Source: Pristiophorus japonicus
Taxonomy: Eukaryota
Length of the DNA stretch: 64,000 nucleotides
Assembly: GCF_044704955.1 (NCBI RefSeq)
Contig: NC_091988.1
Location: 133,982,001 to 134,046,000, forward strand
Reading direction: 5' to 3'
Below the pieces are notes generated by a model that saw only the letters and a list, made by a program, of their open reading frames with translations, was not told the origin of the DNA and did no database searches. This document shows, one piece after another, positions 1 through 64,000 of the stretch. The position numbers and the translations under genes were made by a program. Within the stretch, counting starts at the first letter, position 1. Each line of letters begins with the position of its first letter.

Positions 1-287
1 TGCACTGGCGCACTGGAGGCGACGTTGAATCTCCGCATCAATGTCTGCTTTTGTTGATAAGAGGCTCCCGAAGTGTGGGAAATGGTCCACGTGGTCTAGA
101 GCTGCGCCGTGAATTTTGATAACTGGGCGTATATGGAGCGTCCTCCTCTGTTTCGGATGCCCCCAAAAGTTTGTCAACATCCTTCGCCTACTCCAAGACG
201 ACATGCAGGCCGTGATCCTTACCAATGGATCCATTAGAGACCCAATCCATGTCCGGACCAGGGTCAAACAGGACTGCGTCATTGCCA
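1..287. mobile_element. RTE fragment with internal inversion
   Basis: 1-127 matches the minus-strand RTE (cf. 53110-53216); 128-287 is RTE in plus sense (WSVLLCFGCPQKFVNILRLLQDDM). Confidence 0.85.
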
Positions 288-805
288 ATTCTACTTGCCC
301 AAACAGCTTGGCAATCTCAACACGAGGGAGGTTTTCACTTTGTGACATGCTGCCATCAGTCATTCTGTGCCCCATTCACAGGCAAGCCCTGTTACTCAAT
401 CACTGGAAAAAGGTAAAAAAGCAGCTAAAATTTCTACCGGAATTTATGTTACATTTCAGCCTCTCTCCTCCAGTGACAGTTAGAAAATTTATGACCAAAT
501 AAAGTCCATAAGTCTTGTGAAACATGCGTGACATGAATTACTTTATCTCCGTGCTTTCAGTTCTGTGACACCGTGGAGCAGAAATTTCTTTTTTTGGGGG
601 GGTGAGGAGTAAAGTCTCATTTGAAAATTTACATTAGTCAATCAAGAATAAGTTTTTGATAAGCCCCACAAAAACTCAGTGCTCAGCCCAGTGTGCAACA
701 GAGACAATATGCCCAGGAAAGATCCATGTCCAAACTGCAGCCAGAATGCTACAATGGACCACAGTATCCTGATCAGGGAAAATAATGTTTCGGCCAGGAT
801 GCTAT

Positions 806-1337
806 AGAATTTAGCCCCTCGAGCCTGTTCTGCCATTCAATGAGATCATGGCTGATCTGCAACCTAACTCCATTTGGCCTATATCCCTTCATACCTTTGG
901 TAAACAAAAATCTATGACTCTCAGATTTAAAATTAACGGATTAGCATCAATTGCCATTTGTGGAAGAGAGTTCCACCCTTTGTGCGTACAAGTGTTTCCT
1001 AATTTCAATCCTGAAAGGTCTGGCTCTAAATTTTAGACTGTGCCCCTTGTCCTAGACTCACCAACCAGCAGAAATAGTTTCTAGCTACCCTATCTGTTCC
1101 CCTTAATCGCTTGAAAATTTTGATCAAATCACCCCATAACCTTCTAAATTCCAGGAAATACAATTCAAGTTTGTGTAATCCCTCCTCGTAATTTAACCTC
1201 TGGAGTCCAGGCATCATTCTGGTAAACCTTCGCTGCACTCCGTCCATGGTGAACACATCCTTACTAAGGTGTGGTGCCCAGAACTGTTCACAGTACTCCA
1301 GGTGTGGTCTAACCAGGGCTTTGTATAGCTTAACCAC
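806..1337 (-). mobile_element. CR1 3' fragment
   Basis: LYKALVRPHLEYC..VQRRFTRMMPG. Confidence 0.9.
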
Positions 1338-2777
1338 AGCTTTGTGACCAGTGACACTTGCAGGAAAGTGAACGAATGAACATTGGGGTAGGATCGAATT
1401 GGACTAGTCTGCAACTCTCCGATGATAGCATGCCAATATCTCGGCCTATACACGGAATAGCCACTTGAGTGAGGTGCAAAAGAGCAGCTGGTACCTGTAG
1501 AATTCTACCCACACACAAGTCAACACCTTGAGGAATGGAGGGGTGGGGAAATACCTTGTATATAGAGATGTTTTTCCACATTGAACAACAAAGTGGGCTG
1601 CAACAGTTAGTGATTTTATTCACTCAGGAATAGTTACAAATCCTACACTCAGCTACATGCAGTTAATCAGTATGGATGCACTGTGCATACATTGGTTGCA
1701 CAAGTTAGACAGCTGTCTACAGTGAAGTGTATAATATCGTCCCTAGAAACATAGACAATTGGGTGAACAATACTGCAGTCACTATAGAGATACTGCACGT
1801 CATATAATGTAGCAACCAGTATCAATTTAAACATTCAGCACTGCAAAGGGACAGTGAAGAGAAGCATTGAGGAAAACACTTGTGCACATGCTTTAGAGTC
1901 ACAAAGGTTATCCCACGACTAATGATGTACCAAAGAATAAGTGGCTGTAAGTGAATAGGATAGCTAGCTCTCGACTATGCTGTTTACACAAGCCGCTGAG
2001 AAATGATGTCACTGCTAATGTCCCCAGGCTGTATCCCGATTAAAATTTCCCATCTGTGGACACTCATTTCTATGGAGGAATAGCAGTGCCCAGCACAGTC
2101 TCACAATACTGTAAGCGTACACTTATGTTCAGTGCACCAAGACATTTTTCTGTTGCCTACTGAAGAAATTTGAGCCAATACAACTCTGGTCTTGTGTTTG
2201 CGAGATTCCACACCTCAATGGACAGTGTGATCCCTTATAAATTTCAGTAAGCAATTCACCGTAACTGGATTAATCATTAGAGCTGAACTGTTAACCTTTA
2301 AGGGCTGAGCTTGCAAAACATACCCTTTTGGTGCAGAGGGACTAAATCAGCTCACGAAAAATGCGACATGACAGTTGAAAGAGAGAGAGGTACCATAAAA
2401 GCCTGAACTGTAACACCCAGCGACATAGTGCTACAAATTTACTGAATAAAATATCAGCAAGATTTCCAATGAGTGGGCAATATTCAATGTTGTGTAATCC
2501 AGCTGTGGGTACAAACAAATTCATCATCTATTTTTTTTTTTTAAGTACACCTCTGAAGCACCTCGAGACATTTTTCTACATAAAGGTGCTAGGTAAATGC
2601 AAATTATTGTTATTGTTTAGCTTTGCATACTGAACACATGGCAGGAATGCTGGCAATGGATTACAACAGGAATTTACAATATGTGCTCCAGGTGAGTGAT
2701 GCTCCGGGCTAGAATCAAATCATTTACTCTGCCCTTAGACAGACACTTGGCTCTCATTGGCCCAGTTGATAAAGGTA

Positions 2778-3205
2778 GTACAGGTTGAACAGGTTAGGCC
2801 TATACTCATTGGAGTTTAGAAAACTGAGAGGTGATCTTATTGAAATGTATAAGATTCTGAGGGGGCTTGACAGGGTAGATGCACGGAGGATGCTTCCCCT
2901 CATAGGGGAATCTAAAACTAGAGGGCATAGTTTCAGGTCGCCCATTTAAAACAGAAATGAGGAGGAATTTCTTCTCAGAGGGTAGTGAATCTTTGGAATT
3001 CTCTACCCCAGAGAGCTGTGGAGGCTGGGTCATTGAATATATTTAAGGTGGAGATAGACAGATTTTTGAACGATAAGGGAGTCAAGGGTTTTGGGGAGCG
3101 GGTTGAGGCCATGATCGGATCAGCCATGATCGTATTGAATGGTGGAGCAGGCTCAAAGGGCCAAATGGCCTACACCTGCTCCTATTTCTAATATTCTTAT
3201 CTTAT
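2778..3205 (+). mobile_element. CR1 3' fragment
   Basis: NLWNSLPQRAVEA and CR1 3' UTR. Confidence 0.9.
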
Positions 3206-3229
3206 TAGTAGCAACTACGCAATCCACAT

Positions 3230-3990
3230 CAGGAAAGTCCCAGTCACGATTCCCAGTCTGTACCACATTAACTAGTATCAACTGGCTAATGGTAATGGGA
3301 CTAAATTGGTCTTCGCACTGTTAGGGAAGGAGGGGGAAATAATCAGCCAATGTTCCCATTCTTGCTGGCGATCCAGTGATTTCTGTTGGAAACCGTACAT
3401 GCACAGACATCAGGAGAGATAGAAATGCGTGCAACTGCAATGATTTGCCAGGTCAAATAGCCTGCTGGCACTCGATGCTGAGACACAATCCTGAAAAATG
3501 GACATATAGGATCATGCTTCAGTCAGGCTTTTAACCCATTGTTGCTGCACGGTCTTAGAGCCACAAAAAAGCAATTCCTAAAAAAAAAGAACGCTTCATT
3601 AAAAAAAAGGAATCACGAGCAAACTTAGTCGAGGTTGATTCCATAATGGACTACTCAGTACAAAAACTGTCACTGTTGTATTAAGCCATACAGGCCGTAA
3701 GCTTCTTATTCTATTCCTAGTCTATGGCAAGTTACAGAATGTCAGTTGGGTGGTAATAGGGGTGCTAAATCTGCCTCAGAACCTCAGACTCAGGGCCATC
3801 ACTCCAGTCACACTCATTAGAAGTGCAGGAGTGGGGAAGTCAGGCAAGGACAGGATTGGGTATGAATGAGAAGCACCTCACGATCAAATAGCCAAGGACA
3901 AAATCAGGCATGGTTGTCATGCCTTTCACAGAAAATGATCTGTGGACATTCACTGCCTAGGTGTACATGCAAAGAATTTCCCCTTGGGAA
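3230..3990 (+). mobile_element. Two ancient AmnSINE2-like SINE remnants (others at about 1340-1480, 29760-29990, 34200-34450, 37240-37550(-), 40080-40290, 50290-50570)
   Basis: Recurrent degenerate blocks (cagcca..ttcc..tcctgatcgc.atccagtga..ctgctggaaa..ggacaggattggg..tcaaatagcc); family name from recall. Confidence 0.55.
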
Positions 3991-4649
3991 AGTACTGAAG
4001 GGCTGCCAACACCCACAGAATCATATCCTGGTAGCAGCCAGGGCCTTTGGAGGGAAACAACGGGGTAGAGAATTAGCCGAGAAAAACCCACTGTACAGCA
4101 CGGACCAAGAATTAATTTTCATTTCATCAAGGGATAGCTTAGATAATGACAGTATATGGGGCTCAATTTTCCAGGGTCATTGGCACCGTTTTTTATGCGC
4201 GCGCTGTTTTTTCTGGCATAATTATTTAATTCAAAGTTTTCCCTGGAATCTGCGCCGGTGTAACTGCTTTAGTTACGATTTTTCTACGTCTGTGCCAGTT
4301 TTCAGCATTTTTCGCAGTTTGCCCAAAATTTTTTCATCCGAGATCGGCGTACCTGGCCACTCCCAAAAAACCTTTAACAGCAAACAGCGCACATTGAAAA
4401 ATCGGCACTGAAAGACACCATTGTTTATCATCAAAGTTTTTGGAAGGAGTCTCTAACACTTGAAATATCCATAATAAAGTTCAACTTTTTTTTTTACCCT
4501 TTCAACGGATTACATGGAAGTTTCTTGGATTTCTGAAGTTTTCATTTTCTTTTACTCACACACCACCACCGAACGTCTTCAAGCAGGGCAGTTGGGAGGG
4601 GTCATAGCATCGGCCATCAGAATCAGCCCCGTGCTCGGACACGGGCTCC

Positions 4650-5626
4650 GCTGGCAAACAGACCTGCAACCTAGAAGTGTCATGAGGACTGCTTTGTCAG
4701 TTGAATTGAGGGTTACAACTGCACTTTCATTCTATGCCTCCGGATCGTTTCAAGCTACAACTGGGGCTGTGTGTGCTATTTCTCAACATGCAATACATGT
4801 CTACATTCGGCAGGTGACAGCTGCAACATATGCACGGAGGAATGATTACATAAAGTTCCCCATGACCACCCAGGCAATGTGTGAAAGGGCTGTGGGCTTC
4901 TCCAGGATTGCTGGCTTCCCAAAGGTATACGGCTGCATTGATTGTACCATCACATTGCGAGTACTTTTGGAGGATTCCGAGAACTTTTGAAGGATTCCGA
5001 GATGTACAGGAACAGAAAAAGCTTCCACTCTATCAATGTACAGCTCATGTGTGACGACATGCATCGCATCATGTCAGTCGATGCAAGATACCCTGGGAGC
5101 ATCCATGATGCCTTCATCTTACGCGAGAGCTTTATATCTGCCATGTTTCAGCAACAGCCAGAAGAGCAGAGCTGGCTACTGAGAGACAAAGGGTACGGCC
5201 TCGCCACCTAGCTCATGACACCCCTACGCGTAACCCAGAAGGAAGCTGACCGGGAATATCACATGTTGCACATTGCGATGCGCAGCATCATAGAGAGGAC
5301 CATTGGCATCTTGAAGCAGCCTGGACCATTTCGGAGGCTACTTGCTATACTCCCTTGAGATTGTTGGTCAGTTCACTGCTGTATGCTGCATTCTGCATAA
5401 CTTAGCCATCATGAGGCAGCAGCACCTGGTAGTAGAAGACCCACCTGCGGTGAGAGTGGCTGTTGATAATGATGAGGAAGATCTAGATGACGAGCAGGAG
5501 GATGAGGAAGCCATGCAAGTACCTGAACCCAAAGCACAACGGCGGAGGAGGGCGGGGTATCGTGCCCCTTTAACGATTGCTCAAGCCTTACGCCAGCAGC
5601 TCATCCGTGAACGCTTTGCTGCCTGA
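4650..5626 (+). pseudogene. Harbinger (HARBI1-like) DDE transposase, disrupted
   Basis: ORFs 4514..4990, 4942..5211 and 5342..5626 give ALSFYASGSFQ, GFPKVYGCIDCT, YRNRKSFHSINVQLMCD, ARYPGSIHDAFIL, LLRDKGY, RSIIERTIGILK, CCILHNLA; frameshifts, TAG at 5209, short tandem duplication at about 4964-5000, N-terminus deleted. Confidence 0.93.
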
Positions 5627-6069
5627 AGGCTCAGCAACAACTATACCACATGGACCATGTTTACTGTTTGGACCTGTTCTGTAATGTTGTTTTGTGTTAG
5701 TGGAAGAAATGATGGAAATGATTCTTGTTTACTTCAAAAGTTGTGTTAATAATCGAATAATGGAAATGATTCAGATTTAATGTAAAATATATTTTATTCA
5801 AAAGTTCAACAAACAGTTCTTTGTACTTAACTTTAATAAAATTATTCTTGTATCAAACTTTAAAGTTTTCAGTTACAATCACTTACAAACTTTAAGATCA
5901 CTTACTAACTTTTAAACTTGTAAATTTACATAACTTACAAAAATCTTTTAATTTGAGAACAGTTACAACAGTAACAAAAATAACAGCAGCAAAGAATGGC
6001 TGCACCCATCGCTCCTCCACCTTATTTTAAGATCCCCCCGCCACGTTTGTTCTTGGTGACACCATCACT

Positions 6070-7756
6070 GCCCGCAGGCAGCGCGCAGTGTTTCTGGGGT
6101 TGGTACCAAGCTTATTCTTTCTAAGATCTTGGGTAGTGCGCACCTGTTGAGGGGGGCAGGGCGGGCAGTTCTTGGGGCTCTTCAGAGACTGGTGTGGGGA
6201 TTGGATTGGGAGTGGCAGTTGATTCTGCCAATGGGCACGGGGTCTGGGCGTGATCCCTTATTGCAGCAGCTAACTCCAATATGCCGTCCCTCATGCTCCC
6301 CGACAGTGTCTCAAACGCTCTGCAACATTCTCTCCCTCATGTTGAGCAAAACTGTCTCAACTACCTGTGACATTCCCTCCCTCATGGTCACTGACATGGT
6401 TTCAGCTGACTGAGATATTCCCTCACTCATGGTCCCGGACATCGTTCCTATTTCTTGTGAGAGTGTTGTTACTTCTCCCGACAGTCCCACTACCTCATCC
6501 ACCCGACTGATGGTGTCCAGGAGTGATCACGTAAGGTCAATGCTCTCCTCACTCACTGCCATCATCTGAACCACATCTGTTAGATCCTGCACCTCAGGAG
6601 AGCGCGGTCAAGCTCTCCTTCCCCTCCTCCCCATGAATGTGGCCCGCACCCCATCAGTGGGATCCGCAGTCTCGGAAGGTGGGACCCCGAGTGTGCCTGG
6701 CTGCACACACCACTGGCTCGAAGGGCCGAATGGCCTACTCCTGCACCTATTTTCTATGTTTCTAACCCGCAGCCTCGCTGCACCACACCACTGGGACCCC
6801 GCAGCCTCGGATGTTAGGAAACCGTGGAATGTCCCACCAACACTCAAACCACTAGTCATGGAAGGGGCTGGCACCTCAATGGGCAGCACCTGCACCTCCA
6901 CCAAAGTCAGTAAAACATTGGGGGCTTCATCAATCTCCATACCCTCCCCCTTACCCCCATGCTCTTGGTCTGGAGGATGAGATTGGAAGATGCTCTCCTC
7001 TCCAGGCTCGCCCTCGTCTGAATCTTCTTCTGCATCGTCAGGGTTGGCCTCAAGTTCTGCAAAATATAACAGAACAGAGGAGGGGGCAGGGTGGGTGGCA
7101 TGAGTAGGCTCACAGCGCAAGTAGCAGGCTGATTTGAAGGACCACGATGAATGATAGCACATTGAATCAACTGAAGCGTAGCTGACGGAGACAGTTCCAG
7201 GAATCAAAGCATGGCTAGCCCGCGCAGGACTTAATATTTAGCAAAGCCAGACTATAGAATTTGCAGGACTTGTCCTCTCCCTCGAGTGTGGGCTCAGCTT
7301 GTGCAGTGATGGTTGCTTTTCTCCAGGCAGGACCCATCAAAGCAGTGACCCGCTCTTCTAAGAGTGTCAGTGAGTGCAGATTTGCCGGGCCTCCTCCTGT
7401 TCGAGTTCTTTCCCTTTTATTATATGCCACCTTCCTCTGCAAAGGTGAAAATGAAACTTTTTAGAGAGGGTGTCTTTCTGCTGGTACATATACAGCTGGT
7501 CACATTTACAATTGCCATTCCAGTGAATGAATGAAAATATTACTTACACTAAGTCATGCCACTTCTTTTCACACTGGCCTCCAGATCTCGTGGTGGTCAC
7601 CATTGCGCAGTAATCTTCTGCAACTTGGTTCCAACGGTTCTTCATTTCTTTGGGTGGAACTTTGATGTCCAGCTCCTGCCATCTGGTCTCAATCACAGTA
7701 ACTAGTGCCTCCACTTCATCCTGTAAGAAATTTTTGGTCCTTGCAACGCGTTTCAT
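6070..7756 (-). pseudogene. Harbinger Myb/SANT-like DNA-binding protein gene, 3 exons, disrupted
   Basis: Exon 1 7756-7548 (NFLQDEVEALV..W..RWNQVAED..RSGGQCEKKWHDL, donor GTAAGT); exon 2 7436-about 7274 (KRERTRTGGGP..LTLLEERVTALMG, donor mutated); exon 3 from 7056 (acidic tract, then a repetitive helical segment in ORF 6311..6502). Confidence 0.85.
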
Positions 7757-7826
7757 CTTGTATTGCTGCAGATCTGATTTTTCCAATGTGCTCACACAGC
7801 ACTCCTTCTCACACAACTGGCTCTTT

Positions 7827-8941
7827 GGGCCCAAGTTTCCACAAGAAAAAAAACGGGCGCCCCTCCGAACTGGGCGCCCGTTTTTCGCACCTAAAACGGC
7901 GTCTAAAAAAATCCTCGGTAGTCTCCACCGACTTACAGGTCCTGTGGCCCTCGGCGCAGCCAGCACGAGCTGTGGGGGGGGCGGAGCCAGGTCCCTGCGC
8001 TGAAAACAGTGCCGGGACCTCTGCACATGCGCGCTACAGTCGGCATGCAAGTGCAGTAGCTCCAGGCGCCGAACTGTGTGGGAGGGGCCCAAAGCACGCA
8101 GCCCCTAGCCCTGGCTGAATGGCCTCGCTGGGGCTGCGTGGATAAGGCTCCTCCCATGGCCAGCTCCTGCTCCCCCCCCCCCGACCCGAGACCCGCTCTT
8201 CCCCCCCCCCCCCCGACCCGACACCCAAGACCCGCTCCCCCCCCGACCCGACCCGACACCCGCTCTCCCCCCCCCCCCGCCCCGACCCGACACCCGCTCC
8301 CCCCCGCCAGAGACCCGAGACCTGCTCTCCCCCCCCCGCCCCGAGTCCCGCTCCCCCTCCCCGACCCGACACCCGCTCCCCCCCCCCCGACCCGACACCC
8401 ACCCGCTCTCTCTCTCTCTCTCTCTCCCTCCCTCCCTCCCTCAGCGGCACGAACAGCTGCAGAATTCTCCCTGGCTGAAGCACTTTCACACAGGTAGGAA
8501 GATGGTTTATTTAATCTTTTCTTGGCTTATAAATGTTTATTCAGGTTGGATTTATTTGTATAATATTTGTAGAAGTATAAATAAGGATTTATTGTCAAAT
8601 TTAATGAGTTCCCTTCCCCCCCACCTCGTTCTGGACGCCTAATTTGTAACCTGCGCCTGATTTTTTAATGTGTAGAACAGGTTTTTTCAGTTCTACAAAA
8701 ATCTTCACTGGCGCCATTCTACTTTAGTTTGGAGTACATTTTCACTGTGGAAACTTTCAAATCAGGCGTCAGTGGCCGGACACGCCCCCTTTTGAAGAAA
8801 AAATTCTGTTCTAAACTAGAACTGTTCTACCTGACTAGAACTGCAGAAAAAAAAATGTGAAGAATTGCGATTTCTAAAATAGTCCGTTCTCCACCAGTTG
8901 CTCCTAAAAATCAGGCGCGAATCATGTGGAAACTTGGGCCC
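7827..8941. mobile_element. Non-autonomous Harbinger-type element (MITE) copy 1, nested in the larger Harbinger
   Basis: Perfect 16-bp TIR GGGCCCAAGTTTCCAC / GTGGAAACTTGGGCCC; internal C-rich CCCGACCCG repeats; homologous to 10365-11756; TSD not clean (TTT/TAA). Confidence 0.9.
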
Positions 8942-9959
8942 TAAAAAACTGGCCGATTGCCAACCCGGAGCTGTACTGCACATGCGCGTCCATTGATATA
9001 TCAAAAACGTCATTTTTTTTTGTCGCGCGTACGCAGAAGGTGCAGTGTCATTATTTCGCTGCAGGCAGCAGGTTCCACCCCCCCGAGGTGACAAGACACG
9101 CTGCGAGGCGCCAAATTTGAATTATACATCGGGGAAACTTTGGCAAAATATTTCTGCCGCATTTCTGGCCTAGTAAAACCGGTGCAACTCTGGCAAACAC
9201 CAGAATATGGGCTCGGGCAAAATTGTGCCCATAAATTCAGGAAGTCAGAGCTTGCAGAAGTGGGGAATGCCCATGAGACTTCCTACCCTTGCCTGTACTG
9301 CTTGGTGGAATTTCTAGTGCACTATTCTATCAGCAGCTATTATTTCATAAGAAAAACTCCCATGCATTTTTTCTGTAAGTTTTGGTAGTAAATTCTGGTT
9401 TCACAGGTCTAATTGTTGATTTTGTTCTCCCCCAACACACCACCAAAAGAGGAAGGAAGGAAGGAATTCAGCAGGGTTACTTTGTGACATTAGCTGAATC
9501 ATTTTGTTTTCAGGATATAATCGTATCCTGAAAAATTCTAAACACATTTTATTGTTAAAAGACTCCCATTGTCCCACTTCAATGTCTTCTTAGCTAAAGT
9601 AAAATCCAAATGCATTGTTTCATCTCCAATAATTTACATTTATGTAGTAAGACATACCAAGGCACTTCACAGGAGCATAATCAGACACCAAGCCGAAGGA
9701 GATGACATTAGGACAGAGGTAGGTTTTAAGGAGTGTCTTAAAAGAGAGTGAGGTAGAGAGACAGAGAGGTTTAGGGAAGGATTTCCAGAACTTAGGGCCT
9801 AGAAAGCTGAAGACATGCCTAACAATGGTGGGGCAAAGGAAAGGGGGCTGCACAAGAGGCTAGAAATGGAGGAACAGAGTTCTAATCTACTGAGAACTAT
9901 TCCTTCAACAGCTTTTTTGTTGCACCTCAAGATAGGGATTTTAGTACTGAAAGATGGAA

Positions 9960-10310
9960 CATTTCTGGCTCTCAGCCAACATCAAGCACTCCCAGATAAA
10001 ATACAGCACTCTCAGCTGAGGTAATGTTTCCTATACTCTGTCAAATGTGCCTCTATACCAACCTATTACAAAAATGTAACATATTCTACTTCCTGGATGA
10101 ACTGTGACACCGAATGATATCACAATTCACTGCCAATTGGTGGTGAATTCGAGATAATTTGGTGGCCGAGTCCCCAAGAACTGGGTTGAGACTGCTGAAA
10201 CTCATTTCTACATAGGACCTTCAATGCCAACAGACAGGAGAGTTTCTCATTGGTCTGAGCTAGATTTGAAACCAGATTGTAAGGATGAAGAGAATGACAA
10301 TCTACTATAC
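9960..10310 (-). mobile_element. Ancient LF-SINE-like element
   Basis: Minus strand has B-box-like GGTTTCAAATC, CCTATGTAGAAATGAGTT, GTCTCAACCCAGTTC, CACCACCAATTGGCA and GAGGCACATT, collinear with the LF-SINE consensus as I recall it. Confidence 0.6.
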
Positions 10311-10364
10311 CACCCAACTTCCATTAATTCTCAGCGCTACTGGTAGAATCACCAACAATACAAT

Positions 10365-11756
10365 GGGCCCAAGTTTCGAGCCGCGCGGAGAACGGCGCAG
10401 TCCCGACCTGGACGCCCGTTTTTCGCGCCACAAAGTGCGCCTTAAAAAAACCTCCAGATTCTCCACCTCCCTGCAGGTCCTCTGGCGCAGCGCAGCAGGA
10501 GCTGTAGGGGGCGGAGCCAGGTCCCTGCACTGAAAACAGTGCCGGGACCTCTGCACATGCGCGCTACAGTGGGCACGCAAGTGCAGTAGCTCCAGGCGCC
10601 CGAAACTGTGGGAGGGGCCCGAAGCACGCAGCCCCTAGCCCTGGCCCAATGGCCTCACTGGGGCTGCGTGAATAAGGCTGCCTCCCACGTCGAGCTCCTG
10701 CTTCCTCCCGACCCGACTCGACTCCCGCTTCCGGACCCGACACCCGCTCCCGCCCCCGGATCGGACTCGACACCCGCTTTCCCCCCCCCCCCACAGACTG
10801 GATCTGACCTGACCTCCCTCTCCCTCCCTCCCTCCCTCCTCCCGACCCGACCTCCCTCCCTCCCACCACCCCCCCCGACCCGACCCAACGCCAACCACCT
10901 GTAAATCTGGTGCTGGGGATGGGCCCTGCCCGAAGTCTCGGGCCCGGCCCGTTCAGCCTCCTTCCCCCACCCCCACCCCCCCAAATCTCCTTTCCCCTCC
11001 CCCAAATCTCCTTTCCCCCCCCCCCCAAATCTCCTTTCCCCCCTCCAAATCTCCTTTCCCCCCCCCAAATCTCCTTTTTCCCCCCCATCTCCTTTATCCT
11101 CTTCTCCCCCTCCTCCCCTCACTGTCAGAAACACAGACACTGACAGACAGAGAATGAGACACACACAGACAGACAGAAAGATAGAGACATTGACAGAGAC
11201 ACAATAGGGGGGCATCCCAGCACGCTGTTGGAGGGCTCCCGGTGCTGCAGTCGGTAAGTAGAAAATGTTTTATTTATTGATTTAAAAAAAAATATTTCTT
11301 ATTAATTTTTTTTGATTGATTTATTGGTTGATTTATTGATGTATTTATCATTTATTATTGATGATGGCTCTTTATTTGTAAAACTGAAGTGTTTAATGTT
11401 TGTAAACTTCCCTTTAAACACCCCCCCCCCCACCCCACCACCATTCCCTACGCCTGATTTGTAACCTACGCCTGATTTTCTAAAGTGTAGACAAGGTTTT
11501 TTCGAGCGTACAAAAATCTTCACTTATTCCATTCTAAGTTAATTTGGAGTAAGTTTTCACTCACGAAACTTTGAAATCAGGCGTAACTAGCTGGACACGC
11601 CCCCTTTTGAAAAAAAAATTCTGTTCCAAAGTGAAACTGTTCTTACTGACTAGAACTGGAGCAAACTAAATGACGAGAATTCCGATTTCTAAGATACTCC
11701 GTTCTACACCAGTTGCTCCTAAAAATCAGGAGCAAATCATGTGGAAACTTGGGGCC
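10365..11756. mobile_element. Non-autonomous Harbinger-type element (MITE) copy 2
   Basis: TIR GGGCCCAAGTTTC / GAAACTTGGGGCC; perfect 3-bp TSD AAT (10362-10364, 11757-11759); internal tandem CCCCAAATCTCCTTTCCC repeats at about 10980-11090. Confidence 0.92.
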
Positions 11757-12724
11757 AATACTACTACTTCTGATTTTGAAAAATCTTTTCATATCAAGCA
11801 GATGTGCATTCCTGCTACTCTGCCAAAGTCATTTTTAAAAGCCAGAGACTGCTAAATCCCCAGCCACCTTCAGCCATACCCAATTTTTCTAGACAGCAAA
11901 TTGCAGTAATGGCTGCAGCTGCTCATTATCATGTCTCTCACTTCAACTGCTCTGGAGGAAGATGGGACCACCTGGGTTAGAAGTGTATTAGTACTTTTAA
12001 GAAGAGCCCTCCCTGGGGCACAAAGATAGAATCTACCCTTCTTCCTGAAATCTATGCACTTAAAGAAAAATAACTTATTTCATAATGTACCTGTCAGTTT
12101 AAGGATGCAAGAATATATAATCCTGCTATTAGAGTGCCTTATTTTAGGGAATTTTGCCACTGGTACACCTGAATATATGTACCATCTAATGTACATTTGC
12201 AAGGTTTGTAAAATTCAGACCTACTGATTTTGTAAGAGCATTTTAATACAATGTTTACTAAGTAACTAGACTATAACCAACAAAATAACCCTAACACTCT
12301 TCCAAGAATCAAAATTCTAATCTTGAGAAATGTTGCAATAGTCCCACGATCCCACAAACTGCATTAATAGGATGCCACTAACCCACATTTCCCATTGCAT
12401 TTTCACATTTTTTTCAGAAATGAAACCCACACCACATAGAACGACAGATGCTTGGGGAGTTAAAGGCTGGGAACTTAATTTTCGCAGCTCAATGCACTCA
12501 CAAGGTATCGTACATTATACAGCACTACATGCACAGAGTGAATTTTGTCAGTGAATTTCAGATTACCCTGTAAAATACACATTCTTAAGTCAGAATATAT
12601 AGATTTGTCATTTTGCAGCCTTTATTTAATTGTACACACCAAATGTTCTTCACGGTCAACCACCCTCAGTGCTGCAGCAAGACACATCACTGGCTAATTA
12701 TCAAGCAGGAATAGGGGAAAGAGA

Positions 12725-13690
12725 AAGCACCTTGAAGTTACAAAAAAAAATGAATGGGACCCATGGATCTGGGTCTTTTACTGTACCTGAACCTACTCAG
12801 CTGAAACCACACATACATCTGTAACACACCACTATTCCTAGTCAGTCGTATTCTTTCCCTATAGCAGTCTAACATGACCTGTATGGAACATTAAAAAGGG
12901 GTTTCTTTCCCACCACACCATCATCATAGGCAGTCCCTCGGGGTCGAGAATGACTTGCTTCCACATAAAAAGTTAGTACTCAGGTGACCGATTAACTCAT
13001 TTTAAACGGTGGAAGATGCCTGTGCGTAAATTCTTTTAACGTGGGGTGGCCATTGCACACCAGCCACCACACGGGTTTGACGGAGCAAGTTCTTGGTCCA
13101 GTGGCAAGGGGATCCAAGACGACTGGAGACCAGGCTCCACCACATGTGCCAATACATGCACAAAAACTCAAACAAACTCCTACTATCCTCCTTCCTTCCT
13201 CCTTCTCACAGGACCTTTCTCTATGTGGAATCCATAGTACGCAATGTGAGCCTTACCTCATAAGAGGCTCAATCTACCGGCATTTCCATTTATTTTGCCA
13301 CAAAATACATTAAAAAAAGATCCACAGTATTTTACAGCAGCCCATTAAGCATCATTGTCTAAGATACTGAAGGCGACAGGGGGTTGGGAAAAGGCACCTT
13401 GTAAGTTACGAAAGAAAATGAATGGGGAAAAAAACCTGAATACAGGGGTGTCCCACAGATCTGAGGCTTGTACTGTACTGAAACTACTCAGCTGAAACCA
13501 CACATAAACATGTGTAATACACCACTATTTCTAGTCAGTCATATTCTTTCCCTGCAGCAGTCTAACGTGACCTGTATGGAACATTAAAAAAGGAAGGGTT
13601 TTCCACCACACAAGAGGCTCGATCCATTTTTTTTTCCACACAATACATTTTTTTTTAAAGCTCCACAGTACTTGGCAGCAGCCCACGAGG
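12725..13690. repeat. Local tandem duplication of about 300 bp; first copy interrupted by an RTE-tailed insert
   Basis: 12725-12920 plus 13255-13345 align with 13393-13690. Confidence 0.85.
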
Positions 13691-13828
13691 GGTTGACGGC
13701 ACACGGCAGTAGTTGAGTGGAAGATGTCAGTGGGCCAGCCTGGGGTGGTCCAGGTGAGAGGCCCGCAGCAGCTGAGCGCCCAGTGCACCTGTCACTGAGG
13801 AGAATGGGCACAGCTCTGCTCCTCACTC

Positions 13829-13830
<2 letters not shown>

Positions 13831-13864
<34 letters not shown>
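13831..13864. repeat. (CA)17 microsatellite
   Basis: Direct reading. Confidence 0.97.
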
Positions 13865-13865
<1 letters not shown>

Positions 13866-14210
13866 CCGCCTCATCCCCCACCGGCCTCTGCTGTCAGGCC
13901 TCCCCCTCCCCGATACTCACCACAACCCACGGCGCCAACCGACAACTGCCTGGGCTCCGCCGCCGCCCCCTCCTCCACTATCCCCTCCAGCCGAAAGATG
14001 GCGGCCGTTTGGAGTGAGACGGGCGCCCGCCGCGCCTGCCGGGAGTTGTAGTTCGCTCCGGCGCCGCGCCGAGCCGGGTCGGCGGCCGCTGGACTACAAC
14101 TCCCGCCAGGGCTTGCGGCGCAGGCGCATTGCTGCGGCCGGGGCGCCGAGCACTCTGGGAGTTGTAGTTTCACGCACGACTCTAGGTCGCCGCAGGAGTC
14201 GCTGCCCAGT
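13865..14210. promoter_or_regulatory. CpG-island housekeeping-type promoter
   Basis: Very high CpG density; three ACTACAACTCCC (ZNF143/THAP11-type) motifs at 14041-14052(-), 14093-14104(+), 14157-14168(-); YY1 AAGATGGCGGC 13995-14005; NRF1-like GCGCAGGCGCA 14118-14128. Confidence 0.88.
13921..14010 (-). other. Non-coding first exon of a minus-strand gene (possibly NCOA5 by synteny)
   Basis: Minus-strand donor GTG|GTGAGTATC at 13921/13920 next to the CpG promoter; no ATG in the exon; 5' end approximate. No coding exon recognised in 1-13900, so the identity is inferred only from human NCOA5 lying head-to-head with CD40. Confidence 0.6.
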
Positions 14211-16034
14211 TATTGCACCAGGAGAGCTTGGGGACTTTTCAACCTATCCAGTTCCCCAAAAAATCCCCCTGGAACTTCCGCGGATCATATGCATCCAGTA
14301 AATTGCAGCAGATAAAAGGAGAAATTGAATTTCTCAGAGCCCCAAAGGAAATATTTCCCACATCACAGTTTGTACACAGTACTGTATTGTGCTGACAGGT
14401 GGTATGCAAATCAGTTTTAATGCCAAGTCTGATTTGTTAATCACTCTAAAGCGGTATGCAATCTCACGGTATTGTTACGAACGTACCTGACTAAACAGCT
14501 TTTTATTGTAACTTTTTGTAATGCTTGAAATTTTGATATTTTATTGCCACTTTAGCCCCATCATAAACACCTCTGTCTACCTATGCCTTATGCCTCTGTA
14601 AAACGGTGTTATTTTCATTGGTTGTTAAGATGATAACGCTAGGCCACAAATGCAACATAGTTACCATAGTAAAATATAAAATGTTAACATAGCAATTTGC
14701 AATAAGAATCGGAGGCAGGAGTAGGCTATGCGGCCCCTCGAGCCTATCTGGTAAATGTTAACACAAAAATCATGACAAGATGAAGTAAGATTTGTGGAGG
14801 GGAAAAGATGTATACCATACGTAAGGTTTTAATGATATATTGATATACCACTTTAAAATGGCTTGTTATATATATAATACTGGTGGATATTCTGTGAAAT
14901 TGCTCATGGTGAGTTAGAGGATTTGGTGTTTTAAAAGAGAATGAGCATTATATTGTGTAGATAGAATGCAGTATCATATATTAAACGTGATGAAAAATTG
15001 GGAGGTAGAATTAGGAAAACAAACTGTGTTTGTAACTTACTTGTCGATTGGAGCGATCGACAATTTGCAGACAAGTGTAATGGAGCAAAGATCAGGTTAC
15101 AAGAATTTATAAACTGTATAGTTTTATATCAATTTGTAGCTAAGTTTAGATGCTAGGATTTTAAAATGGAAACCATTTAGCATTGTGTGTCACTGTGGCT
15201 GAGTCAAAATCCGAACTCCGTACCTAACAGCACTGTGTTAGTACCTTCACCACATTGGTTCAAGAAGGCAACGCATCACCACCTTCTCAAGGGCAACTAG
15301 GGATGGGTTAGAAATGCTTGTCTTGCCCATTTCTCGAGAATGTAAAAAAAACATGGTTGCTGTCATGCATGGATGCTGGGGTAGCAGTCTATTAGCTAGA
15401 AGAAGCACACATGCATGTTTGTAATTTTAATTTTATATTGACCAATTATAGAGGACTCTGAAGCTAATGAGTAAACGGAGCATGTGGTGACATTGCAGTA
15501 AGGGGGGTCTGTGCATAGAGCTGAGAGCTTGGTCAGAAGTTGTGTTCGTGTTTATGGAAGAGAAGGAGAAAATTGTTGGACGTGAGGTTATGAATGTGTG
15601 TTTTTTCTATGAAAATTACATGATTGATGTTTAATATTATAAATTTGGTTTGTCAAGGCATATACTGGGCTGGATGAGAAAGCACATTGGCCAGTGAAAG
15701 GATTGTCATTATTATCCAACAGGACATTTGCCAATGCCTAATTGACATTTTTTGCACCTGATGCGAAACTTCAATATTGAGCCATGCAGCAATGTTACCC
15801 CTCTATAAAACAGAATGTTATTAGATGCTCTGTATAGGACTGTTAGCCCGCAGGAATTCTAAGATTTAAAAATGTGCAAAAGCATTAAGACTCATTCCAC
15901 TGTGTTGTGGGGTGGTAGCAGGTACATACCTAAGATTCCTGAGAGGATTGTCAGGCAGATGGTGGTGTAGGGGTGGGGTGGCCTTGGGGTCAGTCCTTTT
16001 GATTAGCAGTGAGAGAGTGGAGTGTGTCCTTGGG

Positions 16035-16262
16035 GTCAGTCCTTACACATACCACAAATCCACACGAGGCACATTGTATGGACAAGGTCACTCTGTGACC
16101 TGCACCTTTATTCACAGGACCAAGAAGTGATGACCCTGCATGGGACTTCCCTTTATATACCTGGATTACCAGGTGAGGAGTGTCTCCCACAATTTCACCC
16201 CCTGTGGTCAATGTGTGCATTTCTCAAGTATATACAGTATTGCAGTGTTGTTACATACATGG
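16035..16262 (-). mobile_element. Diverged LTR related to 19348-19592
   Basis: Collinear shared blocks (gtccttac, cacacgaggc, aaggtca.tctgtgacct, ctttattc, ggagtgtctcccacaa, gtggtca); ends and TSD unresolved. Confidence 0.7.
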
Positions 16263-16372
16263 AGCAATGCTGCGCCATCCACCACGCAGAATTCCCTGAT
16301 TCTGGGATCGCCAGTTTTGGGAGCCTCCAGGCACACGGGCACTTCCAAAACCTCCGCATGAGCTCATGGGCG

Positions 16373-18340
16373 AACCCGGGGACTGGGAGAAATTTAGAAC
16401 TCAGCAGAGGAGGACAAAGGGTTTGATTAGGGCAGGAAAAATGGAGTACGAGAAGAAGCTTGCAGGGAACATTAAGGCGGATTGCAAAAGTTTCTATAGG
16501 TATGTAAAGAGAAAAAGGTTAGTAAAGACAAACGTAGGTCCCCTGCAGTCAGAATCAGGGGAAGTCATAACGGGGAACAAAGAAATGGCAGACCAATTGA
16601 ACAAGTACTTTGGTTCGTTATTCACTAAGGAGGACACAAACAACCTTCCGGATATAAAAGGGGTCAGAGGGTCTAGTAAGGAGGAGTAACTGAGGGAAAT
16701 CTTTATTAGTCGGGAAATTGTGTTGGGGAAATTGATGGGATTGAAGGCCGATAAATCCCCAGGGCCTGATGGACTGCATCCCAGAGTACTTAAGGAGGTG
16801 GCCTTGGAAATAGCGGATGCATTGACAGTCATTTTCCAACATTCCATTGACTCTGGATCAGTTCCTATCGAGTGGAGGGTAGCCAATGTAACCCCACTTT
16901 TTAAAAAAGGAGGGAGAGAGAAAACAGAGAATTATAGACCGGTCAGCCTGACCTCAGTAGTGGGTAAAATGATGGAATCAATTATTAAGGATGTCATAGC
17001 AGCGCATTTGGAAAATGGTGACATGATAGGTCCAAGTCAGCATGGATTTGTGAAAGGGAAATCATGCTTGACAAATCTTCTGGAATTTTTTGAGGATGTT
17101 TCCAGTAAAATGGACAAAGGAGAACCAGTTGATGTGGTATATTTGGACTTTCAGAAGGCTTTCGACAAGGTCCCACACAAGAGATTAATGTACAAAGTTA
17201 AAGCACATGGGATTGGGGGTAGTGTGCTGACGTGGATTGAGAACTGGTTGTCAGACAGGAAGCAAAGAGTAGGAGTAAATGGGTACTTTTCAGAATGACA
17301 GGCAGTGACTAGTGGGGTACCGCAAGGTTCTGTGCTGGGGCCCCAGCTGTTTACACTGTACATTAATGATTTAGACGAGGGGATTAAATGTAGTATCTCC
17401 AAATTTGCGGATGACACTAAGTTGGGTGGCAGTGTGAGCTGCGAGGAGGATGCTATGAGGCTGCAGAGTGATTTGGATAGGTTAGGTGAGTGGGCAAATG
17501 AATGGCAGATGAAGTATAATGTGGATAAATGTGAGGTTATCCACTTTGGTAAAAACAGAGAGACAGACTATTATCTGAATGGTGACAGATTAGGAAAAGG
17601 GAAGGTGCAACGAGACCTGGGTGTCATGGTACATCAGTCATTGAAGGTTGGCATGCAGGTACAGCAGGCGGTTAAGAAAGCAAATGGCATGTTGGTCTTC
17701 ATAGCGAGGGGATTTGAGTACAGGGGCAGGGAGATGTTGCTACAGTTGTACAGGGCCTTGGTGAGGCCACACCTGGAGTATTGTGTACAGTTTTGGTCTC
17801 CTAACTTGAGGAAGGACATTCTTGCTATTGAGGGAGTGCAGCGAAGATTCACCAGACTGATTCCCGGGATGGTGGGACTGACCTATCAAGAAAGACTGGA
17901 TCAACTGGGCTTGTATTCACTGGAGTTCAGAAGAATGAGAGGGGTCCTTATAGAAACGTTTAAAATTCTGACGGGTTTAGACAGGTTAGATGCAGGAATA
18001 ATGTTCCCAATGTTGGGGAAGTCCAGAACCAGGGGTCACAGTCTAAGGATAAGGGGTAAGCCATTTAGGACCGAGATGAGGAGAAACTTCTTCACTCAGA
18101 GAGTGGTGAACCTGTGGAATTCTCTACCACAGAAAGTAGTTGAGGCCAATTCACTAAATGTATTCAAAAGGGAGTTAGATGAAGTCCTTACTACTCGGGG
18201 GATCAAGGGGTATGGCGAGAAAGCAGGAAGGGGGTACTGAAGTTTCATGTTCAGCCATGAACTCATTGAATGGGGGTGCAGGCTAGAAGGGCTGAATGGC
18301 CTGCTCCTGCACCTATTTTCTATGTTTCTATGTTTCTATG
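16373..18340 (+). mobile_element. CR1-clade LINE, 5'-truncated, young
   Basis: ORF2 RT (KSPGPDG, YRPVSLTS, YLDFQKAFDKVPH, GVPQGSVLGP, FADD) broken only by in-frame stops; (TTTCTATG)n tail. Confidence 0.97.
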
Positions 18341-18689
18341 GGAATTCCCTTGGTGGTGATGCAGTGAAGTCATGACATACTCACTCAGTAGCTACATTTG
18401 TCGGGGTTACTTTATGAGGTGGTGTTGGGGGGGGTGGGGGGTTGGGGATTGCTGTGGGGCGCAACCAATGAAGAAACCATTTCAAGGCGGTGGGAGGTGT
18501 GGGGGGGGGGGGGGGTGCGGTGGGCAGTGCACACATTCAATGGAAGAACGATTTCAAGGATCAGTAATCGTTGTCTTTGGCCCTAACCCTGTGCTCCTTT
18601 GGATTCCGAACTGGAGAATGCTGTTTGCACTGAGCAATTCGAGTCTGGGGCCAGCAGGCACTGGGTGTAGAGGTGCCTATTTGTTCAAA

Positions 18690-19780
18690 AACAACAACAA
18701 CTTGTATTTATATAGCACCTTTAATGTAGTGAAACGTCCCAAGGCATGTCACAGGCGCATTATGAGATTTTAAAATTTGACACCGAGCCGCATAAGTAGA
18801 AATTAGCGCAGGTGACCAAAAGCTTGGTCAAACAGGTAGGTTTTAAGAAGTGTCTGGAAGCAGGAAAGAGAGGTAGCGAGGCGGAGAGGTTTAGTCAGGA
18901 AGTTCCAGAGCTTAGGGCCTAGGCAACAGAGACACGGCCACCGATGGCTGAGTGATTATAATCAGGGATACTCAAGAGGGCATAATTTGAGGAGCGCAGA
19001 CATCTCGGGGGTGGGAGGGGGTTGTGGGGCTGGAAGAGATTACAGAGATAGCAAGATGCCAGGCCAGGGAGGGATTTGGCATCATGAGGCGTTACTTAAC
19101 CGGAAGCCAATGTAAGTCAGCGAACACAGGGGTGATGGGTGAGCGGGACTTGGTGCGAGTTGGGACACGGGCAGCCGAGTTTTGGATCACCTCTAGTTTA
19201 CGTAGGGTAGAATGTGGGAGGGCAACGTACATTGGTGCGTTGGAATAGTCAAGTTTAGAGGTAACAGAGGTATAGATGAGGGCTTCAGCAGCGGATGAGC
19301 TGAGGCAAGGGCGGAGACAGGCGATGTTACGGAGGTGGAAATAGGCGTGATACGTCCTTACTATACAGTATAAATGCACACGAGGCCCATGCTTGAGAGA
19401 AGGTCAGTCTGTGACCTATCCTTTATTCCATAGCACTCAAGTGATGGAAGTGGGTGGAGCTTCCCCTTTTATATCTGAAGATCCAGGTTCGGAGTGTCTC
19501 CCACAAGTTCACTACCTAGTGGTCATTGTTCTCACAGTGTACAACTTAGGTCAGATTATACATGGGTTACAATGCTGGTTGAATACATGACAAGGCGGTC
19601 TTGGTTATGCTGTGGATATGTGGTTGAAAGCTCATTTCAGGGTCAAATATGAGACAAAGGTTGCGAACAGTCTCATTCACCCTCAGACAGGAGTTGGGGA
19701 GAGGGATGGAGTCAGTGGCTAGGGAACGGAGTTTGTGGCGAGGACTGAAATCAATGGCTTTTGTCTTCCCAATATTCAAT
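18690..19780 (-). mobile_element. L2-clade LINE 3' portion
   Basis: AYFHLRNIA..SKLDYSNA..IQNSAAR..ITPVFADLHWLPVK; tail TATAAATACAAG(TTG)n. Confidence 0.92.
19348..19592 (-). mobile_element. Solo LTR (245 bp) inserted in an L2 LINE
   Basis: TG...CA ends, perfect 5-bp TSD AGGCG (19343-19347, 19593-19597), minus-strand TATA and AATAAA; the L2 frame resumes on both sides. Confidence 0.9.
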
Positions 19781-19979
19781 TGGGCATCTAACTTCTGCGC
19801 ACCACAACAACTGCATCATAAGGGGCGATAGACATAACAATACTGGGCTGTAATATTAACCGAAAAGTCACCTTTGTGGCATGCTGTGAAAGATAAGCTT
19901 TTCACTTATTTAAACTATTCGAAAAAGAATAAAAGTTAAAAAAAAGACTGCTTTGTGAAAAGGGAACAACAGAAATACT

Positions 19980-20438
19980 CTTGCACCGGAAGTCACACCC
20001 TGTCAGTTTCATGTGTCTAAATCCAAGTGAATAAATCATAATTAATGATTTTGTATAATTTGAAATTAACTTCTAATTTTTGAGAAAGTTCCTGTAACTT
20101 GGTGGGAATAGCAGGACTGACAGCAATCACATACCCACCCACACGCACACACAAACAGAAAATAAATGGTGTGAGGTGAGATCGGATCGCGGCTGGAAAC
20201 CCCCTCTGTAAATACCCCGAAAGGGGAGGGGAACAAGCGGCTGCATTCAGTATAAATCGACCTCTCCCTGTCCATTTCAAACTGAGCTGCAACAGCAAAA
20301 GCCATCGCTTTGGTCAAGCAAGGAATTTATTGTTCATTTTAGAAAAAAAAGTAGAGGCATCCACTCGTGATCGTGGAAAAAACATTGACAACCGCTTTCT
20401 TAACACAAGTTGGGAAAATCTGGTGCGGGCTTTTGGTC
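19980..20438 (+). promoter_or_regulatory. Candidate CD40 promoter / 5' UTR
   Basis: Repeat-free; ETS site CCGGAAGT 19986-19993, kB-like TGGAAACCCC 20194-20203, TATAAA 20251-20256, upstream of ATG 20439. Motif matches only. Confidence 0.6.
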
Positions 20439-20489
20439 ATGATGCTGAACCCACGTCTCCTGGCTTGCTGCATGTTCTGTCTGTTTCAG
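20439..20489 (+). CDS. CD40: CD40 exon 1 (signal peptide MMLNPRLLACCMFCLFQ)
   Basis: ATG at 20439, 17 mostly hydrophobic codons, consensus donor CAG|GTAAGT, phase 0, in frame with exon 2; TATA box upstream at 20251. Confidence 0.8.
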
Positions 20490-22647
20490 GTAAGTTTCAG
20501 TTAGGTGAAAGTTTGTTTCGGGTCTAAGTAAATAGTGAAATATCATTTGCAATTGAGTTAGATTGTATCCTTTTGCATTTTTATGAAAATAATTACATTT
20601 CTTTCTACATATTGATCAAACAGAATATGATAAGAATATGTTAACAGCAGTGACCCAGATTAAACCTGTAGAGACTAAAAGCTAATGGTTGAGGGACACC
20701 GTGGTCCAAGCCCTCCGCCTACTGCACTGCTTGGTATGGCCTGAGATTACATTGATGAGCAACCGTGGAACTGGCCCATGCAGTGCAGGAGGGTCGCAAG
20801 TTGGACCCCAGGTCTGTGCTGAGGGAGCTGGGTCTCAAGCGTGGCGGCTGTGGAGCTGCTCCGATTGGGCTCAGTGTCCTGGGCTAGTGATGGGAAGAGA
20901 AAGACAGATTGCTGTCCGGGCGAGGGTCAGTTGCGATATCCCGCCTGGTGGAATGGTCTTGCCAGCAATCTATCGGCTCAGGCATGTGCCTTGGGCAACG
21001 TTAAAATAAATGACTTGGTGGGAGAGCCGGTGATATGTTATTTTCTCTAGTTTTCACCTGTGCCTTTTGATCTGGCCGGGGACAATAGTTTGTAACCTGT
21101 TGCCTGTCCCGAGACTATTGATTACTGCTGAAAGTTTTCAATCAACAATAAGTTGTATTTATATCGCGCCTTTAACGTAGTAAAACGTCCCAAGGCGCTT
21201 CACAGCAGTATTATAAGACAAAACAGATACATTTGACACCGAGACACATAAGAAGAAATTAGGGCAGATGACCAAAAGCTTGGTCAAAGAGATAGATTTA
21301 AAGGAGGAAAGCAAGGTAGTGAGCGAGAGGTTTAGGGGGGAATTCCAGAGCTTGGGGCCCAGGCAGCTGAAGGCACGGCCACCGATCAGGGATGCTCAAG
21401 AGGGCAGATATCTCTGGGGGGCGTGGAGGTTACAGAGATAGGGAGGGGCGAGGCAATCAGTAGAGAAACTACTGTGTAACACAACCCTGTTTTTCAACCA
21501 ACATAGTTTTGATGTGGTGAGAATGTAGAACTACTGCCTGGAGTGTTTGAGACGAGGGGAAGCTACAGAAATTAATAGAAGCATATGTTGATAATGCCAG
21601 ATGAAATAAATAGTGGGAGGAGGTTCATGGAGCAGTTATAATCAGGGATGCTCAAAAGCAGAATTTGAGGAGTGCAGACATCTGGGCGGGGGGAGGTGGA
21701 GGCTATGAGGCTGAAGGAGATTTCAGAGATATGGAGGGGCGAGGCACCTACCTTGCCTTCAGCTGCCTGGGCACTGTACGCATTGTGTGTGCTGCGTGTG
21801 TGTGCTCCAGCAGTGAGGAGACAACCCCCAGGGCTGCAGAAGTCGCAGGCTCCATTGCTGACTCCCAGGAGCTTTCTGATCTAAGCTGCGCTAAGATTGA
21901 AGTCGCTGTTTACTTTATTATAACCAGGGGCTGAATTTAGTTGGGATTAATTAGTTTCCATCTTCTTTGCAGGCGCAAACTGTGCCTCTACTGTGTGTTG
22001 TCTACAGGAATTGGTCCTATGCTCTATTAGCATAGTAGTGTACAGCGTATAGCATCCTAGAATCTTACAGCACAGAAGGAAGCCATTCGGTCCATCGTGC
22101 CTGTGCAGGATCTTTGAAAGAGCGATCCAATTAGTCCTACTCCCGTGCTCTTTCTCACAGCCCTGCAAATCTTTCCTTTTTAAAGTATATATACAATTCT
22201 TTTTTGAAAGTTACTATTGAATCTACTTAAACTAAATTAGCAGGCAACATTGAAATACTAATTTCTATTTGTTTTCAACCTAGTGAGGGTTTTTGTCTAA
22301 AGATTATTCAGTCCAGGTGATAAGGAGTGTATTACATGGTCACTTCATAATTGGTAGGAAGGGAAGTACAGATAATATTAATCACAAGAGCAAAGCTGAC
22401 ACGGTTTATAATAAGCCTCTGAGGCGTCACACTGTGTATCGAGTAATACCTGGAATGTAGGGCCTGGTGTTTGATGTCCATGAGTGCAAAATACAAGAAA
22501 ATGCAAATGCTAATAATACAAAGCAACTTTAAAATCATGTGATTCCCAGCACGAGAATGTGAGGTTGTTTTTCACAGAGAGGTGCCAGAGTTTTTGGCTA
22601 TCACTAGTGTATATGCATCAATGGAAAATTAACAAAACACTTGCTCA

Positions 22648-22876
22648 TTATCATAGGCAGTCCCTCGTAATTGAGGAAGACTTGCTTCCACTCTTAACAT
22701 GAGTCCTTAGGTGGCTGAACAGTCCAATAGGAGAGTCACAGTCTCTGTAACAGGTGGGGCAGATAGTCGTTGAGGGAAGAGGTGGGTGGGACTGGTTTGC
22801 CGCACGCTCTTTCCGCTGCCTGCGCTTGATTTCTGCATGCTCTCGGCGACGAGACTCGTGGTGTTCAGCGCCCTCC
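22648..22876 (-). mobile_element. RTE 3' fragment
   Basis: HAEIKRRQRKERAAN..CPTC..HLRTH; matches the other RTE 3' ends. Confidence 0.9.
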
Positions 22877-23246
22877 CTTGTTATTGCACGGTGGAATACC
22901 AACATATGATTTCCAGTTATGGGGATAAGTTGCTAGATTATTGTGTTGTAACGTTCATGCCTACTATGATCACTTGGTGCTTGGCTTGTGTTGGGGAGGA
23001 ATTTGACAAGATCACAAGATAATTCTGGATGAAGAAAGCCATTTGGCCCATCTTCATTCATCAATCTGGAGAGATTCAAATATCCCCACTCCCACATTGA
23101 ATAATCAATTGTTTCTTAAATGATTCCAGAGGTTTTATCTCTATTTGGGAGTCAATTCTAATTTGAGCTTGTGTCTCTTAGTTCTATTCCTGTTTAATTT
23201 AAAATAATATGCTAGGTTACTTTTTCTATACCCTTAACAATCTTCT

Positions 23247-23950
23247 CATAAGAACATAAGAATTAGGAACAGGAGTAGGCCATCTAGCCCCTCGAGCCTG
23301 CTCCACCATTCAAAAAGATCATGGCTGATCTGGCCATGGACTCAGCTCCACTTACCCGCCCGCTCCCCATAACCCTCAATTCCCTTATTGGTTAAAAATC
23401 TATCTATCTGTGATTTGAATACATTCAATGAGCTCGCCTCAACTGCTTCCTTGGGCAGAGAATTTCACAGATTCACAACCCACTGGGAGAAGAAATTCTT
23501 TCTCAACTCGGTTTTAAATTGGCTCCCCCGTATTTTGAGGCTGTGCCCCCTAGTTCTAGTCTCCCGACCAGTGGAAACAACCTCTCTGCCTCTATCTTGT
23601 CTATCCCTTTCATTATTTTAAATGTTTCTCTAAGATCACCCCTCATCCTTCTGAACTCCAACGAGTAAAGACCCGGTCTACTCAATCTATCATCTCCGGA
23701 ACCAGCCTAGTGAATCGTCTCTGTACCCTCTCCAAGGCTACTATATCCTTCCTTAAGTAAGGTGATCAAAACTGCACGCAGTACTCCAGGTGTGGCCTCA
23801 CCAATACCCTGTACAGTTGCAACAGGACCTCCCTGCTTTTGTACTCCATCCCTCTCGCAATGAAGGCCAACATTCCATTCGCCTTCCTGATTATCTGCTG
23901 CACCTGCAAATGAACTTTTTGGGATTCATGCACAAGGACCTCCAGGTCCC
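23247..23950 (-). mobile_element. CR1 3' fragment
   Basis: KANGMLAFIARG..VRPHLEYCVQF; CATAAGAA tail. Confidence 0.9.
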
Positions 23951-24002
23951 TTTCGAACAGTCTATGTGTGACCACCAGCATGGGAGTGTGATGTTGTGTT
24001 GC

Positions 24003-24742
24003 CTGTGGCTCAGTGGGTAGCACTCTCATCTCTGAGTCAGAAGGTTGTGGGTTCAAGTCCCACTCCAGAGACTTGAGGCTGACACTCCAGTGTAGTACTG
24101 AGGGAGTGCTGCAATGTCCTGGTGCCGTCTTTCAGATGAGACGTTAGGTTGAGGCCCATTCTGCCCTCTCAGATGGAAAAGATCCTATGGCACTATTGTG
24201 AAGAAGAGCAGGGGAGTTATCCCTGGTGTTCTGGCCAATATTTATCCCTCAATCAACATTACTAAAAACAGATCATCTGGTCATTATCACATTGCTGTTT
24301 GTGAGACCTTGTGTTGCAAATTGGATTCCCACATTAGAACATAAGAAATAGGAATAGGAGTAGGCCATACAACCCCTCGAGTCTGCCCCACCATTCAGTA
24401 AGATCATGGCTGATCTGATCATGGACTCAGCTCCACCTCCCTGCCTGCTCCCCATAACCCCTTATTCCCTTATCATTTAAGAAACTGTCTATTTCTGTCT
24501 TAAATTTATTCAGTTCTCTGAGGCAGCGAATTCCACTGATTTACAACCCTTTGAGGGAAGAAATTTCTCCTCATCTCTGTTTTAAATGGGCGGCCCCTTA
24601 TTCTAAGATCATGCCCTCTAGTTCTAGTCTCTCCCATCAGTGGAACAGGAACCACTCGCCAAAAGTACTTCATTAGCTGTAAAGTGCTTTGGGACATCCT
24701 GAGGTTGTGAAAGGCGCTATAGAAGTATAAGTCTTTCTTTTT
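24003..24742 (+). mobile_element. tRNA-derived Deu-domain SINE (SacSINE1-like) split by a minus-strand CR1 fragment (about 24336-24645)
   Basis: A box GTGGCTCAGTGG, B box GGTTCAAGTCC, central GATGAGACGTT block, L2-like tail ending (TCTT)n; family name from recall. Confidence 0.85.
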
Positions 24743-25699
24743 CCATAACATGATCTCTCAGACTGAAGCGTCTAGGCTGAAAAGTCCAAGTTTCTCATAA
24801 CTCAACTCCTGACATTAAGAATCAGCCTCGTGGCTCTCCTCTGCAACAACTCTTGTGTTTGAGTGCCTCCCTTGTTTTTTAGATGACCAGAAATGAATGT
24901 AGTATTCAAGGTGCAGTTTGACCTGAGCATTATAAGGTTTGACCATTACTTGCTCTGATTTATAGCTTGGTGTTTTGGCTATGTAGTTGGTTCTGTTGAA
25001 CATGTTTAGTTTCAAATCTTCTAAGACTCCTAGGTCTTACAATGGTAACACTATAGCGTTTCAATTTTGCGTCTCCCATTTCTCAACCTATACTGAAGGG
25101 AACCCTCTATCCTCCAACCAACTCTACTTCTCTTGAATTTCTGTAAGATATTTATCTGTAATATATAAAATAAAATGTATAAAATAGGGACGTAATTACG
25201 AGTTTAAAATGCAGACTGCATATTTTATATTATACATCAATATCTTATTAAAAAAACCTTACACCTAGTCCAATTATCCTCCACAGTCTAATCCCACTTC
25301 ATCTAAAGATCACAATAGGTTTAGACTGCCCATGTGCAAGTCACAGGAGATTGACGAGTTATATGCTAAAACCTTTGTGCCCGTAATGTATAAATGTTTA
25401 AATAATAACAAAATTAATATTTTTGTGGCAGTACTTGCATTTCAAATATGAGAAGTGAGAACGTTTGAGGAGTGCAACTTGTGGGTGTAAATTACACTCC
25501 CTATGGTGTCCGTGGGGGTACAGAGCGGCATTTGCTAGAGAGAAGGCAGAATGTGTGAAAAACACAAGGTCCATTCTAAAAGGTATATTTTAAAAACAAC
25601 AATGACACCATTTCCTTTTTGATACAAGTCGAGAAAGTTATACTTTCCAGCTCTTCGTTGCTCTCTAGTTAGGCAAGTAAAACTTTCATTTGTGTACAA

Positions 25700-26495
25700 G
25701 CAGGCTGAGGGATAAATGCTGGCCAGAACACTGGGAAAAATCCACATTTCTTTGAATAGTGCCATGGGATCTTTTACATCCACCTGAGAGAGCTGAGGGG
25801 CCTCAGTTTAACATCTCATCTGAACGACAGCACCTTCAACAAGGCAGTGCTCCTTCAGTGCTGCACTGGAGTGTCAGCCTGGATTATGTGAGGCTTCAAC
25901 CCATGACCTTCTCACTCTGAGGTGAGAGTATTACCACTGAGCCAAGGCTCACTGGCATTCCAGTGTTGGCTACATTTTAATATTAGTGTAGAGCTGCCAG
26001 GACATTCAGCTTTCTGCCAAGATGGGAGTTTGAAAAGTTTACACAGTTAACTTTTTAAAAGTGCCAGTCTTGGCTCAGGGGTAGCACCCTTGCCTCTGAG
26101 TCTGAAGGTTGTGGCTTCAAGTCCTACTCCAGAGATTTGAGCTCATAATATAGGTTGACACACGAGTGCAGTGCTGAGAGAGTGCTGCACTGTCGGTAGT
26201 GTTGTCTTTTAAATGAGACGTTAAACCAAGGCCCTCTCAGGTGGATATGAAAGATCCCATGGCCATGGCACTATTTGAAGAAGAACAAGGAAATTCTCCC
26301 AGTGTAAGAAAATGCTGGAAATACTCAGCAGACCAGACAGCATTGTGGAGAGTTCTCCCAGTGCTCAGGCCAATATTTATCCCTCAATCAGCATCACTAA
26401 ACCAGGTTATCGGGTCATTTATTACATTGCTGTTTGTGGGATCTTACTGTATGCATATTGGCAGCTGGGTTTCCCTACCTTACAACAGTGACTAT
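25700..26495. mobile_element. Head-to-head pair of SacSINE1-like SINEs (25700-25950 minus; 26065-26495 plus)
   Basis: Both match the 24003 element, in opposite orientations. Further copies at about 31740-32155(+), 33965-34112(+), 37040-37235(-), 49435-49725(-), 52232-52362(-), 63285-63500(-). Confidence 0.85.
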
Positions 26496-26957
26496 ATGCG
26501 AGTCCTTCTCTTAAACTCTGCTTTGCACTGATGGCAACCATACCACAGCTGGCACACAGTGAATGTGAATCTAACTCCTTACAGTGGTCTTATACCACAT
26601 GCCAAAATGTGAACTGCCATCAGTTCGACAAAGCTGATGCAGTGTGTGCAGTGTAACGGGCCCTTTAGGTAATTCCCTTTGCTACTGCAGCTAACCAGAA
26701 TCTGCTGCAGCCGTGCCACTCTTATGGGAGCTCAGTCTTGTGTTGGTTTGTCACTAGGGGACTTTTGAAAGTAAACCGTCCTTCCCCACCCAATAAGCTG
26801 TGGTTTAACAGAGTTTCTGGGCTTGTATCAACAGGAAGTCTTTGTTTGTAAACTCTACCTTTTTAACCATTTATTGTAAAATTAAATTAATTTAGAGATA
26901 ATATTATTTGGACTTTTTTCACTGGAAAGCTGTGTGGAGGAACAGGCATCATAATAA

Positions 26958-27340
26958 AACAACAATTTGCTTATATCGCACCTTTATTGTAGTAAAATGT
27001 CCCAAGATGTTCACAGGAACGTAATCAGGCAAATATTGACACAGAGGTGACCAAGAGCTTGGTCAAAGATGTAGGTTTTAAGGAGCATCTTAAAGGAGGA
27101 GAGAGTGGTTTAGGGAGGAAATTCTAAGACCTAGACTGCTGAAGGCACGGCCACCAATGGTGGGGCAATGAAAATTGAGGATGCACAAGAGGCCAGAATT
27201 GGAGGAACGCAGAGTTCTTGGAGGTTTGTGAGGCTAGAGGAGATTACATAGCTAGAGAGAGGTGAGGCCATAGAGGTATTTGAACATGAGGATGAGAATC
27301 TTAAAATGGAGGAATTGCTGGACCAGAGGCCAATGTAGGT
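26958..27340 (-). mobile_element. L2 3' fragment (others at about 9630-9880, 21145-21452, 21630-21745, 36255-36545)
   Basis: Shared L2 3' sequence (gcacctttaacgtagtaaaacgtcccaagg...agcttggtcaaa...ggttttaagga). Confidence 0.8.
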
Positions 27341-27719
27341 GAGGAAACAAGAAGTCCTGATTGGCTGATGTCAGGCTGCAGATTGCAGGGGGAAGGGGAG
27401 ACTGGGGAAGTAGCAAGTTGCAAGGGAAGCTGTTTTGGATCGATTCAGTGAAAGTGATGTGAGCATTTGGATGATTCCTACTTAATTATATACATCTCCA
27501 GGAGATGCGGTTAGCAAGAATGTCTAAAAATAACATGGGTGAATTGTAACATGCAGCGACAAGGGGTAAACTCTTTATTTGGGGAATTTTTTCCACCCCC
27601 CCCCCCCGCACTTATAGAAAGAAAGCAAGGAAGATACAGCGCCTTTTACGATCACGTCTCAAAGCGCTTTACAGCCAATGAAGTACTTTTTGGAGGGTAG
27701 TCACTGTTGTAATGTGGAA

Positions 27720-28203
27720 AACATCCCCAGCATTGAAGCACTGACCACGCTTGATCAGCTCCGCTGGGCAAGTTTCATTGTTTGCATGCCAGACACGAGA
27801 CTCCCAAAACAAGCCCTCACTTGGAACTCCCTCACAGCAAACGAGCCAAAGGTGGGCAGTGGAAATGTTACAAGGACACCCTCAAAACCTCCCTGATAAA
27901 GTGTGACATCCCCACTGACACCTGGGAGTCCCTGGCCAAAGACCGCCCTAAGTGGAGGAAGTGCATCCGGGAGGGCGCTGAGCACCTCGAGTCTCATCGC
28001 CGAGAGCATGCAGAAATCAAGCGCAGGATGCAGAAAGAGCGTGCGGCAAACCAGTCCCACCCTCCCTTACCCTCAGCGACTATCTGCCCCACCTGTGACA
28101 GAGACTGTGGTTCTCATATTGGACTGTTCAGCCACCTAAGAACTCACTTTAAGAGTGGAAGCAAGTCTTCCTCGATTCCAAGGGACTGCCTATGATGATG
28201 ATG
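27720..28203 (+). mobile_element. RTE 3' fragment inserted in a minus-strand SacSINE1-like SINE (about 27615-28280)
   Basis: RTE C-terminus, (ATG)n tail, TSD-like AATGTGG(G)AAA on both sides. Confidence 0.9.
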
Positions 28204-31200
28204 AATGTGGGAAACGTAGCAGCCGATTTGTGCACAACAATCTCCCACAAACAGCAATGTGATAATGACCAGATAATATAATTTGGAACAAAGGCTGGTT
28301 TTATAGCAAACAGCAGTTTAGTATAGAGGTCCTACTTAAAAAATAAACACCTTCCTTTGGAATAAAATCAATCAATTGCAAAGAAACTGGTTATCACGGA
28401 GCAGAAAGAGGGCATTTTTTCCAATCGTAGCTATGTCAATGCTAGTGTCTTTAACTGACACTATCTACTCTTAATCCCAATTCCCCGCTCGTTCCTATCT
28501 ATGTGTTAGTAAAATTCTGGTGTAGGCCATGTTCTTCCTAGCCTCAAACTTTACTTCCTGTTGTCCTGATTTTTGGGCACACTTTTCTGCCAACATTTAC
28601 CAACGTAAATTGCAATGACATTTCCCATTCAATGTTTCTGTGCAGTTGCGGGCTCTATCACCACATGGACTGCAGCAGTTCAAGGAGAAGACCCATCATC
28701 CCCTATTCAGAGCAATTAGGGACGGCCAATAAAAGTGGCCTTGCCAGCATCATCTACATCCTGCGAACAAATATTGTAAAGGTCCATGGCCACCAGGTGG
28801 TGCTGTGGAGCAAGTTTCTGAAGACCCTCTCCCAACTCAGTCACCATCTTGAATATAAAACTTACATCCATCAACTGACCATGGACAATGTCACAGGCAA
28901 CTTACTAGAATCTTATAATATTTTTTCAAAGAGTCCTTGGCGAGTTGCTGCAGTGAATCCTATAGATAGTATAAACTGCAGCCACACTGCGCCGATGGTG
29001 GAGGGAGTGGATGTTTCAGGTAGTGGATGGGCTGATGATCACGCCATCTCAAGACCTTTCCTAATTTTGAAAACTCCTATTAGATTAATCTGCTTTCTTG
29101 CAGTGAAAAAGGCCTTGATCTTTGAGCTCTTTCTGATTGCTGTAACCTCTCATTCTCAATATCAATCCAGTAAATCTTCACTGCACCCTTTCCATGACTC
29201 TAATATACTTCTTATAACAAGGTTCCTGTATAGAACCTAGAATTCTCTTTCTACCACCTTTAACGATCGACGTATCCGCACTCCTAGATCTCTCTGTTCC
29301 TCCACTCTTTAGGAATCTTACCAGTTAAGCTGTACATCCTTTCCTACATTACAACAGCGACTACACTCTAAAAGTACTTTATTGGCTGTAAACCACTGGT
29401 CATGAAAGGCGCTATATAAATCCAAATCTTTCTTTCTTTCATTGTTCTTTTACTTAAAGTAGGCTATGTTACAATTTTTCTGAATTGAACTGCCTCTGCC
29501 ACCTCTCTGCCCACTCCTCAAAACTGTCTATGTCCCCTTGCAATCCCCTGGACTCTTCCTCACAGATTGCTGTGCCTAATTTGGTTTGATCAATAAACTT
29601 CTACATTATGCCTCTTGTGCCTATGTCCAAATCATTTATATAATTGGAAAACCAAAGAGGCCCCAGCACAGATCCCATCATCTACATCACACCAAGCCAA
29701 AAAAAAAATACCCTATTCTCTACTCTTCTGGCCATTCCTCTATCCATGTGGCTATATTAAGTTTGATTCCTGGTCAGTTAGCTGAAGACAGTTGGGGTGC
29801 GAAAATTGGCCTCAGCACCTTTGGAGTAGGGAAGATGCAAATCAACTGAGGTCTATGCTTCTGGTTGCGCTCCCCGTGACCCCTCTCCCCAGTAAGCTGT
29901 GCTGAAGTTGGGTAAGGACAGGATTGGGCTCAGCTGCCAATACCTTGCACAGTTGAACAACCTGCCGCCATTCACTGTCTGGAGTCACTGAAGAAAAGCT
30001 ACTCAGACGAGGAACTAAAAGGTGATTGGCATCGATGGCACCGAATGCCAGAGAGGTTGACACGTCTTCAGAGAGAAGGGGGAGGAGGGGGGGGAGAAAA
30101 ACCAGCACAAGCAGACAACAATTCCTTCTTTACATGCTGCATCACCGACTACTATGACTATAACAAGTATAAATTACTGTAAGTATGATCGAATAACAGT
30201 CGAATCACATGCCGGGTGTGTCCTGGAGGCTAATTCACTGGGGAGGGGGCGGGGGGGAACAGATGTCAGTTAATGTGCAAAACCACAGGATGGCGGCGGG
30301 GGGTTTCACAGGAAAAACCCTAGCATACCAGGTCCGGTACAAAGTAGATGCACAGCCACATACATCACTCTCTGCTTTCTCGCTGCTATCTTTTCAGCAT
30401 TCTGTTTTGCATAAGCCAAAACACCATGTTCGAAGCGTGCATGAAAATAAATGAGGAAGTTGTATTTGAGGGAAGTAGATGGATGCAGTGTTCCTGAACT
30501 GTCGCCAGCCAGCATCACTGAGCAAAGCCAGATAAAGGTTTGATCGGATTGTTGGAGGTGCCAGTGCACACCGCACCACGAAGACCTGTTCAGCTGCATT
30601 CGAGTCGTGAAGACATTCAGCGCTTGTGCTCATATCATCAACAGTAGTTTACAGGATCCGGTACATCTTCTGATCTCGGTCACACATCACAGGGAAACAT
30701 TGCGCTCAAGCCGGGTGTGTTCCCACAAATAAGGAGGAAACAAATGGGAGGAAGTGTAATTCAATACGGATTACATGCATATAAAATGGTAGCACTGCAG
30801 GAGGCCTCAGACATGATCCTCTATTTGCCCACCAGATGGGGCAGGTAGAAAAACTGGATGGTCTAAGCTTAACTCCAGCTCACACGGGTGGGATTAATGT
30901 CTCCTCTATCTCTTAACTGTAAGGGCCCGATGTAAGTAAGTTTGGGCAGCCTTGATGCAGTTTCTAGCAGAGGCATCAGGTGCAAAGACAGTCCTGTCTA
31001 GCAATCGCATTCAAAGAGGCTGAGGTTTGGGAAATGGAAACATGATTACACTTGGTGCTGTAGGAGTCACTCTTCTGAGCCCGGGGCTGAGGAATGCTGT
31101 TGAGTCGAATACAAGGAGCTTTACACTGCATCTGGCTGTTAGACCTGACCTGGGACTGCTTGATGCTGATACTGGGTGGCTGAACTGGGAAGAGTTCCAA

Positions 31201-34200
31201 TCTTCAGTACCAACATTCCTCGCCTTAATGGGCACAGAAGTTAAAAAATAAACTGGATTGTATATTGTGTTCCAACCTGAATGTCAGATTTATCCTGCTC
31301 TCTGTTAGTCTCTCAGAAACATCCAAATACACGCTTGTTATATTTAATTTTGCACCGAGTATATAGGGATTAAAAAAAAACAGGAATTCACGAGTGAATC
31401 CCCATTGGAATCTCTTGGGCATTTCCTCAAAAGTTCCCTGCAGGCAGTTTTTATAGGTTAATTGTCAGGCTATGGCAAATTGGGTCGGAGGTTTGTGGAT
31501 TTATGTCCTACATCACGAGTTTGAGATTATAATTTAAAAGCCGTCACTGAAGTTAATTGATGAGATGTTAACTAAGGCCATGATTCAGGTCAATGTTAAA
31601 GGTCCCATGGCACTATTTGAAGAAGAGCAGGGAGTTTTCCCATTCTTTCCAATACTGCCAAAAACACGGTCCAACCAATCACTGCAGTGCTGTTTTGTAT
31701 GATCTTACTGTGTACATAATCTAAACTCAGTTGTCACACAATCACTTCTGAGTCAGAAGGTTGTGGGTTCAAGTCCCACTCCAGGACTGGAACTTTTAAT
31801 CCAGGCTTGCGCTTGAGTGCAGGACTGAGGGTGTGCTGCATTGTGGGTGTTGCTGTGTTTTAGGTGAGACATTAAACCGATACCCCATCGGCCCTCTCAG
31901 GTGGACATAAAAGAGCCCATGGAACTATTCAGAGAAGAGCAGGGGAGTTCTCCTGGTGTCCTGGACAATATTTAGCCCTCAACCTGCACCATTAAAACAT
32001 ATCCCCTAGATGTTCATCTCATTGCTGTTTGCTATGTGCAGATTGGCTGCTGACATTTTCCTACAACCAAGAATGACTACACTTCTTTAGTAGTTCAGTG
32101 GCTGTAAAGCGCTTTGGGTAGTCCTTAGGCTGTGCTATATAAATGCAAGTTCTTTGTTGGAGGTTATGCACAGTTGCGATCTTGGTTTTAGTGAACTGTG
32201 CCTTGGTGTGGGACCTGAGTTGGCCTTTGATGGCTGACCTCAGTCTTCAGGGATTATCAGTGTGGTAACTGTCTCACTTTACTGCTGTCCTTGCTTCATA
32301 TCGAGAATCATACAGCACAGAAAGAGGCCATTTGGTCCATCGTTCCTGTGCCTGCTCTGTGAAGGAGCTCTCCAATTAGTCCCACTCCCTCTGCTCTTTC
32401 CCCCATCGCTCTGCAATGTGTTTCCCCTTCCAACTATATGTTACTATTGAATTTGCTTCCACCATCCTTTCAGGCAGTGCATTCGAGATCTTGGCAACTC
32501 GCTGCGTAAAAAATATCTCCTAATCACTCCTCTGGTTCTTTTGCCACTCACCTTAAACCCCTGTGTCCTCTGGTTACTGACTCTCCTGCCAGGGGAAACT
32601 GTTTCTTCCTATTTACTCTATCAAAATACCTAACTAGGAATAAAAGACCTGCTGCAGTATAAAGACTTTAAAGGGGCCAAAATTCCCCCCTTTTTTTAAG
32701 GGCTGTTACCATCTCTAAGAGGCGGAAACAGGTTTCCGTCATGCCCCGACTTTCCGCCCACCCAGCATGCCGACCCCTTACCGTCGGGTGGTGACCCCTT
32801 TCCCGCCCCGCGGGGGAAGTTGCCCCGCATGAGCGCAGCTGCTGGCAGTCGGTGAAACTGACAGCTTCACGAGGCGAAAACTCAAGAGGATGCAAGTCCC
32901 CTTTAAGAAAATCCATATGACACAGGCTTCACCTCTTTTCCTGCCAAAACGTGGGTCCAGAGACAGACGTTCGTAGGATTGATGATATCACCATGGCACA
33001 GTATGCAACATGCCTGCTGACAGCGCAGAAGCGATTGTTAGTAAAAAAAACTATGGGATTTTTTTCTGGTTTTCCCCTCATGTTCAGGAGGTAATCACTT
33101 TTTTACCAATTTACCAATCATGAACACATTCAGGAATTTATCAGTGGAAATCCACACCATTTAGTGCCAGTTAGTGTGAAACGAGGATTGGTTTCTGTGC
33201 TGTGGGCTCAGTGAACTGGACTGGAAGTCCCCAAACTATTTTTTCTCTGCCTCTAATGGGCAAACAAGTCCTGCGATAATTGCCACTCCTATACCGTTGA
33301 TAAGAGCTTTTGTTACCTCACACATGCAGTATCAGAGGGTGTACAATATCTGTACTGTTAATAGCCCTGATTCATTTATATAAAGCAAATTATTCATTAT
33401 GGCACTTGACATATGAGCCAAAGCTGGAGTCTGCCAGCTGCAAGTCTGAACTTAACTTAATACAGGATGTAGAAAACTCCCTCCAGTTAAAGACAGTGAA
33501 AAATTACCCTTTACATTAAAGCATGAGTTTAAGAAGCATATTCCTGAGGTCATAACCCATTGGAGTAGTATTTCTCTGGTTAAAAACAATTGGTAGCTGT
33601 ACTGTGTGGAGCAGCATTTTTGTGGTGGATTACAGCTTCTTCACAATACAATGAGCCCCGTGTTTTCAGTGAGAGGTAATCCTAAGAAAAATGTTGACTG
33701 ACTGCAAAAATCGTAACAGATACATTTGAGCAGCAAGCGACCAGAATGCGTCTCATTATAAAGCTGCTCTGTTATAAAAGAAAAGTAAACAAAGAGCGGA
33801 ATTCTGTGAAAGTTTCTACTCGTCACTAATTGGAAATGTTTAGGAATTAGTTTACATTTTAATTTCAGTGGTGTTTCTATTGTTTGAGCCTGCTCTCCAC
33901 TCCTTTTCTGTGGGTACAAGCTCGGCCTGCTGCTGTACAGTTTATAGACTCCAGCACCCATCACATGGGCTTAGTGGGGAGCACCCTCGCCGTTGCGTCA
34001 GAAGATCATGGGTTCAAACCCCACTCCAGAAACTTAAGCGCACAATCTAGTCTGACATTTCCGGTGGAGTACTGAGAGAGCGCTGTACTGTCGGAGGTGC
34101 CGTCTTTTGGATGATACCTATGTTGTATGATTCTATGATTCTAACCGTCACATCAACTGAGCTCACCAAAGGGTCAAGTGGATAATAGCGGCTTCCAAAG

Positions 34201-34588
34201 TGGGCCTGGTCCCTATATACTGGATGACCCTTGGCTAATCCCTGATCTGATTTAACTGGTCTCAGTCAGGGGCTACAATCGATGTCAGTGTACTGGGGTC
34301 ATGGAGAGGAAAATTAACTCTCTCTCCAGTGACAGCTGATGGAAAGTGTATGTGTGTAAATGTTGGCTGGGGATGGGCTCTGGGCAAGTCCTGAACAGTC
34401 AAAGTCTGGCTCACAGCCAGAGTACAGTCGCATGGACATGGTACAGGAGGGCAGTAAACCCCATGAAATTTTACCCCAGAACGAGTCTGTGCCTTCAAGA
34501 GAGAAAGGAGATTAGAGAGATAAAGAGACAATTGTAACCTAACTCACTGAGCGGGAAACCCGGGGGAACGCCAGTTTTACACCCCACC

Positions 34589-35161
34589 TGTAATGTATTT
34601 GCTTCATGGGTTCTTTGCTGAAGAATTCATAGCAACACATTGCTATTAAGAACTACTTGGTTTATTAGCAAAGGTTTAACAATCACACTGCACATTACCA
34701 GTTCATCCACCAGGCTCACAACCACCTGCCTCATCATGGATCCCCTAAACCCAACTGGCTGGGGTTTTATTGAGTCTTGTGAACATCACATGACTGGCTA
34801 TGCCACTCCCAACTCAACAGCTCTACAACTATTTTGTGTTGAAACAATCAAGTGCCCCCTGATTAAAAGGAGGGGTTGGGGGGGGGGGGGGGTCACACTC
34901 CAAGAACTTTTCAAGTGCCCTTTTTTTGAGAGCACCAAAAAACACAAATTATACAAGTACCCCCTGGCTAAAAGGGGGGGGGGGGAGTGGGGGCACTAAA
35001 ACCGACAAACTTAAACAAGTTAAACTTTAGACGTGGTTAAAATTAAAATTTGGTTGCCGGGGGTGATGATGCACTCCAGTCCCTCCGGCACCCACCTCTC
35101 GCAGAAGGCCGCGAGCGTCTACAGCTCTACAAACCCGTGAGCATACTCACAGGTGCATACA
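34589..35161 (-). mobile_element. Solo LTR interrupted by a Tx1-like LINE fragment
   Basis: TGTA...TACA ends, 5-bp TSD CCACC/CCGCC (one CpG-type mismatch), minus-strand AATAAA. Confidence 0.75.
34829..35120 (-). mobile_element. Tx1/L1-clade LINE 3' fragment
   Basis: Reverse complement matches 41245-41436; 12-bp TSD ACAGCTCTACAA (34817-34828, 35121-35132). Confidence 0.85.
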
Positions 35162-36389
35162 CCGCCCAATATTACTCTCCACTGACTTCAATGGACAGTC
35201 AGTCTGACGGGCCGGATAAGTTAAAATTGAGCCCCCGGTGGGCACAAACACCATGGGACATGCCGCAGGGTTGAGAGTCAAGGCACTCAGGCAAACATAC
35301 AGAGAAGGATCGGAAAGGATCAGCCGGTCCATCAGGCCAGTTCCATCCCGTCACGCACCCTAAACACCCCACCCCGTTCCCCCCTCCTTCCTCACTTACA
35401 CAATCTCCTGGTAGAGGCAAAACAAATCAGAGAAAAGACAGCTTGAGCCAATTTAAGGAGAAGAAAGAAACTGTGGGAAGTTCCACTCTGTCCTCTGAAG
35501 GCGGTCAAGCACACACCAGAAGGCTGTGGTGACTGATCTCTGTAGTCTCAGTTAACACAACCACCATCTGTGATTCAGTGTCATGTTTGAAATTTATTTG
35601 GGATTTTTCAGTAACAAGGAAGTAACTGTTTCCCTGACAGCCATATGAACTTTGGAAACTTTTTGCATTTCTGAGGCCAGAGGTTCTAATAAAAGTGATT
35701 CCTCATTTTTCCAAAAAGAAGCCTGTTCAAACAGGGGAATGCCAGTGATTCACGGTGAGGTGCTGAATGTTTATGAAAAGGCCATATATCCTTTATTTGA
35801 CGAGGAAAGGGCCCATCACTGTTCTGTGCGGAGTTCGGCGATCTCACGCAGTGACACCAAAGGTGGTGCTGTAATTAGCCTCTGGTGTTAGCCAAGGCGG
35901 TGCGGTGGGTTGGGGGTTGGGAGGAGGGTGGAGAATCAGACAGGATGCTGCTACTCCTGCTGGACAGTGAGCGAGCACAGGCCTTGGGCAAGGATGGATT
36001 CAAGTTCAGCTGTGGTGCTCACCTTGACCAAGTGGCCTGCCAGACATTAGCTGGGCTCACATGTACTGAAGGGCCAACAAGAACCAGCACTTTCAGGGGA
36101 GAAGGGAGAAAATATTGGGTGGGGGTTAATTAAGAAAAATTGGTACATGTATGACTCCAGATCATCAGGGCAGGAGGAGGAGCCATAATTGGGAATGTCC
36201 TGGGGAAAATGGGAAACATGCCAGTTGGCAAAGATTTTGTTCGAACTAGTGTCAAACACAACAGCAACTTGCATTTATATAGCACCTTTAACGTAATAAA
36301 ATGTCCCAAGGCGCTTCACAGGCGCTGACAAAATTTGACACCAAGCCAAAGAAGAAGACATGAGGACAGGTTTTAAGGAGCGTCTTAAA

Positions 36390-36530
36390 GGAGAGAGAGT
36401 GGTAGAGAGACGGAGAGAGAGTGGTAGAGAGACAGAGAGAGAGACAGAGAGAGAGAGAGAGGGGTAGAGAGACAGAGAGAGAGAGGTAGAGACAGAGAGA
36501 GAGAGAGGTAGAGAGGTAGAGAGAAAGAGA
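36390..36530. repeat. GA-rich microsatellite expanded within an L2 fragment
   Basis: (GA)n interspersed with GGTA/GACA, flanked by L2 sequence. Confidence 0.9.
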
Positions 36531-36847
36531 GGTTTAGGAAGGGAGTTCCGGATCTAACTATTTCAGATTCCAATTATTCAAAAGATTCAGATTTGAATTC
36601 CAGTGTCAAAGAGATGTGTAATTTATATTACTTCATACACAGAACCTAAGATACAACAGGCAGAGTTGGCTCCCCTTTCCCTGCCAGTTTAACATGTTTT
36701 GGACTGGACACGTGCCGTGCCGTAGGGTTTGTCCATGGAGGAATGGCTAGGTGTGTGTGTGTGTGTGTGTGGATGATTTGGCTGCACTGTTGTCTGTAAG
36801 TGGACGCGGGTTCTGATTTTCATTCTGTGCCTGTGCTTCTTTCTCAG

Positions 36848-36929
36848 TGTTGTCCCGTCTCGAGCAACGCCTGCGATAGCGTGGCCCAGTACTCAAAGTT
36901 CGGCAAGTGTTGTTCAAAGTGCCCGGCTG
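36848..36929 (+). CDS. CD40: CD40 exon 2 (CRD1 N-part: CCPVSSNACDSVAQYSKFGKCCSKCPA)
   Basis: Acceptor tgcttctttctcag, donor G|GTGAGT; TNFR C..Y....CC..C.G pattern. Confidence 0.92.
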
Positions 36930-37725
36930 GTGAGTTATGACATTAAAATAACAACGGTTGAAGCAGAGGTCCTGAGCTATAGGAACTCAGGAAAAGGAGG
37001 AGGCCATTCAGCCTTTTCTGCCCTTCACATTTCAGCTCCACTGCTCTTCTTTGAAATAGTGCCAAGGTATAGCAGATGGGCCTAAGTTTATCGTCGCCTC
37101 CAAAAGACGGCATCTCTGACAGTGCTGCACTCCCTCAGTACTGCACTAGCCCAGACTTTTGTCTCTGGTGTTGAACCTTGAACCCACAACCTTCAAAGTC
37201 AGAGGCAAGAGTGCTGCCCACTGAGCCATAGCTGGCACTGTAAGGTGCCATCATCCTCACAGCCTCACTTCAAATGGCCATTTTTCAGTTGTGAGCTCGG
37301 ACAGTGAGTGCTAACAGGCTATGTGACCATGGGAGGCAGTGCAGTGAGCCCGATCCTGCCCTTACTTGCACATTCCAGTCAGGGGAGGGGGGGGGGACCC
37401 AAGGATGCCAAGGCATCAAGAACAATTACAGTGTCCCTGCCACTGTCAGAGTTGAGATCAGGTAACGGACTGTAAGCTGAATCGGCGATCCTTTCTACCC
37501 ACTGGTGTGGATCAGAAGCAGGCAGCATGGTGCAGTTACCCACTGAGATAGTGGTGGAGGCTGCAGGGTTGATAGTATGGGTGGAGATTTCTGAAATCTG
37601 GACCATTCCGCCCACCTGTTTAGAGGGGAAGATGGTCTGACTGAATCGAAGGCTGTAAAGGAAAGACTTACTCCAATGGCAAGTGCATTTGCTGTGCTGA
37701 GTATGCTGAACCTTTGTTTTTGCAG

Positions 37726-37851
37726 GCACCTACACTAGGAGTGAATGCACCGAGGAAAAGGATGCCGAGTGCCATCCTTGTGGCCATGGACTTTATCAAT
37801 CAGAGTGGAACACATTGGACCATTGCCAAATGCACAAAAGCTGCAACAGTA
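37726..37851 (+). CDS. CD40: CD40 exon 3 (CRD1 C-part and CRD2 N-part)
   Basis: Acceptor tttgtttttgcag, donor A|GTAGGT; 126 nt; GTYTRSECTEEKDAECHPCGHGLYQSEWNTLDHCQMHKSCNS. Confidence 0.93.
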
Positions 37852-38304
37852 GTAGGTATCAATTACTGCCAAGTGTCTAATTAACTAGGACCCAAAACCG
37901 GCTCCTGCTTGTCCTAGGGACCGACGCTGTCCTTAAATAGTGTGTCTGCACCAATTCCCACATCGACGTAAAGCCACTGCTTGTTTGAAGCACTGCATCA
38001 AGCTCCGGATTAACATCGCCCAATGCCCCTGCTCCCGCTCCACTATCCCACTCCTCCTAGTGCCCAGCCTTCAGCTGTGAGCCTGGTCACTGAGTGGCAC
38101 CAGCCTGTTTGACCACTAGGGGGCATCACAACCAAGTTGGCCCCCACCTTCATTAAAAAATGCTTGGCCAATCATTTCATGGGGAGAGCCATCTTTACAT
38201 GTTTGTTGTATTATCTGAAAGTGAGATGAGAGCATGTTTGTGAGGAGATGAAACCTGTTTTACCAAACACTTTAGGAAAATGGTGGCCCTTTAAAAATAT
38301 ATTA

Positions 38305-38643
38305 ACATAAGAATTAGGAGCAGGAGTAGGCCCTATGGCCCATCAAGCCTGCTCCACCGTTCAATAAGATCATGGCTGATCATCTACCTCAACACTTTCC
38401 CGCCCGATCTCCATATCCCTTGATTCCCCTAAACTCCAAAAATCTATCTATCTCAGCCTTGAATATATTCAGAGACTCAACATTCATAACTCTCTGGGAC
38501 AGAGAATTCCAAAGATTCACAACCCTCTGAGTGAAGAAATTCCTCCTCATCTCTGTCTTAAATGGCCGACCCCTTATCCTGAGACTGTGCCCCCTAGTTC
38601 TAGACACTCCAACTAGGGGAAACAACCGCTCAGCATCTACCCT
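38305..38643 (-). mobile_element. CR1 3' fragment (CD40 intron 3)
   Basis: ORF 38389..38658 is the CR1 ORF2 C-terminus. Confidence 0.9.
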
Positions 38644-38788
38644 AATATGATTTAACAAAATTATAATTCTCCTTCACTATTACATCACTTTGTGTATTAA
38701 TGGACATGTTCATGCCTCAAATGTGATATGCTGTTAGTTTTGTCCTTTTAACTCTTTACTGTTTCTCTCTCTCTCTCTCTCTTTTTAG

Positions 38789-38938
38789 ATGGAGGATTTG
38801 AGGTACAAGAGGCTGGCACCGTTCACAGCAACACAATCTGCCGATGCCAAGCAGGGAAGCATTGCGTCAATAAGGACTGTGAAATCTGTAAAGACAACGA
38901 CGACTGCGAACGTGGCTACGGACTCATTGACATAACAG
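38789..38938 (+). CDS. CD40: CD40 exon 4 (CRD2 C-part and CRD3)
   Basis: (CT)n polypyrimidine tract then ttttag, donor G|GTAAAA; NGGFEVQEAGTVHSNTICRCQAGKHCVNKDCEICKDNDDCERGYGLIDIT. Confidence 0.93.
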
Positions 38939-39154
38939 GTAAAACCCACCACAAATGGCCCTAGCACTTCTAAGGCATGGAGGGAGCGAAACATCAGGCG
39001 GAGGGGGTGGGGGGTTCTCGTTCTGAGAATGAACAAACTATTCCCTCCTGGATTGGGTCATAGCTTTGTGAACTAAATGAACATCAGATTGTTTAGTGAC
39101 GGGAGGAGACCATTAGGCCCAAGAAACCTGTTTGTGTTTTTTAAAGCTCCTTAA

Positions 39155-39752
39155 ACTTAAGCTCGTCCAAAACTCTGCTAACCCATTTCCTAACTCGCGG
39201 CAAGTCCTGTTCACCCATCATCATCATCATAGGCAGTCCCTCGGAATCGAGGAAGACTTGCTTCCACTCTTAAAATGAGTCTTTAGGTGGCTGAACAGTC
39301 CAATACGAGAACCACAGTCCCTGTCACCCCTGTGATCACTGACCTACAATTGGCTCCCAATCCAGCAATGCTTCAGATTTAAAATTCTCATTCCTGTGTT
39401 CAAATCTCTTCATGGCCTCACCTCTCCAGCCCTACAACCATCCGAGACCTCTGCGTTCATCCAATTCTGACCTCTTGTGTATCACACCATCCTTTCATCC
39501 CATTGGTGGACGTGCCTTCAGCTGTCTAGGCCTTAAACTTTCCCGAAATCTCACCGCCGTCTCTCTCCTCTTTCAAGACACTCCTTAAAACTGACCTTTT
39601 TTAACCAAGCTTTTAGTCACCTGCCCTACGGTCCCTGTCTTAATAGTTCCTCCTTGGGCTCGATGTCAATCTTTGTCTGTATACGCTCCTGTGAAGCACC
39701 CCGGGATGTTTTTACTGAGTTAAAGGTGCTATATAACTGCAAGCTTTTGTTG
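39155..39752 (+). mobile_element. L2 3' fragment with nested RTE tail (about 39215-39325, minus)
   Basis: Homologous to the L2 3' ends at 18690, 21150, 26960 and 9640; interrupted by (CAT)n-AGGCAGTCCCTCG. Confidence 0.8.
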
Positions 39753-39870
39753 AGGCACAGAGGGAGCTAAAGTGTGCACTGCAATATTTCTGAACACTTT
39801 ACAAATAAAGATGCCAGCCCTGTGGTTTGTAGAATATCATTCTAAATCACGCTGTGCTTTTTTTGCTCAG

Positions 39871-39967
39871 CAGATGAGGATTTCAGCAGGCCAGGGTGTG
39901 AGAAATGTAAGCCTGGATATTTTTCGAACATAACCTCTAAATCGGAAACCTGCAGGAAATGGACCGA
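39871..39967 (+). CDS. CD40: CD40 exon 5 (CRD3 end and CRD4)
   Basis: Tandem acceptor ttttgctCAG|CAG (alternative start 39874), donor GA|GTAAGT; ADEDFSRPGCEKCKPGYFSNITSKSETCRKWT with N-glycosylation sequon NIT. Confidence 0.92.
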
Positions 39968-40785
39968 GTAAGTCTAGCACTGAATGAATTTATCCAGGGT
40001 CATCCCAGAAATAATCTGCCATAAAATGATCAGAACAGCTGCCTGATAGCCTCGCGGGTAAAGGCGGGCCTGATGTAGGACTGGGACATGCAGGGCAGAA
40101 TGTCCTGGTCTGGCCTGAGTTTGCTGATCTCACCCAAGGTGGGAGTTAAGAGTACACCGATTCTACTTTGGACCTGCAGTCTAGGGAAGGGAAAAAAACA
40201 GCCAGCTTCCATGGTGGGGAAAAATATCAGGCATGTTCCTGATTTCTGTCTAGTGACATCACCTGGAAAGAGTGTGGTGCAGTGCATGTGCAATTTAAAT
40301 ATCTCTTTTATCATGCTATTCTTCAAATAAGTTGTTTGCTGTGATAGGAGAGTTAAAGTACTAGAAGTTCAGTTTTAATGGAGAGTTAGGGTATTAGAGG
40401 GAAGGGCTTTAATGAGAGAGCCTGGGATAGGTTTAATGGAGGTAGGGTACTAAAGGGATTGGTTCTAATAGAGAGATAGGATATTCGAGGGGTGAGTTTT
40501 AATAGCAGCGTTTGGGTACTGGAGGTAAGTTTCAATGGGAGAGTTTGGGTATTAGAGGGGTAAATTTCAATCGAGACGCTGACTTTCAATGGGCCAAATG
40601 GCCTTTCCCTTCCGTGACTGTTATGTTCTTGTGACAATGTCTGAATGTTGGGTCCTTACATTGCCATGCAGCAACAGCACCACCTGTTGGCCAAGTTTGA
40701 AGGAGCACACACTCAGTTTTGCACAAATCTGGAGCTGCCTTATCGGCCAACTGATGGCAGCTGCCTGGTTGTACGGGGGGGCAAG

Positions 40786-41436
40786 CACAATGGAGTGCTC
40801 TCTACACGGGAGCCCTCCCTTTATTTACTGGGGACTTGGTCTGGAGGGTGTTACACAGAGCAATCCCGTGCAATAGGTTTTTAAGTCGGTTCACGGACTC
40901 CCAAGCTGCCTGTAATTTCTGCGGTCTAGAGGAGTCCGTGTTCCACGTCTACGTTGACTGTGTGAGGTTGCAACCCCTCTTCCAATATTTGATGGGGCTG
41001 CTCCTCAAATTCTGGTTGCACTTCAGTCCCACGTTCCTGATCTTTGGGCACCCTGTGCGGAGGGGAGCGGGTAAGTCTGAGGGCCTCCTCATGGGCCTGC
41101 TCCTGGGCACGGCCAAGGGGGCCATGAACCGGTCCAGGCAGCGGTCGGTCGAGGGGGACGTTCAGCCCGACTGCCTGCCTCTCTTCCACGGTTACATCCG
41201 GGCCAGGGTGTCCCTGGAGATGGAGCACGCGGTGTCCACCGGTACGCTCGCGGCCTTCCGCGAGAGGTGGGCGCCGGAGGGACTGGAGTGCATCATCACC
41301 CCCGGCAACCAAATTTTAATTTGATTTAAGTTTACGGTCAAAAGTTGAATTTGTTTAATGTGTCAGTTTTAGTGCTCCCACCCCCCCACCCCCCCTTAAT
41401 CAGGGGGCACTTGATTTATATTTTTAACTAAAATAG
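40786..41436 (+). mobile_element. Tx1/L1-clade LINE 3' fragment (ORF2 C-terminal zinc knuckle)
   Basis: ORF 40836..41324 has WRVLHRAIPCN..CNFC..EESVFHVYVDC (CCHC); TSD TTGTACG(n)CAAG on both sides. Confidence 0.85.
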
Positions 41437-41521
41437 TTGTACGGGGCAAGAGTCTGTCGGGGGAGGGACAACGGGAAAAGGGTGAAAAATAATAACTGTA
41501 CTTTCCATTTTCTGCTCTTAG

Positions 41522-41577
41522 CTGTGGGTCACTCCAAATGCTGGTGAATGGCACTGCAACAACGGATGTGATATGTG
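41522..41577 (+). CDS. CD40: CD40 exon 6 (CRD4 C-part)
   Basis: Acceptor ttttctgctcttag, donor G|GTGAGT; DCGSLQMLVNGTATTDVIC with sequon NGT. Confidence 0.92.
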
Positions 41578-42086
41578 GTGAGTATGACTCCGAGAGAAGT
41601 TCTTTCCTCAATCTTCTTGGGAAGCAAGGAATGATTGTGGCCCAAATCAAATGAAGTCAGTGGAAATGGAAAAAGGGGGGAGATGTATAATGGGAGTCTG
41701 ATCTGCTATCGCCGGTCTTACACTGGCTCAAAGTCAAAATGACCTCCACTGTCACACACTAAAAATCATTCCTTTTGCAAACACGAAACTATAGACTTCC
41801 TCATCTGTGAATCTTCCCTATATCCTCCAGTCTGAAGGCTTTTAAAACCCCTGCTTGATGTAGTCTGATCTCTGCCTCTCCATTTATCTTTGTCTTCGAT
41901 CCAACTTTTCTCAAACTGGCTGGCGTCCTGATCTGTGGACGCTCAACAATAAAACAGGCTTGAGTCAGAAGGTCCTGTCGGTGACCTGACCAGTCCAGTG
42001 ACAGTGAGCAGTTGGCTGTAGGACATTGGAGGTCTCAGCAAGTTTAGTTATGGGGCACTCTGACCTGCCTGGCCCTTTTCCATACT

Positions 42087-43275
42087 AAACATAGAAACAT
42101 AGAAAATAGGTGCAGAAGTAGGCCATTCGGCCCTTCGAGCCTGCACCACCATTCAATAAGATCATGGCTGATCATTCCTTCAGTACCCCTTTCCTGCTTT
42201 CTCTCCATACCCCTTGATCCCTTTAGCCGTAAGAACCATAACTAACTCCCTCTTGAATATATCTAATGAACTGGCATCAACAACTCTCTGCGGCAGGGAA
42301 TTCCACAGGTTAACAACTCTCTGAGTGAAGAAGTTTCTCCTCATCTCAGTCCTAAATGGCCTGCCCCTTATCCTAAGACTGTGTTCCTTGTTTCTGGACT
42401 TCCCCAACATCAGGAACATTCTTCCCGCATCTAATCTGTCCAGTACCATCAAAATTTAAAATGTTTCTATGAGATCCCCTCTCATCCTTCTAAACTCCAA
42501 AGTATAAAGGCCCAGTTGATCCAATCTCTCCTCATATGTCAGTCCTGCCATCCCTGAGTGGGATTTTTTAACTTCAGTGGGGGTGTTCCTGGTATTTCGC
42601 AGGAACATACCATGCAGGTTATTTTTTTGATTTTTTAAAAATATATTTTGAAAACTGATTGCCTCCCCAGGTGGTCTTTGAAAAATACAAAATGGCATCT
42701 GAGACCCGAGAATATAATGGCGGGGAAGAGGAAATTGAGGGAACAAAGTGGATTATTTTGTTTTGTTTCTCAATTCTCACCATTTCCTGTGGCAGCATTT
42801 ACTGAGGCTGGTGGGCCCCACAGCTGTGGGTTACAATCATAAGAACATAAGCAATAGGGGCAGGAGTCAGCCCTATGGCCTCACGAGCCATAAGATCTTC
42901 GACTTCAGCTCGACTTTCCTGCCCGATCTCCATATCTCATGATACCCCTAAAGTCCAAAACTCTATTGATCTCAGCCTTGAATATACTCAAAGACTGAAT
43001 CCACAGCGGCAGAGAATTCCAAAATTCACAACTCTCTGAGTGAAGAAATTCCTCCTCATCTCAGTTTCAAAAAGCTGACCCTTTAACCTGAGACTGTGAC
43101 CCCTGGTTCTAGACATTTCAACCAGGGGAAACAACCTCTCAGCATCTACCCTGTCAATCTCAGAATCTTATATGTTTCAATGAGTTCATCTCTCATTTCT
43201 CTAAACTCCAGAAAGTATGGGCCCAATCTACTGAATCTCTCCTCATAGGACAACCGTCTCATTCCAGTGAACCTT
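42087..43275 (-). mobile_element. Two CR1 3' fragments (42087-42553 and 42837-43275)
   Basis: CR1 C-terminal peptides and CATAGAAA / CATAAGAA tails. Confidence 0.88.
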
Positions 43276-43634
43276 GATTTGGTGGTGGAAGCTTAAAACT
43301 GTCTCTGAGCAATGGAAGACAATGAGATTCTGAAACTGGTGGCGCTGGATTGAATGGACACAGATATCTCCAGTTAGACTTGGGCCCAATTAAAATATAA
43401 TCAAGGCTCTGGCTTCAAACTCCAATTTACTGCGTGGGCACTCATTCAGAGGTGATGGATCTAAATCACTGGTATTGGATAGCCTGATGGTGCATAATGC
43501 ACTGTATCATTGATTGATAGAAGTCAGGTGGTGAGGTCTGATGTCTGGCCCAGTGAGGTAGATTTTCACCTGCCAGTCTCTTCACGGTGAATTGTGCCAA
43601 CTTGTACCAGGAGGTAGGATCACATCTGAAAATC

Positions 43635-44078
43635 TCCAGATGGTATGTTCCGCAGTCTCTCTCTGTGAGGTAGGATTGTGCCACCCATTCTCCAGATGGT
43701 AGGTTCCACTGCCTTTGCACCCACCCATTCTCCACTTGGTAGGTTCCACTGTCTCTGTGAGCTAGAATTGTGCCACCCGGTCTCCAAATAGTGGGTTCCA
43801 CTGCCTTTTCACCCACCCATTTGACACTTGGTAGGTTCCACTGTCTCTCCCTGTGAGCTAGAATTGTGCCACCCAGTCTCCAAATAGTGGGTTCCACTGC
43901 CTTTTCACCCACCCATTCTCCACTTGGTAGGTTCCACTGTCTCTCACTGTGAGCTAGGATTGTGCCACTCAGTCTCCAGATAGTAGGTTCCACTGTCTCT
44001 GTCTGTGAGGTAGGACTGTGCCACCTATTATCCAGATGGTAGGGTATGCTATCTCTCTCTCTGTGAGGTAGGATTGCC
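43635..44078. repeat. Composite tandem repeat (about 92-96-bp dimer of two GGTTCCACTG-containing subunits), CD40 intron 6
   Basis: CACTTGGTAGG recurs at 43733, 43825 and 43921; GGTTCCACTG recurs every 40-55 bp. Confidence 0.9.
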
Positions 44079-44330
44079 TTGCTTGTGAAGTGGAATCACA
44101 CCTGCCATGCTCCACATGCGAGCTCACCTGTCTGACACCAGATAAGCTGCTTGCCCACAGCGAGGGGTGGGGGTGAATAGAGGCAAGCCAACTGCACCTC
44201 TCTCACTCAGACCACCCACTCATCATTTACAGTGATACAGTCCAACCTACAGGTAAATAAAAAAAGGAGATGGAGTGATATAATTTGTTAAAGAATCTGG
44301 ACTATTTATTGCTGTATACTCTGTTGTCAG

Positions 44331-44441
44331 GTACCCCTGAACCTCCATCCAAGGTGGGATTAGTCACGGTGATAATATTCCTTAGTGCACTACTTGCTGC
44401 CATCGTATTGTCTTTCTTCATATTTTATGGACGTAATCAAG
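44331..44441 (+). CDS. CD40: CD40 exon 7 (stalk and transmembrane helix)
   Basis: Acceptor ctctgttgtcag, donor G|GTAAGT; GTPEPPSK-VGLVTVIIFLSALLAAIVLSFFIFY-GRNQ; lies inside ORF 44285..44533. Confidence 0.92.
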
Positions 44442-44568
44442 GTAAGTGGTTAAGACATTCCATTTTGTGTATTTTTTTTACTAGTTTTGTGAATTTTATA
44501 CATGTCAGGATGAAGGATGTTGGACCTGTGTAATGTGACACTCTCCATTTTGGGTGTTCATTCTCAGT

Positions 44569-46475
44569 ATCAAACACTCCCAGGGCAGCTACAGCACAGG
44601 TTAGATACAGAGTAAAGCTCCCTCCACACTGTCCCATCAAACACTCTCAGGGCAGGTACAGCACGAGGTTAGATACAGAGTAAAGCTCCCTCTACACTGT
44701 CCTATCAAACACTCTCAGGGCAGATACAGCACAAGGTTAGATACAAAGTAAAGCTCCCTCTACATTGTCCTATCAAACACTCCCAGGGCAGGTACAGCAT
44801 GGGTTAGATAGAGAATAAAGCTCCCTCTATACTGTCCCATCAAACACTCCGAGGGCAGGTACAGCACGAGGTTAGATACAGAGTAAAGCTTCCTCTACAC
44901 TGTCCTATCAAACACTCCCAGGGCAGGGACATCATGGGTTAGATACAGAGTAAAGCTCCCTCTACACTGTCCCATCAAACACTCCCAGGGCAGGGGCAGC
45001 ATGTGTTAGATATAGAGTAAAGCTCCCTCTACACTGTCCCATCAAACACTCCCAGGGCAGGGACATCATGGGTTAGATACAGAGTAAAGCTCCCTCTACA
45101 CTGTCCCATCAAACACTCCAGGGCAGGGGCAGCATGTGTTAGATATAGAGTAAAGCTCCCTCTACACTGTCCCATCAAACACTCCCAGGGCAGGGACAGC
45201 ATGGGCTAGATACAGAGTACAGCTCCCTCTACACTGTCCCATCAAACACTCCCAGGGCAGGGACATCATGGGTTAGATACAGAGTAAAGCTCCCTCTACA
45301 CTGTCCCATCAAACACTCCCAGGGCAGGTACAGCACGGGTTAGATACAGAGTAAAGCTCCCTCTACACTGTCCCATCAAACACTCCCAGGGCAGGGACAG
45401 CACGTGTTAGATACAGAGTAAAGCTCCCTCTACACTGTCCCATCAAACACTCCCAGGGCAGGGACATCATGGGTTAGATACAGAGTACAGCTCCCTCTAC
45501 ACTGTCCCATCAAACACTCCCAGGGCAGGTACAGCACGGGGTTAGATACAGAGTAAAGCTCCCTCTACACTGTCCCATCAAACACTCCCAGGGCAGGTAC
45601 AGGGGGTTAGATACAGAGTAAAGCTCCCTCTACACTGTCCCATCAAACACTCCCAGGGCAGGTACAGCACGGGTTAGATACAGAGTAAAGCTCCCTCTAC
45701 ACTGTCCCATCAAACACTCCCAGGGCAGGGACAGCATGGGTTAGATACAGAGTAAAGCTCCCTCTACACTGTCCTATCAAACACTCTCAGGGCAGATACA
45801 GCACAAGGTTAGATACAGAGTAAAGCTTCCTCTACACTGTCCCATCAAACACTCCCAGGGCAACCAGGGGGTTAGATACAGAGTAAAGCTCCCTCTACAC
45901 TGTCCCATCAAACACTCACAGGGCAGGGACAGCACGTGTTAGATACAGAGTAAAGCTCCCTCTACACTGTCCCATCAAACACTCCCAGGGCAGGGACATC
46001 ATGGGTTAGATACAGAGTAAAGCTCCCTCTACACTGTCCCATCAAACACTCCAGGGCAGGGGCAGCATGTGTTAGATACAGAGTAAAGCTCCCTCTACAC
46101 TGTCCCATCAAACACTCCCAGGGCAGGTACAGCATGGGTTAGATACAGAGTAAAGCTCCCTCTACACTGTCCCATCAAACACTCCCAGGGCAGGGACATC
46201 ATGGGTTAGATACAGAGTAAAGCTCCCTCTACAGTGTCCCATCAAACACTCCCAGGGCAGGGACAGCACGTGTTAGATACAGAGTAAAGCTCCCTCTACA
46301 CTGTCCCATCAAACACTCCCAGGGCAGGTACAGCACGGGTTAGATACAGAGTAAAGCTCCCTCTACACTGTCCCATCAAACACTCCCAGGGAAGGTACAG
46401 CACGGGTTAGATACAGAGTAAAGCTCTGTCCCATCAAACACTCTCAGATCAGGTATAGCACAACTAGATATGGTG
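44569..46475. repeat. 67-bp minisatellite, about 28 copies (CD40 intron 7)
   Basis: Unit CCCAGGGCAGGTACAGCACGGGTTAGATACAGAGTAAAGCTCCCTCTACACTGTCCCATCAAACACT. Confidence 0.98.
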
Positions 46476-47008
46476 CAGAATTCCCTATACTGTGATCCAA
46501 CAATGTGTCTCAAGCCCACCCTCAGAAGACCACCCCCTACCGTACTTGTGTGGCAATTTTCACTTCCAGTATGTGTCTTCCTGGGCCATGAATCGATCTT
46601 TTGGGTGAGACGTTAAGCCAAGGCTCCATCTGTCTCTTTGGGTCAATGTTAGACATCCCAATGGCATCAACATCCCTCCTTCAGCCAACAGCACTAAAAT
46701 CACATCAATTGGCCACTTACTATTTAGAGTATTATGGAAACATTTGCAGGACTTTGCGCACTTCATAAGAATTAATTGGCAGTGAAGGACTTTGGGGTGG
46801 CCTGGTGAGGTGGTTTATAAATGAATGTTCTTTCCTTAATGATGAGCTGTTGATGTGTGCCTACTGGGAACTATGTAAAGACCGTGCAGACTTAATTCAC
46901 ATACAGCAGGGAAGGACATTTTATACTGAATTCCACCCATACTTGGGTGATGGGTGCTGGCTGGGTACAGTCTCACAGGTGATTACATTGTGTGTCTCCC
47001 TCTTTCAG

Positions 47009-47046
47009 AAAATCGGACTAAAATAATGGATGCCATCAGCAGGCTG
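47009..47046 (+). CDS. CD40: CD40 exon 8 (juxtamembrane cytoplasmic, ENRTKIMDAISRL)
   Basis: Acceptor tctccctctttcag, donor CTG|GTAAGT; phase 1 to phase 0 bridges exons 7 and 9. Confidence 0.85.
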
Positions 47047-47116
47047 GTAAGTTATGCTATAAATGATTTGGTAGCATTCAGTACTTCCGCCAAGTGTAAT
47101 ATTTCACATGTGAGCC

Positions 47117-48145
47117 TGATAGGGGGAGGGGTCACTGATCGGGGGAGGGGTCACTGACGGTGATCGGGGAGGGGTCACTGATTGGGGAGGGGTCACTGAC
47201 GGTAATTGGGAAGGGGTCACTGATTGATCGGGGGAGGGGTCACTGACGGTGATCGGGGAGGGGTCACTGATCGGGGAGGGGTCACTGATGGTGATCGTGA
47301 GGGGTCACTGATTGGGGGAGGAGTCACTGACGGTAATTGGGGAGGGGTCACTGATCAGGGAAGGGTCACTGATTGATCGGGGGAGGGGTCACTGATGGTG
47401 ATCGGGGAGGGGTCACATTGATCGGAGGAGGGGTCACTGATTGATTGGAGGAGGGGTCACTGATCGGGGAGGGGTCACTGATCGGAGGAGGAGGTCACTG
47501 ATCGAAGGAAGAGTTACTGATCGGGGAGGGGTCACTGTCAGTGATTGGGGAGGGGGTCACAGACAGTGAGATGGGGAGGGGTCAGTGATTAGGGCAGGGG
47601 TCACTAAGTGAGATGGGGAGGCGTCACAGTGATTAGCGGAGGGGTCACAGTGAGATGGGGTGGGGTCAGTGATTAGGGGAGGGGTCACAGTGAGATGAAG
47701 AGGGGTCAGTGATTAGGGGAGGGGTCACAGTGAGATGGGGAAGGGTCAGTGATTAGGGGAGGGGCTCACAGTGATTGGGGAGGGGTCACTGACAGTGATT
47801 AGGGGAGGGGTCAATGATTGGCGTGCGGTCACAGTGAGATAGGGAGGGGTCAGTGATTAGGGAGGGGGTCACTGAGTGATTAGGGGCGGGGTCAGTGATT
47901 AGGGGCGGGGTCAGTGATTAGGGGTGGGGTCAGTGAGATGGGGTGGGGTCAGTGATTAGGGGTGTGGTCAGAGATTAGGGAGGGGTCACAGTGATTGGGG
48001 CAGGGATCAGCGATTAGGGGCGGGGTCAGTGATTACGTGTGGGGTCAGAGATTAGGGAGGGGTATCAATGATTGGGTTGGGGTCAGTGATTAGGGGCGGG
48101 GTCAGTGATTAGGGGAGGGGTCAGTGATTAGGGGCGGGGTCACAG
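47117..48145 (+). repeat. G-rich 18-20-bp minisatellite, about 50 copies (CD40 intron 8)
   Basis: TGATCGGGGAGGGGTCAC units grading into GTGATTAGGGGCGGGGTCA. Confidence 0.96.
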
Positions 48146-48376
48146 GCTGTGGTTCACTCCCTGGGCTGGTGACGGTGCAGCCAGCGAGTGTCTCTAACGC
48201 TGCTACGGCTGGGAGCAGGTCAGTGGCTCAAGACCAGGACTTGAATCGGGGACCTTTCTGGTTGCTACATTGCCACGAATGGGGCAATTATTGTTGCTAA
48301 ATAGTAAAATGAAAATTGAGCTTTGTGTTTTATCTTTTGATAAACTGCCAAGGTGACGGTGTATCTATGTTTTTAG

Positions 48377-48499
48377 CTGAAGTCGGGCGACAAGGCTATC
48401 GCGCCAATCCAGGAGCGGACTGAGAACGGCAGGATAGTCGCCACGGCTGGAGATGAGGATAAGTGCACTGAGGATGGCACTGAGCTTCTGCCTGTGTAA
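48377..48499 (+). CDS. CD40: CD40 exon 9 coding part (cytoplasmic tail with PIQE motif, stop TAA)
   Basis: Acceptor tatgtttttag; LKSGDKAIAPIQERTENGRIVATAGDEDKCTEDGTELLPV*; PIQE fits the TRAF2/3-type (P/S/A/T)x(Q/E)E consensus. Confidence 0.85.
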   Translation: MKSGDKAIAPIQERTENGRIVATAGDEDKCTEDGTELLPV

Positions 48500-49211
48500 A
48501 GACTATTAAACCCGCTGCAGTGGGGGGAGGCGGTGGGCTTTGAGATGATGCTGATATCTGTGTTTTCAGTGGGGGTTCTCCAAGCTCGGCATCATTCTGT
48601 CGTGTGTGTGGACATCCAGCTGTGAACGCACTAATCCCGGCGTTAAAGTTTCTGCACTGGCTCGGAACAAGGCATGATGGGCCGAATGGCTTCCTTCTGT
48701 GCTGTATATGATTCTGTGATGAAATATGATTTAATCTGCATGCACTGTGACCGAGCATGGAAATTGCTGCTTGAATTGCAGCATGCGTATTTCTGTCTTT
48801 ACGTCGAGATAAAAGCTTTTCAGATCCAAGTTGTTGAAATCAACTTCCTGCTCAAAGCAGCAATAGAGCATTCTGCACCTTCTCTCCCAACTGTGTCCAG
48901 TCGCAGTTTCAGTCCTGAAGCCAGACTAATGCTCCATAGGCATCAGTGGATGTATGAGCTGTTCAATTTCTACTGTGGGGCTCATCTGTGTAAAATCCTT
49001 TGGGAATTCGATGGGGAGGGAGTTCAGGCAGATATATACCCTCCCCTCCCCTTCTCCCCTCCTCATCCTGAGGCCCCTGATCCTTGTGTATAATTTCAAA
49101 GGTGCCATCAACCCTTGGTATCTCGCCCTAGTGGTTCTTGCTGGGCAATGTATATTTTGATAATTGTACAGATATGGTTTAATGTTTTATAAATCTTGTG
49201 TTGTAAAAAGT

Positions 49212-49217
49212 AATAAA
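49212..49217 (+). terminator. Candidate polyadenylation signal of CD40 (3' UTR about 720 nt)
   Basis: First AATAAA I could find after the stop codon, in an AT-rich stretch. Confidence 0.55.
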
Positions 49218-50639
49218 ATGTGCAACCGACAGTCATTTAATGAAGTCAGATTATTTTCTTTAGTGCAAGCTTGTGAAATGGCCATTACTGTTGTATTCAT
49301 TTCAAAGGAATGTCTCCGCATTTCGCCTGTTTTTAAATTTATGTCAGTGATCTTTTTTAGAAACATATTTCTTTTCCTCTCCAATTTTTTTCTATTCCTG
49401 AAGGCATTCACTCCGCCTGAGCTTCAATTCCGTAGAACAAAAGACTTGCAATTTATCCAGCACTTTCACAATCTCAAGATGTCCCAAAGTACTTCAGAGC
49501 TAATGAAGTACTTTTGAAGTGTAGTCACTATTGCAATGTAGGAAACATGTCAGCCAATTTGTGCAGTGCAATCTCCCACAAAATAGCAATGTGATAATGA
49601 CCAGATAACCTGTTTTAGTGATGTTGGTTGAGGGATAAATATTGGCCAGGACTCCGGGGGGAACTCCCCTTCCTCGTCTTCGAATAATACCAAGGGATCT
49701 TTTACATTCACCTGAGATGGCAGACTTTATTTTTAAGAGTAATGTACATCAGATTATCAAGATCTTAAAACCAAATGAAGTGAATGTCGTAACTGGCGAG
49801 TGACCCATGGCAGGTTTGGGGAGGTGTGCAGTGTCCTAGCTGTAGGACATTAATTTGTGCCCTTAATTCCTCACATAGCGAGTTCCTGAACTGAGCTTTG
49901 CCACTGCAAGTGGTTCCTTCATGTGGCTGGTCGCAGACTGATGTCAGAGGTCAGCGAGTGCCTGCTATCTTGGCCCAGGGACGGTGTCCAGTATGGGGAA
50001 TATATATAAAATATATCGCCATGCACTTCCTGTCCACAGACTTTATTTCCTGTTGATCTTTAGTTAAACTTTTCTGTCAGTCTTTATCATTGTAAATTCC
50101 TATGTCAATATTTCCCATTCAATTTTGCTATGTCAACTATAACGATGCAGTTATAGGCTCCAGCCACTAGGAGGCTCTGTGGAGTGAGTTTCTATATAAA
50201 AACAATTTACAAGTACTATTTTTAAAAACTCCCCCAATGGGTAAATACATCAATGGGTGTAAGTACTGAGACACCACAAAGCAGGGAGGTCCCAGGTAGT
50301 AATCTCTAGTCTGTATTGAGCTATCTAATCTCAATCCAGCAAAAGTGTTAAGAGGTTGCAACAGCTGATCTCAACGACGCTGGGACAAGGGAAGGAGGTG
50401 GCGGCAGGGGGTGGGGTGGGGTTGTCACTCCTGATCGCTCCCCTGCAGAAATAGATTGTGTGCTTGGAAACTGGGCGAGGGCAGGATTGGACTTGGCTGC
50501 GACGGCCTCCATGAGGGAATGTAGCCCGCTGATGCTGGATTCAGTTGACGGGTGAAAAACGGACACTTGTCCATGTACCAAAGGACAGCAGGCATCCGTC
50601 GAACCGTAAAAGAAAGGCTTGCATTTACACAGAGCCTTT

Positions 50640-52231
50640 CATCAAAGGTTGGAATCAAAGGTTGGCAGGCAAAACTGTAATCAAACAATGGGCTGCCTTT
50701 AAAGAGGAGATGGTTCGGGTACAGTCAAGGTACATTCCCACGAGAGAGAAAGGTAGAGCAGCCAAAGGCCGAGCTCGCTGGATGACAAAAGAGATAGAGA
50801 GTAAGATGTCAGGTTGAGAATACATGTGAGACCCAGGCTGAATATAGAAAGTTCAGAGCGAAGTGTAAAAGGAAATAAGAGGGGCAATGAGAGAGTATGA
50901 GAATGGATTGGCAGCTAACATAAAAGGGAATCCAAAAGTCTGCTATTTGCATATGATTAATTAAGCAAAGCCAGCACGGATTTGTTAAAGGCAAATCGTG
51001 TTTAACTAACTTGATCGAGTTATTTGATGAGGTAACAGAAAGTGTAGATGAGGGCAATGTGGTTGACATGGTGTACATGGATTTCCAAAATATGTTTGAT
51101 AAAGTCCCATGTAATGGGCTTGCCAGCAAAGTTGAAGCACATGGAATAAAAGGGATAGTGGCAGCAAGGATACAAAATTGGCTAAGTGACAGGAAACAAA
51201 ATGTAGTGGTGAACGGTTGTTATTCAGAATGGAGGAAGGTATACAGTGGTGTTCCCCAGGGGTAGATACTAGGATTATGCTTTTCTTAATATATATTAAT
51301 GACTTGGGTGTACAGGGTACAATTTCAAAATTTCAAAATTAGAAGTATAGTGAACAGTGAGGAGGATAGTGATAGACTTCAAGAAGACATAGACAGGCTG
51401 GTGGAATGGGCGGACACGTGGCAGATGAAATTTATCACAGAAAAGTGCAAATGTAGGAATTGGTAGGAAGAACAAGGAGAGGCAATATAAACTAAAGGGT
51501 ACAATTCTAAAGTGGGTTCATGAACAGAGAGACCTGGGGGTATATGTGCACAAATCACTGATGGAGGCAGGGTAGGTTGAGAATGTGATTAAAAATCCCC
51601 ATATGGGATCCTGGACTTCATAAATAGAGGGATAGAGTACAAAAGCAAGGAAGTTATGATGAACCTGCATAAAACACTGGTTCAGCCTCAACTGGAGTAT
51701 TGTGTCCAATTCTAGGCACCACACTTTAGGAAGGATGTGAAGGCTTTAGAGAGGGTGCGGAAAAGATTTCAAGAATGGTTCCAGGGTAGAGGGATTTCAG
51801 TTACATGGATAGACTGGAGAAGCTGGGGTTGTTCTCCTTAGAGCAGAGAAGGTTGGGAGGAGATTTGAGAGAGGTGTTCAAAATCATGAGTGGTAGACAG
51901 AGAAAAACTATTCCCATTGGTGGAAGAGGCGAGAGCCAGAGGACACAGATTTAAGGTGATTGGCAGAATATCCAAAGACGACATGAGGGAAAACTTTTTT
52001 ACGCAGCGAGTGGTTATGATCTGGAAGGCACTGGCTGAAAGGGCGGTGGAGGTCGAATCAATCGTGGCTTTCACAAGGGAATTGGATAAGTACCCGAAGG
52101 GAAAACATTTGCAGGGCTAAGGGGAAAGGGCGGGGGAGTGGGACTGGCTGAGATGCTCATGCAAAGAACCGGCACGAGCTCGACGGGCCGAATGGCCGCC
52201 TTCTGTGCTGTCACCATTCTATGATTCTATG
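50640..52231 (+). mobile_element. Decayed CR1 LINE with internal deletion
   Basis: RT motifs in ORFs 51011..51265 and 51890..52120; (TTCTATGA)n tail. Confidence 0.92.
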
Positions 52232-52362
52232 GTTGAGGGATAAGTATTGTCCAGGACAATGGGGATAACTCCCCTGATTTATCTCAAAATAGTGCCAGGG
52301 ACTCTATCACATCCACCTGAGAGTAGATGGCAGTCATCGGGTTTAATGTCTCATCCAAACGA

Positions 52363-54715
52363 CATCATCACCATCATCATCATAGGCAGTTCCTCGGAAT
52401 CAAGGAAGACTTGCTTCCACTCTTAAAATGAGTCCTTAGGTGATTGAACAGTTCAATACGAGAACCACAGTCCCTGTCATAGGTGGGACAGATAGCCATT
52501 GAGGGAAGGGGTGGGTGGGTCTGGTTTGTCGAACACTCTTTCTGCTGCCTGTGCTTGATTTCTGCATAATCTCGCCGATGAGATTCGAGGTGCTCAGCGC
52601 TCCCCGGATGCACTTCCTCCACTTAGGGCAGCCTTTGGTAGGGACTCCCAGGTGTCAGTGGGGATGTTGCACTTTATCAGGGAGGCTTTGAGGGTGTCCA
52701 TGTAGCGTTTCCGCTGCCCACCTTTGGCTCGTTTGTCGTGACGGAGTTCCGAATAGAGCGCTTACTTTGGGAGTCTCGTGTCTGGCATGCGAACAACGTG
52801 GCCTGCCCAGCAGAGCTGATCAAGTATGGTCAGTGCTTCAATGCTGGGGATGTTGGCCTGGTCGAGTATGCTAATGTTGGTGCGTCTGTCCTCCCAGGGA
52901 ATTTGGAGAATCTGCGGAGACATTGTTGGTGGTATTTCTCCAGCGACTTGAGCTGTCTATTGTACATGGTCCATGTCTCTGAGCCATACAGGAGGGCAGG
53001 TATTACTACAGCCCTGTAGACCATGAGCTTGGTGGCAGATTTGAGGGCCTGGTCTTCAAACACTCTTTTCCTCAGGCGGCCGAAGGCTGCACTAGCACAC
53101 TAGCACAATGACTGTTGAATGTCATTGTCAATATCTGCTCTTGTTGATAAGAGGCTCTCGAGGTATGGGAAATGGTCCACGTTGTCCAGGGCCACGCCAT
53201 GGATCTTGATGACTGGGAGGCAGTGCTATGCGGTGAGGACAGGCTGGTGGAGGACCTTTGTCTTACAGATGTTTAGCTTTTGTATGTCTCAGTAAATATG
53301 TCGACTATGTCCTGGAGTTCAGCCTCTGTATGTGCGCAGACGCAGGCGTCGTCCGTGTACTGTAGCTCGACGACAGAGGTTGGGGTGGCCTGGGACGACC
53401 AAGGTTGAACAGTCTCCCACTGGTTCTGTCGTATAGTTTCACTCCAGCGGGGAGCTTGTTGACTGTGAGGTGGAGCACGGCAGCGAGGAAGATTGAAAAG
53501 AGGGTTGGAGCAATGATGCAGCCCTGTTTGACCCCGGTCCGCACGTGGATTGGGTCTGTAATGGATCCGTTGGTAAGAATCATGGTCTGCATGTCATCCT
53601 GGAGCAGGCGGAGGATGGTGACGAACTTTTGGGGGCATCTGAAAGGGAGGAGGATGCTCCATAGACCCTTGCGGTTTACAGTGTCAAAGGCCTTTGTAAG
53701 ATCGAAGAAGACCATGTATAAGGGCTGGTGCTGTTCCCTGCATTTTTCCTGCAGCTGTCATGCTGCAAAAATCATGTCCGTTGTGCCCCGTAGGGGACGA
53801 AATCTGCATTGTGCCTCCGGGAGGAGCTCCTCAGCCACACGGAGAAGACGGTTGAGAGGACTCTAGCGACGACTTTCCCAGTGGCTGATAACAGGGAGAT
53901 TCCTCTGTAGTTGCTACAGTCGGACTTGTCTCCCTTTTTTAAAGATGGTCACGATCACTGCATCTGTGAGATCTCCCGGCATGCTCTCCTCCCTTCAGAT
54001 GAGAGAGATGAGGTCATGTATACGTGCCAACAGCGCCTCTCCGCCATACTTCAGTGCCTCAGTGGGGAATCCATCCGCTCCCGTAGCCTTGTTGTTCTTA
54101 AGCTGTCTTATGGGGTTTTACTGAGGTGGTGGCGGGTAGCATGCTGCGGGATGGAGTCGAGAACACTCGAATCAAAGGCAGAGTCTCGATTGAGGAGATC
54201 TTCGAAGTGCTCCTTCCAGTGGGCCCTCACTGCCTTGCTGTCCTTGATGAGTGTTTCCCCGTTCTTGGCCAGCAGTGGGGTATTTGGACCGTAGGTGGCC
54301 TTGACTGCAATGAAGAATCCTCGCACATCATGGCTGTCAGCCAGCTGCTGTATCTCCTGTGCTTTCTCCATCCACCACCTGTTCTTTAGGTCCCAGGTTT
54401 TTTGCTGGACCTTAGCCTTAAGCCGTCTGTAATGCTGCTTTGCTACTCCGAAGTTGGGTTGTTGTTTAAGGCTCAGAAATGCCCTGCGCTTGCGATCTAT
54501 TAGATATTGGATCTCCTGATCATTCTCATCAAACCAGCCCTGGTGTTTCCTGGTTGAGTGACCGAGCGTCTCTTTGCAACGCAATATTGTTAATGGAGGC
54601 CGGAAGGGCAGACGCTGTGGGCATTCTGCGTTTCGGGGTCATCAAGGCACGCCAGGTTAGCTGTGAGGCGCTGACTGTATAGGGTTCTCTTAGCTGGGTC
54701 TTTAAGTGTCCCAGC
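52363..54715 (-). mobile_element. RTE-clade LINE, 5'-truncated, decayed
   Basis: FFDLTKAFDTV, GVKQGCIIAPTLF, LLYGSETWT, C-terminal CPT..C..RI.LF.HLRTH; (ATG)n tail. Confidence 0.95.
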
Positions 54716-54821
54716 AAAAGACAGCACCTCCGCCTGGATTTTATGCTCAAGTTTCTGGAGTGGGTACCAGCACATGATGTGCAAGTAGCAACACATTCCG
54801 AGGAGAATCTTAAAACAAATA

Positions 54822-55587
54822 CAGGAAACTCTCGTTTATTCGGATACGGATTTAACGGAAAATCCGCCATAACGGAACTGAAAATATTGTGTCACCACTT
54901 CTCACCGGCTGGCGGCCCTGCACGTAACACTTCGACATAGATCATATCCAGATCCTTCTGATGCAAAATCGCTAACAATTGCACAACGTGACACTCACCA
55001 TGAGCAAGGACTCAAAAAATCTACCTAAAAATCTAAAAACTGAATACACAAGTTCAGCCTCCTTTGCCCTTGCTTTGCTGGTGTGTGTGTGTGTGTGCGC
55101 GCTGCTGCAGCCGCTGTCTCTCGCGGCTGCCGCTGATGTTGGGAACGTGGGCAGTGCCGGCACCGGGTTCCAGGCACAGAATGCAGCCCGGAGAGCACGC
55201 TCCGGAACCCCGGAGCTAGACAATCTCCTCCTCGAGGCCACCTGCAGCCACTCCCAGTGCAGCATTCGTCCCTCTGCGATTACAGTCCGGGGGAAGTACA
55301 TGCATGCTGGCAACTCAATCCCTTTTCTTCTGCAGAAACAATTGTCACGCATGATCCGTTTGCCTTGCACGTTCTCACATTGAAACCATCAGAACTCTTC
55401 TTGCAATTAGTTACTTCAGATGCAGCGACTATTAAGTAGGCGATCACTAACATACACGTGGGAATTTTGATTTCCAATGAGTTGTTAAATATATATACAA
55501 CATTAACTTTAAAATGTAAACTCGCCCTAATTTGTTTACCCGGAATTGCCGAATCCCCGAGCAATCCGGATAAACGAGAGTTTCCTG
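54822..55587. mobile_element. Tc1/mariner-superfamily (Tigger/pogo-like) non-autonomous element, 766 bp
   Basis: 24-bp TIR CAGGAAACTCTCGTTTATTCGGAT / ATCCGGATAAACGAGAGTTTCCTG (1 mismatch), TA on both flanks; no transposase. Confidence 0.9.
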
Positions 55588-57786
55588 TACATACAAAAGT
55601 GACACAAGCAAAAGACTGCGGATGCTGGAAATCTTAATAAGCAGTAAATGCTGGAAGCACTCAGCAGTTTTGGGACCAGCGTCCTGGCGAATCAAATAAT
55701 TAGGGCTGTAGATAGGGCCTTAAACTAAAAAATGGGTGAGCGGGGCCAGTTGAGGGGAAATTTAGAAAGTTAAAGAGAAAGGACAAGACAATAGTGCAGG
55801 GTAGCGATATGGGTAATGATAACCAGGGCATGTCAGGAAGGGACAGAGTGTACAAACATAAGGGTGCACCAGCAAATAGGGTCAGAGTAGGGAAAAATGA
55901 TCATGGTAAAAAGACAAAATGAAAGGATCTTTATCTGAATACACGCAGCATTCGTAACAAGATAGATTAATTTATGGCACAAATAGAAATAAATGGGTAT
56001 GGTCTGATAGCCATTACAGAGATGTGGTTACAAGGTGACCAAGGCTGGGAACTGAATATTCAGGGTTACTTGATATTTCAGAAGGATAGGCAGAAAGGAA
56101 AAGGAGGCGGAGGAGCTCTGTTGATAAAGGATGAGATCAGTACATTAGTGAGAAATTATTTTAGCACAGAAGATCAAGTTGTAGAATCAGTTTGGATAGA
56201 GATAAGAAATAGCAAGGATAAGAAGTCGCTAGCGGGAGTAATCTATAGTTCCCCTAACACTAGCAACACTCTTGGACAGAGTAGAAACAAATAAATAATG
56301 GGGTCTTGTAAGAGAGGCACCGCAATATTCATGGAAGACTTTAATCTTCATATTGATTGGACAAACTAAATTGGTAAAGGTAGCCTTGAGGACGAGTTCA
56401 TAAAGTGTATTCGGGACAGTTTCTTAGAACAATACATTGTGGAACCAACCAGGGAGCAGGCCATTTTAGATCTGGTAATGTGTAATGAGACAGGATTAAT
56501 TGATAATCTCATAGTAAAGGATCCTCTAGGGAAGAGTGATCATAACATGATAGAATTTCACATTCAGTTTGAGGGTGAGAAACTTGGGTCTGAAACTAGT
56601 CTTAAAGCTAAATAAAGGCAATTACAAAGTGGACTGGAAACTAAAAGTTTAGATGGCAGTTAAGCAGTAACAGACATTTAAGGAGATATTTCATAAATCT
56701 CAACAAAGATCTATTCCATTGAGAAAGACTCTAAGAGAAGGATGAGCCATCCATGGCTAACTAAGGAAGTTAAGGATGGATCAAATTGAAAGAAAAGGCA
56801 TACAATGTTGCGAAGATTAGTGGTAGTCTAGAAAATTGAGAACATTTTAGAAACCAACAAAGGATGACCCAAAAAATAATAAAGGGGGAGAAAATAGATT
56901 ATGAAAGTAAACTAGCAAGAAATATAGAAACCGGCAGTAAGAGCTTCTACAAGTATATAAAAAGGAAGAGAGTAGCTAAAGTAAATGTTGGTCCCTTAGA
57001 GACTGGGGAATTAATAACGGGGAACAGGGAAATGGCAGAGAATTTGAACAAATATTTTGTACCTGTCTTTACGGTAGAAGACATTTAAAGCATCCCAATA
57101 ATAGTAGAAAATCAGGTAGAAAAAGGGAGGGAGGAAATTAAAACAATCATTATCACTAGAGAAAAAGTACTAGGCAAACTAATAGGACTAAGGGCTGACA
57201 AGTCCCATGGACCTGATGGCCTGCATCCTAGGTTCTTAAAAGAAGTGGCTGCAGAGATAGTGGATGCGTTGGTTGTAATCTTCAAAAATTCCCTGGATTC
57301 TGGCAAGGTCCCAGCGGTTTGGAAAACTGCAAAAGTAACGTCCTTATTCAAGAAAGGAGTGAGACAGAATGCAGGAGACTCTAGGCCAGTTAGCTTAACA
57401 TCTGTCATTGGGAAAATGCTGGAATCCATTATTAAGGAAGTAGTAGCAAGACATTTAGAAATTCATAATAAACCAAGCAGAGTCAACATGGTTTTATGAA
57501 AGGGAAACTGTGTTTGACAAATTTATTCGAGTTCTTTGAGGATGTAACAAGCAGGCTGGATAAAGGGGAACCAATAGATGTAGTGTAATTGGATTTCCAA
57601 ATGATAGTCGATAAGATGCCACATAAACAGTTACTACACAAGATAAGAGCTCACGGGGTTGGGGGTAATATATTAGCATGGATAAAGGATTGGTTAGCAG
57701 ACAGTCGGGATGAATGGGTAATTTTCAAATTGGCAAGCTATAATAAGTGGGGTGCCACAGGGATTAGTGCTGGAGCCTCAACTATT

Positions 57787-58098
57787 TAGAAAGGGCTTAT
57801 TTCCCTTAATAGAGGAGTCAACAACCAGGGGGCATAGATTTAAAGTAATTAGAGGTGATTTGAGTGGAAATTTCTTCACCCAGATGGTTGTGGGGGTCTG
57901 GAACTCACTGCCTGAAAGGGTGGCAGAGGCAGAAACCTTCGCCATATTTTAAAAGTATTTGAAGTGCTGTAACCTGCAGGGCAACGGACCTAGAGCTGGA
58001 AAGTGGGATTAGGCTGGATAGCCTCTTGTTGGCCGGCAAGGACACGTTGGACTGAAATGGCCTCCTTCCGTGCTGTAAATTTCTATGATTCTATGATT
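57787..58098 (+). mobile_element. CR1 3' fragment nested in the older CR1
   Basis: GLFPL..TRGHRFK..FFTQ..VWNSLPE followed by (TTCTATGA)n tail; same subfamily as 63640-64000. Confidence 0.85.
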
Positions 58099-58296
58099 TA
58101 CAATCGATATTAATGACTTGGATGAAGGGAACAAGTGTATTGTAACCAAATTTGCTGACGATACAAAGATAGGTGGGAAAGCAAGTTATGAGGAGGACAC
58201 AAAGAGTCTGGAAAGGGATATAGATAGGTTAAGTGAGTAGGAAAAAAAGTGCCAGATCGAGTATAATGTGGGAAAATGTGAGGTTATCACTTTGGT

Positions 58297-60402
58297 AAAC
58301 ATTGAAACATAGAAAATAGGGGCAGGAGTAGGCCATTCGGCCCTTCGAGTCTGCACCACCATTCAATAAGATCATGGCTGATCATTCACCTCCATATCCC
58401 TTTCCTGCTTTCTCTCCATACCCCTTGATCCCTTTAACCGTAAGGGCTATATCTAACTCCCTCTTGAATATATTCAATGAACTGGCATCAACAACCCTCC
58501 GCGGTAGGGAATTTCACAGGTCAACAACTCTCTGAGTGAAGAAATTTCTCCTCATTTCAGTCCTAAATGGCTTACCCCTTATCCTTAGACTATGTCCCCT
58601 GGTTCTGGACATCCCCAACATCGGGAACATTCTTCCCGCATCTAACCTGTCCAGTCCCGTCAGAATTTTAGATGTTTCTATGAGATCCCCTCTCATCCTT
58701 CTAAACTCCAGTGAATACAGACCCAGTTGATCCAGTCTCTCTTCATATGTCAGTCCTGCCATCCTGGGAATCAGTCTGGTGAACCTTCGCTGCACTATCT
58801 CAATAGCAAGAACGTCCTTCCTCAGATTAGGAGACCAAAACGGTTCAGAATATTCCAGGTGAGGCCTCACCTAAGGCCCTGTACAACTGCAGTAGGACCT
58901 CCCTGCTCCTACACTCAAATCCCCTAGCTATGAAGGCCAACATACTATTTGCCTTCTTCACCGCCTGCTGTACCTGCATGCCAACTTTCAATGACTGATG
59001 TACCATGACACCCAGGTCTCGCTGCACCTCTCCTTTTCCTAATCTGCTGCCATTCAGATAATATTCTGCCTTTGTGTTTTTGCCACCAAAGTGGATAACC
59101 TCACATTTATCCACATTATACTGCATCTGCCATGCGTTTGCCCACTCACCTAACCTGTCCAAATCACCCTGCAGCCTTTTAGCGTCCTCCTCACAGCTCA
59201 CACTGCCACCCAGCTTAGTGTCATTTGAAAACTTGGAGATATTACACTCAATTCCCTCATCCAAATCATTAATGTATATTGTAAAGAGCTGGGGTCCCAG
59301 CACTGAGCCTTGTGGTACCCCACTAGTCACTGCCTGCCATTCTGAAAAGGACCCATTTATCCCGACTCTCTGCTTCCTATCTGCCAACCAGTTCTCTATC
59401 CACGTCAATACATTACCCCCAATACCATGTGCTTTAATTTTGCACACCAATCTCATGTGTGGGACCTTGTCAAAGGCCTTTTGAAAGTCCAAATACACCA
59501 CATCCACTGGTTCTCCCTTATCCACTCTACTAGTTACATCCTCAAAAAATTCTAGAAGATTTGTCAAGCAGGATTTCCCTTTCATAAATCCATGCTGATT
59601 TGGACCGATCCCGTCACTGCTTTCCAAATGCGCTGCTATTTCATCTTTAATAATTGATTCCAACATTTTCCCCACTACTGATGTCAGGCTAACCGTTTTC
59701 TCTCTCCCTCCTTTCTTAAAAAGTGGTGTTACATTAGCTACCCTCCAGTCCATAGGAACTGATCCAGAGTCGATAGACTGTTGGAAAATGATCACCAATG
59801 CATTCACTATTTCTAGGGCTACTTCCTTAAGTACTCTAGGATGCAGACTATCAGGCCCCAGGGATTTATCGGCCTTCAATCCCATCAATTTCCCTAAAAC
59901 AATTTCCCGCCTAATAAGGATTTCCTTCAGTTCCTCCTTCTCACTAGACCCTCGGTCCCCTAGTATTTCCGGAAGGTTATTTGTATCTTCCTTCGTGAAG
60001 ACAGAACCAAAGTATTTGTTTAACTGGTCCGCCATTTCTTTGTTTCCATTATAAATTCACCTGAAAATGACTGCAAGAGACCTACGCTTGTTTACACTAA
60101 TCTTTTTCTCTTCACATATCTATAGAAACTTTTGCAGTCAGTTTTTATGTTCCCAGCAAGCTTCCTCTCATACTCTATTTTCCCCCTCCTAATTAAACCC
60201 TTTGTCCTCCTCTGCTGTATTACAAAATTCTCCCAGTCCTCAGGTTTGCTGCTTTTTCTGGCCAATTTATATGCCTCTTCCTTGGATTTAACACTATCCT
60301 TAATTTCCCTTGTTAGCCACGGTTGAGTCACCTTCCCTGTTTTATTTTTATTCCAGACCTGGATGTACAATTGTTGAAGTTCATCCATGTGATCTTTAAA
60401 TG
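58297..60402 (-). mobile_element. Young CR1 LINE, 5'-truncated, nested antisense in the older CR1
   Basis: 396-aa RT ORF 58845..60035 plus flanking ORFs; closely similar to 16373-18340. Confidence 0.96.
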
Positions 60403-61180
60403 TAGATAGAATAGAAAAAGCAACATTTTGTTTAAATGGAGACTACAGAATGCTGCGGTACAGAGGGACCTGGGGTTCCTTGTACATGAAACACAAAAAG
60501 TTAGCATGCAGGTACAGCAAGTAATTCGGAAAGCAAATGGAATTTTGGTCTTTATTGCAAGGGGGATGGAATATAAAAACAGGGAAGTCCTGCTACAACT
60601 GTACAGAGTATTGGTGTGGCCACACCTGGAGTACTGCATACAGTTTTGGTCTTATTTAAGGAGGGATATACTTGCATTGGAGGCAATTCAGAGAAGATTC
60701 ACTGGGTTGATTCCTGAGATGAAGGGGTTGTCATATGAAGAAAGGCTGAGCAGGTTGGGCCTATACGCATTCGAGTTTAGAAGAATGAGAGGTGATTTTA
60801 TTAAAACCTATAAGATTCTGAGGGGGCTTGACAGGGTAGATGCAGAGAGGATGTTTCCCCTCGTGGGGGAATCTAGAACGAGAGGGCATAGTTTCAGAAT
60901 AAGGGGTCGTCCATTTAAAATGAAGATGAGGAGGGTTTTTTTCTCTCAGAGGGTCGTGAATCTTTGGAATTCTCTGACCCAGAGAACTGGCTGGGTCATT
61001 AAATATGTTCAAGATGGAAATAGACAGATTATTGAACTATAGGGGAGTAAAGCATTATGGGGAACAGGCAGGAAAGTGGACCTGAGTCCATGATCAGATC
61101 AGCCATGATCTTATTGAATGGCGAAGCAGGCTCGAGGGGCCGTATGGCCTACTCCTGCTCCTATTTCTTATGTTCTTATG

Positions 61181-61545
61181 TAGGTCCGAGCTACGTCATG
61201 GCAGGCAAGGGCAGAGAAAACACTTCAAGAGCACCCTCAAAGCCTCTTTGAAAAAATGTAATATCCTCACCGACTCTTGGGAATCCTTGGCTCAAAACCG
61301 CTCAAAGTGAGAGAGATGCATTCGAGAAGGCGCCGAACACCTCGAGTCCCTTCGCCGGGAACCAAGTACAAACAGTGGAAGGAGCGCACGGCAAATGAAG
61401 CGCCCCACCCACACGTCCCTCCAGCCACCGTCTGCCCCACCTGCGACAGAGACTGTAGGTCCTGCATTGGTCTCATCAATCACATTAGAACTCATTGTAG
61501 TGTGGAAGCAAGGTCATCTTGGACTCCAAGGGGACTGCCAAGGAA
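61181..61545 (+). mobile_element. RTE 3' fragment (second subfamily)
   Basis: KYKQWKERT..CPTCDRDCRSCIGLINHIRTH. Confidence 0.85.
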
Positions 61546-62789
61546 ACATCTGTGCAGAGACAAGCAGAAAGTTTCAGATTAATGTGCTTTTTCTGGCTGC
61601 AGAGCCAGGGAAAAGGGGGGCAGGGAAGAACTGAACATCTCTAATATTTTCCAGTTCTGACGAGAGGTTAACGACACGTGAACTCTGTACAAGTGCTCAG
61701 TCTGAGAGGGAGAGAGAGTCGAACTGTTGTGGCAGGAGCAGGTTCCGCCTTCCGCCCTGCAGGCCAATAATTCCCAGGTTGTTGACGAGTCAGAGAAAGT
61801 CCTGCAGATATTTACATGGTGGAAATCCACCGACGCTGAACCCAGCCTGGCCTGTCCCCTGCGCCAACTCCGGGGAGTTATATTATCTACGAATCGAAGT
61901 TATTTTTGTTTCTAAGTGGCCGTGGGACAAATACACGGTGCATGAGATGCAATCCGGACAATCACAGAGTCTCCGGGGAATTGGACTGAACGCAAAATGA
62001 AATTGCTGCAGAATCTCTGCCTGGTGATTCAGGCGATTCAGGTGATTTTTTTAAAAAGATAGACACACATATCGGGGGAGATTGCTGAATAATAGGCTGT
62101 GTATGTGTTTATTAAGTTTAAGGGGCTTTTGTTTAGGATGAATTATAATATTAAAGAGAGGCAGGGAGAGGGAGCCGTGCCAGTAACAGTGTATCCGGTA
62201 ATGACAAGTCCGGGATACAAGCCTGCTCTGCAGAGCAAAAAAACAGGCTACAAAAAGATACAGAGGAGCAGAAATGACTGCACAAGAATAAATGCACCCT
62301 AAACCCTGGGGCTGGCCGGGGAATGGGAGACAGCGATCTCGTGTAGTTTTGTTATATAATAATTTAAACATTGCCGTGCAGAAGGAAATATGAAACCGCG
62401 GACCCCTCTTGGGTTTGGCTCCCAGTTTGGAAGGCGGAGACTGGGCTGACTCGCTGCCCTTTTTAGCGGGCCTTGTTTAGTAACAAACCTCAGTGAAATG
62501 CCCATTGCAGGGTGTCCCTGTTCTGTCAGATAAGCCCCGATTCATGGTGATCGATTTCAATGGCATTCCAATTTCCTTACAGGAAATCTATCATGGGGAG
62601 CTTTCAAATTATGGATTTATGTTCAATTGTAAATCAGTGACCCTTTTTATTCCAATGGCTGTTTAGCTGCGTGCTAAACCTATTTTAAAGTCCTGGACCC
62701 AGCGGCGTTTGCACTAGGTTACATGTAGGTCGATGTTTACAAATACAAGGGTCTGTTGGTGATGTGGTTTTAGTCATGTTGGCGCTGTG

Positions 62790-63268
62790 ATCTTCTTCTG
62801 AGGCAGTCCCCTGGAGTCGAGAATGACTTGCTTCCACATTACAATGAGTTCTCAGGTGACTGAGACCAATGCGGGACCTACAGTCTCTGTCACAGGTGGG
62901 GCAGACGGTGGTTGAAGGGGCGGGTGGGTGGGGTGCTTGGGTTGTTGTACGCTCCTTCCACTGTTTATACTTCGTTTCCGCGTGCTCCCAACGAAGAGAC
63001 TCGAGGCGTTCCGCGCCTTCTCGGATGCTCCTCCTCCACTTTGAGCAGTCTTGGGCCAAGAGTTGGCGGGGATGTTGCATTTTTTCAAGGAGTCTTTGAG
63101 GATGTCCTTGAAGCGTTTTCCCTGCCCTCCTGGGACTCGCCTGCCGTGACGTTGCTTTGGGAGTCTAGCATCGGGCATGTGGACAATGTGGCCCGCCCAC
63201 CGGAGCTGGCCGAGAGTGGTCAATGCCTCGATGCTGGGGATGTTGGCCTGAGAGAGAATGCTGATGTA
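62790..63268 (-). mobile_element. RTE 3' fragment (second subfamily)
   Basis: QLRWAGHIVHMPDARLPKQ; CPTCDRDCRSRIGLSHLRTH. Confidence 0.88.
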
Positions 63269-63639
63269 GGGGTGTGAGAGAGAAAAGTAAGACTTGCATT
63301 TATATAGCGCCTTTCACGACCTCAGGATGTCCCAAACAGCTTTACAGCCAATTAAGTACTTTTTGAATTGTAGTCACTGTTCCAATGTAGGAAATTTACC
63401 AGCCATATTGGCACACAGCAAGCTCCCACAAACAACAGTGTGATAATGACCAGATGAACTGTTTGTGAAGTTGGTTAAGGGATAAACATTGGCCACAACA
63501 CCGGAGAGAATATCAGTAATGCAGCAAAATGGTAATCTAGTAGGAAAAAAATTAGGCATAATTTGAGTTAAGCAACTTTGAATTGAGAGGAGTAATTGTT
63601 GACAGTAGCTATGGTTGGAAATCACAGAATAGAATATTA

Positions 63640-64000
63640 GAATCATAGACATTTACAGCACGGAAGGAGGCCACAGGCCCATTGTGTCCATGCCGGCCGA
63701 CAAAGAGCTATCCAGCCTAATCCCACTTTCCAGCTCTTGGTCCGTAGCCTTGTAGATTACGGCACTTCAGGTGCACATCCAAGTACTTTTTAAATGTGGC
63801 AAGGGGTTCTGCCTCTACCACCCTTTCAGGCAGTGAGTTCCAGACCACTACCACCCTCTGGGTGAAAACATTTCCCCTCAAATCACCTCTAAACCTCCTA
63901 CCAATTATTTTAAATCTATGCCAGTTGGTTGTTGACCCTTCTGCTAAGGGGAATAGGTCCTTCCTATCCATGCTATCTATACACCTCATAATTTTATACA
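63640..64000 (-). mobile_element. CR1 3' fragment running off the window
   Basis: ORF 63717..63989 is the CR1 C-terminus. Confidence 0.88.

What the first reader, a model, noticed from the sequence alone, without database searches (positions are those of the whole stretch)
20439..48499. Complete cartilaginous-fish CD40-like gene with human-like exon architecture, mostly missed by the ORF track
Seen: nine small exons spread over 28 kb of repeats splice into an uninterrupted 277-aa TNFR-family receptor. Established (recalled): human CD40 has nine exons with the same phases, identical exon 1 (51 nt) and exon 3 (126 nt) coding sizes, and 277 aa. Inference: this is the CD40 orthologue of an early-diverging jawed vertebrate, relevant to the origin of T-cell help for B cells.
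Basis: partly seen in the sequence, partly recalled or inferred. Interest (0 to 1): 0.7.

Follow-up and report, generated by a model that had tools for sequence, protein, structure and literature searches.

The report
One of three shark CD40 genes
This intact, already annotated shark gene is the first of three neighbouring copies of what is likely the immune receptor CD40; it keeps one of human CD40's adaptor-binding motifs, lacks the other two, and ends in a conserved motif predicted to bind scaffold (PDZ) proteins.

Summary
The nine exons are real and spell a TNF-receptor-family membrane protein. It is already annotated as sawshark "TNFRSF5-like" with 276 aa. The 277-aa version uses the upstream AG of a tandem acceptor; the annotation, shark orthologues and a relative's transcript favour 276. 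It is not the sole CD40 orthologue. Two more intact CD40-like genes (B, C) follow in tandem, and B's first exon lies in this window. A+B+C form one clade (99/95); pairing any single copy with bony-vertebrate CD40 is rejected (AU p 0.003-0.036). The ectodomain cannot decide between CD40 and RANK (p 0.50). CD40 is favoured by the short tail, tail motifs, a separate RANK gene, and linkage to CASS4, PCIF1 and NCOA5. The proposed microsynteny fails: NCOA5/SLC12A5 lie 28.7 Mb away with no receptor beside them. The exon layout is largely shared with RANK. Gene A keeps PxQE (13/14 orthologues), lacks the TRAF6 and QExGK motifs (0/14) and ends in a PDZ-type motif (14/14; background 9/148). B and C keep QExGK. 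Ligand and expression are untested. The scan noted the same triplet earlier in another genome (e1-9966948).

The parts
20439..20489 (+). Gene A exon 1 (coding, 51 nt), signal peptide
   Evidence: identical to P0001 residues 1-17
36848..36929 (+). Gene A exon 2 (82 nt), start of cysteine-rich domain 1
   Evidence: joint to exon 3 in one contig of run X7, a related species
37726..37851 (+). Gene A exon 3 (126 nt), CRD1/CRD2
   Evidence: joint to exon 4 in contigs of runs X1 and X7
38789..38938 (+). Gene A exon 4 (150 nt), CRD2/CRD3
   Evidence: best PDB match human CD40, E 4e-7; joint to exon 5 in run X7
39874..39967 (+). Gene A exon 5 (94 nt with the second AG; 97 nt from 39871 with the first AG of a tandem acceptor)
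41522..41577 (+). Gene A exon 6 (56 nt), end of CRD4
44331..44441 (+). Gene A exon 7 (111 nt), transmembrane helix
   Evidence: hydropathy; helix 195-221 in the model
47009..47046 (+). Gene A exon 8 (38 nt), juxtamembrane; also 38 nt in genes B and C
48377..48499 (+). Gene A exon 9 (coding, 123 nt with stop): PxQE motif, TENG motif, C-terminal hydrophobic-x-hydrophobic motif
61997..62041 (+). Exon 1 (45 nt) of the next CD40-like paralogue, gene B; its other eight exons lie beyond the window (C12:134,061,390-134,080,133)
   Evidence: 81% identical to residues 1-16 of P0016; model
44569..46426 (.). 67-bp tandem array (about 28 copies) in intron 7
47117..48143 (.). G-rich tandem array with a unit of about 19 bp in intron 8

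Best explanation
Gene A encodes an intact single-pass TNF-family receptor, the first of three tandem copies that likely arose from the one ancestral CD40 gene early in cartilaginous fishes; it likely binds trimeric CD40 ligand and is predicted to signal through TRAF2/3 at its PxQE motif, without a TRAF6 site, while its conserved C-terminal motif is predicted to bind a PDZ scaffold. Shown here: the gene structure, the three-gene cluster, their common clade, the motif pattern, a separate RANK gene and the chromosome linkage. Inferred: CD40 rather than RANK ancestry, the ligand, the TRAF use (from human CD40), PDZ binding, and a division of labour in which A kept the proximal PxQE site while B and C kept the distal QExGK...xE block.
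For: Cluster: exon 4 finds two further copies 45 and 163 kb downstream; both give open frames with TM and tail (B 303 aa complete; C 304 aa, exon 1 not found). A, B and C are 38-46% identical. Each has counterparts in other species, A and B in a chimaera too. Trees on 166 ectodomain columns: A 100/95, B 100/95, C 100/98, A+B+C 99/95. AU rejects A+CD40 (p 0.003), B+CD40 (0.033) and C+CD40 (0.036). For CD40 ancestry: a separate RANK-like gene on C5 groups with RANK (86/82; 146 against 107 bits). Lengths of about 276-313 aa match CD40 (median 303), not RANK (median 578). An A-tail profile ranks CD40 tails in 6 of its top 7 hits among 70 tails, and the [TSV]EN[GHY] motif is in 12 of 32 CD40, 1 of 22 RANK and 0 of 12 LTBR-like tails. 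The same chromosome carries CASS4, PCIF1, a KCC-type SLC12 gene and NCOA5. CD40 and CASS4 records share contig lengths in turkey and newt (indirect). No TNF receptor lies in the 600 kb around NCOA5 (the control search with 13 bony CD40 sequences gave 76 hits at the cluster). Motifs: PxQE in 13 of 14 A tails; TRAF6-type PxExx(aromatic/acidic) in 0 of 14 (11 of 13 bony CD40); QExGK in 0 of 14 A, 3 of 3 B, 3 of 3 C, 11 of 13 bony CD40; terminal hydrophobic-x-hydrophobic in 14 of 14 A against 9 of 148 other hits. Residues 246-276 are the best-conserved part (85% against 72-83% for the CRDs). One CD40L candidate lies 0.38 Mb from RBMX, the neighbour named in PMC7674686 (passages).
Against: The ectodomain tree is unstable: A+B+C joined RANK (91/86) in the careful tree and CD40 (82) after one long row was removed; A+B+C+RANK is not rejected (p 0.50). 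Best BLAST class was CD40 for 10, RANK for 3 and tied for 1 of 14 proteins, by small margins; exon 3 alone scores RANK slightly higher. Microsynteny with NCOA5/SLC12A5 is absent. The CD40L candidate's best structure matches are TRAIL and RANKL before CD40L, so its identity rests on synteny. QExGK is not CD40-specific (11 of 22 RANK, 11 of 12 LTBR-like tails). The 14 A tails are related, so 14 of 14 is one conserved event, not 14. The fifth residue of PxQE(T) is not T in A. Two AU p-values are near 0.03, on a short alignment. There are no binding or expression data for this species.
Confidence: 0.65

Rival explanations
1. The three genes are a RANK-sister or otherwise separate ancient lineage that keeps a short CD40-like tail and binds another ligand of the CD40L/RANKL/TRAIL cluster.
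For: The careful tree joins A+B+C to RANK at 91/86 and AU does not reject it (p 0.50). The genome has several TRAIL/RANKL-like ligand exons (judged by eye from the translations). PMC11762692 (passages) lists extra ligands TNFSF11B/F4 and TNFSF-F3 in this cluster.
Against: A RANK gene exists elsewhere. No other CD40 candidate was found by a genome search (best candidates only) or beside NCOA5, yet sharks have CD40L (PMC6001812 passages; PMC10529500 passage). Tail length, tail motifs and chromosome linkage are CD40-like.
Confidence: 0.13
2. Gene B is the functional CD40 for T-cell help, and gene A is a diverged copy that now serves another ligand or cell type (for example polarised epithelium, through its PDZ-type end).
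For: B keeps the QExGKES...QE end of bony CD40, and the chimaera B protein is the one NCBI names TNFRSF5 without '-like'. A lacks two of the three sites listed for human CD40 in PMC3408473 (passage).
Against: A keeps PxQE where B has PxPE. B+CD40 as an exclusive clade is rejected (p 0.033). A's ligand-binding domains are well conserved (76-81% column identity).
Confidence: 0.17
3. Gene A is the single one-to-one orthologue of human CD40.
For: Nine exons, similar length, best PDB and Foldseek match to CD40.
Against: Two intact tandem paralogues; A+CD40 rejected, p 0.003; tail less CD40-like than that of B.
Confidence: 0.04
4. The exon chain is a chance assembly or a pseudogene.
For: No transcript of this species was seen; 5 of 8 junctions have no read support here.
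Against: Open frame, canonical splice sites, an annotated protein, orthologues across sharks, rays and a chimaera, and spliced contigs from relatives.
Confidence: 0.01

Closest known systems
CD40 / TNFRSF5 of bony vertebrates (human ectodomain PDB 7p3i, 3qd6)
   Same: Four cysteine-rich domains, about 40% identical, cysteines aligned; single TM helix; short tail without death domain; PxQE motif; TENG motif as in ray-finned fish CD40; same linkage group.
   Different: Three tandem copies instead of one; A has no TRAF6-type motif and no QExGK...QE block; A ends in a hydrophobic-x-hydrophobic motif (1 of 13 bony CD40 tails has one); not next to NCOA5.
RANK / TNFRSF11A
   Same: Ectodomain almost equally similar (32-33% to mouse RANK); exons 2-5 nearly the same sizes and phases; sister group in one tree.
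   Different: RANK is about twice as long (median 578 aa), and this genome has its own RANK-like gene on C5 with a candidate 631-nt cytoplasmic exon.
Annotated chondrichthyan 'TNFRSF5-like' proteins (P0001-P0014; P0016, P0018; P0017, P0019)
   Same: P0001 is this gene's product; the others are its A, B and C counterparts.
   Different: The databases give nearly all of them the same automatic name and do not separate the three groups.
LTBR / TNFRSF3 and HVEM / TNFRSF14
   Same: Same fold; LTBR-like tails also carry QExGK.
   Different: Separate clades with their own shark members; lower scores (65 and 31 bits).

Membership tests
TNF receptor superfamily | Cysteine-rich TNFR repeats | tested here: met
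   Pfam PF00020, 46.3 bits over cut-off 29.4; Foldseek top hits all TNF receptors
TNF receptor superfamily | Signal peptide and one transmembrane helix | tested here: met
   hydropathy; helices 5-17 and 195-221 in the model (mean pLDDT 66.6)
CD40 (co-orthologue) | Groups with bony-vertebrate CD40 to the exclusion of RANK | tested here: inconclusive
   with RANK 91/86, with CD40 82, AU p 0.50
CD40 (co-orthologue) | RANK accounted for by another gene in the genome | tested here: met
   C5 gene falls in the RANK clade, 86/82; BLAST 146 against 107 bits
CD40 (co-orthologue) | Short tail without death domain | tested here: met
   tails 56-61 aa in A, 84-104 aa in B and C; only PF00020 found in P0001
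CD40 (co-orthologue) | On the chromosome that carries the human 20q13 genes | tested here: met
   CASS4 0.2 Mb, PCIF1 11 Mb, SLC12A5-like and NCOA5 29 Mb away on C12; the human locations are recalled
CD40 (one-to-one orthologue) | Single copy, exclusive sister of bony CD40 | tested here: not met
   three intact copies; AU p 0.003
CD40 (one-to-one orthologue) | Adjacent to NCOA5/SLC12A5 | tested here: not met
   NCOA5 is followed by troponin-C-, sorting-nexin- and ACOT8-like exons (names recalled from the translations); no TNF receptor in 600 kb
CD40 (function) | TRAF2/3 site PVQET-like | tested here: met
   PxQE in 13 of 14 A tails; motif only, fifth residue differs, binding untested
CD40 (function) | TRAF6 site and distal second TRAF2 site | tested here: not met
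   0 of 14 A tails have PxExx(aromatic/acidic) or QExGK; human sites from PMC3408473
CD40 (function) | Binds CD40L | not testable with these tools
   needs a binding assay
CD40 (function) | Expressed on B cells and antigen-presenting cells | not testable with these tools
   only contigs from related species, tissue not on record
RANK | Long cytoplasmic tail with several TRAF sites | tested here: not met
   276 aa against a median of 578 aa

The most novel reading that the evidence does not exclude
Cartilaginous fishes split the single CD40 of other jawed vertebrates into three receptors more than 400 million years ago and divided its signalling tail among them. One CD40 ligand would then give different outputs depending on the copy a cell expresses, and copy A is a TRAF6-independent, PDZ-anchored CD40 with no counterpart in bony vertebrates.
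Probability: 0.3. Interest if true: 0.6.

Novelty: new variant of a known kind. Interest (0 to 1): 0.35.

Why it matters
A CD40-like gene in a shark is expected and annotated, so it says little new about the origin of T-cell help. The cluster matters more. Sharks mature antibodies without classical germinal centres and have CD40L-expressing helper-like T cells (PMC10529500, passage), so studies must ask which of three receptors receives that help. Expression counts that merge 'TNFRSF5-like' genes would blur the answer. The three tails are a natural dissection of CD40's adaptor sites, and the ends of A are a concrete, testable lead for a PDZ-anchored CD40.

Tried and rejected
(1) Idea that the locus is a 14q11-type ohnologue (adaptin gamma plus EFS neighbours): rejected. 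The CAS gene's best non-shark matches are CASS4, and PCIF1, SLC12A5-like and NCOA5 are on the same chromosome. (2) A fourth, NCOA5-linked CD40: none in 600 kb (one spurious non-cysteine hit). (3) Complex prediction of the A ectodomain with three copies of the CD40L candidate's last exon: no answer (0.34, control 0.33). It is not used as evidence; the ligand chain lacked its first strand and the alignment was not used. (4) Sequencing runs: no holder on record as RNA; the eight listed had shares of 0.05-0.06. Four were laid on exons 2-6 only; the exon 5-6 joint was not among the rows shown (128 joints not shown), and joints 1-2, 6-7, 7-8 and 8-9 were not tested. (5) Single exons against Pfam: 0 of 6 over cut-off; the cysteine pattern search was uninformative. 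(6) Exon 1 of gene C was not found. (7) The Atlas did not hold the CAS exon; for P0001 it returned TNFRSF5-named clusters first by features and RANK first by structure. (8) Promoter motifs near A (NF-kB-like, GAS-like, TATA) are each expected 0.2-0.7 times per 500 bp by chance and are not used. (9) Literature: nine searches gave no paper whose listing or read passages describe three chondrichthyan CD40 genes; most listed papers were not opened. Subscription journals are not covered. Only one short supplement of PMC10529500 was held (0 hits), and the elephant shark genome paper's supplements were not read; either may bear on novelty and expression. Rows left out: 27 of 165 in the overview tree for short coverage or excess length, among them the chimaera C-type fragment P0078; one long-branch row; the aberrant tail of P0019.
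Full report
Observation. A splice-site scan recovered nine exons between 20439 and 48499. Joined, they give one open frame with canonical AG/GT ends and phases 0,1,1,1,2,1,1,0. The protein has a signal peptide, 20 ectodomain cysteines, three N-glycosylation sequons (two of them extracellular), a TM helix and a short tail. A search with exon 4 returned the gene's own annotated product, P0001 ('TNFRSF5-like', Pristiophorus japonicus by the source's label, 276 aa). It differs from the 277-aa model by one residue at the exon 4/5 joint, where the acceptor is a CAG-CAG tandem. Most shark orthologues align without that residue, and a contig of run X7 has 23 letters across the joint, the number the 94-nt exon gives. 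So 276 aa is the better model. Contigs from related species (the runs are only guessed to be RNA, and their letters differ from the window at many places) join exons 2-3, 3-4 and 4-5: 3 of the 4 junctions inside the stretch laid, 3 of 8 in all.

Family. P0001 passes the Pfam TNFR cut-off. Its best solved relatives are human CD40 (120 bits), RANK (98), OPG (69) and LTBR (65). Foldseek on a moderate model (mean pLDDT 66.6, tail disordered) ranks CD40 first and RANK next. A search with P0001 gave 15 hits among 812 candidates; the 14 named ones are all from sharks, rays or a chimaera.

A cluster, not one gene. The genome search with exon 4 found two more copies, 45 and 163 kb downstream on the same strand. 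Gene B (303 aa, nine exons) starts inside the window at 61997. Gene C (304 aa, exon 1 not found) is also open throughout; its third intron has a GC donor. All three have a 126-nt exon 3 and a 38-nt exon 8. They are 38-46% identical to each other, but B is 67% identical to a horn-shark protein and C 58-59% to ray and whale-shark proteins. A and B counterparts share a contig length in the chimaera and in horn shark, A and C in a ray; a partial chimaera protein matches C at 60% over 119 aa. The duplications therefore likely predate the chimaera-elasmobranch split, dated about 420 million years ago in the abstract of PMC6238376 (search listing).

Trees. An overview tree of 138 rows and a careful tree of 48 rows by 166 columns give A, B and C as separate groups within one clade (99/95). 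AU tests reject any one copy as the exclusive sister of bony CD40 (p 0.003, 0.033, 0.036). Where the clade sits is not resolved: with RANK at 91/86, with CD40 at 82 once one long row is dropped, AU p 0.50. Of the 30 proteins looked up, most carry source names; other rows were classed by tree position. PMC11762692 (passages) reports a similar failure of trees for chondrichthyan CD40L, which was settled by synteny.

Other evidence on CD40 versus RANK. A RANK-like gene lies on C5 and falls in the RANK clade. A, B and C have CD40-like lengths, and the A tail profile prefers CD40 tails, weakly (best E 0.001 among 70). Upstream neighbours are an adaptin-gamma gene and a CAS gene, the latter closest to CASS4. 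PCIF1, a KCC-type SLC12 gene and NCOA5 are on the same chromosome, 11 and 29 Mb away. No TNF receptor lies in the 600 kb around NCOA5, while the same search lights up the cluster. So chromosome-level linkage is met and microsynteny is not. Together I put CD40 co-orthology at about 0.8-0.85.

Tails and mechanism. PMC3408473 (passage) lists three human sites: QEPQEINF (TRAF6), PVQET (TRAF1/2/3/5) and SVQERQ. In 14 A tails, PxQE is present in 13, a TRAF6-type motif in 0 and QExGK in 0; all 14 end in hydrophobic-x-hydrophobic, against 9 of 148 other hits and 1 of 13 bony CD40 tails. That this is a class II PDZ-binding pattern is recalled, not tested. The last 31 residues are the best-conserved region of A (85%). 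B (3 of 3) and C (3 of 3) keep QExGK with a distal acidic block, but have PxPE or PVQV at the proximal site; B has a near-match to the TRAF6 pattern with one extra residue. The likely mechanism for A is clustering by trimeric CD40L on helper T cells, TRAF2/3 recruitment at PxQE and NF-kB activation, without the TRAF6 arm and with PDZ-dependent localisation. Every one of these steps is inferred. One CD40L candidate was found among 28 TNF-domain matches, 0.38 Mb from RBMX; by sequence alone it resembles TRAIL and RANKL more. CD40L is reported in catshark (PMC6001812, passages) and in nurse-shark helper-like T cells (PMC10529500, one passage).

Novelty. The gene is annotated and a shark CD40 is expected. 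Nine literature searches showed no description of the triplet or of the tail pattern, within the limits given under Tried and rejected. I read passages only, of PMC11762692, PMC6001812, PMC10529500, PMC7674686, PMC3408473, PMC9857879, PMC6238376 and bioRxiv 2024.07.27.603686. An unreviewed note of this scan from another genome (e1-9966948), seen after my analyses, says the same about three copies and split tails; it is not independent support. Verdict: a real gene, a modest variant of a known kind, interest 0.35.

Noticed in passing
window 13700-14500: CpG-rich stretch (observed/expected 0.99 at 14001-14500), probably the promoter of the adaptin-gamma gene that runs on the minus strand, head to head with gene A about 6 kb away.
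   Followed up: partly
L041:3586-3789 (C12:133,955,586-133,955,789, minus): AP-1 gamma-adaptin-like gene next to CASS4; a second copy is on C13 (90% over this exon). Human has no such gene at 20q13 (recalled), so it may be a duplicate lost in mammals.
   Followed up: partly
L015:4435-4560 (gene C exon 3): The in-frame 126-nt exon ends at a GC donor; a GT four bases later would shift the frame.
   Followed up: no
window 19939-20439: NF-kB-like, GAS-like and TATA-like motifs within 350 bp upstream of gene A, none upstream of gene B; each is near chance expectation.
   Followed up: partly
L011:619-780 (C12 about 134,116,600, plus): An isolated strong exon candidate between genes B and C with no Pfam match; it may belong to another gene inside the cluster.
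   Followed up: partly
G000:C19:10.5-11.24 Mb (L093, L098, L101-L103, L105, L107-L109, L111): A cluster of at least 11 TNF-family ligand exons, six of them near-identical recent copies.
   Followed up: no
L069 (C12:139.83 Mb), L067 and L068 (C1:353.9-354.1 Mb): Three OPG/DcR3-like decoy receptor genes, two in tandem on C1 and one on the CD40 chromosome.
   Followed up: no
window 16690-18240, 58845-61042, 53305-54638, 3866-8600: Remnants of LINE-type retroelements and of a DNA transposon, judged by eye from their translations.
   Followed up: no
P0015, P0016: Annotated isoforms in relatives skip exon 4 (A type) or the TM exon (B type), which would give shortened or soluble receptors.
   Followed up: no
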